A stretch of 64,000 bases of DNA, taken from contig OZ218957.1 in the NCBI GenBank assembly GCA_965112735.1, forward strand, positions 1,550,001 to 1,614,000, in the 5' to 3' direction. This DNA is from Phaeosaccion multiseriatum (taxonomy: Eukaryota; Protista; Ochrophyta, other classes). The position numbers and the translations under genes are program-made. Each line of letters opens with the position of its first letter. Position 1 is the first letter of the stretch. The notes below the pieces were generated by a model, which was not told the origin of the DNA, did not search any database, and was given only the letters and a program-made list of their open reading frames with translations. Positions 1 through 64,000 of this stretch are shown piece by piece.

Positions 1-1
1 G

Positions 2-3000
2 CTCCGAGAGGGCCCGCAAGTAGGCTCGGACTGCGCTGATTCGCTGTTTGTCCGGATGCTTGGCGAGATACTGCTCCACTGCTTGGGGTGTATCCGCCAT
101 AAGCTGCTCGATGGGCTCCTCGCTGTTCTCGACTGCGTCGAAGCCTCTCCACTTGACGATTAAGAACCAGCTGCCATCAGCACGCCTAACCAGCCCCTCA
201 AAAGACTCGACTACGAAACTCTGAGTGCTGTGTGAGATCTGGTGGAGGACGTCGGTAGTAAGATTGACATCACCGTCGCAGTAGTAGCGTAGCCGGTTGA
301 TGTGCACGTCCAAAGTGCGCTTCTGTCCCACTAACTCCTCAATGCGATATACGTGGTGCTCGAGAGCCTCAGTCACTCGGCAAGGACCATGCCATCGGCC
401 AACGACCTTGCTCGTAGGCCCCACTGACGCCACCGTCACAAATACTCCAGGCTGGAAAATTGACTCGCTGGCGAGCTCGCGCGCGCGATCAAGATCCTTC
501 CTGTGCTCGGCGCCACGCCGCCCCTGCAATAGACGTGCGTTGATGCCATCACGCTTGCGCTCCCTGATCTTGGAGAGGTGCTCCTCGACCCGTGTACGTA
601 ACTGCTCCCGAATTTGCTGCAGCCCCTCAGCCATCGTGTCGACCTGCGCTTGGGTGAGTTGCTTCAACTCCACCTTCTGCGCTCGATCAGCATCATGAAG
701 CATAACCGTGTCGATAGGGCGCTGAGGTACATGGCCTGAATGCAGCTCAATCGGAGACTTGCTGGAACGACTGCTCTTGGTGCAACTGTTCTCGATGGAC
801 TCGACCACTGGCAGAAACTGCGGCCACGACTCTGGTAGCGCCCTCATCTCTGATAGTAGCGGCTGCATAAGCTTCTGAAGCGTTTGCACTCCGCGCTCCC
901 CAAGTCCACGGCTATAAGCCGCATGTGCCACCACAAAATGATGATCACACCTCAACATTGCTCTCAGCTCGCTCATCACCTCATTGAGGAAATGACTGCC
1001 TCTGTCACTCTGCCATCGAGGCACAATGCCATGCTGAGCAAACCATCTCAGCAAAGCCCGCGCGCACCCTCGTGCGGTAGCCTCATAGCACGGCTCGTAC
1101 ATTGTCAAGGACGAAAAGTCATCAAAAATGCATAGCGCGTACTGTACTTGAATCTGCATGAACCCATCAGGTCCATCAACCCAAATGATACCCTTGCCCA
1201 TCTTGACATAGTCAAACCATATCATCTGCTGGGGCTTGGTAGCATGCCATTGACCCAAAAGCGGTCGAGGAACGCGCAGCCCTACGCCATTGCTAAGGCA
1301 ATGAATACACTCGTTCACAAAGCGCTTGATATCCTCATGCTGGCCATGCCAGACAAAGTCCTTCCCTACAGCTTCCAGCGTGTTGGTCATCCCACGATGG
1401 CCCATGCCCCCCTGGTGGGCCACTACGCTGAGCCGAAGGCGCAAATCCTCTGCCTTACGCGGTATCCAAATCTTTGACTGCTGAGCGTCGTCATCTGTGC
1501 TACTTTTTGCTCGAATCAGACCGCCGTCGCCAGTCTGTGAGAGAAGCAGTTGGCGACCACTCTCTCCCACCTCTTTGCCAGCGTCCAGGAGCTTTGCAAA
1601 GGCCTCCTGCTGAACGCTGACAATCTCCTGCTCCGTGGGCCAAAGAAAGTCAGGCGCCATCATGTCAAAGACCTGCATGGCTCCGAATTTCCCGCCTCGT
1701 AGAGCCAACACGCAAGGCGCTGCATGGCTCGTCCTCTTGCGCCAACGGCTCAGAGGGTCAGCCCACAAGTGCTTGTCGCCAGGCAAATGCATAATTGTAT
1801 AGTCAAATGCCTGCAATCGAAGTGCCTGTCGCTGCAGCCGCTCTCGCATGGGTTTGGTCAGACCCGGGTACTGTGGGTCGTTAGACCAGAGAAAAGCCAA
1901 ATTGCGATGGTCGCAGAAAATGTATACCTTCCTCGCCCCTACCAAAGCGTACTCATTCTGAATCACAGTCCGGTAAGTGGCATCTGCCTCTTTGTCCACA
2001 GTTGCTCGCTTGAGCTCATGCTTCCCAAAGCCACCTGAACAGAAAGCGACCGGCTCCATGTCCATCTCGTCAAGAGGAAGACCCACGTTCTCGGGTCTAC
2101 ACTGTGCGATCATGCCCCCCCAGTAGCGGTCACTGGCGTCTGCAAACACTAGTACTACCTGCTCAGGGTCCGGGTGAGCGCGCACCGTGTTCTCTGCGAG
2201 CACGCGCTTGATCCCCAAGAAAGCCGCGTCATGCTCAGCTGTCCACCTCTTGTCTAGTTGAATAGTTGCAGCCACAGCCTTAGAGCGCTTGTGCTGATGC
2301 GGTTTGGCATTAGCCTCCCCCAAACACTCATTCAACAAGTCATACAGAGGCCCCACCCACTGTGCGAAATCTTTCACCCAGCGGTTGAACCACTGTATTC
2401 CACACAGGAACGTCATCAGATCGCCCGCTGTCTCCGGCGTACCCAAGTCTGTCAGACCTTGAATTCGCTCCGGATCGTGACGAGTACCATGTCTGTCATG
2501 CACTCTGCCCACGAACTTCAACTCACTTCCGAAACTGAATGAGCTGACTCCCATCTTCAAGTTCTTCTCGTGAAGCTTGTCCATGGTGAGTTCGGTCCTC
2601 TCGACCAGCTCCTCACCCTCGATAGCCCAGTAGGCGATATTGTCAATGTACACAGCGTGAGTCTTACCGACTTCCTCGCGAAAGACCTCGCTCATGGTAC
2701 CTTGCACATATGCCGCTGAGTTGAGGGCTCCCTGTGGTACTCTCGTAGGAGTCACCTTTGCGTCTGAGGTTATGTAAGTGAAATGCTCCTGGCACCACTC
2801 CTCGAGCGGAAATTGCCAAAAGAAATCCTTGCCATCAATCTCAATAAACCATCTGGCCCCTCGCAGTGCGAGAGAGATAGTCTCCGTGTCAGTCATACCG
2901 AAATCAACCTTGACTGTGTTTGCGTTAGCTGCCCGAAGGTCACACACCAGTCTGTACTTACCGGGCTTTCCCGGCTTTCCCACTGCGAAGGCTCGGTTAG

Positions 3001-5059
3001 AATACACGCTCTGCGGGTTGCTGTAGCCAAAGCCCTTGTCTACCATTTTATTGGTGAACTCGCGCACAAAGGCCGCCTTCGGACCGGGTTGCTTGATAGG
3101 GAGCTGCGAATGTGGTTCAGAGCTCTTGAACTGCACCTTCATCGGCTCAACCTTAGCAGCACCGTCCTCCCACAGTAACTCATCCCGCCACACGTCAGGC
3201 CACTTCAGTAGTGCCCTCAGCATCGGTTCTTTCAACCGCTCGGGAAAATCATGCTCTGCTATAGCATTGTCGACGACTGACCCCAAACGTGCCTCTAGGC
3301 TCTCGTATGTGGGCGGCAGTCCGTCCTCAGGTTGCTGAATGGTATCAGCTACACCGTCATACTGTTTGATCTCTTCATTGTTAAGGTGGTAGGTTCCTAC
3401 CGATCCTACTATGGGCGTCTTGCCCGTCCCCTGCTCAACAGGAAACAAATCGTCACTCTCCTCTGAGGGAGCCGACGAAAAGAGACTCATCACTCTACCT
3501 GCGCTGGAGCTGTGAGGCTCTGCCTCCTTCTCCTTCTCCGCAGTCTCTCGTTCGCGACGCAAAGCTTCTTCGCTATGCATCGTCTCGAACTGGGCTCGAA
3601 TGGATGATAGTCCAAAAGCCTTCTGAAGAGGACGACCTAGACACATCATGTCGATCTCCTCCAACACGTACGCATTGCGCAGACTCTCTTCCATCTGAAG
3701 GGTACTCACTGGCCCCCATGGAAAGTCAAACAACAAATGCGCTCCTGTCAAAACCTGCGTGGCTTCGACCAGGCCATTTCCAGTCTTGAGGCTCCGGGGT
3801 TTAATGACTGTGAGCTCGCCACCTCGCCCGAGCGCAACAAACTTGTCTGCATCTCGGCGGGAGATAACCAGCCCCACATCACAGCCCGAGTCCCAAACTG
3901 CGGAAATCTTCAGCCGTGCGGCTTCCGACACCGTCTCAGATGGGTTGGCGACGAGATCAACTGTGACTCTCTCCCCTTCCACATCCTCTGCTACGGCTCC
4001 TGCATCTGCCTCTGCTGATGCCAGGACCTTAATGTGCGGGTGTTTCTTCTTATAGTCCGCCCACAGCCGATCCTTCTGATCTTGGGAGGTCGTTGGGCAC
4101 TTCCTGAGGGTGTGGGCTAACTCACATGAAAGACACTTTCCAGAGAAAGGGCGTGGCTCCTTAGCCCCCCCTCCTCCGGCAGGCTTAACATCCTCCTTGG
4201 GTTTTGCTTCAACCGAACCACCACTTGCAGCTGCACCATTCTTGGCCGCCGCCTGCTCCTGCTTCTTCTTCTTCCAGGCGGGCTCTCCCCCCTTTCCAGA
4301 ATTAGCAGAGCCGCCTCCTCCCGTCTTCTTCAAGTTGGGCAAGGCCTGTTCCGCCGTGAGATTCGCTCGCGCGGCAGCAGCTCGAGCATTAGCCCACCCC
4401 ATGTGGATATCAATCACGAGCTCAAACCACTGCTTGTAGTTCTTGTCCCAATCAATCGAGCTCTGCCACTGTCTCTCGGCATCTTTAATGAGCTTCACCA
4501 TATTGGAATCAAATCGGTTCAAGACACTGTTGAAAGCAAACCTGATGGACTTCGTAGCCGCCTTATCTTTGGGCAGCCACCAATTGTCTGCAGTGCCATC
4601 CTCCGTCTGCAAGAGGGAGCTGAAGGAGCTGTTCTTGATCATACCCAAAAACTCCGTATGGGCATATATTAAAGCCTCCTTCAGCGCTCCGGCGTTCTCA
4701 CGATTCGCACATTCTATCGTGATCTCGTCGGCAATAGATGCAAGTGTCTCTCCTTGCACGTCGCTCTCAGAATGTTCCTTCAACCAATCCTTGAGCCATT
4801 TCTTCACGTTCTCAGTGTTCAGCTCTGTTACCTGTACCTTTAACTCAACGCTGGCTTGCGTTCTCAGAACAGGGTCCAACAAAGTAGCCATGTCGGGAAT
4901 GCGAGCTTGCTGTCTAGCGAGTCTCATTCTCTCTGCGCACCTCTCATAGCCATACACAAAGGTGTTCACTCTGATCGGAGTCTTCTGCCCTTTAAGAATC
5001 GGCCAATCTCCTCTCCAATCGCTGGTGTCATACTTATCCTGCTCTGAAGGCGTAGCCAT
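2..5059 (-). CDS. Gag-Pol polyprotein (partial, open to the window edge)
   Basis: Manual translation from the ATG at 5059 gives zinc knuckle CLSCELAHTLRKC (~4130-4095), protease AVWDSGC (~3900), RT AVYIDNIAY (~2656-2630), RNase H VFADAS (~2140), integrase HHCC (AHQGGMGH...CIHC, ~1420-1295) and chromodomain FLIVKWRGFDAVENSEEP (~166-113). The ATG, RT motif and chromodomain share one frame. The ORF is absent from the supplied track, consistent with no stop before position 1. Confidence 0.85.
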   Translation of the reverse strand, partial: MATPSEQDKYDTSDWRGDWPILKGQKTPIRVNTFVYGYERCAERMRLARQQARIPDMATLLDPVLRTQASVELKVQVTELNTENVKKWLKDWLKEHSESDVQGETLASIADEITIECANRENAGALKEALIYAHTEFLGMIKNSSFSSLLQTEDGTADNWWLPKDKAATKSIRFAFNSVLNRFDSNMVKLIKDAERQWQSSIDWDKNYKQWFELVIDIHMGWANARAAAARANLTAEQALPNLKKTGGGGSANSGKGGEPAWKKKKQEQAAAKNGAAASGGSVEAKPKEDVKPAGGGGAKEPRPFSGKCLSCELAHTLRKCPTTSQDQKDRLWADYKKKHPHIKVLASAEADAGAVAEDVEGERVTVDLVANPSETVSEAARLKISAVWDSGCDVGLVISRRDADKFVALGRGGELTVIKPRSLKTGNGLVEATQVLTGAHLLFDFPWGPVSTLQMEESLRNAYVLEEIDMMCLGRPLQKAFGLSSIRAQFETMHSEEALRRERETAEKEKEAEPHSSSAGRVMSLFSSAPSEESDDLFPVEQGTGKTPIVGSVGTYHLNNEEIKQYDGVADTIQQPEDGLPPTYESLEARLGSVVDNAIAEHDFPERLKEPMLRALLKWPDVWRDELLWEDGAAKVEPMKVQFKSSEPHSQLPIKQPGPKAAFVREFTNKMVDKGFGYSNPQSVYSNRAFAVGKPGKPGKYRLVCDLRAANANTVKVDFGMTDTETISLALRGARWFIEIDGKDFFWQFPLEEWCQEHFTYITSDAKVTPTRVPQGALNSAAYVQGTMSEVFREEVGKTHAVYIDNIAYWAIEGEELVERTELTMDKLHEKNLKMGVSSFSFGSELKFVGRVHDRHGTRHDPERIQGLTDLGTPETAGDLMTFLCGIQWFNRWVKDFAQWVGPLYDLLNECLGEANAKPHQHKRSKAVAATIQLDKRWTAEHDAAFLGIKRVLAENTVRAHPDPEQVVLVFADASDRYWGGMIAQCRPENVGLPLDEMDMEPVAFCSGGFGKHELKRATVDKEADATYRTVIQNEYALVGARKVYIFCDHRNLAFLWSNDPQYPGLTKPMRERLQRQALRLQAFDYTIMHLPGDKHLWADPLSRWRKRTSHAAPCVLALRGGKFGAMQVFDMMAPDFLWPTEQEIVSVQQEAFAKLLDAGKEVGESGRQLLLSQTGDGGLIRAKSSTDDDAQQSKIWIPRKAEDLRLRLSVVAHQGGMGHRGMTNTLEAVGKDFVWHGQHEDIKRFVNECIHCLSNGVGLRVPRPLLGQWHATKPQQMIWFDYVKMGKGIIWVDGPDGFMQIQVQYALCIFDDFSSLTMYEPCYEATARGCARALLRWFAQHGIVPRWQSDRGSHFLNEVMSELRAMLRCDHHFVVAHAAYSRGLGERGVQTLQKLMQPLLSEMRALPESWPQFLPVVESIENSCTKSSRSSKSPIELHSGHVPQRPIDTVMLHDADRAQKVELKQLTQAQVDTMAEGLQQIREQLRTRVEEHLSKIRERKRDGINARLLQGRRGAEHRKDLDRARELASESIFQPGVFVTVASVGPTSKVVGRWHGPCRVTEALEHHVYRIEELVGQKRTLDVHINRLRYYCDGDVNLTTDVLHQISHSTQSFVVESFEGLVRRADGSWFLIVKWRGFDAVENSEEPIEQLMADTPQAVEQYLAKHPDKQRISAVRAYLRALSE

Positions 5060-5228
5060 CCTCCTAGGTTTCCCTAGAAGACTGCACTGATGTCTGTCGC
5101 TGCTGAAGTCTCGTTGGACGTCTCCTCAGAACTCCTGCAACTGCTGTTATTCTTCTTTCGCAACTCTTTATGCGAGAACTAGTTCTGTGCTAAGCTGACG
5201 TAGAAAAGCTTAAGGGGTTTGGACCAAG

Positions 5229-5421
5229 TATTCGCCGCGCCTCTGGTGGGGCGTCGGTGTCCGTATTAAGTCTTTACTACTCACTTAGAGCTTGCAAGAA
5301 AAAGAGTGCTCTCCACACGCTTTCTATCTATCCCCCCTGGGTCAGGGGTGTCCATGAAGGTTACACTCATATTTCTGTGACCCCTGAATGTATGACCAAC
5401 ACTTTATAGGACAATAGCACA
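5229..5421 (-). repeat. Putative 5' LTR of the gypsy element (~190 bp)
   Basis: Starts TG at the insertion junction and ends 1-2 nt before TGGTCC, which is compatible with a tRNA-Tyr-like 3' end (inference). The partner LTR is outside the window and the 3' boundary is not a canonical CA. Confidence 0.55.
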
Positions 5422-5526
5422 TCCCCTCCACCTCACGCTCCATCAATACCACACATACACGCATCTACATATGGTTACAACTTACCTCGAGCGCTCCAAT
5501 ACTGAGCCCATAAGCTCTAATATACA
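5422..5526 (+). mobile_element. Non-LTR element 3'-terminal fragment (copy L2), interrupted by the gypsy insertion
   Basis: Reverse complement of the element end at 15223ff. Ends ...GCTCTAATATACA and is followed by target TCTCACACCCC (5527-5537). Confidence 0.9.
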
Positions 5527-5537
5527 TCTCACACCCC

Positions 5538-5932
5538 ATGACGCAGCACGAAGCAGCAGAAACCCTCGACTGGGGGCTCATGGGAGCCATCGACGGAGCG
5601 GCCGCCTGAGGAGCAGGAGTACACCAGCCAGCAGACAGCGAGACCATCAGCACACAGCATAGCAACCACAGTTAGTCACGCCTTGTCACCCGCACCACCC
5701 ACAGTAGGCTAGTTCACATATCACCTCCACCACCTCACTCCTTCCCACACCCCTTCATCTCCTCCTCCCCCCTTCACTCCCTTCCCATTCCCCATTATCC
5801 TCTACTCTACCACCCTTACCATCCTCTTCCCCTCCACCTCACGCTCCATCAATACCACACATACACGCATCTACATATGGTTACAACTTACCTCGAGCGC
5901 TCCAATACTGAGCCCATAAGCTCTAATATACA
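5538..5932 (+). mobile_element. 5'-truncated non-LTR copy (copy L1, ~395 bp: last codons MTQHEAAETLDWGLMGAIDGAAA* plus 3' UTR)
   Basis: Matches the ORF end and 3' UTR of copy 1, followed by target TCTCACACCCCTCCACAGTACAC. Confidence 0.92.
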
Positions 5933-6113
5933 TCTCACACCCCTCCACAGTACACCTCTTCCGCATTCTCACAGCTCCGTGGCTACTGCAAAGCCCTCCT
6001 TGGACCTGCTTCTTCTCACACCCCTCCACAGTATACGTCTTGACCACAGCTCCGAGGCTCAAGTAAAGTCCGCCCTGCTGCGAATGCTTTTCACACCCCT
6101 CCCCAGTCCACAC
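5933..6113 (-). repeat. Left zinc-finger-coding repeat array (about 2.5 units, partly degenerate)
   Basis: Translates (ORF 5871-6113 minus) to GEGCEKHSQQGGLYLSLGAVVKTYTVEGCEKKQVQGGLCSSHGAVRMRKRCTVEGCE before the element junction. Confidence 0.8.
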
Positions 6114-7504
6114 GGTTTTGGATCCCGGCTGCGAGACAAGAGGGTCTTCTCCTCAGAGAGTTCTTTAAAACAGATAACGGGATAAGAGGTTAGGGTATCA
6201 TGCAGGGAACCCCAGCTCTGAGGAAAAGACCCTTCAACACAAAAACAAAGATTATCTCTCCTCAGGGCTTTTCCCTCAGAGTTCTCGCCGTAGTCCTGAA
6301 AGACAGAGAGAAGTCTCGCCCGTTCACGCTCACCAGCTCTGAGTGGCTCCTCACCAAAAAAGTGGGAGGACTTGGCTGAAGGTTGAATCGATGAATCCTA
6401 CGCAGGGTGTCGTCGTCCTTAGGAGACAACCTCTCCCACCACCACTTCCTCCCCTCCTCTCCCTCCGGGACGCGGGTCACGATGGACTGAAGGCCTTAGC
6501 TTAGCGCCTCTAGCCGTATCACTCTCCAGTCCGTTGTAAAGAGAGGGAAAATACAGACCCCCAGCCTAAAGTTTGGGAGCAGGCGGTGTAACCTTTCCTT
6601 CTCTTTCCAGGGCGGTACTTCTCTTGCACGCTAGTTTTCTCTCCCCGGTTTCTCTTTGCTCTTCTCTTCAACTCTCTCTCTCTCTTGTTTCTCTCTCTCT
6701 CTTTCCCTCCCTCTCAGCAGCCGAACTTCACCACAGCTGGAGGGGGCTGCTGCTGCGGGAACGCTAAAGGGTGGTGAGTGACGAGGAAGGGGGAAGGAAG
6801 GGAAGGGGGCGAAAATGAGCTTCATTGACATAATTATCTTCTCCTCCTCCACATCTGAGGCGGCGAAGCCTGGATGAGGGAAGGAGCAGAGAAACGCCAT
6901 CTGTGAACACCGATTGGAGGACCAACCGATGAGGGATTGCCTCCTGTTACTTTCTTTTTTCTTATTTGGTATAGGCATGCATGTCTTGGGTAAGGGCTCT
7001 CCCCTCCCCAACAGTCGTACGTACGTAACCGTATAACCTTACGTGTATAGCCTCATCGGCTGCCGTGCGCATACGTAGGCTAGGAATGCCTTGCGGCTCG
7101 GGTTTCTGCACCACCCAAAACGGCCTCGTCCTCGTGCACGCATTTATCACCCCTATCCCCCCTCCCCTCCCCCCCTCCACCGCACCCCACCCCACCCCAC
7201 CCCACCCCACTCCACTCCACTCCACCCCACCCCAAATCATAAAAGTATGTACAAGCACGCGAGAGAGAGAGAGAGAGAGCACCCATCACGGCATTCCAGA
7301 AGTATCACCACCACTGGTAGGTAGGGCGGTTGGTACTCCAGTTCCTGCCAATGCAATGAGCTTCCATAAACGCTTTCCACTACCAGCCACACAGCTTCAC
7401 TCCACAGGTAGTCAGTCAAGGCAGTACCCCCAGCCTCTCTCCCCAAGTCACAGCTAGGCCAGACAGCCCAGTACCAGCCAGACAGTATCCCATCTCCTCA
7501 CCCC

Positions 7505-9473
7505 TCACATAAACAGGTTATCATCGTTGTTGCTACCCCGGGGACCTGGTGGCTGCAAGTGGTCCGGATTGGGCCCCCCAAACGGCCCCAACCCTACCCC
7601 GCCCCCGGGACCCCTGCCCCCGCCCCTACCCCTTCCACCTCCTCCCCCCATCCCACCTGCACCACCACCGCCAGGGCCCCCCGGATGGTGCGGCAGCCCT
7701 CCCCCCAGCGGTGGACCAAAGGGGTCGAACCTCGGCTGAGGGGGGTACCCCACGCCGCCCCCTGCACCACCCCCAAGCTCCCCTCCGCGGCCCCCGAACA
7801 TGGGGTGCTCAGGTCCCATAAGTCCTCCTGCGCCGCCCCCCGGGATGCCTCCTCCCCCTCCCAGCCCTCCTCCCACCCCTTCCCCACCGGGAGGCATGAG
7901 GTTGGACGGAAAGATGTCTCCACTAAAGTCTCCTCGTCGCCCTCCCCTCCCCGGCCCTCGCAACCCGTCGTAACCGTAGCCTCCCTCTCCTCGGGTATCC
8001 ATAGAGGAGGAGGAGGAGGAGGAGGAGTCGGGGTCATCCCCTCGTCGCGGTGCTGAGGACTGCCTCCCTCCGGGGACTTGTGCTGGCTGGGCAGTCTCGG
8101 GTGCGGGCTCGGGAGGAGGGAGGATGGAGGCGAGGACACGCTCCTGGAACGCTTTGAAGGTGCTCTATAAGGGGAGGGGCGAGGGAGGGAGGGAGGGAGG
8201 GAGGGAGCGGAGGAGAGGAGGAAGGTATAGAGGGAGAGAGGGAGGGAGGGGAGAGGGGGAGAGAGACAGAGAAATGGAGGAGGACAAAGTAAAGACAGTC
8301 AGGCGCAGTCGCAGAGGCCTTCCAAGCTCAAGCCCGAGCCAGCAGCAGTAGTTGGTGATACAGCAGCAAGAGCAGCAGTTGGTGGTATAAGAGCAGCAGC
8401 CTACCTCAAGGGCGGTCGCCAGGGCCTCCCACTCGCCCTCCCTGGCCGAGGACGGTGATTGTCCCCCCTCCCCCTCCCCCTCCCTCCCCCCCAGCTCCAT
8501 GGAGGCAAGGGGGCCCTTGCGCAGGGCCATATGGCACTCCACGGCCCCGTCCACTTCCACGAGCTTCAGGGAGTAGCTCTTGCCTGGGGAGGGCAGATGG
8601 ATTAGGGGGATTGAGCGCGAGAGGAAGAGAGATGCCGCCACCCGCAGTCTTGTTCATGCCTGCTTGTCTCTCCTCTGCTATTACGGCACCTCTGCTGCCG
8701 TTTGCTGCTGCTTATGCTTGTGCTTCTGCTCTTGCTCTCCCCCCCCCCCCAATCGAAGAGGCATGGCCCGTCCGTCCCTCCCTCCTTCCCTCGCCCCCCC
8801 CGGCCCACTCACCCTTTTGGTCGTCTCTGCGGTACTCGAAGCTGACGACGCCAGCGTCGCTGTTCCAGCCCGTCGGCACGAGCTGCGCCATCGACACGTC
8901 CCGAATGGGGGCAGCGAAGCCCGACACCTGATACAGTACAATTGTGTATAGCCCGATAGGAGGGGAGGGAAGGGGGGTGCCTTTAACTCATGGCTCTCCT
9001 TTGGACAACCCAATCGCCTTTGCGCGGCGACCCCACTCCCATCCTCCACAGCCCGCCTCTGCTCCGACTCACCCACCCACCTGTCCCGCATTGGAGTCCT
9101 TCCCCGTACAGATGAAGCCCTTGTGCGTGAGCAGGCAGTGGAGGGCCACGGACAGAACTTGCAGCCGAGTAGACGCCACCACTCCAGCCCGCTTGGCCAG
9201 GGAGAGGAAGTTGTCACCGCCGCCGCTACCGGTGGCATTCGCAGTAAAGTCGCCACCACCCCCGTTAGAAGTAGCTTCTGGCCCGCCGCCCGTCCCGCTG
9301 GCGCGCCCAGAGGCTGCCTCCGACGAAGTCTTCTTGTTGGAAGCCGCGACCTCACATATCGCCTCGGGGCGGTGGGCGCCCTCCAGTTCGGTCACTGCTC
9401 TCAGCATACCGTCCTTCACGACTCCCTCCGGGAAGAACTCCAGCAGCGTGCGCGCCTTTTCACAGTGCTCCAT
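7505..9473 (-). CDS. PSMF1: PI31/PSMF1-like proteasome regulator, multi-exon (exons about 9473-9081, 8927-8813, 8583-8405, possible small exon, 8165-7505)
   Basis: N-terminal LSVALHCLLTHKGFICTG...FAAPIRDV...LVPTGWNSDAGVVSFEYR...YSLKLVEVDG fits the PI31 FP domain. The Pro/Gly-rich C-terminus has PPQPRFDPFGPP and PNPDHLQPPG and ends DDNLFM (HbYX-like). GT-AG junctions are visible; the middle exon structure is uncertain. Confidence 0.8.
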
Positions 9474-9938
9474 GACTGGAGTGAATTGTGGGAGGAGAGG
9501 GGGAGGGAGATGAAGGAGGCATGGAAGGGGGGGAGGGGATCGGAGGGGATCGGAGGGGAAGGGGAGGAACCTTCCGGATTGAGCTTCCCGCTTCTTCTAC
9601 ATCGGGCCACAATCATACTCTTCGATTGGCGAGAAAGGAAGGGGAGGAGGCAAAGGGGCCCAGAGGGAATCACCCCCCCAAAGTAGCTTGACCCTTCCGC
9701 TCTGTGGAAGAGCTGGATATTCCTTGCTTGTCAACAAACAACCCCTACCTTTCTTTGACGGCTCCCCGCCATCCACGGAAGTCTCTGCGAGACTCTTCCT
9801 TGTCAAAGGGCCGGACAAAGCCATTGTTCTCAACTCCCCTTCTCCCAACGAAATCCCCAGAGCTACAATCGTAGGCCGCCATCGGATCACCGAGGAGGAG
9901 GCGGGGAAGGGGGCGGCCATGGAAACCAGAGAGAAGAG

Positions 9939-12844
9939 ATGCAAGACGCAGCTGCAACTCCGCTAAAGCCGCTACGAGCCGATGGCAGGCGGGGCAACCA
10001 GATCCGCCCCATCATGGCCGAGCAGTCGCTGCTGAACCGGGCGGACGGCTCTGCTCGCCTCTGCATGGGAGCCACAGCCGTACTCGCGGCGGTGTACGGG
10101 CCCGCGCAGGCGCAGCAGACGCGCAAGGAGAAGGTGAGGGCATGGTGAGGGAGGGAAATGAGGGGGGAGGGAGGGAGGGAGGGAGGGAGGGCGGGGGTGG
10201 GGCTAAACATCCCTTTCCCCTTCTTAATCTCCTCCTTCTCTTCTCGTGGGGAGGATACTTGTGAAGAAATCGGGCCGGGCCGCCTGCTTAGCGGGCCGTG
10301 GTGCCCATTGGTACGGAAGCACGCGCCCTATAGACAGCCGAACGCCGTAATGAGGGTGCTTTTCAACCTTAGTTGAAGCCGTACACACATTCTCTGCCCA
10401 TATGCACCCTGCATTTCTCTCTCTTCCCTCACTCTCTCCTTGTACTCTCTCTTACAACCGACTGTCCCTGTGCCCCGCCCACCCCGGCAGCCGGAAGAAG
10501 CCGCGGTGGAGGTAACCTTCCGAACCGAGAAAGGGCAGCAGGCCGGAGGGGGCGGTCGAGGAGGACAGGCCGACGCAGAGAGGGAGGCCTTTGTGCAGCG
10601 CACCCTGGAGCAGGCCATCCTCACGCACCTCTATCCCAGGACGATCATCTGCGGTACGTCCTTTCTATGCTTCGCCTCCCCGTCCTTCCCTCTTCCCTCC
10701 TCCTCTTCCTCCTCCTCCTCCTCCTCCTCCTCCTCCTCCTCCTCCTCCTCCCTGCCCCCCTGCACCACACGAACCTGTGTGGTGCGTGCTTTGTGTGCTT
10801 TCCTTCTCCTCCTCCTTCCCTCTTCCTTCTCCTTCTCCTCCTCCTCCTCCTCCTCCTTGGCCTCCTCTTCCTTCCTTCTCTTCTCCTCATTCTCCTCCCT
10901 TACCATGAGCAAGCCTTATCCCATGCCACATGGACACACACAAAAGGGAGGCATTGTGTTGATGTGTGTATATCCTTCTTGACTGCACCACCTTCAGTCT
11001 TTAGAAGCTCACTCTCTCACGGTGATAATACGGACGGCCATATCACATCGAGAATACCCGAACCCGTCCGATCTCGGAAGTCAAGCGATGTCGAGCCGAT
11101 TTAGTACTACGGTGGGGGACCACGTGGGAATCGTCGGTGTTGTCTGTTTTTTTTTTCCCTGCCACTACTGTGCCCATCACTCACCCCACTCTCTCTCTCT
11201 CTCTCCGGTCCTTCCTCCCTGACTGCCACACGGTTCCACTCCCTCTTTTGCCATCCACTGCCATCCATTGCATGCACGTACCTTTCTTGTTGGCGCCCGT
11301 GGCCCCTCTCGTTCACACACAACACAGTCGTGCTGCAAGTGCTCTGTGACGACGGTGAGTGAGTGTGGGAGTGAGTGCGTGCGTGTGTGAGTGTGAGTGC
11401 ATGTGTGAGTGAGTGAGGGAGTGAGCGAGTGAGGGAGTGGATGAGTGAGGGAGTGAGTGAGTGCGTGGAGTGCTTGAGTGAGTGCATGAGTGCGTGAGTG
11501 AGTACGTGCGTGAGTGAGTACGTGCGTGAGTGAGTGAGTGAGTGAGTGAGTCAGAGCATGAGTGAGGGAGTGGGTGAGGGAGTGGGTGAGTGGGTGAGTG
11601 AGTGAGTGAGTGCGTGCGTGTAGTGCGTGAGTGAGTGCGTGAGTGCGAGAGTGAATGAGTGCATGAGTGAGTACGTGTGTGCGTGAGTGAGTGAGTGCAT
11701 AAGTGAGTGAGTGTGTGAGTGAGCGAGTGAGTGGGCGAGTGAGCGAGTGAGTGGGCGAGTGTGTGAGTGAGTGGGGGGGTGCGGCGTCGTATCCTTGTTT
11801 TTTCAATCTTTTTCCCATTGCCCCGCAATTCTCACATCCGCCCCCCCCCTTCCTCCCCTCTCCCCTCCCCTACCCACCTACACACACACCCACCCCCACC
11901 CCCCCTCCCAGGCGGCTCTTTGGCCTGCGCCATCAACGCCGCGGCCCTGGCACTTATGGATGCCGGTGTTGAGCTCCAGGCCATTCCCCTCGCCATCTGT
12001 GTGTCCATCGGCAAAGGGGAGGCGAGGGGGGTGAGTGGGTGGAAGTCTTGGGGGGTATTGGTGGGGGGGGGGATGCGGGATGTAGAAGGGAGGAGGAGGG
12101 GGACAAGCGAGGAGAAGTGAAGTCTCTCAGAGAACGCGTTTGTTGCGTCACTGCTCTCTTGTAGGGTTTGTTGCGTCACTACTCTCTTGTAGGTTGGCTG
12201 CTGCTCAAACCCATTCCACGCATCACCCCCTCTTCCCCCGTCTCCTTGTCCCGCTGCTTCCCTTTCATCCTCCTCGTGCCTGCCACTGGCCCCACTCCTC
12301 CCCCCCCCCCTCCCTTCAGCTGCTGCTGGACAGCACTCTGGAGGAGGTGGACAACCACACTGTCGCCACCTCGGTAGTTTCGGCGCTCAGCACGCAGGAG
12401 GTAAGGGGAGGGTACGAGGGGCGGTCCAATCACACAAAACGTTTCTGTTTGAGTTTCTCTTTCTATTTCTGCTGCTGCTTGAACGGCCCACAGCATGCCT
12501 CAGCGCACCTTCCTCCCTCACTAACTCTCTCGCTCTCTCACTCACTCACCCACTCCCTCACTCACTTTCTCACTCACTCCCTCCCTCCCTCCTTCACTTG
12601 CTGTCCTCCATCTTGTTGTGTGTCTGACCCCTTGTCTCTCCCTCTCCCCTCCCTTCCCCCCCCCCCCCCCACACACACACACACACAGGGCGTGCTCTCC
12701 ATGCACACGACAGGGCTGCTTGCTCCCGAGGAGCTCATGGCAAGCTGCGAGGCAGGGGCGAGGGGCTGCAGGGCGGTGCTGGCCTTCTTCAGGCTGCTCA
12801 TGGAACAGAAGGTCACGCAAGAGGCACACACCATCGTCACTTGA
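9939..12844 (+). CDS. RRP46: Exosome RNase PH-like subunit Rrp46/EXOSC5; exons 9939-10133, 10491-10653, 11328-11354, 11912-12030, 12320-12400, 12689-12844
   Basis: Spliced product reads RADGRRGNQIRPIMAEQSLLNRADGSAR...VLAAVYGP...[37 protein letters not shown]. All six exons join in frame at GT-AG sites. Confidence 0.88.
11030..11147 (+). rRNA. 5S rRNA gene (inside RRP46 intron 2)
   Basis: About 118 nt: ACGGACGGCCATATCAC...CCCGTCCGATCTCGGAAGTCAAGC...TTAGTACTACGGTGGGGGACCACGTGGGAATC...GTTGTCTGT. The 5' and 3' ends pair as helix I, box A/C-like motifs are present, and a T run follows. Confidence 0.92.
11147..11156 (+). terminator. RNA polymerase III oligo-dT terminator
   Basis: Run of 10 T at the 3' end of the 5S sequence. 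Confidence 0.8.
11355..11772. repeat. Degenerate (TGAG)n microsatellite filling most of RRP46 intron 3
   Basis: About 420 bp of gtgagtgagt/gtgcgtgagt starting at the intron donor GTGAGT. Confidence 0.9.
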
Positions 12845-12891
12845 CCATCGGTACTCACTTTACACTTGACCCCATGGGCACTTGAGGGGCG

Positions 12892-12923
<32 letters not shown>

Positions 12924-13115
12924 AGACTGACTGACTGAAGTGAGAGGTGCTATCTCAGTGAGGCTGCTGACTCAGTGTGAGGTGTGAGTGTGTGAAGGTA
13001 GCCACATGACTGACTGACTCAGTGTGAGGGTGTGAGTGTGTGATTCTGATAGGACGTGCATGCACACGCGGAAACCCTTTGAGGACGAAGGAGCGAAGGG
13101 CAGAGGTGCCTGAAC

Positions 13116-13793
13116 ATGCAGGCCCAGGGTGGACGTGGTGGGATGTGTAAACGCCATGCTCGAATGAAAAGGGAGGGAGCGGAGCAGACGGTGATTGCCC
13201 AGGGCACGCCTAGACCCAAGCGAGGAGCTGCCACCGACATCGATAGGAGAGGAAGGAAGAGGGCGAAGTTCCCCCCTTCAGTTGAGGGAGGGGAGAGGCA
13301 GCAAGAAGAGAAGGAAGCAGCGGAGCAGGATGGGGATGGAGGAGGCTTGCTTGCGAGGCTGGGGCTTCATGTCGGGGATGAGATTCAGCTTCCCAATGGT
13401 CTGTGGAGAGAGCTGGAAGATGCTGCTGCCGACGCTGCCATAGCCTGCTGGGGCCACCGGGATAGGCAGCTGTCGAATGGCGTGGTGGTGTCTGTGGGCC
13501 AGAGTAAGGTGTTGCTGCTGCCCCACTACGCTGTGCGCACCAAGAGAAAGGGGACCAGCCTGGAGAGCACGATTCGAGGCTTTGTGTCTGCCTACCAGCG
13601 CTATCGCTCAGGAGGAGGAGGGGGTGATGAGGATGACGAGAAGCAGCAGGACGAGTGGGAGGTGCTGGAGGAGAGCATGGTGGCGGCGAGCGAGAAGAAG
13701 AGGCGGGGACGGAAGGCGCTGCGAGCGTGCGTGCGTGTGGGGGGCGTGGCAGGGGCTTGTGCTGGTGCTGATACCTCGGGAGTGGGGATGTAG
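13116..13793 (+). CDS. Hypothetical protein or exon (225 aa)
   Basis: Open frame with protein-like composition and NLS-like basic clusters (RRGRKRAK, KKRRGRK). No family recognised; it may be spliced further. Confidence 0.35.
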   Translation: MQAQGGRGGMCKRHARMKREGAEQTVIAQGTPRPKRGAATDIDRRGRKRAKFPPSVEGGERQQEEKEAAEQDGDGGGLLARLGLHVGDEIQLPNGLWRELEDAAADAAIACWGHRDRQLSNGVVVSVGQSKVLLLPHYAVRTKRKGTSLESTIRGFVSAYQRYRSGGGGGDEDDEKQQDEWEVLEESMVAASEKKRRGRKALRACVRVGGVAGACAGADTSGVGM

Positions 13794-14864
13794 TGACGCG
13801 AAGCCGTCCGCCTCATCTCCTGCCAATCTTCGCCGCGGTGAAGCTTGGCTCGCACCATCGTACCATGGTGGGTGGGCGGGTGGGCGGGTGGGTGTGGATG
13901 GGCGGATAGGTGGGTGGGTGAGCGGGTGACTGGGTGGGTGGGTGGGTGGATAGGTGGGTGGGTGGGTGGGCGTGTGTGTGTGGGTGGGTCGGGGGGGGGC
14001 TTGTTGCGATAAAGGGAGGCCTGATGTATCGCAACAGGGCTAGGGGGTGTTGGGGGTCGGAGGCTTGGGGCAGGAGACAGCGGAAGACCGAGGGCATAGA
14101 CGAGGAGAGAGAGGGGAGGAAGTGTCTGCGAGTCTTGTCCAAGGGATTATGGGTTGGAATAAGCCAACAGGGAGGAGGGTAATGGGGCGAGTGACTTTCA
14201 CGCCTTGCCACTGCCACGATGGATGCTGGGAGTGTTTTGCTCTCGGCTTGCCGTCACCCCTACACACGGACTTGTGTGAAGCAGCTGCGCCCTGTCGCCC
14301 TTACGCCGGGCCCTCGCTGCTGCTCTGCTCTGCTCTGCTCTGCTCTGCTCTGCTCTGCCGCTGTTGCCCTCTGGATGTATTCATGTGTGTTGTGTTGGCT
14401 GTGCAGGGAGGCGGCGGGAGCACGGAAGGCATGAGCCGGGTCAAAGCTACCGACGAGGAGGGGTCTTTCCTCGTGGCCAAGTCTGAAGCTTGCCGATTTG
14501 ATTTGATTAGATCAGTTGCATCTTCTTGATTCGGTTGTGGGATGGGGAGGAGAGGCTCTCAGGCTGTGAGGCCATCAGGCTGGGCTGCTGTAGGCTCGGC
14601 TGCTCTCTTGCTGTGAGGCTCCCATACTCATCATGGCGATGTGACTGACGTCGGAGGGAGCAGGGAGCTCATACACACGACACTCGAGGCGGGAGTGGCG
14701 AACAGGTCGTTAGGTCAACAGGCAGTGAGTGCGATTGAAAAAATATAAATTTGGCCAGCACAGATGGCACCAGACACGATCTCCATTCACCTTTTCCCCT
14801 TTCACACGCAATACTCTGCACAAAGCCTTGTCTTTCAGCAACGTGCGGGAGGAGACGAGAGGGA

Positions 14865-15222
14865 AGAGCCACTCAAGAGCTGGTGTGCGGTGGATGGGCG
14901 TGAGACCCTCATCTCCTGAGGCGAATTTGTTTTGTTTTGAAGGCCTTTGGGGGGAACTAGAAGACAATCTCTCCACAGCGATCCGCGGGAAGGAATGTGA
15001 GAGAGGAGCCACTCAGAGGAGCTGAGGCTCCCATCATCATACCCTGACATCTTATCCCGTTGATCTGTTGAAGAACTCTCAGAGGAGAAGACCCTCTGCC
15101 TCGCAGCCGGGATCCAAAAATCGTGGACGGGGGAGGGGTGTGAGAAGCATTCGAAGCAGGGAGGACTTCACTTGAGCCTCGGAGCTGTGGTCAAGACGTG
15201 GTTACTGTGGAAGGCTGTGAGA
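14865..15222 (+). repeat. Right arm of an inverted paralogous repeat (partner about 5933-6352): leader plus the first degenerate zinc-finger units
   Basis: cttatcccgttgatctgttgaagaactctcagaggagaagaccctctgcctcgcagccgggatccaaaa closely matches the reverse complement of about 6115-6187. Patchier similarity extends to gagccactcaagagctggtg (14866) versus 6333-6350. Confidence 0.85.
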
Positions 15223-18200
15223 TGTATATTAGAGCTTATGGGCTCAGTATTGGAGCGCTCGAGGTAAGTTGTAACCATATGTAGATGCGTGTATGTGTGG
15301 TATTGATGGAGCGTGAGGTGGAGGGGAAGAGGATGGTAAGGGTGGTAGAGTAGAGGATAATGGGGAATGGGAAGGGAGTGAAGGGGGGAGGAGGAGATGA
15401 AGGGGTGTGGGAAGGAGTGAGGTGGTGGAGGTGATATGTGAACTAGCCTACTGTGGGTGGTGCGGGTGACAAGGCGTGACTAACTGTGGTTGCTATGCTG
15501 TGTGCTGATGGTCTCGCTGTCTGCTGGCTGGTGTACTCCTGCTCCTCAGGCGGCCGCTCCGTCGATGGCTCCCATGAGCCCCCAGTCGAGGGTTTCTGCT
15601 GCTTCGTGCTGCGTCATGGTGGCTCGAAGGAGGGTGCCATACCTGATCTCCCGCTGTGAGAGGGCGCGTTGAAGGGCGAGGGACAGTTGTTGGCGCAGGA
15701 GGCCCTTGATGGGGCCCGTGGCTGCCGCCGCTGCGGGGCCGAGCCCTCTTGATGCCTTGTGGATGGCCATCGCCTCGATGAGCTCGTCCGTTTGGTGGCC
15801 CAGTCTGCCGTACGTCTCGATTGCAATGCACTTCAGGGTTGAAGTCCCGGGCAGAAAACTGCCCAGGTAGTGGGTGCGCTTGCGTTCTTCGGCGGCGGCT
15901 GCTGCGTGGCCTGGCGTGGTGGAGGCCCGTCCCACGTGAGTGGGGGCGGTGGGGTTGGTGACGGTGATGTCGCAGAGGAGGTTTCTCCGCAGGGGTGCGT
16001 CCGCTCCCGGGAAGCTACCTGCGGGATAGGTCAGGTCCATGCGTAGGTCTCGGCCTGCTCGGGTGCCCGTGGGGCCGTCGAAGCAGGTCTGGTCCTCTAC
16101 ACGTGCTCCTCCAATGCCCACGCTGTGCATCATCCTCCCGAAGGCCTTGACGAGGAGGTGGTGTGTGTGGTTGTGGAGGCCGGTGCGGGGGCAGATGGTG
16201 GCGTGGGTAGTGCTTGCCGTGCGGGCGCAGCCTGTGCCAAGGCAGGGTGGGGGCGGGTCCGCGTATGGCGTGTTGACACCGAGGTTGCGACGAAGGGCCA
16301 TGGTCCATTCTGCGGGGGCCATGGTGTTGTGGCCGTGGGGGAGCGCTCCGAGGAAGGCCATGGCGCCCCTTCCTCGCTGTGAGTGGAGTCGGGCTGTTGC
16401 CATTTCCTGTGTCTCCTCTCCCCTCTGTGCCTCTGCCGGTGTGACGTCGATGGTGGCGATGCTCTGCGTCAGCTCCTCATGGCGGCGTTTGTGGATGAAG
16501 GTGGTGAGGGCCTTCTGGACGCCGTGGGTCGGTTGACGGCCTGCCTGATGGCTCCTGCGCACGTTGCGTCGCGCTGTGTCCTGGGCTTGGTGGTCAGGCG
16601 GCTCGAGTACGCGTGAGCGGGCCTCGTCGAACTGTGCCTGACCCACTGCTTGGATGAGGGGGGCCTCAGGGACCCCCTCCTCGTGCAGGAGGTTGACGCT
16701 GTCGGCGACGCTCTTGAGGGCTCCGTTGGTGAACAGCTGGTCCGGTAGGGCGCTCTCTTGGGAGCCTTCCCGGCGTGCGGTGCGGCTGAGCAGGGGGAGG
16801 GTGAGCATCTTGTTGCCAAGGTATGCTGCTGGGGCGATGTCGTGGAGGCTGGTGAGGCCGAGGCCGCCGAAGCGCCGTGCCGTATGCATTTGTAGGCGCT
16901 GTGTCTCCGTCCATGGCTCCTCTTGTGCATCTGCGGCCTGCTCCAGAGGGGGGGCATCGGGGAGTCGCATGATGTGGGCCAGTGTCGCCCTGTTGGTGCG
17001 GTCTGCCCTGCTGCCGAGGGCGCGTCGGAAGATGGAGGGGTCAATGGCTCTCGCCAGGTGTGTGAGCCTGGCTGGGAGGCATTGGAGGAGGACGAGGGTG
17101 GCCGCCTGGGTGTTGTCCCACTCGCTGCAGTGTTTGGCGAGTTGGAGGTAGCCCCTGGGGTCTTCTTGGCCGAGGATGTTGCGGAGGTACTCTTCGATGT
17201 ACTCCTCCGTGCCGACGGGGATGCCGGCTACCACGGTACCCTCGGTGGCAAGTGTGGCGCCCTGCCGTTGGGCGTGGTCCCTGTCAGCCTGTGTTGGCTG
17301 CTTGCCTTTGCCCATGAGGTAAACCGTTTTCCTCTCGTTGAACTCGAGGCCCAAGCCTCGGAATTGGGCTTGGAGATGGGCATGGCGTGGGGCGTAGGTC
17401 TGTAGGGGTGCGTCGGGTTCCAGCTGGTCCATGAGGTCGTCTGCGTAGGCGGAGATGGTGGGGCGGTTCGCTACGGTGTCGGCTGTGTTCTGAACTTTCA
17501 GCACTGGGTGGATGGCGGCTGCGAACATGAGAGGCCCTTCTGGTGCTCCTTGGTTGACTCCGGAGCTCTGGTGGATGGTCTGGGTGCCGTCTGGTGTGAG
17601 GGCGTTGTGGGCGGAGGCGTGGGAGAGGCTGGCGATGGCGTAGTTGATGCCTGCTGGGTCGATGGTAGGGAGTGCTCCTGAGGCTAGGACGCCTCTGGCA
17701 CGCGACACGCGGGTGTAGGCCTTGGTGATGTCATGCAGCACGACGGTTTTGCCGGCATCGTGCGCTAGCTGGGCTGCTGCGGCGTGTGTTTCCCCTCCGC
17801 CTCTGACCGCTACCGCTAGCTGTCCTGCGCTTCTGAGCTCTGGGCCCACCCTGTCCGCGATGAGCTTCATGTGACAGCTCTCCACGAGGCTGCGGTAGAG
17901 GTTGGGGGATGTCACAGGACGCGCTTTCTCGCCGAGGGCTGCGGCGCTGGTGCTGAACCACCGTTTGGCGAGCTGTGGAGGCAGTGGAGTGTCCCCCGTT
18001 CGGAGCAGCTCGTAGGTGTCAGTCAGAGCCTCCACGATTGCGTACTCCTGGGGGCTGTCCGGGGGGTACTTGACGTGGCTCGCCCTGCGCCCGTCTGCTC
18101 CTTGGCCCTTCCAGAAGTTGACCCTCCGGTAGGTCAGCAGCATGGCTGTGCTGATCTCCTCTCTGGTGACGTCGTTGCCATTCTCGGGGTGCTCCTGCAC

Positions 18201-21200
18201 CTGGGTTCTGGCGTACTCCCTGGCTGCTGCTGCTGCTGTGTTGATCTCTTCGAGGCTCTCGTCGACGTGCGCTTGCTGGAGGCGTCTAAAGGTCTCGTGT
18301 GTGGGAGGGAGGTGGCCGTCTCTGCTCTTTGTGCTGAGCCTCGCCGCGGCCTTGTGCAGGCCTCCGGGTTTGGTGAGCAGGTGGGCGCAGGTTTCTCTCC
18401 GTCGCTCCTCTGTCTGTGCCTGTGCTGGGGGTGGTGGGCGGCGTGCGTGTGCTGTGGCTATCGCTGCTTGTGCGAGTGGGGCGATGTCGAGGTCGAGGAC
18501 CATCTGTATCCGCTGCTGGCGGCTGTAGGCTCCGTCTTTAGAGAAGAGCATGGCAGGGAGGAGGTGGTGGAAGACATCCCATGCCAGAAGGGTGTGGAGG
18601 GTGGCGTCGGTGGGGCCGTTCTTGTGGGCCCTCAGCGCCCTGTTCCAGTTGTTGAGCGCTCTTTGCTGTAAGCTGATAATCGAGCTGACGTGGCGGGGGT
18701 TGCACTGCGCTACTGTCTCAAACACGAGTGTTGAGAGGATGGTACCCTGCGGGTCCAGGGCCCCTAGGCGGAGGACGTTTGGGTGCTGCATGGGCCATCC
18801 TTCCTCGGGTGTATCGTCGTTGGCTGGCCCTTCTCCGTCCCCTCCGTCCCCGCCGCTACCTCCTTGGCCTCTGCTCCGTCCTCCTCCCCCTCGTCTCGCT
18901 GCTGCTGCTGTGGTTCCTTGCGTGCGTGTGCTATCTCCCCCTGCCCTTTCTCTCTGAGGTCCCCTCTCTGCTGCTGCTCCTTGTCCGTTTCCTTCCCCCT
19001 CCCTCGTCCTCCTCTTCCTCCTTCTACTCCACTTGGCGCTGCTGCGATTGCTCCTCCTCCTCCTCCTCCTCCTCCTCCTCCTTCCGCGTGCCCTCGCCCT
19101 CCTCCTCTGCCCGTGGGGGTGGTGGGTTGGTACGGGTTGAGCCTGGCCGTTGCTGTCGTGTGCTGGGGCGTTGCCGTACGCGACGGGTCCTCGTTTGGGT
19201 CTGGGCCTAGATAGGCGTTCTCGAGGTCGTTGAGGGGGCCTTGGTAGGCCGATGCTGCGTTGCCTTGGGTGAGGATGGTCCTGAGGGCGGGGATGGCTCG
19301 TTGAGCTTGGTAGCCAGCCATGCAGCCTTGCGCGGGGCAGGGGAGGTTGCCTGGTGGTATGACGGGCTGCTGGTTGGCTCTCCTCAGTGTGGCTTGGTCG
19401 TTCAGGTGGTGAAGGAGGCACGCGGGGTGAACGGTGTGTTGGCAGCGTCGGGTGCGTACTGGCCACTCCGTGGTTGGTGCGATGAAAGGGGGGTCCGCGT
19501 CTGACATGCATATGCAGCATATCGGGGCTGGGGGGGCGGTAGGTTGGGGTGGGGGTGTGTGTCGGGTGGTGGGGGGTGGCTGGGACTGGCGGCGTCGCCC
19601 TTGGCTGGCCTGCGCGTGCTGCTGATGCGACTCTCTGCGCTCCCTCGCTAGGCGATCCCTTGCGCGGCCCATAGCTCTCCCTCCTTGTGCTGTGATGGCC
19701 TGCTCGATCGTGTGCCGGTAGCAGGGGTTGCGGCAGTAGGGGCAGAGGTGGTCGTTGCGGTTGGGGTACCTGCTCATGACTCCCAATGCGCAGTGGTTGT
19801 GCACGTGATGTTCGCCTTCGTGCATGGCGACTTGTGCTTGGCCAGTGAGCGGTTCCATACACACCGGGCAGTTGGGTAGCTCCTCGTTGTTGGTGGGGTC
19901 GCCTCCTCCTTCTCCTTCGTCACCTCCTCCCGCTGCTTGCCCTTCCCCTCCTTCTGCCGCTGCTTCCCGTGCCAGTGCTGGGCGCTCTCCTCCGCCTCTG
20001 CTGTTTTCGCCCTCTTCCCCCCCTGCTACTACTCTTCCTTCGCGGTCTCCTCGTCCCCCTCCCCTGTGTCCCGCTCGCTCTCCTCTCCCTCCTCCCTCCT
20101 GGTCGTGCTCTCGTGTAGTGTCTGTCCCACCTGCTCTTGTCGGTGGGGGCATGCTTCGAGCTCGTTGGATGGTTGGCGGTGCTGGTAGGCTTGCGGCTTC
20201 GTGTGCTCGTATGCAGGCGTTGCATAGGGGTTGTCGTAGGCCTGATTGCGGGAAGCGGGTAAGGAAGGATCTGCCGGAGTTTCGGTGGGCCAGGTTGCCG
20301 CATCCACTTGTGCAGTCCCGGAGCTGGTACGTATTATTCTGTGGTCCGCTCTGTGGGCCGTTGGCGCGGTACCACAGGATTGACGCGGCCTGGGGGTGGT
20401 GTTCGCGCATCCATCGGTCCCACTCTCTGCCGCGGTTCGGGTGGTGGCTCGACTGGTGCCTGATGAGGCGGTCTCTTGTGTTGCCTACCGTGACGAAGGT
20501 GTCGTGGCATTCGCCAAAGTTGCAGAGGATGCCCCCTTGAATGTTTCCATTGTCGGGGTGTCTTCGGTACACTCGGGCGTTGTTGGGGTTGTCCTCCGGT
20601 GTTGGTGGGCTGGGTGTGGTTGCGTCGCTTTGGGCGGGGGGTGGTGGCGGTCCTGGTGCGGTTCCCCGGGGGGCCTGTCTCGTGCGTAGGGCGAGGGCTT
20701 GCCCCGGCGCCCACCACGGTGTGGCCATGGTGTTGGCGAAGGGGGAGGTGGTGGTGTTGTTGGTGTGGTCGCGTAGGGCGTGGCCGTAGCGCTCAACGAT
20801 GGCTTGGACGTCGGGTAATACCGCGATGAGTTCCTCCTGTCGTGAGGCGGTGATGTAGTCGTTGACCAACTCGTTGGAGGTGATCTCTTGGCCTGCGAGC
20901 GTGTGGGCATAGGCCTCCACGATCTGTTGCCATCCAAGGGGGTAATCTCCTCCCCCATGTGGTCTTCCGGGGGTGGTGGGGGGGCCTCCGCTCCTTAGAG
21001 CTTGTCTGAGGAGGGGCATATAGAAGTGCGAGTTGGTAGGCGGGAGCGCCGCGTCGCGCTGGTGGCGTATGGTGTTGCTCCATGTCGTTGGTGCGTGTCC
21101 ATGCGTGTCTGTTTCGAGTGATGCTGTCTCTTCCTCGTGCGTCGTGGGGGGTGGTCGTACGAGGTCGGCGATGGCCTCGGCCGTGTTGTGGTGGGTCAGT

Positions 21201-21943
21201 TCCGTCGCGGTGAGGTTTAGGCTTGCGAACTCAGCGCTGATGCGTCGGCTGGCGGATGCTGGCGCTTGTTCGTTGAAGAAGAGGTTCGGGTGTTGCCGTA
21301 TGGGGGTCGTGGCTGTGAGGTGGGTGTCTTCGTATTCGTCTTGGAGGATGGAGACGATTTGCTCTGTGATCCCGTGTGCGTTTCTGTGAGTTGACGCGTT
21401 GGTGGTTTGGGCTGGATCTGAGGCTCGGAAAGTGGCGGTTGGCCTTTCCGGGCTGCGTGCTCGGGGGGTCCTGCTTCGTCCCCTTGGCCTCGTGGTTGGC
21501 TGCATGGGTGCTGGGCTGGTCGCTGTGGGGGGTGGTGCTGTTGTAGGGCCTGTTGTCTCGCTGGCGGGCGTGGTAGATCTCCTGGCGGCTGGTGCTGTTT
21601 GTTGCCGTGTCGTTGAGATCGGTTGTGGTTGCTGCTGCTGGGGGTGGGCTTCCGCTGCTGTTGCTGTGGGTTCCGTGAGTGCTGGTGGGAGCTGTGGGTC
21701 CTGCGGGAGGGTGTTGCGGGGTGCTGCGGCCGCTGGTGGAGCCGTGATGGGGGTGGGCACGCCTTCCCGTGCTGGTGTTTGGCGAATTGCTGCTGCCGCT
21801 GCCCGTCTCTCCCTTCTTTCGAGCCGCTGCTGATCGCGGCTCATAGGTGGCTCCTGCTGGGTTGCTGTGAGGTTTGCTGGTGTCTCCTGGGCTCCGGGGG
21901 GCCGCGTGGCCCCCCTGTCGTCCCCTTCCATGGTGGCCCTGTC
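15223..21943 (-). mobile_element. Non-LTR retrotransposon copy 1, full length (type A), one homopolymer frameshift near 18995
   Basis: ORFs 18764-21931 and 15546-19862 together reconstitute the protein of copy 3. 5' end is GACAGGGCCACCATG. Confidence 0.95.
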
Positions 21944-21973
21944 TTAAGCAGAAAAAAAAGAAGGGGTGTGAGA

Positions 21974-22356
21974 TGTATATTAGAGCTTATGGGCTCAGTA
22001 TTGGAGCGCTCGAGGTAAGTTGTAACCATATGTAGATGCGTGTATGTGTGGTATTGATGGAGCGGGAGGTGGAGGGGAAGAGGATGGTAAGGGTGGTAGA
22101 GTAGAGGATAATGGGGAATGGGAAGGGAGTGAAGGGGGGAGGAGGAGATGAAGGGGTGTGGGAAGGAGTGAGGTGGTGGAGGTGATATGTGAACTAGCCT
22201 ACTGTGGGTGGTGCGGGTGACAAGGCGTGACTAACTGTGGTTGCTATGCTGTGTGCTGATGGTCTCGCTGTCTGCTGGCTGGTGTACTCCTGCGCCAACA
22301 ACTGTCCCTCGCCCTTCAACGCGCCCTCTCACAGCGGGAGATCAGGTATGGCACCC
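21974..22356 (-). mobile_element. Copy 2: 3' UTR plus an inverted ~68 bp 5' segment
   Basis: 21974-22293 is the 3' UTR. 22289-22356 is the reverse complement of element sequence seen at about 15632-15699. Confidence 0.9.
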
Positions 22357-22368
22357 AGGGGTGTGAGA

Positions 22369-25300
22369 TGTATATTAGAGCTTATGGGCTCAGTATTGGA
22401 GCGCTCGAGGTAAGTTGTAACCATGTGTAGATGCGTGTATGTGTGGTATTGATGGAGCGTGATGTGGAGGGGAAGAGGATGGTAAGGGTGGTAGAGTAGA
22501 GGATAATGGGGAATGGGAAGGGAGTGAGGGGGGGAGGAGGAGATGAAGGGGTGTGGGAAGGAGTGAGGTGGTGGAGGTGATATGTGAACTATCCTACTGT
22601 GGGTGGTGCGGGTGACAAGGCGTGACTAACTGTGGTTGCTATGCTGTGTGCTGATGGTCTCGCTGTCTGCTGGCTGGTGTACTCCTGCTCCTCAGGCGGC
22701 CGCTCCGTCGATGGCTCCCATGAGCCCCCAGTCGAGGGTTTCTGCTGCTTCGTGCTGCGTCATCGTGGCTCGAAGGAGGGTGCCATACCTGATCTCCCGC
22801 TGTGAGAGGGCGCGTTGAAGGGCGAGGGACAGTTGTTGGCGCAGGAGGCCCTTGATGGGGCCCGTGGCTGCCGCCGCTGCGGGGCCGAGCCCTCTTGATG
22901 CCTTGTGGATGGCCATCGCCTCGATGAGCTCGTCCGTTTGGTGGCCCAGTCTGCCGTACGTCTCGATTGCAATGCACTTCAGGGTTGAAGTCCCGGGCAG
23001 AAAACTGCCCAGGTAGTGAATGCGCTTGCGCTCTTCGGCGGCGGCTGCTGCGTGGCCTGGCGTGGTGGAGGCCCGTCCCACGTGGGTGGGGGCGGTGGGG
23101 TTGGTGACGGTGATGTCGCAGAGGAGGTTTCTCCGCAGGGGTGCGTCCGCTCCCGGGAAGCTACCTGCGGGATAGGTCAGATCCATGCGTAGGTCTCGGC
23201 CTGCTCGGGTGCCCGTGGGGCCGTCGAAGCAGGTCTGGTCCTCTACGCGTGCTCCTCCAATGCCCACGCTGTGCATCATCCTCCCGAAGGCCTTGACGAG
23301 GAGGTGGTGTGTGTGGTTGTGGAGGCCGGTGCGGGGGCAGATGGTGGCGTGGGTGGTGCTTGCCGTGCGGGCGCAGCCTGTGCCGAGGCAGGGTGGGGGC
23401 GGGTCCGCGTATGGCGTGTTGACACCGAGGTTGCGACGAAGGGCCATGGTCCATTCTGCGGGGGCCATGGTGTTGTGGCCGTGGGGGAGCGCTCCGAGGA
23501 AGGCCATGGCGCCCCTTCCTCGCTGTGAGTGGAGTCGGGCTGTTGCCATTTCCTGTGTCTCCTCTCCCCTCTGTGCCTCTGCCGGTGTGACGTCGATGGT
23601 GGCGATGCTCTGCGTCAGCTCCTCATGGCGGCGTTTGTGGATGAAGGTGGTGAGGGCCTTCTGGACGCCGTGGGTCGGTTGACGGCCTGCCTGATGGCTC
23701 CTGCGCACGTTGCGTCGCGCTGTGTCTTGGGCTTGGTGGTCAGGCGGCTCGAGTACGCGTGAGCGGGCCTCGTCGAACTGTGCCTGACCCACTGCTTGGA
23801 TGAGGGGGGCCTCAGGGACCCCCTCCTCGTGCAGGAGGTTGACGCTGTCGGCGACGCTCTTGAGGGCTCCGTTGGTGAACAGCTGGTCCGGTAGGGCGCT
23901 CTCTTGGGAGCCTTCCCGGCGTGCGGTGCGGCTGAGCAGGGGGGGGAGGGTGAGCATCTTGTTGCCAAGGTATGCTGCTGGGGCGATGTCATGGAGGCTG
24001 GTGAGGCCGAGGCCGCCGAAGCGCCGTGCCGTATGCATTTGTAGGCGCTGTGTCTCCGTCCATGGCTCCTCTTGTGCATCTGCGGCCTGCTCCAGAGGGG
24101 GGGCATCGGGGAGTCGCATGATGTGGGCCAGTGTCGCCCTGTTGGTGCGGTCTGCCCTGCTGCCGAGGGCGCGTCGGAAGATGGAGGGGTCAATGGCTCT
24201 CGCCAGGTGTGTGAGCCTGGCTGGGAGGCATTGGAGGAGGACGAGGGTGGCCGCCTGGGTGTTGTCCCACTCGCTGCAATGTTTGGCGAGTTGGAGGTAG
24301 CCCCTGGGGTCTTCTTGGCCGAGGATGTTGCGGAGGTACTCTTCGATGTACTCCTCCGTGCCGACGGGGATGCCGGCTACCACGGTGCCCTCGGTGGCTA
24401 GTGTGGCGCCCTGCCGTTGGGCGTGGTCCCTGTCAGCCTGTGTTGGCTGCTTGCCTTTGCCCATGAGGTAAACCGTTTTCCTCTCGTTGAACTCGAGGCC
24501 CAAGCCTCGGAATTGGGCTTGGAGATGGGCATGTCGTGGGGCGTAGGTCTCTAGGGGTGCGTCGGGTTCCAGCTGGTCCATGAGGTCGTCTGCGTAGGCG
24601 GAGATGGTGGGGCGGTTCGCTGCGGTGTCGGCTGTGTTCTGAACTTTCAGCACTGGGTGGATGGCGGCTGCGAACATGAGAGGCCCTTCTGGTGCTCCTT
24701 GGTTGACTCCGGAGCTCTGGTGGATGGTCTGGGTGCCGTCTGGTGTGAGGGCGTTGTGGGCGGAGGCGTGGGAGAGGCTGGCGATGGCGTAGTTGATGCC
24801 TGCTGGGTCGATGGTAGGGAGTGCGCCTGAGGCTAGGACGCCTCTGGCACGCGACACGCGGGTGTAGGCCTTGGTGATGTCATGCAGCACGACGGTTTTG
24901 CCGGCATCGTGCGCTAGCTGGGCTGCTGCGGCGTGTGTTTCCCCTCCGCCTCTGACCGCTACCGCTAGCTGTCCTGCGCTTCTGAGCTCTGGGCCCACCC
25001 TGTCCGCGATGAGCTTCATGTGACACCTCTCCACGAGGCTGCGGTAGAGGTTGGGGGATGTCACAGGACGCGCTTTCTCGCCGAGGGCTGCGGCGCTGGT
25101 GCTGAACCACCGTTTGGCGAGCTGTGGAGGCAGTGGAGTGTCCCCCGTTCGGAGCAGCTCGTAGGTGTCAGTCAGAGCCTCCACGATTGCGTACTCCTGG
25201 GGGCTGTCCGGGGGGTACTTGACGTGGCTCGCCCTGCGCCCGTCTGCTCCTTGGCCCTTCCAGAAGTTGACCCTCCGGTAGGTCAGCAGCATGGCTGTGC

Positions 25301-28300
25301 TGATCTCCTCTCTGGTGACGTCGTTGCCATTCTCGGGGTGCTCCTGCACCTGGGTTCTGGCGTACTCCCTGGCTGCTGCTGCTGCTGTGTTGATCTCTTC
25401 GAGGCTCTCGTCGACGTGCGCTTGCTGGAGGCGTCTAAAGGTCTCGTGTGTGGGAGGGAGGTGGCCGTCTCTGCTCTTTGTGCTGAGCCTCGCGGCGGCC
25501 TTGTGCAGGCCTCCGGGTTTGGTGAGCAGGTGGGCGCAGGTTTCTCTCCGTCGCTCCTCTGTCTGTGCCTGTGCTGGGGGTGGTGGGCGGCGTGCGTGTG
25601 CTGTGGCTATCGCTGCTTGTGCGAGTGGGGCGATGTCGAGGTCGAGGACCATCTGTATCCGCTGCTGGCGGCTGTAGGCTCCGTCTTTAGAGAAGAGCAT
25701 GGCAGGGAGGAGGTGGTGGAAGACATCCCATGCCAGAAGGGTGTGGAGGGTGGCGTCGGTGGGGCCGTTCTTGTGGGCCCTCAGCGCCCTGTTCCAGTTG
25801 TTGAGCGCTCTTTGCTGTAAGCTGATAATCGAGCTGACGTGGCGGGGGTTGCACTGCGCTACTGTCTCAAACACGAGTGTTGAGAGGATGGTACCCTGCG
25901 GGTCCAGGGCCCCTAGGCGGAGGACGTTTGGGTGCTGCATGGGCCATCCTTCCTCGGGTGTATCGTCGTTGGCTGGCCCTTCTCCGTCCCCTCCGTCCCC
26001 GCCGCTACCTCCTTGGCCTCTGCTCCGTCCTCCTCCCCCTCGTCTCGCTGCTGCTGCTGTGGTTCCTTGCGTGCGTGTGCTATCTCCCCCTGCCCTTTCT
26101 CTCTGAGGTCCCCTCTCTGCTGCTGCTCCTTGTCCGTTTCCTTCCCCCCTCCCTCGTCCTCCTCTTCCTCCTTCTACTCCACTTGGCGCTGCTGCGATTG
26201 CGCCTCCTCCTCCTCCTCCTCCTTCTTCCGCGTGCCCTCGCCCTCCTCCTCTGCCCGTGGGGGTGGTGGGTTGGTACGGGTTGAGCCTGGCCGTTGCTGT
26301 CGTGTGCTGGGGCGTTGCCGTACGCGACGGGTCCTCGTTTGGGTCTGGGCCTAGATAGGCGTTCTCGAGGTCGTTGAGGGGGCCTTGGTAGGCCGATGCT
26401 GCGTTGCCTTGGGTGAGGATGGTCCTGAGGGCGGGGATGGCTCGTTGAGCTTGGTAGCCAGCCATGCAGCCTTGCGCGGGGCAGGGGAGGTTGCCTGGTG
26501 GTATGACGGGCTGCTGGTTGGCTCTCCTCAGTGTGGCTTGGTCGTTCAGGTGGTGAAGGAGGCACGCGGGGTGAACGGTGTGTTGGCAGCGTCGGGTGCG
26601 TACTGGCCACTCCGTGGTTGGTGCGATGAAAGGGGGGTCCGCGTCTGACATGCATATGCAGCATATCGGGGCTGGGGGGGCGGTAGGTTGGGGTGGGGGT
26701 GTGTGTCGGGTGGTGGGGGGTGGCTGGGACTGGCGGCGTCGCCCTTGGCTGGCCTGCGCGTGCTGCTGATGCGACTCTCTGCGCTCCCTCGCTAGGCGAT
26801 CCCTTGCGCGGCCCATAGCTCTCCCTCCTTGTGCTGTGGTGGCCTGCTCGATCGTGTGCCGGTAGCAGGGGTTGCGGCAGTAGGGGCAGAGGTGGTCGTT
26901 GCGGTTGGGGTACCTGCTCATGACTCCCAATGCGCAGTGGTTGTGCACGTGATGTTCGTCTTCGTGCATGGCGACTTGTGCTTGGCCAGTGAGCGGTTCC
27001 ATACACACCGGGCAGTTGGGTAGCTCCTCGTTGTTGGTGGGGTCGCCTCCTCCTTCTCCTTCGTCACCTCCTCCCGCTGCTTGCCCTTCCCCTCCTTCTG
27101 CCGCTGCTTCCCGTGCCAGTGCTGGGCGCTCTCCTCCGCCTCTGCTGTGTTCGCCCTCTTCCCCCCCTGCTACTACTCTTCCTTCGCGGTCTCCTCGTCC
27201 CCCTGCCCTGTGTCCCGTTCGCTCTCCTCTCCCTCCTCCCTCCTGGTCGTGCTCTCGTGTAGTGTCTGTCCCACCTGCTCTTGTCGGTGGGGGCATGCTT
27301 CGAGCTCGTTGGATGGTTGGTGGTGCTGGTAGGCTTGCGGCTTCGTGTGCTCGTATGCAGGCGTTGCATAGGGGTTGTCGTAGGCCTGATTGCGGGAAGC
27401 GGGTAAGGAAGGATCTGCCGGAGTTTCGGTGGGCCAGGTTGCCGCATCCACTTGTGCAGTCCCGGAGCTGGTACGTATTATTCTGTGGTCCGCTCTGTGG
27501 GCCGTTGGTGCGGTACCACAGGATTGACGCGGCCTGGGGGTGGTGTTCGCGCATCCATCGGTCCCACTCTCTGCCGCGGTTCGGGTGGTGGCTCGACTGG
27601 TGCCTGATGAGGCGGTCTCTGGTGTTGCCTACCGTGACGAAAGTGTCGTGGCATTCGCCAAAGTTGCAGAGGATGCCCCCTTGAATGTTTCCATTGTCGG
27701 GGTGTCTTCGGTACACTCGGGCGTTGGTGGGGTTGTCCTCCGGTGTTGGTGGGCTGGGTGTGGTTGCGTCGCTTTGGGCGGGGGGTGGTGGCGGTCCTGG
27801 TGCGGTTCCCCGGGGGGCCTGCCTCGTGCGTAAGGCGAGGGCTTGCCCCGGCGCCCACCACGGTGTGGCCATGGTGTTGGCGAAGGGGGAGGTGGTGGTG
27901 TTGTTGGTGTGGTCGCGTAGGGCGTGGCCGTAGCGCTCAACGATGGCTTGGACGTCGGGTAATACCGCGATGAGTTCCTCCTGTCGTGAGGCGGTGATGT
28001 AGTCGTTGACCAACTCGTTGGAGGTGATCTCTTGGCCTGCGAGCGTGTGGGCATAGGCCTCTACGATCTGTTGCCATCCAAGGGGGTAATCTCCTCCCCC
28101 ATGTGGTCTTCCGGGGGTGGTGGGGGGGCCTCCGCTCCTTAGAGCTTGTCTGAGGAGGGGCATATAGAAGTGCGAGTTGGTAGGCGGGAGCGCCGCGTCG
28201 CGCTGGTGGCGTATGGTGTTGCTCCATGTCGTTGGTGCGTGTCCATGCGTGTCTGTTTCGAGTGATGCTGTCTCTTCCTCGTGCGTCGTGGGGGGTGGTC

Positions 28301-29087
28301 GTACGAGGTCGGCGATGGCCTCGGCCGTGTTGTGGTGGGTCAGTTCCGTCGCGGTGAGGTTTAGGCTTGCGAACTCAGCGCTGATGCGTCGGCTGGCGGA
28401 TGCTGGCGCTTGTTCGTTGAAGAAGAGGTTCGGGTGTTGCCGTATGGGGGTCGTGGCTGTGAGGTGGGTGTCTTCGTATTCGTCTTGGAGGATGGAGACG
28501 ATTTGCTCTGTGATCCCGTGTGCGTTTCTGTGAGTTGACGCGTTGGTGGTTTGGGCTGGATCTGAGGCTCGGAAAGTGGCGGTTGGCCTTTCCGGGCTGC
28601 GTGCTCGGGGGGTCCTGCTTCGTCCCCTTGGCCTCGTGGTTGGCTGCATGGGTGCTGGGCTGGTCGCTGTGGGGGGTGGTGCTGTTGTAGGGCCTGTTGT
28701 CTCGCTGGCGGGCGTGGTAGATCTCCTGGCGGCTGGTGCTGTTTGTTGCCGTGTCGTTGAGATCGGTTGTGGTTGCTGCTGCTGGGGGTGGGCTTCCGCT
28801 GCTGTTGCTGTGGGTTCCGTGAGTGCTGGTGGGAGCTGTGGGTCCTGCGGGAGGGTGTTGCGGGGTGCTGCGGCCGCTGGTGGAGCCGTGATGGGGGTGG
28901 GCACGCCTTCCCGTGCTGGTGTTTGGCGAATTCCTGCTGCCGCTGCCCGTCTCTCCCTTCTTTCGAGCCGCTGCTGATCGCGGCTCATAGGTGGCTCCTG
29001 CTGGGTTGCTGTGAGGTTTGCTGGTGTCTCCTGGGCTCCGGGGGGCCGCGTGGCCCCCCTGTCGTCCCCTTCCATGGTGGCCCTGTC
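22369..29087 (-). mobile_element. Copy 3, full length and intact (6719 bp; type A)
   Basis: 12-nt 5' UTR, uninterrupted ORF, 323-nt 3' UTR without poly(A), flanked on both sides by target repeat sequence. Confidence 0.97.
22692..29075 (-). CDS. 2127-aa retrotransposon protein: C2H2 finger, C4 motif, two RING-like domains, reverse transcriptase, CCHC knuckle, restriction-like endonuclease (CRE-clade-like)
   Basis: C2H2: CNFGEC...RHQSSHH. RING-like: CPVC...HHVHNHC...CPYC and CCIC...CQHTVHPAC...CPAQGC. RT: RPVT, GQLAV, HDITKAY, GVNQGAPEGP, AYADD, VAGIPVG, GGLGL. Endonuclease: CLGTGC...HATIC, HH, RMD...DITV...K...IETYGRLG. Confidence 0.95.
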   Translation of the reverse strand: MEGDDRGATRPPGAQETPANLTATQQEPPMSRDQQRLERRERRAAAAGIRQTPAREGVPTPITAPPAAAAPRNTLPQDPQLPPALTEPTATAAEAHPQQQQPQPISTTRQQTAPAARRSTTPASETTGPTTAPPPTATSPAPMQPTTRPRGRSRTPRARSPERPTATFRASDPAQTTNASTHRNAHGITEQIVSILQDEYEDTHLTATTPIRQHPNLFFNEQAPASASRRISAEFASLNLTATELTHHNTAEAIADLVRPPPTTHEEETASLETDTHGHAPTTWSNTIRHQRDAALPPTNSHFYMPLLRQALRSGGPPTTPGRPHGGGDYPLGWQQIVEAYAHTLAGQEITSNELVNDYITASRQEELIAVLPDVQAIVERYGHALRDHTNNTTTSPFANTMATPWWAPGQALALRTRQAPRGTAPGPPPPPAQSDATTPSPPTPEDNPTNARVYRRHPDNGNIQGGILCNFGECHDTFVTVGNTRDRLIRHQSSHHPNRGREWDRWMREHHPQAASILWYRTNGPQSGPQNNTYQLRDCTSGCGNLAHRNSGRSFLTRFPQSGLRQPLCNACIRAHEAASLPAPPTIQRARSMPPPTRAGGTDTTREHDQEGGGRGERTGHRAGGRGDREGRVVAGGEEGEHSRGGGERPALAREAAAEGGEGQAAGGGDEGEGGGDPTNNEELPNCPVCMEPLTGQAQVAMHEDEHHVHNHCALGVMSRYPNRNDHLCPYCRNPCYRHTIEQATTAQGGRAMGRARDRLARERRESHQQHAQASQGRRRQSQPPPTTRHTPPPQPTAPPAPICCICMSDADPPFIAPTTEWPVRTRRCQHTVHPACLLHHLNDQATLRRANQQPVIPPGNLPCPAQGCMAGYQAQRAIPALRTILTQGNAASAYQGPLNDLENAYLGPDPNEDPSRTATPQHTTATARLNPYQPTTPTGRGGGRGHAEEGGGGGGGAIAAAPSGVEGGRGGRGRGEGNGQGAAAERGPQRERAGGDSTRTQGTTAAAARRGGGGRSRGQGGSGGDGGDGEGPANDDTPEEGWPMQHPNVLRLGALDPQGTILSTLVFETVAQCNPRHVSSIISLQQRALNNWNRALRAHKNGPTDATLHTLLAWDVFHHLLPAMLFSKDGAYSRQQRIQMVLDLDIAPLAQAAIATAHARRPPPPAQAQTEERRRETCAHLLTKPGGLHKAAARLSTKSRDGHLPPTHETFRRLQQAHVDESLEEINTAAAAAREYARTQVQEHPENGNDVTREEISTAMLLTYRRVNFWKGQGADGRRASHVKYPPDSPQEYAIVEALTDTYELLRTGDTPLPPQLAKRWFSTSAAALGEKARPVTSPNLYRSLVERCHMKLIADRVGPELRSAGQLAVAVRGGGETHAAAAQLAHDAGKTVVLHDITKAYTRVSRARGVLASGALPTIDPAGINYAIASLSHASAHNALTPDGTQTIHQSSGVNQGAPEGPLMFAAAIHPVLKVQNTADTAANRPTISAYADDLMDQLEPDAPLETYAPRHAHLQAQFRGLGLEFNERKTVYLMGKGKQPTQADRDHAQRQGATLATEGTVVAGIPVGTEEYIEEYLRNILGQEDPRGYLQLAKHCSEWDNTQAATLVLLQCLPARLTHLARAIDPSIFRRALGSRADRTNRATLAHIMRLPDAPPLEQAADAQEEPWTETQRLQMHTARRFGGLGLTSLHDIAPAAYLGNKMLTLPPLLSRTARREGSQESALPDQLFTNGALKSVADSVNLLHEEGVPEAPLIQAVGQAQFDEARSRVLEPPDHQAQDTARRNVRRSHQAGRQPTHGVQKALTTFIHKRRHEELTQSIATIDVTPAEAQRGEETQEMATARLHSQRGRGAMAFLGALPHGHNTMAPAEWTMALRRNLGVNTPYADPPPPCLGTGCARTASTTHATICPRTGLHNHTHHLLVKAFGRMMHSVGIGGARVEDQTCFDGPTGTRAGRDLRMDLTYPAGSFPGADAPLRRNLLCDITVTNPTAPTHVGRASTTPGHAAAAAEERKRIHYLGSFLPGTSTLKCIAIETYGRLGHQTDELIEAMAIHKASRGLGPAAAAATGPIKGLLRQQLSLALQRALSQREIRYGTLLRATMTQHEAAETLDWGLMGAIDGAAA

Positions 29088-29197
29088 TAAGAGGTGTACT
29101 GTGGAGGGGTGTGAGAACCATTCGCAGCAGGGAGGATTGTGCAGTAGCCACGGAGCTGTGAGAATGCGGAAGCAGTGTACTGTGGAGGGGTGTGAGA
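29088..29197 (+). repeat. Zinc-finger-coding target repeat between copies 3 and 4
   Basis: Reads KRCTVEGCENHSQQGGLCSSHGAVRMRKQCTVEGCE. Confidence 0.9.
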
Positions 29198-32100
29198 TGT
29201 ATATTAGAGCTTATGGGCTCAGTATTGGAGCGCTCGAGGTAAGTTGTAACCATGTGTAGATGCGTGTATGTGTGGTATTGATGGAGCGTGATGTGGAGGG
29301 GAAGAGGATGGTAAGGGTGGTAGAGTAGAGGATAATGGGGAATGGGAAGGGAGTGAGGGGGGGAGGAGGAGATGAAGGGGGGTGGGAAGGAGTGAGGTGG
29401 TGGAGGTGATATGTGAACTATCCTACTGGGGGTGGTGCGGGTGACAAGGCGTGACTAACTGTGGTTGCTATGCTGTGTGCTGATGGTCTCGCTGTCTGCT
29501 GGCTGGTGTACTCCTGCTCCTCAGGCGGCCGCTCCGTCGATGGCTCCCATGAGCCCCCAGTCGAGGGTTTCTGCTGCTTCGTGCTGCGTCATCGTGGCTC
29601 GAAGGAGGGTGCCATACCTGATCTCCCGCTGTGAGAGGGCGCGTTGAAGGGCGAGGGACAGTTGTTGGCGCAGGAGGCCCTTGATGGGGCCCGTGGCTGC
29701 CGCCGCTGCGGGGCCGAGCCCTCTTGATGCCTTGTGGATGGCCATCGCCTCGATGAGCTCGTCCGTTTGGTGGCCCAGTCTGCCGTACGTCTCGATTGCA
29801 ATGCACTTCAGGGTTGAAGTCCCGGGCAGAAAACTGCCCAGGTAGTGAATGCGCTTGCGCTCTTCGGCGGCGGCTGCTGCGTGGCCTGGCGTGGTGGAGG
29901 CCCGTCCCACGTGGGTGGGGGCGGTGGGGTTGGTGACGGTGATGTCGCAGAGGAGGTTTCTCCGCAGGGGTGCGTCCGCTCCCGGGAAGCTACCTGCGGG
30001 ATAGGTCAGATCCATGCGTAGGTCTCGGCCTGCTCGGGTGCCCGTGGGGCCGTCGAAGCAGGTCTGGTCCTCTACACGTGCTCCTCCAATGCCCACGCTG
30101 TGCATCATCCTCCCGAAGGCCTTGACGAGGAGGTGGTGTGTGTGGTTGTGGAGGCCGGTGCGGGGGCAGATGGTGGCGTGGGTGGTGCTTGCCGTGCGGG
30201 CGCAGCCTGTGCCGAGGCAGGGTGGGGGCGGGTCCGCGTATGGCGTGTTGACACCGAGGTTGCGACGAAGGGCCATGGTCCATTCTGCGGGGGCCATGGT
30301 GTTGTGGCCGTGGGGGAGCGCTCCGAGGAAGGCCATGGCGCCCCTTCCTCGCTGTGAGTGGAGTCGGGCTGTTGCCATTTCCTGTGTCTCCTCTCCCCTC
30401 TGTGCCTCTGCCGGTGTGACGTCGATGGTGGCGATGCTCTGCGTCAGCTCCTCATGGCGGCGTTTGTGGATGAAGGTGGTGAGGGCCTTCTGGACGCCGT
30501 GGGTCGGTTGACGGCCTGCCTGATGGCTCCTGCGCACGTTGCGTCGCGCTGTGTCTTGGGCTTGGTGGTCAGGCGGCTCGAGTACGCGTGAGCGGGCCTC
30601 GTCGAACTGTGCCTGACCCACTGCTTGGATGAGAGGGGCCTCAGGGACCCCCTCCTCGTGCAGGAGGTTGACGCTGTCGGCGACGCTCTTGAGGGCTCCG
30701 TTGGTGAACAGCTGGTCCGGTAGGGCGCTCTCTTGGGAGCCTTCCCGGCGTGCGGTGCGGCTGAGCAGGGGGGAGGGTGAGCATCTTGTTGCCAAGGTAT
30801 GCTGCTGGGGCGATGTCGTGGAGGCTGGTGAGGCCGAGGCCGCCGAAGCGCCGTGCCGTATGCATTTGTAGGCGCTGTGTCTCCGTCCATGGCTCCTCTT
30901 GTGCATCTGCGGCCTGCTCCAGAGGGGGGGCATCGGGGAGTCGCATGATGTGGGCCAGTGTCGCCCTGTTGGTGCGGTCTGCCCTGCTGCCGAGGGCGCG
31001 TCGGAAGATGGAGGGGTCAATGGCTCTCGCCAGGTGTGTGAGCCTGGCTGGGAGGCATTGGAGGAGGACGAGGGTGGCCGCCTGGGTGTTGGCCCACTCG
31101 CTGCAGTGTTTGGCGAGTTGGAGGTAGCCCCTGGGGTCTTCTTGGCCGAGGATGTTGCGGAGGTACTCTTCGATGTACTCCTCGGTGCCGACGGGGATGC
31201 CGGCTACCACGGTACCCTCGGTGGCAAGTGTGGCGCCCTGCCGTTGGGCGTGGTCCCTGTCAGCCTGTGTTGGCTGCTTGCCTTTGCCCATGAGGTAAAC
31301 CGTTTTCCTCTCGTTGAACTCGAGGCCCAAGCCTCGGAATTGGGCTTGGAGATGGGCATGGCGTGGGGCGTAGGTCTCTAGGGGTGCGTCGGGTTCCAGC
31401 TGGTCCATGAGGTCGTCTGCGTAGGCGGAGATGGTGGGGCGGTTCGCTGCGGTGTCGGCTGTGTTCTGAACTTTCAGCACTGGGTGGATGGCGGCTGCGA
31501 ACATGAGAGGCCCTTCTGGTGCTCCTTGGTTGACTCCGGAGCTCTGGTGGATGGTCTGGGTGCCGTCTGGTGTGAGGGCGTTGTGGGCGGAGGCGTGGGA
31601 GAGGCTGGCGATGGCGTAGTTGATGCCTGCTGGGTCGATGGTAGGGAGTGCGCCTGAGGCTAGGACGCCTCTGGCACGCGACACGCGGGTGTAGGCCTTG
31701 GTGATGTCATGCAGCACGACGGTTTTGCCGGCATCGTGCGCTAGCTGGGCTGCTGCGGCGTGTGTTTCCCCTCCGCCTCTGACCGCTACCGCTAGCTGTC
31801 CTGCGCTTCTGAGCTCTGGGCCCACCCTGTCCGCGATGAGCTTCATGTGACAGCTCTCCACGAGGCTGCGGTAGAGGTTGGGGGATGTCACAGGACGCGC
31901 TTTCTCGCCGAGGGCTGCGGCGCTGGTGCTGAACCACCGTTTGGCGAGCTGTGGAGGCAGTGGAGTGTCCCCCGTTCGGAGCAGCTCGTAGGTGTCAGTC
32001 AGAGCCTCCACGATTGCGTACTCCTGGGGGCTGTCCGGGGGGTACTTGACGTGGCTCGCCCTGCGCCCGTCTGCTCCTTGGCCCTTCCAGTAGTTGACCC

Positions 32101-32510
32101 TCCGGTAGGTCAGCAGCATGGCTGTGCTGATCTCCTCTCTGGTGACGGCGTTGCCATTCTCGGGGTGCTCCTGCACCTGGGTTCTGGCGTACTCCCTGGC
32201 TGCTGTTGCTGCTGTGTTGATCTCTTCGAGGCTCTCGTCGACGTGCGCTTGCTGGAGGCGTCGAAAGGTCTCGTGTGTGGGAGGGAGGTGGCCGTCTCTG
32301 CTCTTTGTGCTGAGCCTCGCCGCGGCCTTGTGCAGGCCTCCGGGTTTGGTGAGCAGGTGGGCGCAGGTTTCTCTCCGTCGCTCCTCTGTCTGTGCCTGTG
32401 CTGGGGGTGGTGGGCGGCGTGCGTGTGCTGTGGCTATCGCTGCTTGTGCGAGTGGGGCGATGTCGAGGTCGAGGACCATCTGTATCCGCTGCTGGCGGCT
32501 GTAGGCTCCG
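29198..32510 (-). mobile_element. Copy 4, 5'-truncated (~3.3 kb)
   Basis: RT and endonuclease region (ORFs 30641-32560 and 29521-31020). Truncated at GAYSRQ and followed by one target unit (32511-32586). Confidence 0.95.
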
Positions 32511-32586
32511 AAGCAGCGGGTCCAAGGAGGATTGTGCACTAGGCATGGAGCTGTGGTCAAGAGGTGTACTGTGGAGGGGTGTGAGA

Positions 32587-32759
32587 TGTATATTAGAGCT
32601 TATGGGCTCAGTATTGGAGCGCTCGAGGTAAGTTGTAACCATGTGTAGATGCGTGTATGTGTGGTATGGATGGAGCGTGATGTGGAGGGGAAGAGGATGG
32701 TAAGGGTGGTAGAGTAGAGAGGATAATGGGGAATGGGAAGGGAGTGAAGGGGGGAGGAG
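32587..32759 (-). mobile_element. Copy 5, 3' UTR fragment (~170 bp)
   Basis: Matches the element 3' end; followed by a target unit (about 32758-32832, KHSQQGGLCIRHGAVVKRCIVEGCE). Confidence 0.9.
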
Positions 32760-32832
32760 CATTCGCAGCAGGGAGGATTATGCATTAGGCACGGAGCTGT
32801 AGTCAAGAGGTGTATTGTGGAGGGGTGTGAGA

Positions 32833-35800
32833 TGTATATTAGAGCTTATGGGCTCAGTATTGGAGCGCTCGAGGTAAGTTGTAACCATGTGTAGATGCGT
32901 GTATGTGTGGTATTGATGGAGCGTGATGTGGAGGGGAAGAGGATGGTAAGGGTGGTAGAGTAGAGGATAATGGGGAATGGGAAGGGAGTGAGGGGGGGAG
33001 GAGGAGATGAAGGGGGGTGGGAAGGAGTGAGGTGGTGGAGGTGATATGTGAACTATCCTACTGGGGGTGGTGCGGGTGACAAGGCGTGACTAACTGTGGT
33101 TGCTATGCTGTGTGCTGATGGTCTCGCTGTCTGCTGGCTGGTGTACTCCTGCTCCTCAGGCGGCCGCTCCGTCGATGGCTCCCATGAGCCCCCAGTCGAG
33201 GGTTTCTGCTGCTTCGTGCTGCGTCATCGTGGCTCGAAGGAGGGTGCCATACCTGATCTCCCGCTGTGAGAGGGCGCGTTGAAGGGCGAGGGACAGTTGT
33301 TGGCGCAGGAGGCCCTTGATGGGGCCCGTGGCTGCCGCCGCTGCGGGGCCGAGCCCTCTTGATGCCTTGTGGATGGCCATCGCCTCGATGAGCTCGTCCG
33401 TTTGGTGGCCCAGTCTGCCGTACGTCTCGATTGCAATGCACTTCAGGGTTGAAGTCCCGGGCAGAAAACTGCCCAGGTAGTGAATGCGCTTGCGCTCTTC
33501 GGCGGCGGCTGCTGCGTGGCCTGGCGTGGTGGAGGCCCGTCCCACGTGGGTGGGGGCGGTGGGGTTGGTGACGGTGATGTCGCAGAGGAGGTTTCTCCGC
33601 AGGGGTGCGTCCGCTCCCGGGAAGCTACCTGCGGGATAGGTCAGATCCATGCGTAGGTCTCGGCCTGCTCGGGTGCCCGTGGGGCCGTCGAAGCAGGTCT
33701 GGTCCTCTACACGTGCTCCTCCAATGCCCACGCTGTGCATCATCCTCCCGAAGGCCTTGACGAGGAGGTGGTGTGTGTGGTTGTGGAGGCCGGTGCGGGG
33801 GCAGATGGTGGCGTGGGTGGTGCTTGCCGTGCGGGCGCAGCCTGTGCCGAGGCAGGGTGGGGGCGGGTCCGCGTATGGCGTGTTGACACCGAGGTTGCGA
33901 CGAAGGGCCATGGTCCATTCTGCGGGGGCCATGGTGTTGTGGCCGTGGGGGAGCGCTCCGAGGAAGGCCATGGCGCCCCTTCCTCGCTGTGAGTGGAGTC
34001 GGGCTGTTGCCATTTCCTGTGTCTCCTCTCCCCTCTGTGCCTCTGCCGGTGTGACGTCGATGGTGGCGATGCTCTGCGTCAGCTCCTCATGGCGGCGTTT
34101 GTGGATGAAGGTGGTGAGGGCCTTCTGGACGCCGTGGGTCGGTTGACGGCCTGCCTGATGGCTCCTGCGCACGTTGCGTCGCGCTGTGTCTTGGGCTTGG
34201 TGGTCAGGCGGCTCGAGTACGCGTGAGCGGGCCTCGTCGAACTGTGCCTGACCCACTGCTTGGATGAGGGGGGCCTCAGGGACCCCCTCCTCGTGCAGGA
34301 GGTTGACGCTGTCGGCGACGCTCTTGAGGGCTCCGTTGGTGAACAGCTGGTCCGGTAGGGCGCTCTCTTGGGAGCCTTCCCGGCGTGCGGTGCGGCTGAG
34401 CAGGGGGAGGGTGAGCATCTTGTTGCCAAGGTATGCTGCTGGGGCGATGTCGTGGAGGCTGGTGAGGCCGAGGCCGCCGAAGCGCCGTGCCGTATGCATT
34501 TGTAGGCGCTGTGTCTCCGTCCATGGCTCCTCTTGTGCATCTGCGGCCTGCTCCAGAGGGGGGGCATCGGGGAGTCGCATGATGTGGGCCAGTGTCGCCC
34601 TGTTGGTGCGGTCTGCCCTGCTGCCGAGGGCGCGTCGGAAGATGGAGGGGTCAATGGCTCTCGCCAGGTGTGTGAGCCTGGCTGGGAGGCATTGGAGGAG
34701 GACGAGGGTGGCCGCCTGGGTGTTGTCCCACTCGCTGCAGTGTTTGGCGAGTTGGAGGTAGCCCCTGGGGTCTTCTTGGCCGAGGATGTTGCGGAGGTAC
34801 TCTTCGATGTACTCCTCTGTGCCGACGGGGATGCCGGCTACCACGGTACCCTCGGTGGCAAGTGTGGCGCCCTGCCGTTGGGCGTGGTCCCTGTCAGCCT
34901 GTGTTGGCTGCTTGCCTTTGCCCATGAGGTAAACCGTTTTCCTCTCGTTGAACTCGAGGCCCAAGCCTCGGAATTGGGCTTGGAGATGGGCATGGCGTGG
35001 GGCGTAGGTCTCTAGGGGTGCGTCGGGTTCCAGCTGGTCCATGAGGTCGTCTGCGTAGGCGGAGATGGTGGGGCGGTTCGCTGCGGTGTCGGCTGTGTTC
35101 TGAACTTTCAGCACTGGGTGGATGGCGGCTGCGAACATGAGAGGCCCTTCTGGTGCTCCTTGGTTGACTCCGGAGCTCTGGTGGATGGTCTGGGTGCCGT
35201 CTGGTGTGAGGGCGTTGTGGGCGGAGGCGTGGGAGAGGCTGGCGATGGCGTAGTTGATGCCTGCTGGGTCGATGGTAGGGAGTGCGCCTGAGGCTAGGAC
35301 GCCTCTGGCACGCGACACGCGGGTGTAGGCCTTGGTGATGTCATGCAGCACGACGGTTTTGCCGGCATCGTGCGCTAGCTGGGCTGCTGCGGCGTGTGTT
35401 TCCCCTCCGCCTCTGACCGCTACCGCTAGCTGTCCTGCGCTTCTGAGCTCTGGGCCCACCCTGTCCGCGATGAGCTTCATGTGACAGCTCTCCACGAGGC
35501 TGCGGTAGAGGTTGGGGGATGTCACAGGACGCGCTTTCTCGCCGAGGGCTGCGGCGCTGGTGCTGAACCACCGTTTGGCGAGCTGTGGAGGCAGTGGAGT
35601 GTCCCCCGTTCGGAGCAGCTCGTAGGTGTCAGTCAGAGCCTCCACGATTGCGTACTCCTGGGGGCTGTCCGGGGGGTACTTGACGTGGCTCGCCCTGCGC
35701 CCGTCTGCTCCTTGGCCCTTCCAGTAGTTGACCCTCCGGTAGGTCAGCAGCATGGCTGTGCTGATCTCCTCTCTGGTGACGTCGTTGCCATTCTCGGGGT

Positions 35801-37852
35801 GCTCCTGCACCTGGGTTCTGGCGTACTCCCTGGCTGCTGTTGCTGCTGTGTTGATCTCTTCGAGGCTCTCGTCGACGTGCGCTTGCTGGAGGCGTCGAAA
35901 GGTCTCGTGTGTGGGAGGGAGGTGGCCGTCTCTGCTCTTTGTGCTGAGCCTCGCCGCGGCCTTGTGCAGGCCTCCGGGTTTGGTGAGCAGGTGGGCGCAG
36001 GTTTCTCTCCGTCGCTCCTCTGTCTGTGCCTGTGCTGGGGGTGGTGGGCGGCGTGCGTGTGCTGTGGCTATCGCTGCTTGTGCGAGTGGGGCGATGTCGA
36101 GGTCGAGGACCATCTGTATCCGCTGCTGGCGGCTGTAGGCTCCGTCTTTAGAGAAGAGCATGGCAGGGAGGAGGTGGTGGAAGACATCCCATGCCAGAAG
36201 GGTGTGGAGGGTGGCGTCGGTGGGTCCGTTCTTGTGGGCCCTCAGCGCCCTGTTCCAGTTGTTGAGCGCTCTTTGCTGTAAGCTGATAATCAAGCTTACG
36301 TGGCGGGGGTTGCACTGCGCTACTGTCTCAAACACGAGTGTTGAGAGGATGGTACCCTGCGGGTCCAGGGCCCCTAGGCGGAGGACGTTTGGGTGCTGCA
36401 TGGGCCATCCTTCCTCGGGTGTATCGTCGTTGGCTGGCCCTTCTCCGTCCCCTCCGTCCCCGCCGCTACCTCCTTGGCCTCTGCTCCGTCCTCCTCCCCC
36501 TCGTCTCGCTGCTGCTGCTGTGGTTCCTTGCGTGCGTGTGCTATCTCCCCCTGCCCTTTCTCTCTGAGGTCCCCTCTCTGCTGCTGCTCCTTGTCCGTTT
36601 CCTTCCCCCCTCCCTCGTCCTCCTCTTCCTCCTTCTACTCCACTTGGCGCTGCTGCGATTGCGCCTCCTCCTCCTCCTCCTCCTTCTTCCGCGTGCCCTC
36701 GCCCTCCTCCTCTGCCCGTGGGGGTGGTGGGTTGGTACGGGTTGAGCCTGGCCGTTGCTGTCGTGTGCTGGGGCGTTGCCGTACGCGACGGGTCCTCGTT
36801 TGGGTCTGGGCCTAGATAGGCGTTCTCGAGGTCGTTGAGGGGGCCTTGGTAGGCCGATGCTGCGTTGCCTTGGGTGAGGATGGTCCTGAGGGCGGGGATG
36901 GCTCGTTGAGCTTGGTAGCCAGCCATGCAGCCTTGCGCGGGGCAGGGGAGGTTGCCTGGTGGTATGACGGGCTGCTGGTTGGCTCTCCTCAGTGTGGCTT
37001 GGTCGTTCAGGTGGTGAAGGAGGCACGCGGGGTGAACGGTGTGTTGGCAGCGTCGGGTGCGTACTGGCCACTCCGTGGTTGGTGCGATGAAAGGGGGTCC
37101 GCGTCAGACATGCATATGCAGCATATCGGGGCTGGGGGGGCGGTAGGTTGGGGTGGGGGTGTGTGTCGGGTGGTGGGGGGTGGCTGGGACTGGCGGCGCC
37201 GTCCTTGGCTGGCCTGCGCGTGCTGCTGATGCGACTCTCTGCGCTCCCTCGCTAGGCGATCCCTTGCGCGGCCCATAGCTCTCCCTCCTTGTGCTGTGAT
37301 GGCCTGCTCGATCGTGTGCCGGTAGCAGGGGTTGCGGCAGTAGGGGCAGAGGTGGTCGTTGCGGTTGGGGTACGTGCTCATGACTCCCAATGCGCAGTGG
37401 TTGTGCACGTGATGTTCGTCTTCGTGCATGGCGACTTGTGCTTGGCCAGTGAGCGGTTCCATACACACCGGGCAGTTGGGTAGCTCCTCGTTGTTGGTGG
37501 GGTCGCCTCCTCCTTCTGCTTCGTCACCTCCTCCCTCTGCTTGCCCTTCCCCTCCTTCTGCCGCTGCTTCCCGTGCCAGTGCTGGGCGCTCTCCTCCGCC
37601 TCTGCTGTTTTCGCCCTCTCCCCCCCCTGCTACTACTCTTCCGTCGCGGTCTCCTCGTCCCCCTCCCCTGTGTCCCGCTCGCTCTCCTCTCCCTTCTCCC
37701 TCCGGGTCGTGCTCCCGTGTAGTGTCTGTCCCACCTGCTCTTGTCGGTGGGGGCATGCTGCGAGCTCGTGGTGGGATGGTTGACGATGCCGGGAGGTGTG
37801 CTGCTTCGTATGCTCGTATGCATGTGTGGCATATGGGCTGCCGTAGGCCTGC
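32833..37852 (-). mobile_element. Copy 6, 5'-truncated (~5.0 kb; type B 5' region)
   Basis: ORFs 33156-36926 and 37007-37915; only TGTGAGA separates it from copy 7. Confidence 0.95.
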
Positions 37853-37859
37853 TGTGAGA

Positions 37860-38338
37860 TGTATATTAGAGCTTATGGGCTCAGTATTGGAGCGCTCGAG
37901 GTAAGTTGTAACCATGTGTAGATGCGTGTATGTGTGGTATTGATGGAGCGTGATGTGGAGGGGAAGAGGATGGTAAGGGTGGTAGAGTAGAGGATAATGG
38001 GGAATGGGAAGGGAGTGAGGGGGGAGGAGGAGATGAAGGGGGTGGGAAGGAGTGAGGTGGTGGAGGTGATATGTGAACTATCCTACTGGGGGTGGTGCGG
38101 GTGACAAGGCGTGACTAACTGTGGTTGCTATGCTGTGTGCTGATGGTCTCGCTGTCTGCTGGCTGGTGTACTCCTGCTCCTCAGGCGGCCGCTCCGTCGA
38201 TGGCTCCCATGAGCCCCCAGTCGAGGGTTTCTGCTGCTTCGTGCTGCGTCATCGTGGCTCGAAGGAGGGTGCCATACCTGATCTCCCGCTGTGAGAGGGC
38301 GCGTTGAAGGGCGAGGGACAGTTGTTGGCGCAGGAGGC
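37860..38338 (-). mobile_element. Copy 7, 5'-truncated (~480 bp)
   Basis: 3' UTR plus the last ~50 codons; followed by target unit 38339-38420. Confidence 0.92.
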
Positions 38339-38420
38339 TGTGAGATGTATCGGGTCCAAGGAGGGTTGTGCACTAGGCATGGAGCTGTGGTCAAGACTTG
38401 TACTGTGGAGGGGTGTGAGA

Positions 38421-41400
38421 TGTATATTAGAGCTTATGGGCTCAGTATTGGAGCGCTCGAGGTAAGTTGTAACCATGTGTAGATGCGTGTATGTGTGGTA
38501 TTGATGGAGCGTGATGTGGAGGGGAAGAGGATGGTAAGGGTGGTAGAGTAGAGGATAATGGGGAATGGGAAGGGAGTGAGGGGGGGAGGAGGAGATGAAG
38601 GGGTGTGGGAAGGAGTGAGGTGGTGGAGGTGATATGTGAACTATCCTACTGTGGGTGGTGCGGGTGACAAGGCGTGACTAACTGTGGTTGCTATGCTGTG
38701 TGCTGATGGTCTCGCTGTCTGCTGGCTGGTGTACTCCTGCTCCTCAGGCGGCCGCTCCGTCGATGGCTCCCATGAGCCCCCAGTCGAGGGTTTCTGCTGC
38801 TTCGTGCTGCGTCATCGTGGCTCGAAGGAGGGTGCCATACCTGATCTCCCGCTGTGAGAGGGCGCGTTGAAGGGCGAGGGACAGTTGTTGGCGCAGGAGG
38901 CCCTTGATGGGGCCCGTGGCTGCCGCCGCTGCGGGGCCGAGCCCTCTTGATGCCTTGTGGATGGCCATCGCCTCGATGAGCTCGTCCGTTTGGTGGCCCA
39001 GTCTGCCGTACGTCTCGATTGCAATGCACTTCAGGGTTGAAGTCCCGGGCAGAAAACTGCCCAGGTAGTGAATGCGCTTGCGCTCTTCGGCGGCGGCTGC
39101 TGCGTGGCCTGGCGTGGTGGAGGCCCGTCCCACGTGGGTGGGGGCGGTGGGGTTGGTGACGGTGATGTCGCAGAGGAGGTTTCTCCGCAGGGGTGCGTCC
39201 GCTCCCGGGAAGCTACCTGCGGGATAGGTCAGATCCATGCGTAGGTCTCGGCCTGCTCGGGTGCCCGTGGGGCCGTCGAAGCAGGTCTGGTCCTCTACAC
39301 GTGCTCCTCCAATGCCCACGCTGTGCATCATCCTCCCGAAGGCCTTGACGAGGAGGTGGTGTGTGTGGTTGTGGAGGCCGGTGCGGGGGCAGATGGTGGC
39401 GTGGGTGGTGCTTGCCGTGCGGGCGCAGCCTGTGCCGAGGCTGGGTGGGGGCGGGTCCGCGTATGGCGTGTTGACACCGAGGTTGCGACGAAGGGCCATG
39501 GTCCATTCTGCGGGGGCCATGGTGTTGTGGCCGTGGGGGAGCGCTCCGAGGAAGGCCATGGCGCCCCTTCCTCGCTGTGAGTGGAGTCGGGCTGTTGCCA
39601 TTTCCTGTGTCTCCTCTCCCCTCTGTGCCTCTGCCGGTGTGACGTCGATGGTGGCGATGCTCTGCGTCAGCTCCTCATGGCGGCGTTTGTGGATGAAGGT
39701 GGTGAGGGCCTTCTGGACGCCGTGGGTCGGTTGACGGCCTGCCTGATGGCTCCTGCGCACGTTGCGTCGCGCTGTGTCTTGGGCTTGGTGGTCAGGCGGC
39801 TCGAGTACGCGTGAGCGGGCCTCGTTGAACTGTGCCTGACCCACTGCTTGGATGAGGGGGGCCTCAGGGACCCCCTCCTCGTGCAGGAGGTTGACGCTGT
39901 CGGCGACGCTCTTGAGGGCTCCGTTGGTGAACAGCTGGTCCGGTAGGGCGCTCTCTTGGGAGCCGTCCCGGCGTGCGGTGCGGCTGAGCAGGGGGGAGGG
40001 TGAGCATCTTGTTGCCAAGGTATGCTGCTGGGGCGATGTCGTGGAGGCTGGTGAGGCCGAGGCCGCCGAAGCGCCGTGCCGTATGCATTTGTAGGCGCTG
40101 TGTCTCCGTCCATGGCTCCTCTTGTGCATCTGCGGCCTGCTCCAGAGGGGGGCATCGGGGAGGCGCATGATGTGGGCCAGTGTCGCCCTGTTGGTGCGGT
40201 CTGCCCTGCTGCCGAGGGCGCGTCGGAAGATGGAGGGGTCAATGGCTCTCGCCAGGTGTGTGAGCCTGGCTGGGAGGCATTGGAGGAGGACGAGGGTGGC
40301 CGCCTGGGTGTTGTCCCACTCGCTGCAGTGTTTGGCGAGTTGGAGGTAGCCCCTGGGGTCTTCTTGGCCGAGGATGTTGCGGAGGTACTCTTCGATGTAC
40401 TCCTCCGTGCCGACGGGGATGCCGGCTACCACGGTACCCTCGGTGGCAAGTGTGGCGCCCTGCCGTTGGGCGTGGTCCCTGTCAGCCTGTGTTGGCTGCT
40501 TGCCTTTGCCCATGAGGTAAACCGTTTTCCTCTCGTTGAACTCGAGGCCCAAGCCTCGGAATTGGGCTTGGAGATGGGCATGGCGTGGGGCGTAGGTCTG
40601 TAGGGGTGCGTCGGGTTCCAGCTGGTCCATGAGGTCGTCTGCGTAGGCGGAGATGGTGGGGCGGTTCGCTGCGGTGTCGGCTGTGTTCTGAACTTTCAGC
40701 ACTGGGTGGATGGCGGCTGCGAACATGAGAGGCCCTTCTGGTGCTCCTTGGTTGACTCCGGAGCTCTGGTGGATGGTCTGGGTGCCGTCTGGTGTGAGGG
40801 CGTTGTGGGCGGAGGCGTGGGAGAGGCTGGCGATGGCGTAGTTGATGCCTGCTGGGTCGATGGTAGGGAGTGCGCCTGAGGCAAGGACGCCTCTGGCACG
40901 CGACACGCGGGTGTAGGCCTTGGTGATGTCATGCAGCACGACGGTTTTGCCGGCATCGTGCGCTAGCTGGGCTGCTGCGGCGTGTGTTTCCCCTCCGCCT
41001 CTGACCGCTACCGCTAGCTGTCCTGCGCTTCTGAGCTCTAGGCCCACCCTGTCCGCGATGAGCTTCATGTGACAGCTCTCCACGAGGCTGCGGTAGAGGT
41101 TGGGGGATGTCACAGGACGCGCTTTCTCGCCGAGGGCTGCGGCGCTGGTGCTGAACCACCGTTTGGCGAGCTGTGGAGGCAGTGGAGTGTCCCCCGTTCG
41201 GAGCAGCTCGTAGGTGTCAGTCAGAGCCTCCACGATTGCGTACTCCTGGGGGCTGTCCGGGGGTACTTGACGTGGCTCGCCCTGCGCCCGTCTGCTCCTT
41301 GGCCCTTCCAGTAGTTGACCCTCCGGTAGGTCAGCAGCATGGCTGTGCTGATCTCCTCTCTGGTGACGTCGTTGCCATTCTCGGGGTGCTCCTGCACCTG

Positions 41401-43041
41401 GGTTCTGGCGTACTCCCTGGCTGCTGTTGCTGCTGTGTTGATCTCTTCGAGGCTCTCGTCGACGTGCGCTTGCTGGAGGCGTCGAAAGGTCTCGTGTGTT
41501 GGAGGGAGGTGGCCGTCTCTGCTCTTTGTGCTGAGCCTCGCCGCGGCCTTGTGCAGGCCTCCGGGTTTGGTGAGCAGGTGGGCGCAGGTTTCTCTCCGTC
41601 GCTCCTCTGTCTGTGCCTGTGCTGGGGGTGGTGGGCGGCGTGCGTGTGCTGTGGCTATCGCTGCTTGTGCGAGTGGGGCGATGTCGAGGTCGAGGACCAT
41701 CTGTATCCGCTGCTGGCGGCTGTAGGCTCCGTCTTTAGAGAAGAGCATGGCAGGGAGGAGGTGGTGGAAGACATCCCATGCCAGAAGGGTGTGGAGGGTG
41801 GCGTCGGTGGGTCCGTTCTTGTGGGCCCTCAGCGCCCTGTTCCAGTTGTTGAGCGCTCTTTGCTGTAAGCTGATAATCAAGCTTACGTGGCGGGGGTTGC
41901 ACTGCGCTACTGTCTCAAACACGAGTGTTGAGAGGATGGTACCCTGCGGGTCCAGGGCCCCTAGGCGGAGGACGTTTGGGTGCTGCATGGGCCATCCTTC
42001 CTCGGGTGTATCGTCGTTGGCTGGCCCTTCTCCGTCCCCTCCGTCCCCGCCGCTACCTCCTTGGCCTCTGCTCCGTCCTCCTCCCCCTCGTCTCGCTGCT
42101 GCTGCTGTGGTTCCTTGCGTGCGTGTGCTATCTCCCCCTGCCCTTTCTCTCTGAGGTCCCCTCTCTGCTGCTGCTCCTTGTCCGTTTCCTTCCCCCTCCC
42201 TCGTCCTCCTCTTCGTCCTTCTACTCCACTTGGCGCTGCTGCGATTGCTCCTCCTCCTCCTCCTCCTCCTTCCGCGTGCCCTCGCCCTCCTCCTCTGCCC
42301 GTGGGGGTGGTGGGTTGGTACGGGTTGAGCCTGGCCGTTGCTGTCGTGTGCTGGGGCGTTGCCGTACGCGACGGGTCCTCGTTTGGGTCTGGGCCTAGAT
42401 AGGCGTTCTCGAGGTCGTTGAGGGGGCCTTGGTAGGCCGATGCTGCGTTGCCTTGGGTGAGGATGGTCCTGAGGGCGGGGATGGCTCGTTGAGCTTGGTA
42501 GCCAGCCATGCAGCCTTGCGCGGGGCAGGGGAGGTTGCCTGGTGGTATGACGGGCTGCTGGTTGGCTCTCCTCAGTGTGGCTTGGTCGTTCAGGTGGTGA
42601 AGGAGGCACGCGGGGTGAACGGTGTGTTGGCAGCGTCGGGTGCGTACTGGCCACTCCGTGGTTGGTGCGATGAAAGGGGGGTCCGCGTCAGACATGCATA
42701 TGCAGCATATCGGGGCTGGGGGGGCGGTAGGTTGGGGTGGGGGTGTGTGTCGGGTGGTGGGGGGTGGCTGGGACTGGCGGCGCCGTCCTTGGCTGGCCTG
42801 CGCGTGCTGCTGATGCGACTCTCTGCGCTCCCTCGCTAGGCGATCCCTTGCGCGGCCCATAGCTCTCCCTCCTTGTGCTGTGATGGCCTGCTCGATCGTG
42901 TGCCGGTAGCAGGGGTTGCGGCAGTAGGGGCAGAGGTGGTCGTTGCGGTTGGGGTACGTGCTCATGACTCCCAATGCGCAGTGGTTGTGCACGTGATGTT
43001 CGTCTTCGTGCATGGCGACTTGTGCTTGGCCAGTGAGCGGT
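38421..43041 (-). mobile_element. Copy 8, 5'-truncated (~4.6 kb)
   Basis: ORFs 38744-41233, 41221-42654 and 41961-43184. The 5' junction is followed by a 12-bp duplication AGGGGTGTGAGA and one target unit (43042-43128). Confidence 0.95.
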
Positions 43042-46000
43042 AGGGGTGTGAGAAGAAGCGGGTCCAAGGCGGATTGTGCACTAGGCATGGAGCTGTGGTC
43101 AAGACTTGTACTGTGGAGGGGTGTGAGATGTATATTAGAGCTTATGGGCTCAGTATTGGAGCGCTCGAGGTAAGTTGTAACCATGTGTAGATGCGTGTAT
43201 GTGTGGTATTGATGGAGCGTGATGTGGAGGGGAAGAGGATGGTAAGGGTGGTAGAGTAGAGGATAATGGGGAATGGGAAGGGAGTGAGGGGGGGAGGAGG
43301 AGATGAAGGGGTGTGGGAAGGAGTGAGGTGGTGGAGGTGATATGTGAACTATCCTACTGGGGGTGGTGCGGGTGACAAGGCGTGACTAACTGTGGTTGCT
43401 ATGCTGTGTGCTGATGGTCTCGCTGTCTGCTGGCTGGTGTACTCCTGCTCCTCAGGCGGCCGCTCCGTCGATGGCTCCCATGAGCCCCCAGTCGAGGGTT
43501 TCTGCTGCTTCGTGCTGCGTCATCGTGGCTCGAAGGAGGGTGCCATACCTGATCTCCCGCTGTGAGAGGGCGCGTTGAAGGGCGAGGGACAGTTGTTGGC
43601 GCAGGAGGCCCTTGATGGGGCCCGTGGCTGCCGCCGCTGCGGGGCCGAGCCCTCTTGATGCCTTGTGGATGGCCATCGCCTCGATGAGCTCGTCCGTTTG
43701 GTGGCCCAGTCTGCCGTACGTCTCGATTGCAATGCACTTCAGGGTTGAAGTCCCGGGCAGAAAACTGCCCAGGTAGTGAATGCGCTTGCGCTCTTCGGCG
43801 GCGGCTGCTGCGTGGCCTGGCGTGGTGGAGGCCCGTCCCACGTGGGTGGGGGCGGTGGGGTTGGTGACGGTGATGTCGCAGAGGAGGTTTCTCCGCAGGG
43901 GTGCGTCCGCTCCCGGGAAGCTACCTGCGGGATAGGTCAGATCCATGCGTAGGTCTCGGCCTGCTCGGGTGCCCGTGGGGCCGTCGAAGCAGGTCTGGTC
44001 CTCTACACGTGCTCCTCCAATGCCCACGCTGTGCATCATCCTCCCGAAGGCCTTGACGAGGAGGTGGTGTGTGTGGTTGTGGAGGCCGGTGCGGGGGCAG
44101 ATGGTGGCGTGGGTGGTGCTTGCCGTGCGGGCGCAGCCTGTGCCGAGGCAGGGTGGGGGCGGGTCCGCGTATGGCGTGTTGACACCGAGGTTGCGACGAA
44201 GGGCCATGGTCCATTCTGCGGGGGCCATGGTGTTGTGGCCGTGGGGGAGCGCTCCGAGGAAGGCCATGGCGCCCCTTCCTCGCTGTGAGTGGAGTCGGGC
44301 TGTTGCCATTTCCTGTGTCTCCTCTCCCCTCTGTGCCTCTGCCGGTGTGACGTCGATGGTGGCGATGCTCTGCGTCAGCTCCTCATGGCGGCGTTTGTGG
44401 ATGAAGGTGGTGAGGGCCTTCTGGACGCCGTGGGTCGGTTGACGGCCTGCCTGATGGCTCCTGCGCACGTTGCGTCGCGCTGTGTCTTGGGCTTGGTGGT
44501 CAGGCGGCTCGAGTACGCGTGAGCGGGCCTCGTTGAACTGTGCCTGACCCACTGCTTGGATGAGGGGGGCCTCAGGGACCCCCTCCTCGTGCAGGAGGTT
44601 GACGCTGTCGGCGACGCTCTTGAGGGCTCCGTTGGTGAACAGCTGGTCCGGTAGGGCGCTCTCTTGGGAGCCGTCCCGGCGTGCGGTGCGGCTGAGCAGG
44701 GGGGAGGGTGAGCATCTTGTTGCCAAGGTATGCTGCTGGGGCGATGTCGTGGAGGCTGGTGAGGCCGAGGCCGCCGAAGCGCCGTGCCGTATGCATTTGT
44801 AGGCGCTGTGTCTCCGTCCATGGCTCCTCTTGTGCATCTGCGGCCTGCTCCAGAGGGGGGCATCGGGGAGGCGCATGATGTGGGCCAGTGTCGCCCTGTT
44901 GGTGCGGTCTGCCCTGCTGCCGAGGGCGCGTCGGAAGATGGAGGGGTCAATGGCTCTCGCCAGGTGTGTGAGCCTGGCTGGGAGGCATTGGAGGAGGACG
45001 AGGGTGGCCGCCTGGGTGTTGTCCCACTCGCTGCAGTGTTTGGCGAGTTGGAGGTAGCCCCTGGGGTCTTCTTGGCCGAGGATGTTGCGGAGGTACTCTT
45101 CGATGTACTCCTCCGTGCCGACGGGGATGCCGGCTACCACGGTACCCTCGGTGGCAAGTGTGGCGCCCTGCCGTTGGGCGTGGTCCCTGTCAGCCTGTGT
45201 TGGCTGCTTGCCTTTGCCCATGAGGTAAACCGTTTTCCTCTCGTTGAACTCGAGGCCCAAGCCTCGGAATTGGGCTTGGAGATGGGCATGGCGTGGGGCG
45301 TAGGTCTGTAGGGGTGCGTCGGGTTCCAGCTGGTCCATGAGGTCGTCTGCGTAGGCGGAGATGGTGGGGCGGTTCGCTGCGGTGTCGGCTGTGTTCTGAA
45401 CTTTCAGCACTGGGTGGATGGCGGCTGCGAACATGAGAGGCCCTTCTGGTGCTCCTTGGTTGACTCCGGAGCTCTGGTGGATGGTCTGGGTGCCGTCTGG
45501 TGTGAGGGCGTTGTGGGCGGAGGCGTGGGAGAGGCTGGCGATGGCGTAGTTGATGCCTGCTGGGTCGATGGTAGGGAGTGCGCCTGAGGCAAGGACGCCT
45601 CTGGCACGCGACACGCGGGTGTAGGCCTTGGTGATGTCATGCAGCACGACGGTTTTGCCGGCATCGTGCGCTAGCTGGGCTGCTGCGGCGTGTGTTTCCC
45701 CTCCGCCTCTGACCGCTACCGCTAGCTGTCCTGCGCTTCTGAGCTCTAGGCCCACCCTGTCCGCGATGAGCTTCATGTGACAGCTCTCCACGAGGCTGCG
45801 GTAGAGGTTGGGGGATGTCACAGGACGCGCTTTCTCGCCGAGGGCTGCGGCGCTGGTGCTGAACCACCGTTTGGCGAGCTGTGGAGGCAGTGGAGTGTCC
45901 CCCGTTCGGAGCAGCTCGTAGGTGTCAGTCAGAGCCTCCACGATTGCGTACTCCTGGGGGCTGTCCGGGGGGTACTTGACGTGGCTCGCCCTGCGCCCGT

Positions 46001-47729
46001 CTGCTCCTTGGCCCTTCCAGTAGTTGACCCTCCGGTAGGTCAGCAGCATGGCTGTGCTGATCTCCTCTCTGGTGACGTCGTTGCCATTCTCGGGGTGCTC
46101 CTGCACCTGGGTTCTGGCGTACTCCCTGGCTGCTGTTGCTGCTGTGTTGATCTCTTCGAGGCTCTCGTCGACGTGCGCTTGCTGGAGGCGTCGAAAGGTC
46201 TCGTGTGTGGGAGGGAGGTGGCCGTCTCTGCTCTTTGTGCTGAGCCTCGCCGCGGCCTTGTGCAGGCCTCCGGGTTTGGTGAGCAGGTGGGCGCAGGTTT
46301 CTCTCCGTCGCTCCTCTGTCTGTGCCTGTGCTGGGGGTGGTGGGCGGCGTGCGTGTGCTGTGGCTATCGCTGCTTGTGCGAGTGGGGCGATGTCGAGGTC
46401 GAGGACCATCTGTATCCGCTGCTGGCGGCTGTAGGCTCCGTCTTTAGAGAAGAGCATGGCAGGGAGGAGGTGGTGGAAGACATCCCATGCCAGAAGGGTG
46501 TGGAGGGTGGCGTCGGTGGGTCCGTTCTTGTGGGCCCTCAGCGCCCTGTTCCAGTTGTTGAGCGCTCTTTGCTGTAAGCTGATAATCAAGCTTACGTGGC
46601 GGGGGTTGCACTGCGCTACTGTCTCAAACACGAGTGTTGAGAGGATGGTACCCTGCGGGTCCAGGGCCCCTAGGCGGAGGACGTTTGGGTGCTGCATGGG
46701 CCATCCTTCCTCGGGTGTATCGTCGTTGGCTGGCCCTTCTCCGTCCCCTCCGTCCCCGCCGCTACCTCCTTGGCCTCTGCTCCGTCCTCCTCCCCCTCGT
46801 CTCGCTGCTGCTGCTGTGGTTCCTTGCGTGCGTGTGCTATCTCCCCCTGCCCTTTCTCTCTGAGGTCCCCTCTCTGCTGCTGCTCCTTGTCCGTTTCCTT
46901 CCCCCTCCCTCGTCCTCCTCTTCGTCCTTCTACTCCACTTGGCGCTGCTGCGATTGCTCCTCCTCCTCCTCCTCCTCCTTCCGCGTGCCCTCGCCCTCCT
47001 CCTCTGCCCGTGGGGGTGGTGGGTTGGTACGGGTTGAGCCTGGCCGTTGCTGTCGTGTGCTGGGGCGTTGCCGTACGCGACGGGTCCTCGTTTGGGTCTG
47101 GGCCTAGATAGGCGTTCTCGAGGTCGTTGAGGGGGCCTTGGTAGGCCGATGCTGCGTTGCCTTGGGTGAGGATGGTCCTGAGGGCGGGGATGGCTCGTTG
47201 AGCTTGGTAGCCAGCCATGCAGCCTTGCGCGGGGCAGGGGAGGTTGCCTGGTGGTATGACGGGCTGCTGGTTGGCTCTCCTCAGTGTGGCTTGGTCGTTC
47301 AGGTGGTGAAGGAGGCACGCGGGGTGAACGGTGTGTTGGCAGCGTCGGGTGCGTACTGGCCACTCCGTGGTTGGTGCGATGAAAGGGGGGTCCGCGTCAG
47401 ACATGCATATGCAGCATATCGGGGCTGGGGGGGCGGTAGGTTGGGGTGGGGGTGTGTGTCGGGTGGTGGGGGGTGGCTGGGACTGGCGGCGCCGTCCTTG
47501 GCTGGCCTGCGCGTGCTGCTGATGCGACTCTCTGCGCTCCCTCGCTAGGCGATCCCTTGCGCGGCCCATAGCTCTCCCTCCTTGTGCTGTGATGGCCTGC
47601 TCGATCGTGTGCCGGTAGCAGGGGTTGCGGCAGTAGGGGCAGAGGTGGTCGTTGCGGTTGGGGTACGTGCTCATGACTCCCAATGCGCAGTGGTTGTGCA
47701 CGTGATGTTCGTCTTCGTGCATGGCGACT

Positions 47730-50315
47730 TGTGGAAAGTCGTGCTTAGACCTCCACGAAACGGACTAGACACACAGATAAGGTAGCAGCACCCCAAAGCT
47801 AGCCTGACAGCCGGCCTTGTATCTATTAGCTTATCTATGCACTGTCCTAAACGACCACCTACAGGAGGATAGTGAGAAACGGGCACCGTTTCTCACTGCG
47901 TTGCCTAGGCCTGGGCCACTGACATACGACTGACTTTCCACATCCCCGTCAGCCATCCCTGCACTTCTAACACTCCCCTGACAAGACTGTTGCGTGTCCC
48001 AACGCAACTCAGGCGTTTTCGCCTACTGAAGCTCGACTGTAGCAAAACCTTTTATGCTGCTTCCAAAAAACCGGATGAGAAATATGCAAAACTCACCCAC
48101 CAGTGTGTGTGTGACTTGGCACTCCACAAGTCACCCTTCCACACACCTGCCACGGCAGGGTGAGAAAGCCCAAGGCCTCAAACTCACCCTCCGTGGCTGC
48201 GCACGACTGCGCTAGCGCTGGCTCGTCCCCACCGTCACCTGCTGTCCCAGCTTTGCAACCGTACGAGGCACTCCCTGCGCGGCCCGCTCCGTTTCCAATT
48301 GCTGCAGCCGATCCTTCAGAGAGTGAGGAGTCCCGTCCCACCCGTCCGGAGGATTCGCTTTAAACTCCTGCTGCCACCGGCGCTGCCTTGCCGGATCACA
48401 CTTCATCGCGTCAATCTCCTGCTGCCACTGGCGCTCCTCCTCAAGCTGCCGCTCTGCCGGATCCCTGACCCCGTCGGGCCTTACCTTGCGCTTCTTCGAC
48501 CGCCGCCCCCTCCTCTTTGGCCGCGCACCAACTTCGGTAGTGGAACCAAGACCACTGAGAACACCATTCACCCGCACTACAGGCTGAGCCACAGCCCGCA
48601 GTGCGTCCTCCCGCTCTTGCCAGTCCCGCACTTGCTGTACCCGCGTGCTCTCCGCTTGAGCCTGCGTGCGTACCTCTTGCAGCTTGCGCTGAGCTTCCTC
48701 AGCCAAGGCAGCTTGCTGCGCCTGCTGCCGTCTCTCTTTCTCCCCGACGCGGCGCCTCTCCACCCGCTCCTGAGCCGCACACACACGCGCCCGCTCCAAC
48801 TGTTCCTCCTCCAGCCAAACAGACTCGCGCTCCTGCCGCTCCCGCTCGAGGACCGCAGCAGACACTGACCCCTCTGCAAGCGTGACGCCAGCCTGCTCTA
48901 CCTGCTCCTCCTGAGCCTGCGCTTGCGCCACCCGAAGCAGAGACTGCGCCGCGGCCGCCACCGTCAGCTCTAGCGTCTGCAACTCCTTCGAGGCTCTGCG
49001 CTGTGCTGCCTGCCCTGTCGTCGTCACGGCCTTCACCAGCTGAGCAAGGACGCGCTTGTATTGCTCAGTGCGCTGCACAAGCGTCACCACCACCTGGGAA
49101 GCTGTACCCAAGCCGTACCGCTTCCCTGCATCCACCATCTTCCTCACCATGGCTCCGGTGGTCGGTTCGGTAGGGCAGCGAGAGAGACAGTGCTCCTTCT
49201 TGCAGTGAAAGCACGAAAAGACTTGCCCTGCCCCACAGTCGACCTTAGATCGTTTCTGCTTGCTGCCCGACCCCACCTGTGCAGCAGCTACCTGCACCTC
49301 CGACTGCTGCCTTGGATCCCGACCCAATAGCTGGCCCAGTAGCACCGGAAGTGCTGCAAGGTCCATCCTGATTCCATGCAGCTCCTCCATCAACCGATTG
49401 ACCATGTCGTGATCCCCCATCGGTTCCTCCTGGGACCAGCCAGTACGCTTACTCTGTGCCAGCCGATCGCCGCGCCATGCCGGCATCATCCCTCTTGCTG
49501 CGCCTCTGCAGCTGCTCCCTCCGAGCGTGCCTAATTATGCCTGATATCCGTGCCTGCTGCTGCTGCTGCTGCCTCTGCAGCTGCTGCGGTATCCAACACC
49601 TGCTGCTGCGCCCCCTGCCTCTCCAGCCAAGCCTGCTGTATCTCCTGCCGCTAACCTCTAAATCAGCGGTCCCCTCTGATTAAGTATAGCGGATACCCGT
49701 GCCTCCTGCTGCTGCCCCTGCAGCTGCTGTATCCAATCCTTTGCTGCTGCCCCTGCAGCTGCTCGCCAATCCTTCCGTGCCTCCTGCTGCTGCCCCTGCA
49801 GCTGCTCCTTGCAATATCCCTAGCTACCTCTTGCTGCCGATCCACGGTAGCGCTGCTGTGCCACTCTTTCAAAGCCAAGCAATAAATTCTCCCACAAATA
49901 AATTCTCCCACCGGTTCCCAAGCAAAGCCAAGCCAAGCAAAGCTAATTAAGCTAAACGCCCCTGACGGAGCAAGCTGTGGCGTGTCCGTGCCTTGGACAC
50001 TAACCAAAAACGTCCACGTGCTAGTCTAGCGCACGATGAACTCAAAGCCTCCCTCTGCTGAGCCTATTGGTCAAGTGCCAAACTGTCTTCGAGCTTTGGG
50101 GTTGTGGAAAGTCGTGCTTAGACCTCCACGAAACGGACTAGACACACAGATAAGGTAGCAGCACCCCAAAGCTAGCCTGACAGCCGGCCTTGTATCTATT
50201 AGCTTATCTATGCACTGTCCTAAACGACCACCTACAGGAGGATAGTGAGAAACGGGCACCGTTTCTCACTGCGTTGCCTAGGCCTGGGCCACTGACATAC
50301 GACTGACTTTCCACA
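47730..50315 (-). mobile_element. Non-autonomous gag-only LTR element A (213-bp LTRs at 47730-47942 and 50103-50315)
   Basis: Two TGTGGAAAG...CTTTCCACA direct repeats that appear identical, a purine-rich tract next to the 3' LTR, a single gag-like ORF, and no RT or integrase. Confidence 0.9.
48212..49489 (-). CDS. Gag-like protein (425 aa) with zinc knuckle and long coiled coil
   Basis: CFHCKKEHCLSRC (C-x2-C-x3-H-x4-C, same spacing as the gypsy gag at ~4100), followed by an E/R/Q/A-rich helical region. Confidence 0.7.
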   Translation of the reverse strand: MMPAWRGDRLAQSKRTGWSQEEPMGDHDMVNRLMEELHGIRMDLAALPVLLGQLLGRDPRQQSEVQVAAAQVGSGSKQKRSKVDCGAGQVFSCFHCKKEHCLSRCPTEPTTGAMVRKMVDAGKRYGLGTASQVVVTLVQRTEQYKRVLAQLVKAVTTTGQAAQRRASKELQTLELTVAAAAQSLLRVAQAQAQEEQVEQAGVTLAEGSVSAAVLERERQERESVWLEEEQLERARVCAAQERVERRRVGEKERRQQAQQAALAEEAQRKLQEVRTQAQAESTRVQQVRDWQEREDALRAVAQPVVRVNGVLSGLGSTTEVGARPKRRGRRSKKRKVRPDGVRDPAERQLEEERQWQQEIDAMKCDPARQRRWQQEFKANPPDGWDGTPHSLKDRLQQLETERAAQGVPRTVAKLGQQVTVGTSQR

Positions 50316-50608
50316 TGTTGAAAGTCAGTATTATGTCAATGGCACAGGCCCAGGCAAATACGGTGAGAAACGGTGCGTGGCCCGTTTCTCACTCACCTCC
50401 CAGCAGGTTGGTCGTTTAGGATGGCTCACGGATAAAGCTAATAGAGACAAGGCTGGCTGCCAGGCTGGCTTTGGGGTTGCTATTACCTTGTCCATGCGGC
50501 TACTCCTATCCTAGGTGGAGAGCAACGTGACTCTTTACAACCCCAAAGAATCCCGAAGGCAGCTGACCTTGGCCAAGAGGCTCAGGCAGCAGCTCGGTAG
50601 CTTTGAGT

Positions 50609-51365
50609 TTGCCGGGAGCGGTGCCTTACAGCGGGCATGGCTTTCGAGTGTGGCAGCAGTACGGATGTTGCTGTTACACGGAAATTGCTGCTGGAGCTTG
50701 GTGGGCAGTGGAGATGGAGAATTGCCGGGAGCGGTGCCTTACAGCGGGCACGGCTTTCGAGTGTGGCAGCAGCACGGATGTTGCTGTTACACGGAAATTG
50801 CTGCTGGAGCTTGGTGGGCCGTGGAGATAGAGAATTGCCGGGAGCGGTGCCTTACAGCGGGCACGGCTTTCGAGTGTGGCAGCAGCACGGATGTTGCTGT
50901 TACACGGAAATTGCTGCTGGAGCTTGGTGGGCCGTGGAGATAGAGAATTGCCGGGAGCGGTGCCTTACAGCGGGCATGGCTTTCGAGTGTGGCAGCAGCA
51001 CGGATGTTGCTGTTACACGGAAATTGCTGCTGGAGCTTGGTGGGCCGTGGAGATAGAGAATTGCCGGGAGCGGTGCCTTACAGCGGGCACGGCTTTCGAG
51101 TGTGGCAGCAGCACGGATGTTGCTGTTGCACGGAAATTGCTGCTGGAGCTTGGTGGGCCGTGGAGATAGAGAATTGCCGGGAGTGGTGCCTTAGTCAGCG
51201 GGCATGGCTTTCGAGTGTGGCAGCAGCACGGATGTTGCTGTTGCACGGAAATTGCTGCTGGAGCTTGGTGGGCCGTGGAGATAGAGAATTGCCGAGAGCG
51301 GTGCCCTACAGCGGGCACGGCTTTCGAGTGTGGCAGCAGCGCGGCTGTTGCTGTTGCACGGAGCT
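50609..51365 (+). repeat. 113-115 bp minisatellite, about 7 units, in the first element B unit
   Basis: Unit: ggagatagagaattgccgggagcggtgccttacagcgggcacggctttcgagtgtggcagcagcacggatgttgctgttacacggaaattgctgctggagcttggtgggccgt. Confidence 0.92.
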
Positions 51366-52162
51366 TGGCGGGAGACAGAGAAGGATACTCGCAAGGCTGC
51401 TTTAGGGACTGTCTGGGTGCCTTGTAGGCACACCAGTAAACACTTGAGCAGTCAGCATTAGTGGTGCGCAACGAGGCTTTGGCAACGCTGGTGGCGAGTA
51501 GGAGTGGAGATAGAGAATTGCGCGGGTGAGTTTGAGTCATGGGATGTTCTCATCCGTGAGCCTGTGTGGGTGAGTTTGAGTCGTGGGGTTTTCTCACCAA
51601 TACAGGAGGGTGTGTGTTGGAGGAGCGGTCGCACACACCTGGGTGAGTTTTGCATATTTCTCATCCGTTTTTATTGGAAGCAACATGGAGGCTTTTGCTA
51701 CAAGTCGAGCTTTAGTAGGCGAACCCGCTTTGAGTTGCGTGGGGACACGCAATAGTTTAGTTCAGGGGGATGTTAGAAGTGCAGGGATGGCTGACGGGGA
51801 TGTTGAAAGTCAGTATTATGTCAATGGCCCAGGCCCAGGCAAATACGGTGAGAAACGGTGCGTGGCCCGTTTCTCACTCACCTCCCAGCAGGTTGGTCGT
51901 TTAGGATGGCTCACGGATAAAGCTAATAGAGACAAGGCTGGCTGCCAGGCTGGCTTTGGGGTTGCTATTACCTTGTCCATGCGGCTACTCCTATCCTAGG
52001 TGGAGAGCAACGTGACTCTTTACAACCCCAATGCTATTACCTTGTCCATGCGGCTACTCCTATCCTAGGTGGAGAGCAACGTGACTCTTTACAACCCCAA
52101 AGAATCCCGAAGGCAGCTGACCTTGGCCAAGAGGCTCAGGCAGCAGCTCGGTAGCTTTGAGT

Positions 52163-53380
52163 TTGCCGGGAGCGGTGCCTTACAGCGGGCACGACTTTCG
52201 AGTGTGGCAGCTGCACGGATGTTGCTGTTACACGGAAAATGCTGCTGGAGCTTGGTGGGCAGTGGAGATGGAGAATTGCCGGGAGCGGTGCCTTACAGCG
52301 GGCACGGCTTTCGAGTGTGGCAGCAGCACGGATGTTGCTGTTACACGGAAATTGCTGCTGGAGCTTGGTGGGCCGTGGAGATAGAGAATTGCCGGGAGCA
52401 GTGCCTCACAGCGGGCACGGCTTTCGAGTGTGGCAGCAGCACGGATGTTGCTGTTGCACGGAAATTGCTGCTGGAGCTTGGTGGGCCGTGGAGATAGAGA
52501 ATTGCCGGGAGTGGTGCCTTAGACAGCGGGCATGGCTTTCGAGTGTGGCAGCAGCACGGATGTTGCTGTGGCACGGAAATTGCTGCTGGAGCTTGGTGGG
52601 CGGAGGAGACAGAGAACTGCCGGGAGTGGTGCCTTAGACAGCGGGCATGGCTTTCGAGTGTGGCAGCAGCACGGATGTTGCTGTTACACGGAAATTGCTG
52701 CTGGAGCTTGGTGGGCCGTGGAGATAGAGAATTGCCGGGAGCAGTGCCTCACAGCGGGCACGGCTTTCGAGTGTGGCAGCAGCACGGATGTTGCTGTTGC
52801 ACGGAAATTGCTGCTGGAGCTTGGTGGGCCGTGGAGATAGAGAATTGCCGGGAGTGGTGCCTTAGACAGCGGGCATGGCTTTCGAGTGTGGCAGCAGCAC
52901 GGATGTTGCTGTGGCACGGAAATTGCTGCTGGAGCTTGGTGGGCGGAGGAGACAGAGAACTGCCGGGAGTGGTGCCTTAGACAGCGGGCATGGCTTTCGA
53001 GTGTGGCAGCAGCACGGATGTTGCTGTTACACGGAAATTGCTGCTGGAGCTTGGTGGGCCGTGGAGATAGAGAATTGCCGGGAGTGGTGCCTTAGACAGC
53101 GGGCATGGCTTTCGAGTGTGGCAGCTGCACGGATGTTGCTGTTACACGGAAATTGCTGCTGGAGCTTGGTGGGCCGTGGAGACAGAGAACTGCCGGGAGT
53201 GGCGCCTTAGACAGCGGGCATGGCTTTCGAGTGTGGCAGCAGCACGGATGTTGCTGTTGCACGGAAATTGCTGCTGGAGCTTGGTGGGCCGTGGAGACAG
53301 AGAATTGCCGAGAGCGGTGCCCTACAGCGGGCACGGCTTTCGAGTGTGGCAGCAGCGCGGCTGTTGCTGTTGCACGGAGT
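52163..53380 (+). repeat. 113-115 bp minisatellite, about 11 units, in the second element B unit
   Basis: Same unit at higher copy number, with a 343-bp higher-order duplication (compare ORF ends 52637 and 52980). Confidence 0.92.
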
Positions 53381-56237
53381 TTGGCGGGAGACAGAGAAGG
53401 ATACTCGCAAGGCTGCTTTAGGGACTGTCTGGGTGCCTTGTAGGCACACCAGTAAACACTTGAGCAGTCAGCATTAGTGGTGCGCAACGAGGCTTTGGCA
53501 ACGCTGGTGGCGAGTAGGAGTGGAGATAGAGAATTGCGCGGGTGAGTTTGAGTCATGGGATGTTCTCATCCGTGAGCCTGTGTGGGTGAGTTTGAGTCGT
53601 GGGGTTTTCTCACCAATACAGGAGGGTGTGTGTTGGAGGAGCGGTCGCACACACCTGGGTGAGTTTTGCATATTTCTCATCCGTTTTTATTGGAAGCAAC
53701 ATGGAGGCTTTTGCTACAAGTCGAGCTTTAGTAGGCGAACCCGCTTTGAGTTGCGTGGGGACACGCAATAGTTTAGTTCAGGGGGGTGTTTGAAGTGCAG
53801 GGATGGCTGACGGGGATGTTGAAAGTCAGTATTATGTCAATGGCACAGGCCCAGGCAAATACGGTGAGAAACGGTGCGTGGCCCGTTTCTCACTCACCTC
53901 CCAGCAGGTTGGTCGTTTAGGATGGCTCACGGATAAAGCTAATAGAGACAAGGCTGGCTGCCAGGCTGGCTTTGGGGTTGCTATTACCTTGTCCATGCGG
54001 CTACTCCTATCCTAGGTGGAGAGCAACGTGACTCTTTACAGACTTGTGCTTGGCCAGTGAGCGGTTCCATACACACCGGGCAGTTGGGTAGCTCCTCGTT
54101 GTTGGTGGGGTCGCCTCCTCCTTCTGCTTCGTCACCTCCTCCCTCTGCTTGCCCTTCCCCTCCTTCTGCCGCTGCTTCCCGTGCCAGTGCTGGGCGCTCT
54201 CCTCCGCCTCTGCTGTTTTCGCCCTCTCCCCCCCCTGCTACTACTCTTCCGTCGCGGTCTCCTCGTCCCCCTCCCCTGTGTCCCGCTCGCTCTCCTCTCC
54301 CTTCTCCCTCCGGGTCGTGCTCCCGTGTAGTGTCTGTCCCACCTGCTCTTGTCGGTGGGGGCATGCTGCGAGCTCGTGGTGGGATGGTTGACGATGCCGG
54401 GAGGTGTGCTGCTTCGTATGCTCGTATGCATGTGTGGCATATGGGCTGCCGTAGGCCTGCTTGCGGGAAGCTTCTGAGGAGGGATCTGCCGGAGTTTCTG
54501 TGGGCCAGGTTGCCGCATCCACGTATACAGTCACGTAGCTGATACGTTCTGTTCTGTGGTCCGCTCTGTGGGCCGTTGGCGCGGTACCACAGGATTGACG
54601 CGGCCTGGGGGTGGTGTTCGCGCATCCATCGTTCCCACTCTCGGCCGCGGTTGGGGTGGTGGCTCAACTGGTGCCTGTTGAGGCGGTCTCTGGACCTGCC
54701 GACCGTGACGAAGGTGTCATTGCACTGTTCGAAGTTGCAGAGGACTCCCGTGGCGATGTAGTTGTTGTCAATGTTCCTGCGGTACGCTGTGGTGTTGTTG
54801 TGGGTGTCGTCCGTCTGTGGCGTGGTTGTGTCGCTTTGGGTGGGGGTGTTGGCGGTCCTGGTGCGGTTCCCCGGGGGGCCTGCCTCGTGCGTAAGGCGAG
54901 GGCTTGCCCCGGCGCCCACCACGGTGTGGCCATGGTGTTGGCGAAGGGGGAGGTGGTGGTGTTGTTGGTGTGGTCGCGTAGGGCGTGGCCGTAGCGCTCA
55001 ACGATGGCTTGGACGTCGGGTAATACCGCGATGAGTTCCTCCTGTCGTGAGGCGGTGATGTAGTCGTTGACCAACTCGTTGGAGGTGATCTCTTGGCCTG
55101 CGAGCGTGTGGGCATAGGCCTCTACGATCTGTTGCCATCCAAGGGGGTAATCTCCTCCCCCATGTGGTCTTCCGGGGGTGGTGGGGGGGCCTCCGCTCCT
55201 TAGAGCTTGTCTGAGGAGGGGCATATAGAAGTGCGAGTTGGTAGGCGGGAGCGCCGCGTCGCGCTGGTGGCGTATGGTGTTGCTCCATGTCGTTGGTGCG
55301 TGTCCATGCGTGTCTGTTTCGAGTGATGCTGTCTCTTCCTCGTGCGTCGTGGGGGGTGGTCGTACGAGGTCGGCGATGGCCTCGGCCGTGTTGTGGTGGG
55401 TCAGTTCCGTCGCGGTGAGGTTTAGGCTTGCGAACTCAGCGCTGATGCGTCGGCTGGCGGATGCTGGCGCTTGTTCGTTGAAGAAGAGGTTCGGGTGTTG
55501 CCGTATGGGGGTCGTGGCTGTGAGGTGGGTGTCTTCGTATTCGTCTTGGAGGATGGAGACGATTTGCTCTGTGATCCCGTGTGCGTTTCTGTGAGTTGAC
55601 GCGTTGGTGGTTTGGGCTGGATCTGAGGCTCGGAAAGTGGCGGTTGGCCTTTCCGGGCTGCGTGCTCGGGGGGTCCTGCTTCGTCCCCTTGGCCTCGTGG
55701 TTGGCTGCATGGGTGCTGGGCTGGTCGCTGTGGGGGGTGGTGCTGTTGTAGGGCCTGTTGTCTCGCTGGCGGGCGTGGTAGATCTCCTGGCGGCTGGTGC
55801 TGTTTGTTGCCGTGTCGTTGAGATCGGTTGTGGTTGCTGCTGCTGGGGGTGGGCTTCCGCTGCTGTTGCTGTGGGTTCCGTGAGTGCTGGTGGGAGCTGT
55901 GGGTCCTGCGGGAGGGTGTTGCGGGGTGCTGCGGCCGCTGGTGGAGCCGTGATGGGGGTGGGCACGCCTTCCCGTGCTGGTGTTTGGCGAATTGCTGCTG
56001 CCGCTGCCCGTCTCTCCCTTCTTTCGAGCCGCTGCTGATCGCGGCTCATAGGTGGCTCCTGCTGGGTTGCTGTGAGGTTTGCTGGTGTCTCCTGGGCTCC
56101 GGGGGGCCGCGTGGCCCCCCTGTCGTCCCCTTCCATGGTGGCCCTGTCCGAGGGGTGTGAGAAGAAGCAGGTCCAAGGAGGATTGTGCACTAGGCACGGA
56201 GCTGTGGTCAAGAGGTGTATTGTGGAGGGGTGTGAGA

Positions 56238-56289
56238 TGTATATTAGAGCTTATGGGCTCAGTATTGGAGCGCTCGAGGTAAGTTGTAA
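56238..56289 (-). mobile_element. Copy 10, 52-bp 3'-terminal stub
   Basis: tgtatattagagc...gtaagttgtaa between two target units (56149-56237 and 56290-56366). Confidence 0.85.
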
Positions 56290-56367
56290 GATGTATCGGG
56301 TCCAAGGAAGGTTGTGCACTAGGCATGGAGCTGTGGTCAAGACTTGTACTGTGGAGGGGTGTGAGAA

Positions 56368-59300
56368 GTATATTAGAGCTTATGGGCTCAGTATTGGAGC
56401 GCTCGAGGTAAGTTGTAACCATGTGTAGATGTGTGTATGTGTGGTATTGATGGAGCGTGATGTGGAGGAGAAGAGGATGGTAAGGGTGGTAGAGTAGAGG
56501 ATAATGGGGAATGGGAAGGGAGTGAAGGGGGGAGGAGGAGATGAAGGGGTGTGGGAAGGAGTGAGGTGGTGGAGGTGATAGGTGAACTATCCTGCTGTGG
56601 GTGGTGCGGGTGACAAGGCGTGACTAACTGTGGTTGCTATGCTGTGTGCTGATGGTCTCGCTGTCTGCTGGCTGGTGTACTCCTGCTCCTCAGGCGGCCG
56701 CTCCGTCGATGGCTCCCATGAGCCCCCAGTCGAGGGTTTCTGCTGCTTCGTGCTGCGTCATCGTGGCTCGAAGGAGGGTGCCATACCTGATCTCCCGCTG
56801 TGAGAGGGCGCGTTGAAGGGCGAGGGACAGTTGTTGGCGCAGGAGGCCCTTGATGGGGCCCGTGGCTGCCGCCGCTGCGGGGCCGAGCCCTCTTGATGCC
56901 TTGTGGATGGCCATCGCCTCGATGAGCTCGTCCGTTTGGTGGCCCAGTCTGCCGTACGTCTCAATTGCAATGCACTTCAGGGTTGAAGTCCCGGGCAGAA
57001 AACTGCCCAGGTAGTGTGTGCGCTTGCGTTCTTCGGCGGCGGCTGCTGCGTGGCCTGGCGTGGTGGAGGCCCGTCCCACGTGGGTGGGGGCGGTGGGGTT
57101 GGTGACGGTGATGTCGCAGAGGAGGTTTCTCCGCAGGGGTGCGTCCGCTCCCGGGAAGCTACCTGCGGGATAGGTCAGGTCCATGCGTAGGTCTCGTCCT
57201 GCTCGGGTGCCCGTGGGGCCGTCGAAGCAGGTCTGGTCCTCTACACGTGCTCCTCCAATGCCCACGCTGTGCATCATCCTCCCGAAGGCCTTGACGAGGA
57301 GGTGGTGCGTGTGGTTGTGGAGGCCGGTGCGGGGGCAGATGGTGGCGTGGGTGGTGCTTGCCGTGCGGGCGCAGCCTGTGCCAAGGCAGGGTGGGGGCGG
57401 GTCCGCGTATGGCGTGTTGACACCGAGGTTGCGACGAAGGGCCATGGTCCATTCTGCGGGGGCCATGGTGTTGTGGCCGTGGGGGAGCGCTCCGAGGAAG
57501 GCCATGGCGCCCCTTCCTCGCTGTGAGTGGAGTCGGGCTGTTGCAATTTCCTGTGTCTCCTCTCCCCTCTGTGCCTCTGCCGGTGTGACGTCGATGGTGG
57601 CGATGCTCTGCGTCAGCTCCTCATGGCGGCGTTTGTGGATGAAGGTGGTGAGGGCCTTCTGGACGCCGTGGGTCGGTTGACGGCCTGCCTGATGGCTCCT
57701 GCGCACGTTGCGTCGCGCTGTGTCTTGGGCTTGGTGGTCAGGCGGCTCGAGTACGCGTGAGCGGGCCTCGTCGAACTGTGCCTGACCCACTGCTTGGATG
57801 AGGGGGGCCTCAGGGACCCCCTCCTCGTGCAGGAGGTTGACGCTGTCGGCGACGCTCTTGAGGGCTCCGTTGGTGAACAGCTGGTCCGGTAGGGCGCTCT
57901 CTTGGGAGCCGTCCCGGCGTGCGGTGCGGCTGAGCAGGGGGGGGAGGGTGAGCATCTTGTTGCCAAGGTATGCTGCTGGGGCGATGTCGTGGAGGCTGGT
58001 GAGGCCGAGGCCGCCGAAGCGCCGTGCCGTATGCATTTGTAGGCGCTGTGTCTCCGTCCATGGCTCCTCTTGTGCATCTGCGGCCTGCTCCAGAGGGGGG
58101 GCATCGGGGAGGCGCATGATGTGGGCCAGTGTCGCCCTGTTGGTGCGGTCTGCCCTGCTGCCGAGGGCGCGTCGGAAGATGGAGGGGTCAATGGCTCTCG
58201 CCAGGTGTGTGAGCCTGGCTGGGAGGCATTGGAGGAGGACGAGGGTGGCCGCCTGGGTGTTGTCCCACTCGCTGCAGTGTTTGGCGAGTTGGAGGTAGCC
58301 CCTGGGGTCTTCTTGGCCGAGGATGTTGCGGAGGTACTCTTCGATGTACTCCTCCGTGCCGACGGGGATGCCGGCTACCACGGTACCCTCGGTGGCAAGT
58401 GTGGCGCCCTGCCGTTGGGCGTGGTCCCTGTCAGCCTGTGTTGGCTGCTTGCCTTTGCCCATGAGGTAAACCGTTTTCCTCTCGTTGAACTCGAGGCCCA
58501 AGCCTCGGAATTGGGCTTGGAGATGGGCATGGCGTGGGGCGTAGGTCTCTAGGGGTGCGTCGGGTTCCAGCTGGTCCATGAGGTCGTCTGCGTAGGCGGA
58601 GATGGTGGGGCGGTTCGCTGCGGTGTCGGCTGTGTTCTGAACTTTCAGCACTGGGTGGATGGCGGCTGCGAACATGAGAGGCCCTTCTGGTGCTCCTTGG
58701 TTGACTCCGGAGCTCTGGTGGATGGTCTGGGTGCCGTCTGGTGTGAGGGCGTTGTGGGCGGAGGCGTGGGAGAGGCTGGCGATGGCGTAGTTGATGCCTG
58801 CTGGGTCGATGGTAGGGAGTGCGCCTGAGGCAAGGACGCCTCTGGCACGCGACACGCGGGTGTAGGCCTTGGTGATGTCATGCAGCACGACGGTTTTGCC
58901 GGCATCGTGCGCTAGCTGGGCTGCTGCGGCGTGTGTTTCCCCTCCGCCTCTGACCGCTACCGCTAGCTGTCCTGCGCTTCTGAGCTCTAGGCCCACCCTG
59001 TCCGCGATGAGCTTCATGTGACAGCTCTCCACGAGGCTGCGGTAGAGGTTGGGGGATGTCACAGGACGCGCTTTCTCGCCGAGGGCTGCGGCGCTGGTGC
59101 TGAACCACCGTTTGGCGAGCTGTGGAGGCAGTGGAGTGTCCCCCGTTCGGAGCAGCTCGTAGGTGTCAGTCAGAGCCTCCACGATTGCGTACTCCTGGGG
59201 GCTGTCCGGGGGTACTTGACGTGGCTCGCCCTGCGCCCGTCTGCTCCTTGGCCCTTCCAGTAGTTGACCCTCCGGTAGGTCAGCAGCATGGCTGTGCTGA

Positions 59301-62300
59301 TCTCCTCTCTGGTGACGTCGTTGCCATTCTCGGGGTGCTCCTGCACCTGGGTTCTGGCGTACTCCCTGGCTGCTGTTGCTGCTGTGTTGATCTCTTCGAG
59401 GCTCTCGTCGACGTGCGCTTGCTGGAGGCGTCGAAAGGTCTCGTGTGTGGGAGGGAGGTGGCCGTCTCTGCTCTTTGTGCTGAGCCTCGCCGCGGCCTTG
59501 TGCAGGCCTCCGGGTTTGGTGAGCAGGTGGGCGCAGGTTTCTCTCCGTCGCTCCTCTGTCTGTGCCTGTGCTGGGGGTGGTGGGCGGCGTGCGTGTGCTG
59601 TGGCTATCGCTGCTTGTGCGAGTGGGGCGATGTCGAGGTCGAGGACCATCTGTATCCGCTGCTGGCGGCTGTAGGCTCCGTCTTTAGAGAAGAGCATGGC
59701 AGGGAGGAGGTGGTGGAAGACATCCCATGCCAGAAGGGTGTGGAGGGTGGCGTCGGTGGGTCCGTTCTTGTGGGCCCTCAGCGCCCTGTTCCAGTTGTTG
59801 AGCGCTCTTTGCTGTAAGCTGATAATCAAGCTTACGTGGCGGGGGTTGCACTGCGCTACTGTCTCAAACACGAGTGTTGAGAGGATGGTACCCTGCGGGT
59901 CCAGGGCCCCTAGGCGGAGGACGTTTGGGTGCTGCATGGGCCATCCTTCCTCGGGTGTATCGTCGTTGGCTGGCCCTTCTCCGTCCCCTCCGTCCCCGCC
60001 GCTACCTCCTTGGCCTCTGCTCCGTCCTCCTCCCCCTCGTCTCGCTGCTGCTGCTGTGGTTCCTTGCGTGCGTGTGCTATCTCCCCCTGCCCTTTCTCTC
60101 TGAGGTCCCCTCTCTGCTGCTGCTCCTTGTCCGTTTCCTTCCCCCCTCCCTCGTCCTCCTCTTCGTCCTTCTACTCCACTTGGCGCTGCTGCGATTGCTC
60201 CTCCTCCTCCTCCTCCTCCTTCCGCGTGCCCTCGCCCTCCTCCTCTGCCCGTGGGGGTGGTGGGTTGGTACGGGTTGAGCCTGGCCGTTGCTGTCGTGTG
60301 CTGGGGCGTTGCCGTACGCGACGGGTCCTCGTTTGGGTCTGGGCCTAGATAGGCGTTCTCGAGGTCGTTGAGGGGGCCTTGGTAGGCCGATGCTGCGTTG
60401 CCTTGGGTGAGGATGGTCCTGAGGGCGGGGATGGCTCGTTGAGCTTGGTAGCCAGCCATGCAGCCTTGCGCGGGGCAGGGGAGGTTGCCTGGTGGTATGA
60501 CGGGCTGCTGGTTGGCTCTCCTCAGTGTGGCTTGGTCGTTCAGGTGGTGAAGGAGGCACGCGGGGTGAACGGTGTGTTGGCAGCGTCGGGTGCGTACTGG
60601 CCACTCCGTGGTTGGTGCGATGAAAGGGGGGTCCGCGTCAGACATGCATATGCAGCATATCGGGGCTGGGGGGGCGGTAGGTTGGGGTGGGGGTGTGTGT
60701 CGGGTGGTGGGGGGTGGCTGGGACTGGCGGCGCCGTCCTTGGCTGGCCTGCGCGTGCTGCTGATGCGACTCTCTGCGCTCCCTCGCTAGGCGATCCCTTG
60801 CGCGGCCCATAGCTCTCCCTCCTTGTGCTGTGATGGCCTGCTCGATCGTGTGCCGGTAGCAGGGGTTGCGGCAGTAGGGGCAGAGGTGGTCGTTGCGGTT
60901 GGGGTACGTGCTCATGACTCCCAATGCGCAGTGGTTGTGCACGTGATGTTCGTCTTCGTGCATGGCGACTTGTGCTTGGCCAGTGAGCGGTTCCATACAC
61001 ACCGGGCAGTTGGGTAGCTCCTCGTTGTTGGTGGGGTCGCCTCCTCCTTCTGCTTCGTCACCTCCTCCCTCTGCTTGCCCTTCCCCTCCTTCTGCCGCTG
61101 CTTCCCGTGCCAGTGCTGGGCGCTCTCCTCCGCCTCTGCTGTTTTCGCCCTCTCCCCCCCCTGCTACTACTCTTCCGTCGCGGTCTCCTCGTCCCCCTCC
61201 CCTGTGTCCCGCTCGCTCTCCTCTCCCTTCTCCCTCCGGGTCGTGCTCCCGTGTAGTGTCTGTCCCACCTGCTCTTGTCGGTGGGGGCATGCTGCGAGCT
61301 CGTGGTGGGATGGTTGACGATGCCGGGAGGTGTGCTGCTTCGTATGCTCGTATGCATGTGTGGCATATGGGCTGCCGTAGGCCTGCTTGCGGGAAGCTTC
61401 TGAGGAGGGATCTGCCGGAGTTTCTGTGGGCCAGGTTGCCGCATCCACGTATACAGTCACGTAGCTGATACGTTCTGTTCTGTGGTCCGCTCTGTGGGCC
61501 GTTGGCGCGGTACCACAGGATTGACGCGGCCTGGGGGTGGTGTTCGCGCATCCATCGTTCCCACTCTCGGCCGCGGTTGGGGTGGTGGCTCAACTGGTGC
61601 CTGTTGAGGCGGTCTCTGGACCTGCCGACCGTGACGAAGGTGTCATTGCACTGTTCGAAGTTGCAGAGGACTCCCGTGGCGATGTAGTTGTTGTCAATGT
61701 TCCTGCGGTACGCTGTGGTGTTGTTGTGGGTGTCGTCCGTCTGTGGCGTGGTTGTGTCACTGTGGGTGGGGGTGTTGGCGGTCCTGGTGCGGTTCCCCGG
61801 GGGGCCTGCCTCGTGCGTAAGGCGAGGGCTTGCCCCGGCGCCCACCACGGTGTGGCCATGGTGTTGGCGAAGGGGGAGGTGGTGGTGTTGTTGGTGTGGT
61901 CGCGTAGGGCGTGGCCGTAGCGCTCAACGATGGCTTGGACGTCGGGTAATACCGCGATGAGTTCCTCCTGTCGTGAGGCGGTGATGTAGTCGTTGACCAA
62001 CTCGTTGGAGGTGATCTCTTGGCCTGCGAGCGTGTGGGCATAGGCCTCTACGATCTGTTGCCATCCAAGGGGGTAATCTCCTCCCCCATGTGGTCTTCCG
62101 GGGGTGGTGGGGGGGCCTCCGCTCCTTAGAGCTTGTCTGAGGAGGGGCATATAGAAGTGCGAGTTGGTAGGCGGGAGCGCCGCGTCGCGCTGGTGGCGTA
62201 TGGTGTTGCTCCATGTCGTTGGTGCGTGTCCATGCGTGTCTGTTTCGAGTGATGCTGTCTCTTCCTCGTGCGTCGTGGGGGGTGGTCGTACGAGGTCGGC

Positions 62301-62644
62301 GATGGCCTCGGCCGTGTTGTGGTGGGTCAGTTCCGTCGCGGTGAGGTTTAGGCTTGCGAACTCAGCGCTGATGCGTCGGCTGGCGGATGCTGGCGCTTGT
62401 TCGTTGAAGAAGAGGTTCGGGTGTTGCCGTATGGGGGTCGTGGCTGTGAGGTGGGTGTCTTCGTATTCGTCTTGGAGGATGGAGACGATTTGCTCTGTGA
62501 TCCCGTGTGCGTTTCTGTGAGTTGACGCGTTGGTGGTTTGGGCTGGATCTGAGGCTCGGAAAGTGGCGGTTGGCCTTTCCGGGCTGCGTGCTCGGGGGGT
62601 CCTGCTTCGTCCCCTTGGCCTCGTGGTTGGCTGCATGGGTGCTG
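56368..62644 (-). mobile_element. Copy 11, near full length, 5'-truncated (~6.3 kb; type B)
   Basis: ORFs 56690-59182, 59170-61848 and 61590-62675; followed by target unit 62643-62722. Confidence 0.95.
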
Positions 62645-62722
62645 AGAAGAAGCAGGTCCAAGGAGGATTGTGCACTAGGCACGGAGCTGTGAGAAAGACG
62701 TGTACTGTGGAGGGGTGTGAGA

Positions 62723-64000
62723 TGTATATTAGAGCTTATGGGCTCAGTATTGGAGCGCTCGAGGTAAGTTGTAACCATGTGTAGATGCGTGTATGTGTGG
62801 TATTGATGGAGCGTGAGGTGGAGGGGAAGAGGATGGTAAGGGTGGTAGAGTAGAGGATAATGGGGAATGGGAAGGGAGTGAAGGGGGGAGGAGGAGATGA
62901 AGGGGTGTGGGAAGGAGTGAGGTGGTGGAGGTGATATGTGAACTAGCCTACTGTGGGTGGTGCGGGTGACAAGGCGTGACTAACTGTGGTTGCTATGCTG
63001 TGTGCTGATGGTCTCGCTGTCTGCTGGCTGGTGTACTCCTGCTCCTCAGGCGGCCGCTCCGTCGATGGCTCCCATGAGCCCCCAGTCGAGGGTTTCTGCT
63101 GCTTCGTGCTGCGTCATGGTGGCTCGAAGGAGGGTGCCATACCTGATCTCCCGCTGTGAGAGGGCGCGTTGAAGGGCGAGGGACAGTTGTTGGCGCAGGA
63201 GGCCCTTGATGGGGCCCGTGGCTGCCGCCGCTGCGGGGCCGAGCCCTCTTGATGCCTTGTGGATGGCCATCGCCTCGATGAGCTCGTCCGTTTGGTGGCC
63301 CAGTCTGCCGTACGTCTCGATTGCAATGCACTTCAGGGTTGAAGTCCCGGGCAGAAAACTGCCCAGGTAAACTGCCCAGGTAGTGGGTGCGCTTGCGTTC
63401 TTCGGCGGCGGCTGCTGCGTGGCCTGGCGTGGTGGAGGCCCGTCCCACGTGAGTGGGGGCGGTGGGGTTGGTGACGGTGATGTCGCAGAGGAGGTTTCTC
63501 CGCAGGGGTGCGTCCGCTCCCGGGAAGCTACCTGCGGGATAGGTCAGGTCCATGCGTAGGTCTCGGCCTGCTCGGGTGCCCGTGGGGCCGTCGAAGCAGG
63601 TCTGGTCCTCTACACGTGCTCCTCCAATGCCCACGCTGTGCATCATCCTCCCGAAGGCCTTGACGAGGAGGTGGTGTGTGTGGTTGTGGAGGCCGGTGCG
63701 GGGGCAGATGGTGGCGTGGGTAGTGCTTGCCGTGCGGGCGCAGCCTGTGCCAAGGCAGGGTGGGGGCGGGTCCGCGTATGGCGTGTTGACACCGAGGTTG
63801 CGACGAAGGGCCATGGTCCATTCTGCGGGGGCCATGGTGTTGTGGCCGTGGGGGAGCGCTCCGAGGAAGGCCATGGCGCCCCTTCCTCGCTGTGAGTGGA
63901 GTCGGGCTGTTGCCATTTCCTGTGTCTCCTCTCCCCTCTGTGCCTCTGCCGGTGTGACGTCGATGGTGGCGATGCTCTGCGTCAGCTCCTCATGGCGGCG
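62723..64000 (-). mobile_element. Copy 12, continues beyond the window; a 13-bp duplication disrupts the endonuclease frame
   Basis: 3' UTR plus the endonuclease region; aaactgcccaggt occurs twice at 63356-63381. Confidence 0.93.

Follow-up and report, generated by a model that had tools for sequence, protein, structure and literature searches.

Sequence-specific retrotransposons that carry a restriction-like endonuclease (RLE) are thought to survive by way of multicopy targets, most of which are noncoding sequences or RNA genes. Tx1L is an APE-type element, and its target and those of MoTeR/Cnl1/FoTeR are noncoding. CRE1/CRE2/SLACS/CZAR, NeSL-1, and Utopia are early-branching RLE elements that also occur in protists, and each keeps to a single site in a small multicopy gene. 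Utopia is present in stramenopiles (oomycetes) (PMC4640811). The targets listed in two reviews by Kojima are rRNA, tRNA, and snRNA genes, spliced-leader exons, microsatellites, telomeric repeats, and transposons, with no protein-coding sequence among them (PMC4640811, PMC5035012). In trypanosomes, the RHS multigene family is a hot spot for the APE-type elements ingi/RIME within its coding region, and more than half of the family are pseudogenes (PMC7563717).

Here we describe an element of Phaeosaccion multiseriatum that is very probably a site-specific RLE retrotransposon, homing to the codons of Zf_WRKY19 zinc fingers by predicted target-primed insertion. We analyzed a 64,000-nucleotide stretch of DNA (the window), on which an earlier note had been made from the sequence alone, together with the rest of the genome.

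Element copies and junctions in the window

The window contained 14 element 3' ends (GCTCTAATATACA, at most one mismatch), 12 on the minus strand (15223-62735) and 2 on the plus strand (5514 and 5920), against a shuffle expectation of 0.00. The 3' junction, ...TGTGAGA/TGTATATT (slash at the join), fell at the same base in 14/14 cases. The junction-spanning 15-mer TGTGAGATGTATATT was found at the same 14 sites, with TGTGAGAAGTATATT at 56360-56374 as the sole variant. The earlier note had reported a shared attachment point for the 12 right-hand and 2 left-hand ends and a single variant near 56361-56370, and both observations held. It had also described the spacers between copies as differing from one another in one reading frame. 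Eight spacers fitted this description, being whole zinc-finger units of 73 to 109 bp, mutually different and reading ...K(Q/K)xxQGGLCxxHGAVVK(R/T)CTVEGCE; the description failed for 21963-21973 and 37852-37859, which hold only duplicated target (8 to 11 nt), and for 22294-22368, an inverted element piece with duplicated target. The right-hand array was filled with element almost unit by unit, and the only uninterrupted zinc-finger unit (29095-29154) scored 28.5 bits against the Zf_WRKY19 cutoff of 27 (Pfam). The array extends past the window, with further 3' ends at C8:1617513 and C8:1620945. The features are listed below; copies 4 to 8 and 11 were delimited by BLAST against copy 3.

5422-5932, plus: two left-hand 3' fragments (5422-5526 and 5538-5932) with 11 nt of target between them
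5933-6110, minus: left-hand zinc-finger paralogue with degenerate units, head-to-head with the right-hand one
15101-15222, plus: right-hand zinc-finger pseudogene, first units degenerate (Cys/His codons lost, frame shifted)
15223-21962, minus: copy 1 (L060), full length with 5' leader TTCTTTTTTTTCTGCTTAAGACAGGGCCACCATGG; ORF broken into two frames, 1438 and 1055 aa long
21963-21973, plus: 11-nt target remnant GGGGTGTGAGA, sole spacer between copies 1 and 2 (head-to-tail)
21974-22356, minus: copy 2, a 320-bp 3' fragment (21974-22293) followed by an inverted element piece (~22287-22356), i.e., a 5' inversion
22369-29088, minus: copy 3 (L061), lacking ~18 nt of the 5' leader; the only fully open ORF among the window copies
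22369-22691, minus: 3' UTR of copy 3, ending ...GCTCTAATATACA, without a poly(A) tail
22692-29075, minus: single ORF of copy 3, 2127 aa, stop codon included
23013-23390, minus: CCHC motif and predicted PD-(D/E)xK-type RLE, ORF residues ~1896-2021 (conserved columns, predicted fold)
24462-24992, minus: reverse transcriptase (RT) core, ORF residues 1362-1538 (RVT_1, E = 7.8e-7; profile against L1 ORF2p/R2 RTs, E ~1e-14)
26538-27017, minus: two weak RING-like zinc-binding motifs, N-terminal half of the ORF (zf-RING_2, E = 1.4e-5, below the Pfam cutoff)
29089-29197, plus: spacer between copies 3 and 4, made up of 28 nt of duplicated target and then one 81-bp zinc-finger unit; holds the only intact unit of the window
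29198-32510, minus: copy 4, 5'-truncated at reference position 3458
32511-32586, plus: zinc-finger unit (KQRVQGGLCTRHGAVVKRCTVEGCE)
32587-32759, minus: copy 5, a 173-bp 3' fragment
32760-32832, plus: zinc-finger unit between copies 5 and 6
32833-37851, minus: copy 6, truncated at reference position 1753
37852-37859, plus: 8-nt target CTGTGAGA, sole spacer between copies 6 and 7
37860-38338, minus: copy 7, a 481-bp 3' fragment
38339-38420, plus: zinc-finger unit between copies 7 and 8
38421-43041, minus: copy 8, truncated at reference position 2144
43042-43128, plus: zinc-finger unit and 12-nt target-site duplication between copies 8 and 9
43129-56149, minus: copy 9 (L072), full length, split by a nested 6.3-kb element into 43129-47733 and 54041-56149
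47734-54040, strand not given: unrelated transposon nested inside copy 9, flanked by the 8-bp duplication GACTTGTG
56150-56237, plus: zinc-finger unit and 13-nt target-site duplication between copies 9 and 10
56238-56289, minus: copy 10, a 52-bp 3' fragment
56290-56367, plus: zinc-finger unit; its junction to copy 11 is the variant TGTGAGAA/GTATATT
56368-62644, minus: copy 11, truncated at reference position 484; ORF broken
62645-62722, plus: zinc-finger unit between copies 11 and 12
62723-64000, minus: copy 12, cut by the window end

The target genes of this window are already degenerate pseudogenes and were probably dead before they were hit.

Structure and classification of the element

The element measures ~6.74 kb and ends in ...AATATACA without poly(A). 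Its single product, a protein of 2127 aa, has zinc-binding modules in the N-terminal part, an RT, a CCHC motif, and a PD-(D/E)xK nuclease. The open 2127-aa frame of copy 3, which the earlier note had called intact, was confirmed; in its translation, a C2H2-like motif and a Cys cluster are seen upstream of the RING-like motifs. In BLAST comparisons with copy 3, the 3' end was constant, the 5' ends lay at positions 44/50 (full length), 484, 1753, 2144, 3458, 6292, 6378, 6453, 6602, and 6668, and no LTRs or terminal repeats were found in the element copies. Heterogeneous filler was present at 31 full-length 5' ends in the genome. Its fixed 3' end without poly(A), its variably truncated 5' ends, and its single ORF with an RT mark the element as a non-LTR retrotransposon. 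The 5' UTR is only ~35 nt; neither a promoter nor a ribozyme was found, Rfam detecting none of the HDV-like kind.

The RVT_1 match to the ORF reached 29.4 bits, just below the Pfam cutoff of 29.6, and identity was too low for pairwise detection of the RT relationship to R2. A profile from 16 relatives matched L1 ORF2p and R2 RTs with E values of 2e-14 to 4e-12, and the RT columns QG and DD were invariant in our alignment (A1). There were at least 150 relatives among the matches listed, and the ten that we looked up came from metagenome, run-assembly, or genome collections.

An APE-type endonuclease (Exo_endo_phos) was absent by Pfam from the whole ORF and from its pieces. In the nuclease region of the same alignment, C667, H694, D736, and D758 were invariant, C672, H680, C684, and E716 were nearly so, and the K and Y of K..HY were conserved. 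An AlphaFold model of the C-terminal 298 aa (pLDDT, 90.4) had R2 proteins as its top seven PDB matches in Foldseek (probability 1.0), followed by other PD-(D/E)xK nucleases. Sequence comparison by itself gave no link between the nuclease region and R2; the link consists of the motifs and the predicted fold, which support a nuclease of the RLE type. The invariant CCHC, D, D, and K columns and the fold search thus uphold the RLE assignment of the earlier note.

The window copies were 97.6 to 99.4% identical to copy 3 (BLAST). Of 51 RT-RLE matches scored, 45 had no stop codon (2 of these in full-length open frames), and dN/dS values between copy 3 and copies 1, 6, and 11 were 0.09 to 0.23. By sequence comparison, the element is young.

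Target specificity and the origin of the arrays

The target arrays matched Pfam PF24906 (Zf_WRKY19) with E values of 1e-40 to 1e-45. Four array ORFs scored 71 to 152 bits and 150/150 scored genomic matches exceeded the curated cutoff of 27 bits, in agreement with the WRKY19-like repeat proposed earlier. Zinc-finger arrays occupy open frames of 200 to 1100 aa, and the repeat shows coding constraint: codon-position entropies in 87 distinct units were 0.09/0/1.05 for Val and 0.80/0/0.84 for Leu. As the earlier note had suggested, the element sits antisense in the repeat, in its Cys-Thr-Val-Glu-Gly-Cys-Glu/Asp-Lys codons; on the gene sense strand, the join lies between GA(G/C)A and AG.

The genome held 117 element 3' ends. 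Of 71 distinct readable junction contexts, 58 matched the 11-nt core TCTCRCACCCC with at most two mismatches, so that the 3' flanks are related rather than random genome-wide. About 13 contexts were off target (e.g., L076, L079/L080, L083, L091, and L092), some with only TCTC or TGTC in common. Target specificity is therefore strong but not absolute, with a few dispersed off-target copies. One of these, on C12 (L069, L082), has a clean 11-bp duplication, TGTCGATATCA, and the filler CACCCCTAGCACCCCCC, which is common to three on-target C1 copies. In 8/71 contexts, a second copy started no more than 36 nt from the junction.

The junctions suggest how insertion might proceed. The protein would recognize approximately 5'-TGTACTGTKGAGGGGTGYGASA^AG-3', tolerating wobble changes, and nick the sense strand at ^; the freed 3'-OH would then prime reverse transcription at the element's own RNA 3' end. 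The other strand would be cut ~11 to 13 nt away, giving the duplication TCTCRCACCCC(TC), and imprecise 5' joining would account for the truncations, the filler sequence, and one inversion. The order of these steps is read from the junction sequences, and the RNA 5' end appears to bear a target-like CACCCC. A duplicated target beside an inserted copy could be used again, and neighboring array units would offer additional sites; copies would therefore pile up head-to-tail and turn a 1-kb coding array into tens of kilobases of element. The final structure fits entry of a second copy either upstream or downstream of a resident copy.

If the 75-bp repeat were itself part of the element, as a 3' tail or carried repeat, the junction would be internal to the element. 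In the window, nearly every unit is indeed attached to a copy, with one uninterrupted unit left. In the genome, however, 11 contigs carry at least 909 candidate units of Zf_WRKY19, many in long open frames far from copies, and the strict-consensus site TGTNGAGGGGTGYGANAAG occurs 268 times empty and 55 times filled (~17% occupied; control pattern, 0 matches). The repeat thus exists without the element, as the earlier note had expected. Empty units adjoin filled ones, in one case (L017) flanking a short insert on either side in a single reading frame, and off-target copies lack the repeat. The flanks vary between loci: on contigs other than that of the window they diverge at wobble positions (TCTCGCA, TGTCGCA, TTTCACA...), with TCTCGCA, TGTCGCA, or TATCGCA before CCCCTCAACAG on C1 and with TTTCACACCCCTCGACAG on C13. 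The variable positions 2, 5, and 14 are codon wobble sites, whereas the element end is invariant. Since the flank diverges between contigs while the element end stays constant, and since empty sites exist, the flank is target and not element; the empty sites refute the idea of a carried repeat, to which we give practically no chance. It is extremely improbable that one ancient insertion in a single repeat unit gave rise to all copies through unequal crossing-over, gene conversion, and segmental duplication of the gene cluster, with no sequence-specific nuclease involved. Some blocks have clearly been duplicated: L018-L023 on C1 repeat the same two junctions at a spacing of ~4.1 kb, and L079 and L080 have an off-target flank in common. 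Yet at least 11 different 5' truncation points lie behind the same 3' junction in the window alone, each 5' junction has its own duplication or deletion, insertions follow the 3rd to the 7th unit in different gene copies, and diverged zinc-finger subfamilies were hit on C1, C2, C8, C11, and C13.

Homing to host zinc-finger codons must also be weighed against the idea that the arrays belong to another mobile element, such as a Crypton-like tyrosine-recombinase transposon. In that case, the element would insert into a transposon rather than a host gene family, and its target would be of a known class (Tx1L in Tx1D). In L017/L031, the array is continued in frame by a C-terminal tyrosine-recombinase-like domain (motifs LRASEL, HSFRVGGAT, GRWKS, and FMRYIR; Phage_integrase, E = 0.0085), and array genes are numerous, young, and clustered, with common flanking sequence. 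The arrays also match Pfam CxC6, a cysteine cluster linked to KDZ transposases; since this match covers the same Cys-rich repeat, it may reflect composition only. The recombinase domain has only ~7 close copies, against hundreds of array units, other array genes (L049) end in unrelated C-terminal regions without a recombinase, and neither terminal repeats nor duplications marking a carrier element were seen. We consider a mobile origin of the arrays unlikely. Still more speculatively, the arrays, with their fixed frame and few hypervariable positions, might be host modular nucleic-acid binders directed against mobile DNA, by analogy with KRAB zinc-finger genes in animals, and homing might be a counterattack that knocks out these defenders, not a route to a harmless site; we regard this as very unlikely.

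Comparison with known systems

The element hits one exact base of zinc-finger-motif DNA, always backwards, and therefore uses a protein-coding gene family as a landing pad. In the literature, we found no published description of the family, nor any account of an RLE element whose target is a protein-coding repeat. The earlier note's proposal of a new target class is thus supported, and none of the three observations that it named as refuting was made. Three qualifications apply: RHS is a precedent for a hot spot, the targets in the window are pseudogenes, and specificity is not absolute. That repeated protein-domain codons can serve as an RLE landing pad would widen the known target range. The system is a natural case for weighing element gain against host gene loss, with ~17% of strict sites occupied and whole arrays destroyed, and the insertions explain zinc-finger gene clusters swollen to tens of kilobases, which is relevant to annotation. 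R2-like proteins are under development for targeted DNA insertion, and a new predicted specificity of ~20 bp could add to them as a possible tool.

The element resembles R2, the RLE element of animal 28S rDNA, in its domain plan: one ORF carries zinc-binding modules in its N-terminal part, the RT, the CCHC motif, and, at the C terminus, the PD-(D/E)xK nuclease. The predicted fold of its C-terminal 298 aa matches R2 structures first. In both elements, the 3' junction is precise to the base, the 5' junctions are heterogeneous, copies are 5'-truncated, poly(A) is absent, and the target is multicopy and tandem. Unlike R2, the element targets a protein-coding domain repeat, not rDNA, with an 11- to 13-bp duplication, and its protein is about twice as long (2127 aa), with a 1200-aa N-terminal part bearing RING-like fingers; Pfam found no Myb domain in it. 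The translation does show a C2H2-like motif. No insertion was seen at the conserved site in 28S rDNA, a trait of the R2 clade, all on-target copies lying in Zf_WRKY19 codons.

The protein-coding target also sets the element apart from CRE1/CRE2/SLACS/CZAR, NeSL-1, and Utopia, whose targets are the RNA genes for spliced leaders or U2 snRNA. Site specificity, as given in published target lists (PMC4640811), and head-to-tail arrays in a repeated target would be shared with Tx1L in Tx1D of Xenopus and with MoTeR/Cnl1/FoTeR in telomere repeats; in the Tx1 case, the target also lies inside another repeated genetic element. The nearest precedent for retroelements that repeatedly enter a protein-coding multigene family is RHS with ingi/RIME, where a hot spot in the coding region, repeated non-LTR insertion, and pseudogenes recur. 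The ingi/RIME elements are widespread outside RHS genes too. They are APE-type elements with one site per gene, whereas the RLE element described here has one site per unit of a 75-bp intragenic repeat, so that many copies per gene are possible.

Element copies and their junctions

The 3' terminus of the ~6.7-kb R2-like non-LTR retrotransposon, GCTCTAATATACA, was found 14 times in the window, with 12 occurrences on the minus strand (15223 to 62735) and 2 on the plus strand (5514 and 5920), and 0 were expected in shuffled sequence. A junction-spanning 15-mer, TGTGAGATGTATATT, marked the same 14 sites (one variant, at 56360), confirming the claim of an earlier note that 14 copies are joined at one identical point. 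When the window was aligned to the reference copy (copy 3; 22369 to 29088, minus strand), the copies were 97.6 to 99.4% identical and had a common 3' end. Their 5' ends were scattered, falling at full length and at reference positions 484, 1753, 2144, 3458, 6292, 6378, 6453, 6602, and 6668. The same note held that the spacers between copies differ but keep one reading frame, which resembles a WRKY19-like zinc-finger repeat. This was true of eight spacers, which contain whole, mutually different units (73 to 109 bp), but not of the following three.

Spacers without a whole zinc-finger unit
21963-21973: 11 nt of duplicated target
37852-37859: 8 nt of duplicated target
22294-22368: inverted piece of copy 2 plus duplicated target

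Copy 9 is full length and is interrupted by an unrelated 6.3-kb insert (47734 to 54040), which is flanked by an 8-bp duplication (GACTTGTG) and contains long arrays of a ~130-bp repeat. The insert is probably a DNA transposon; its 425-aa ORF (48212 to 49489, minus strand) had no convincing Pfam match.

As set by the 3' join, the primer would end in ...GGGGTGTGAGA-3' and lie on the sense strand of the zinc-finger gene. Full-length 5' ends (n = 31) start with the upstream target ...CTTCTCRCAC, which is followed by a variable filler (ACCC, CCCACACCC, CCCTAGCACCCCCC, or ACCCCA) and then by TTCTTTTTTT(T)CTGCTTAAGACAGGGCCACCATGG. In one off-target copy, on contig C12, the duplication is a clean 11 bp (TGTCGATATCA), and the filler CACCCCTAGCACCCCCC, common to three copies on contig C1, is retained; therefore, some target-like sequence appears to travel with the 5' end of the RNA. 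Duplications in the window range from none (two truncated copies, with 1 to 5 nt lost) to 13 nt. Copy 3 carries 16 nt more target beyond its 12-nt duplication, locus L008 is similar, and copy 2 shows a 5' inversion. Junctions of this kind are what target-primed reverse transcription usually leaves when the cuts are staggered and the 5' end is joined untidily, and their anatomy suggests that the element is inserted through these same steps. In 8 of 71 distinct junction contexts, a second copy starts within 36 nt of the junction, and therefore a site adjoining a resident copy can be reused. A search of positions 21900 to 29300 against Rfam for a 5' ribozyme returned nothing at E values up to 1.

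The zinc-finger repeat as target

The units match Pfam PF24906 (Zf_WRKY19) with E values of 1e-20 to 1e-45, and the sole intact unit of the window scores above the cutoff for this family. A genome search yielded 909 or more candidate units, of which 150 were scored; every one of the 150 exceeded the cutoff, and these were spread over 11 contigs in open frames of 79 to 1125 aa. Codon constraint was evaluated for 87 distinct unit sequences, counting only codons left free by the search pattern. Val was kept in 86 of these units (entropy of 0.09, 0, and 1.05 at codon positions 1, 2, and 3, respectively) and Leu in 85, with synonymous first-position changes. This pattern is the signature that coding constraint leaves. 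Genes on contig C1 have a common start (MRKRCTVEGC...) and 3 to 7 or more units each, and the unit that precedes the element is not the same from one gene copy to another. Both target genes in the window are degenerate, the Cys and His codons being gone from the first units.

Paralogous zinc-finger genes in the window (head to head, ~9 kb apart)
5933-6110, minus strand: zinc-finger gene, start near 6100
15101-15222, plus strand: zinc-finger gene, start near 15100

Both of these genes are invaded from the first units onward. A unit variant, GAGATGTATCGGG (at 38339 and 56290), resembles the junction plus 5 nt of the element and was considered as an in-frame footprint. This reading was rejected because a natural variant, GACAAGTATCGGG (Asp-Lys-Tyr-Arg), exists on contig C1, from which one A-to-T change suffices. 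Splicing of the insert out of the host mRNA was also considered, but the candidate GT...AG pair would leave 22 to 23 extra nucleotides, out of frame. A protein atlas search with one array gene gave no usable match.

Across the genome (67 Mb in 22 contigs, with the window at C8:1550001-1614000), we detected 117 element 3' ends. The flanks are related, with 58 of the 71 distinct junction contexts fitting TCTCRCACCCC at two or fewer mismatches. Flanks on contig C1 run TCTCGCA, TGTCGCA, TATCGCA, or TGTTACA and then CCCCTCAACAGTACA, and on contig C13 the flank is TTTCACACCCCTCGACAGAACA; the element end is constant on both. Flank positions 2, 5, and 14, which vary, correspond to third codon positions of Glu/Asp, Cys, and Val codons.

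According to the earlier note, a repeat never seen without the element would have to be regarded as part of it. That reading is contradicted by empty sites: the strict site, TGTNGAGGGGTGYGANAAG, occurs empty 268 times in the genome and joined to TGTATATT 55 times (an occupancy of ~1 in 6), and a reversed control pattern gave 0 for both forms. Filled units are adjoined by uninterrupted ones, and at locus L017 a 350-bp insert has uninterrupted units on both sides in one reading frame. Given the 268 empty strict sites, the diverging flanks, and the units beside inserts, the repeat is the element's target, found also where no element is present, and the empty sites exclude that it is part of the element. 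Some blocks are duplicated, but the spread of one ancestral insertion by duplication is excluded as the main cause by the variety of 5' ends, units, subfamilies, and contigs involved. There is a low probability that the arrays belong to another transposon; in one small subfamily of ~7 copies, the array is fused to a tyrosine-recombinase-like domain.

Recombinase-fused array
L017 166-1257 (G000:C1:640970-642058), minus strand: array plus C-terminal tyrosine-recombinase-like domain, in frame; also at loci L032 to L039

The domain contains the motifs LRASEL, HSFRVGGAT, GRWKS, and FMRYIR. Besides the ~7 close genome copies, there are distant ones at 33 to 37% identity. The fused array could represent either a Crypton-like element or a recombinase that has been domesticated.

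Element protein, relatives, and age

Copy 3, which had been described as intact, indeed contains one open frame of 2127 aa. RVT_1 was the only Pfam match in this ORF, and no apurinic/apyrimidinic-type endonuclease (APE) domain was detected in it by Pfam. A profile of the reverse transcriptase (RT) and restriction-like endonuclease (RLE) region, built with 15 relatives, matched the L1 ORF2p and R2 reverse transcriptases with E values of ~1e-14. C-terminal to the RT, the conserved alignment columns comprise CCHC, His, Glu, Asp (in RMD), Asp (in LDVTV), and Lys...Tyr. The last 298 aa were modeled by AlphaFold with a mean pLDDT of 90.4, and in a PDB fold search of the modeled C terminus the first seven matches were all R2 proteins (probability of 1.0; TM scores of 0.41 to 0.48 over 215 to 277 aligned columns). 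They were followed by other PD-(D/E)xK folds, namely, cap-snatching endonucleases and the Prp8 endonuclease-like domain. Within the N-terminal 1200 aa lie a C2H2-like motif, a cluster of Cys residues, and two RING-like fingers that match weakly (26538 to 27017, minus strand; zf-RING_2, E value of 1.4e-5, below the cutoff), which are unusual in a non-LTR retrotransposon protein.

An exhaustive protein library contained 884 relatives at E values up to 0.001, the best with 33% identity across the whole RT-RLE region. The same target was looked for in three relatives and not found: their contigs (L093 to L095) carry no zinc-finger motif in any frame and show no definable element ends. On L093, the metagenome contig of the closest relative (33% protein identity), an end at about 4300 to 4370, AAGCTGTCATAAATACA, resembles the element terminus AAGCTCTAATATACA and is followed by a C run; a second similar end lies behind the first, again with a C run. 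These ends hint at a different target in that relative, perhaps a homopolymeric one.

Among the 51 RT-RLE matches scored across the genome, 45 lacked stop codons, and two lay in full-length open frames, of 2172 aa for copy 3 and of 2132 aa at C8:1546726. Subfamilies at 85 to 95% protein identity are present. The dN/dS ratios of copy 3 versus copies 1, 6, and 11 were 0.09 to 0.23, with few changes. Those of copies 8 (38747 to 41296) and 9 (43455 to 46145), both on the minus strand and without stop codons, were 0.73 to 0.81 and were set aside: their identity to copy 3 is ~99% at the DNA level but only 93 to 94% at the protein level, which suggests that two compensating frameshifts enclose a stretch translated in a different frame.

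Four sequencing runs were compared with the window, as contigs only. A second sample of the organism (run X5) also contains the element, together with an abundant variant without 286 bp of the 3' UTR (window 29236 to 29523; contig depth of ~3600) that was not found in run X1. Occurrence of the element in other species (runs X6 and X7) was rejected, as the few near-identical short contigs there (depth of 2 to 12) look like carryover from this organism rather than a related element.

Comparison with known target-specific elements

The known targets of those non-LTR retrotransposons that are sequence specific, as compiled by Kojima, are rRNA, tRNA, and snRNA genes, spliced-leader exons, microsatellites, telomeric repeats, and transposons (PMC4640811, PMC5035012). 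Neither a protein-coding repeat as target nor a description of this element family was found in the literature searched, in line with the suggestion that such a target would be new. Overall, the results support the interpretation of a site-specific non-LTR element with a zinc-finger coding repeat as its target, a matter of interest to transposon biologists and to engineers of R2-like proteins. As a precedent, the RHS multigene family of trypanosomes comes nearest: it has an ingi/RIME hot spot within its coding region, and more than half of its members are pseudogenes (PMC7563717). However, ingi/RIME elements are of the APE type, whereas the element described here has no APE domain, and the RHS genes have a single site each. 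The kind of mechanism is known, and what is new for this class of elements is the kind of target.
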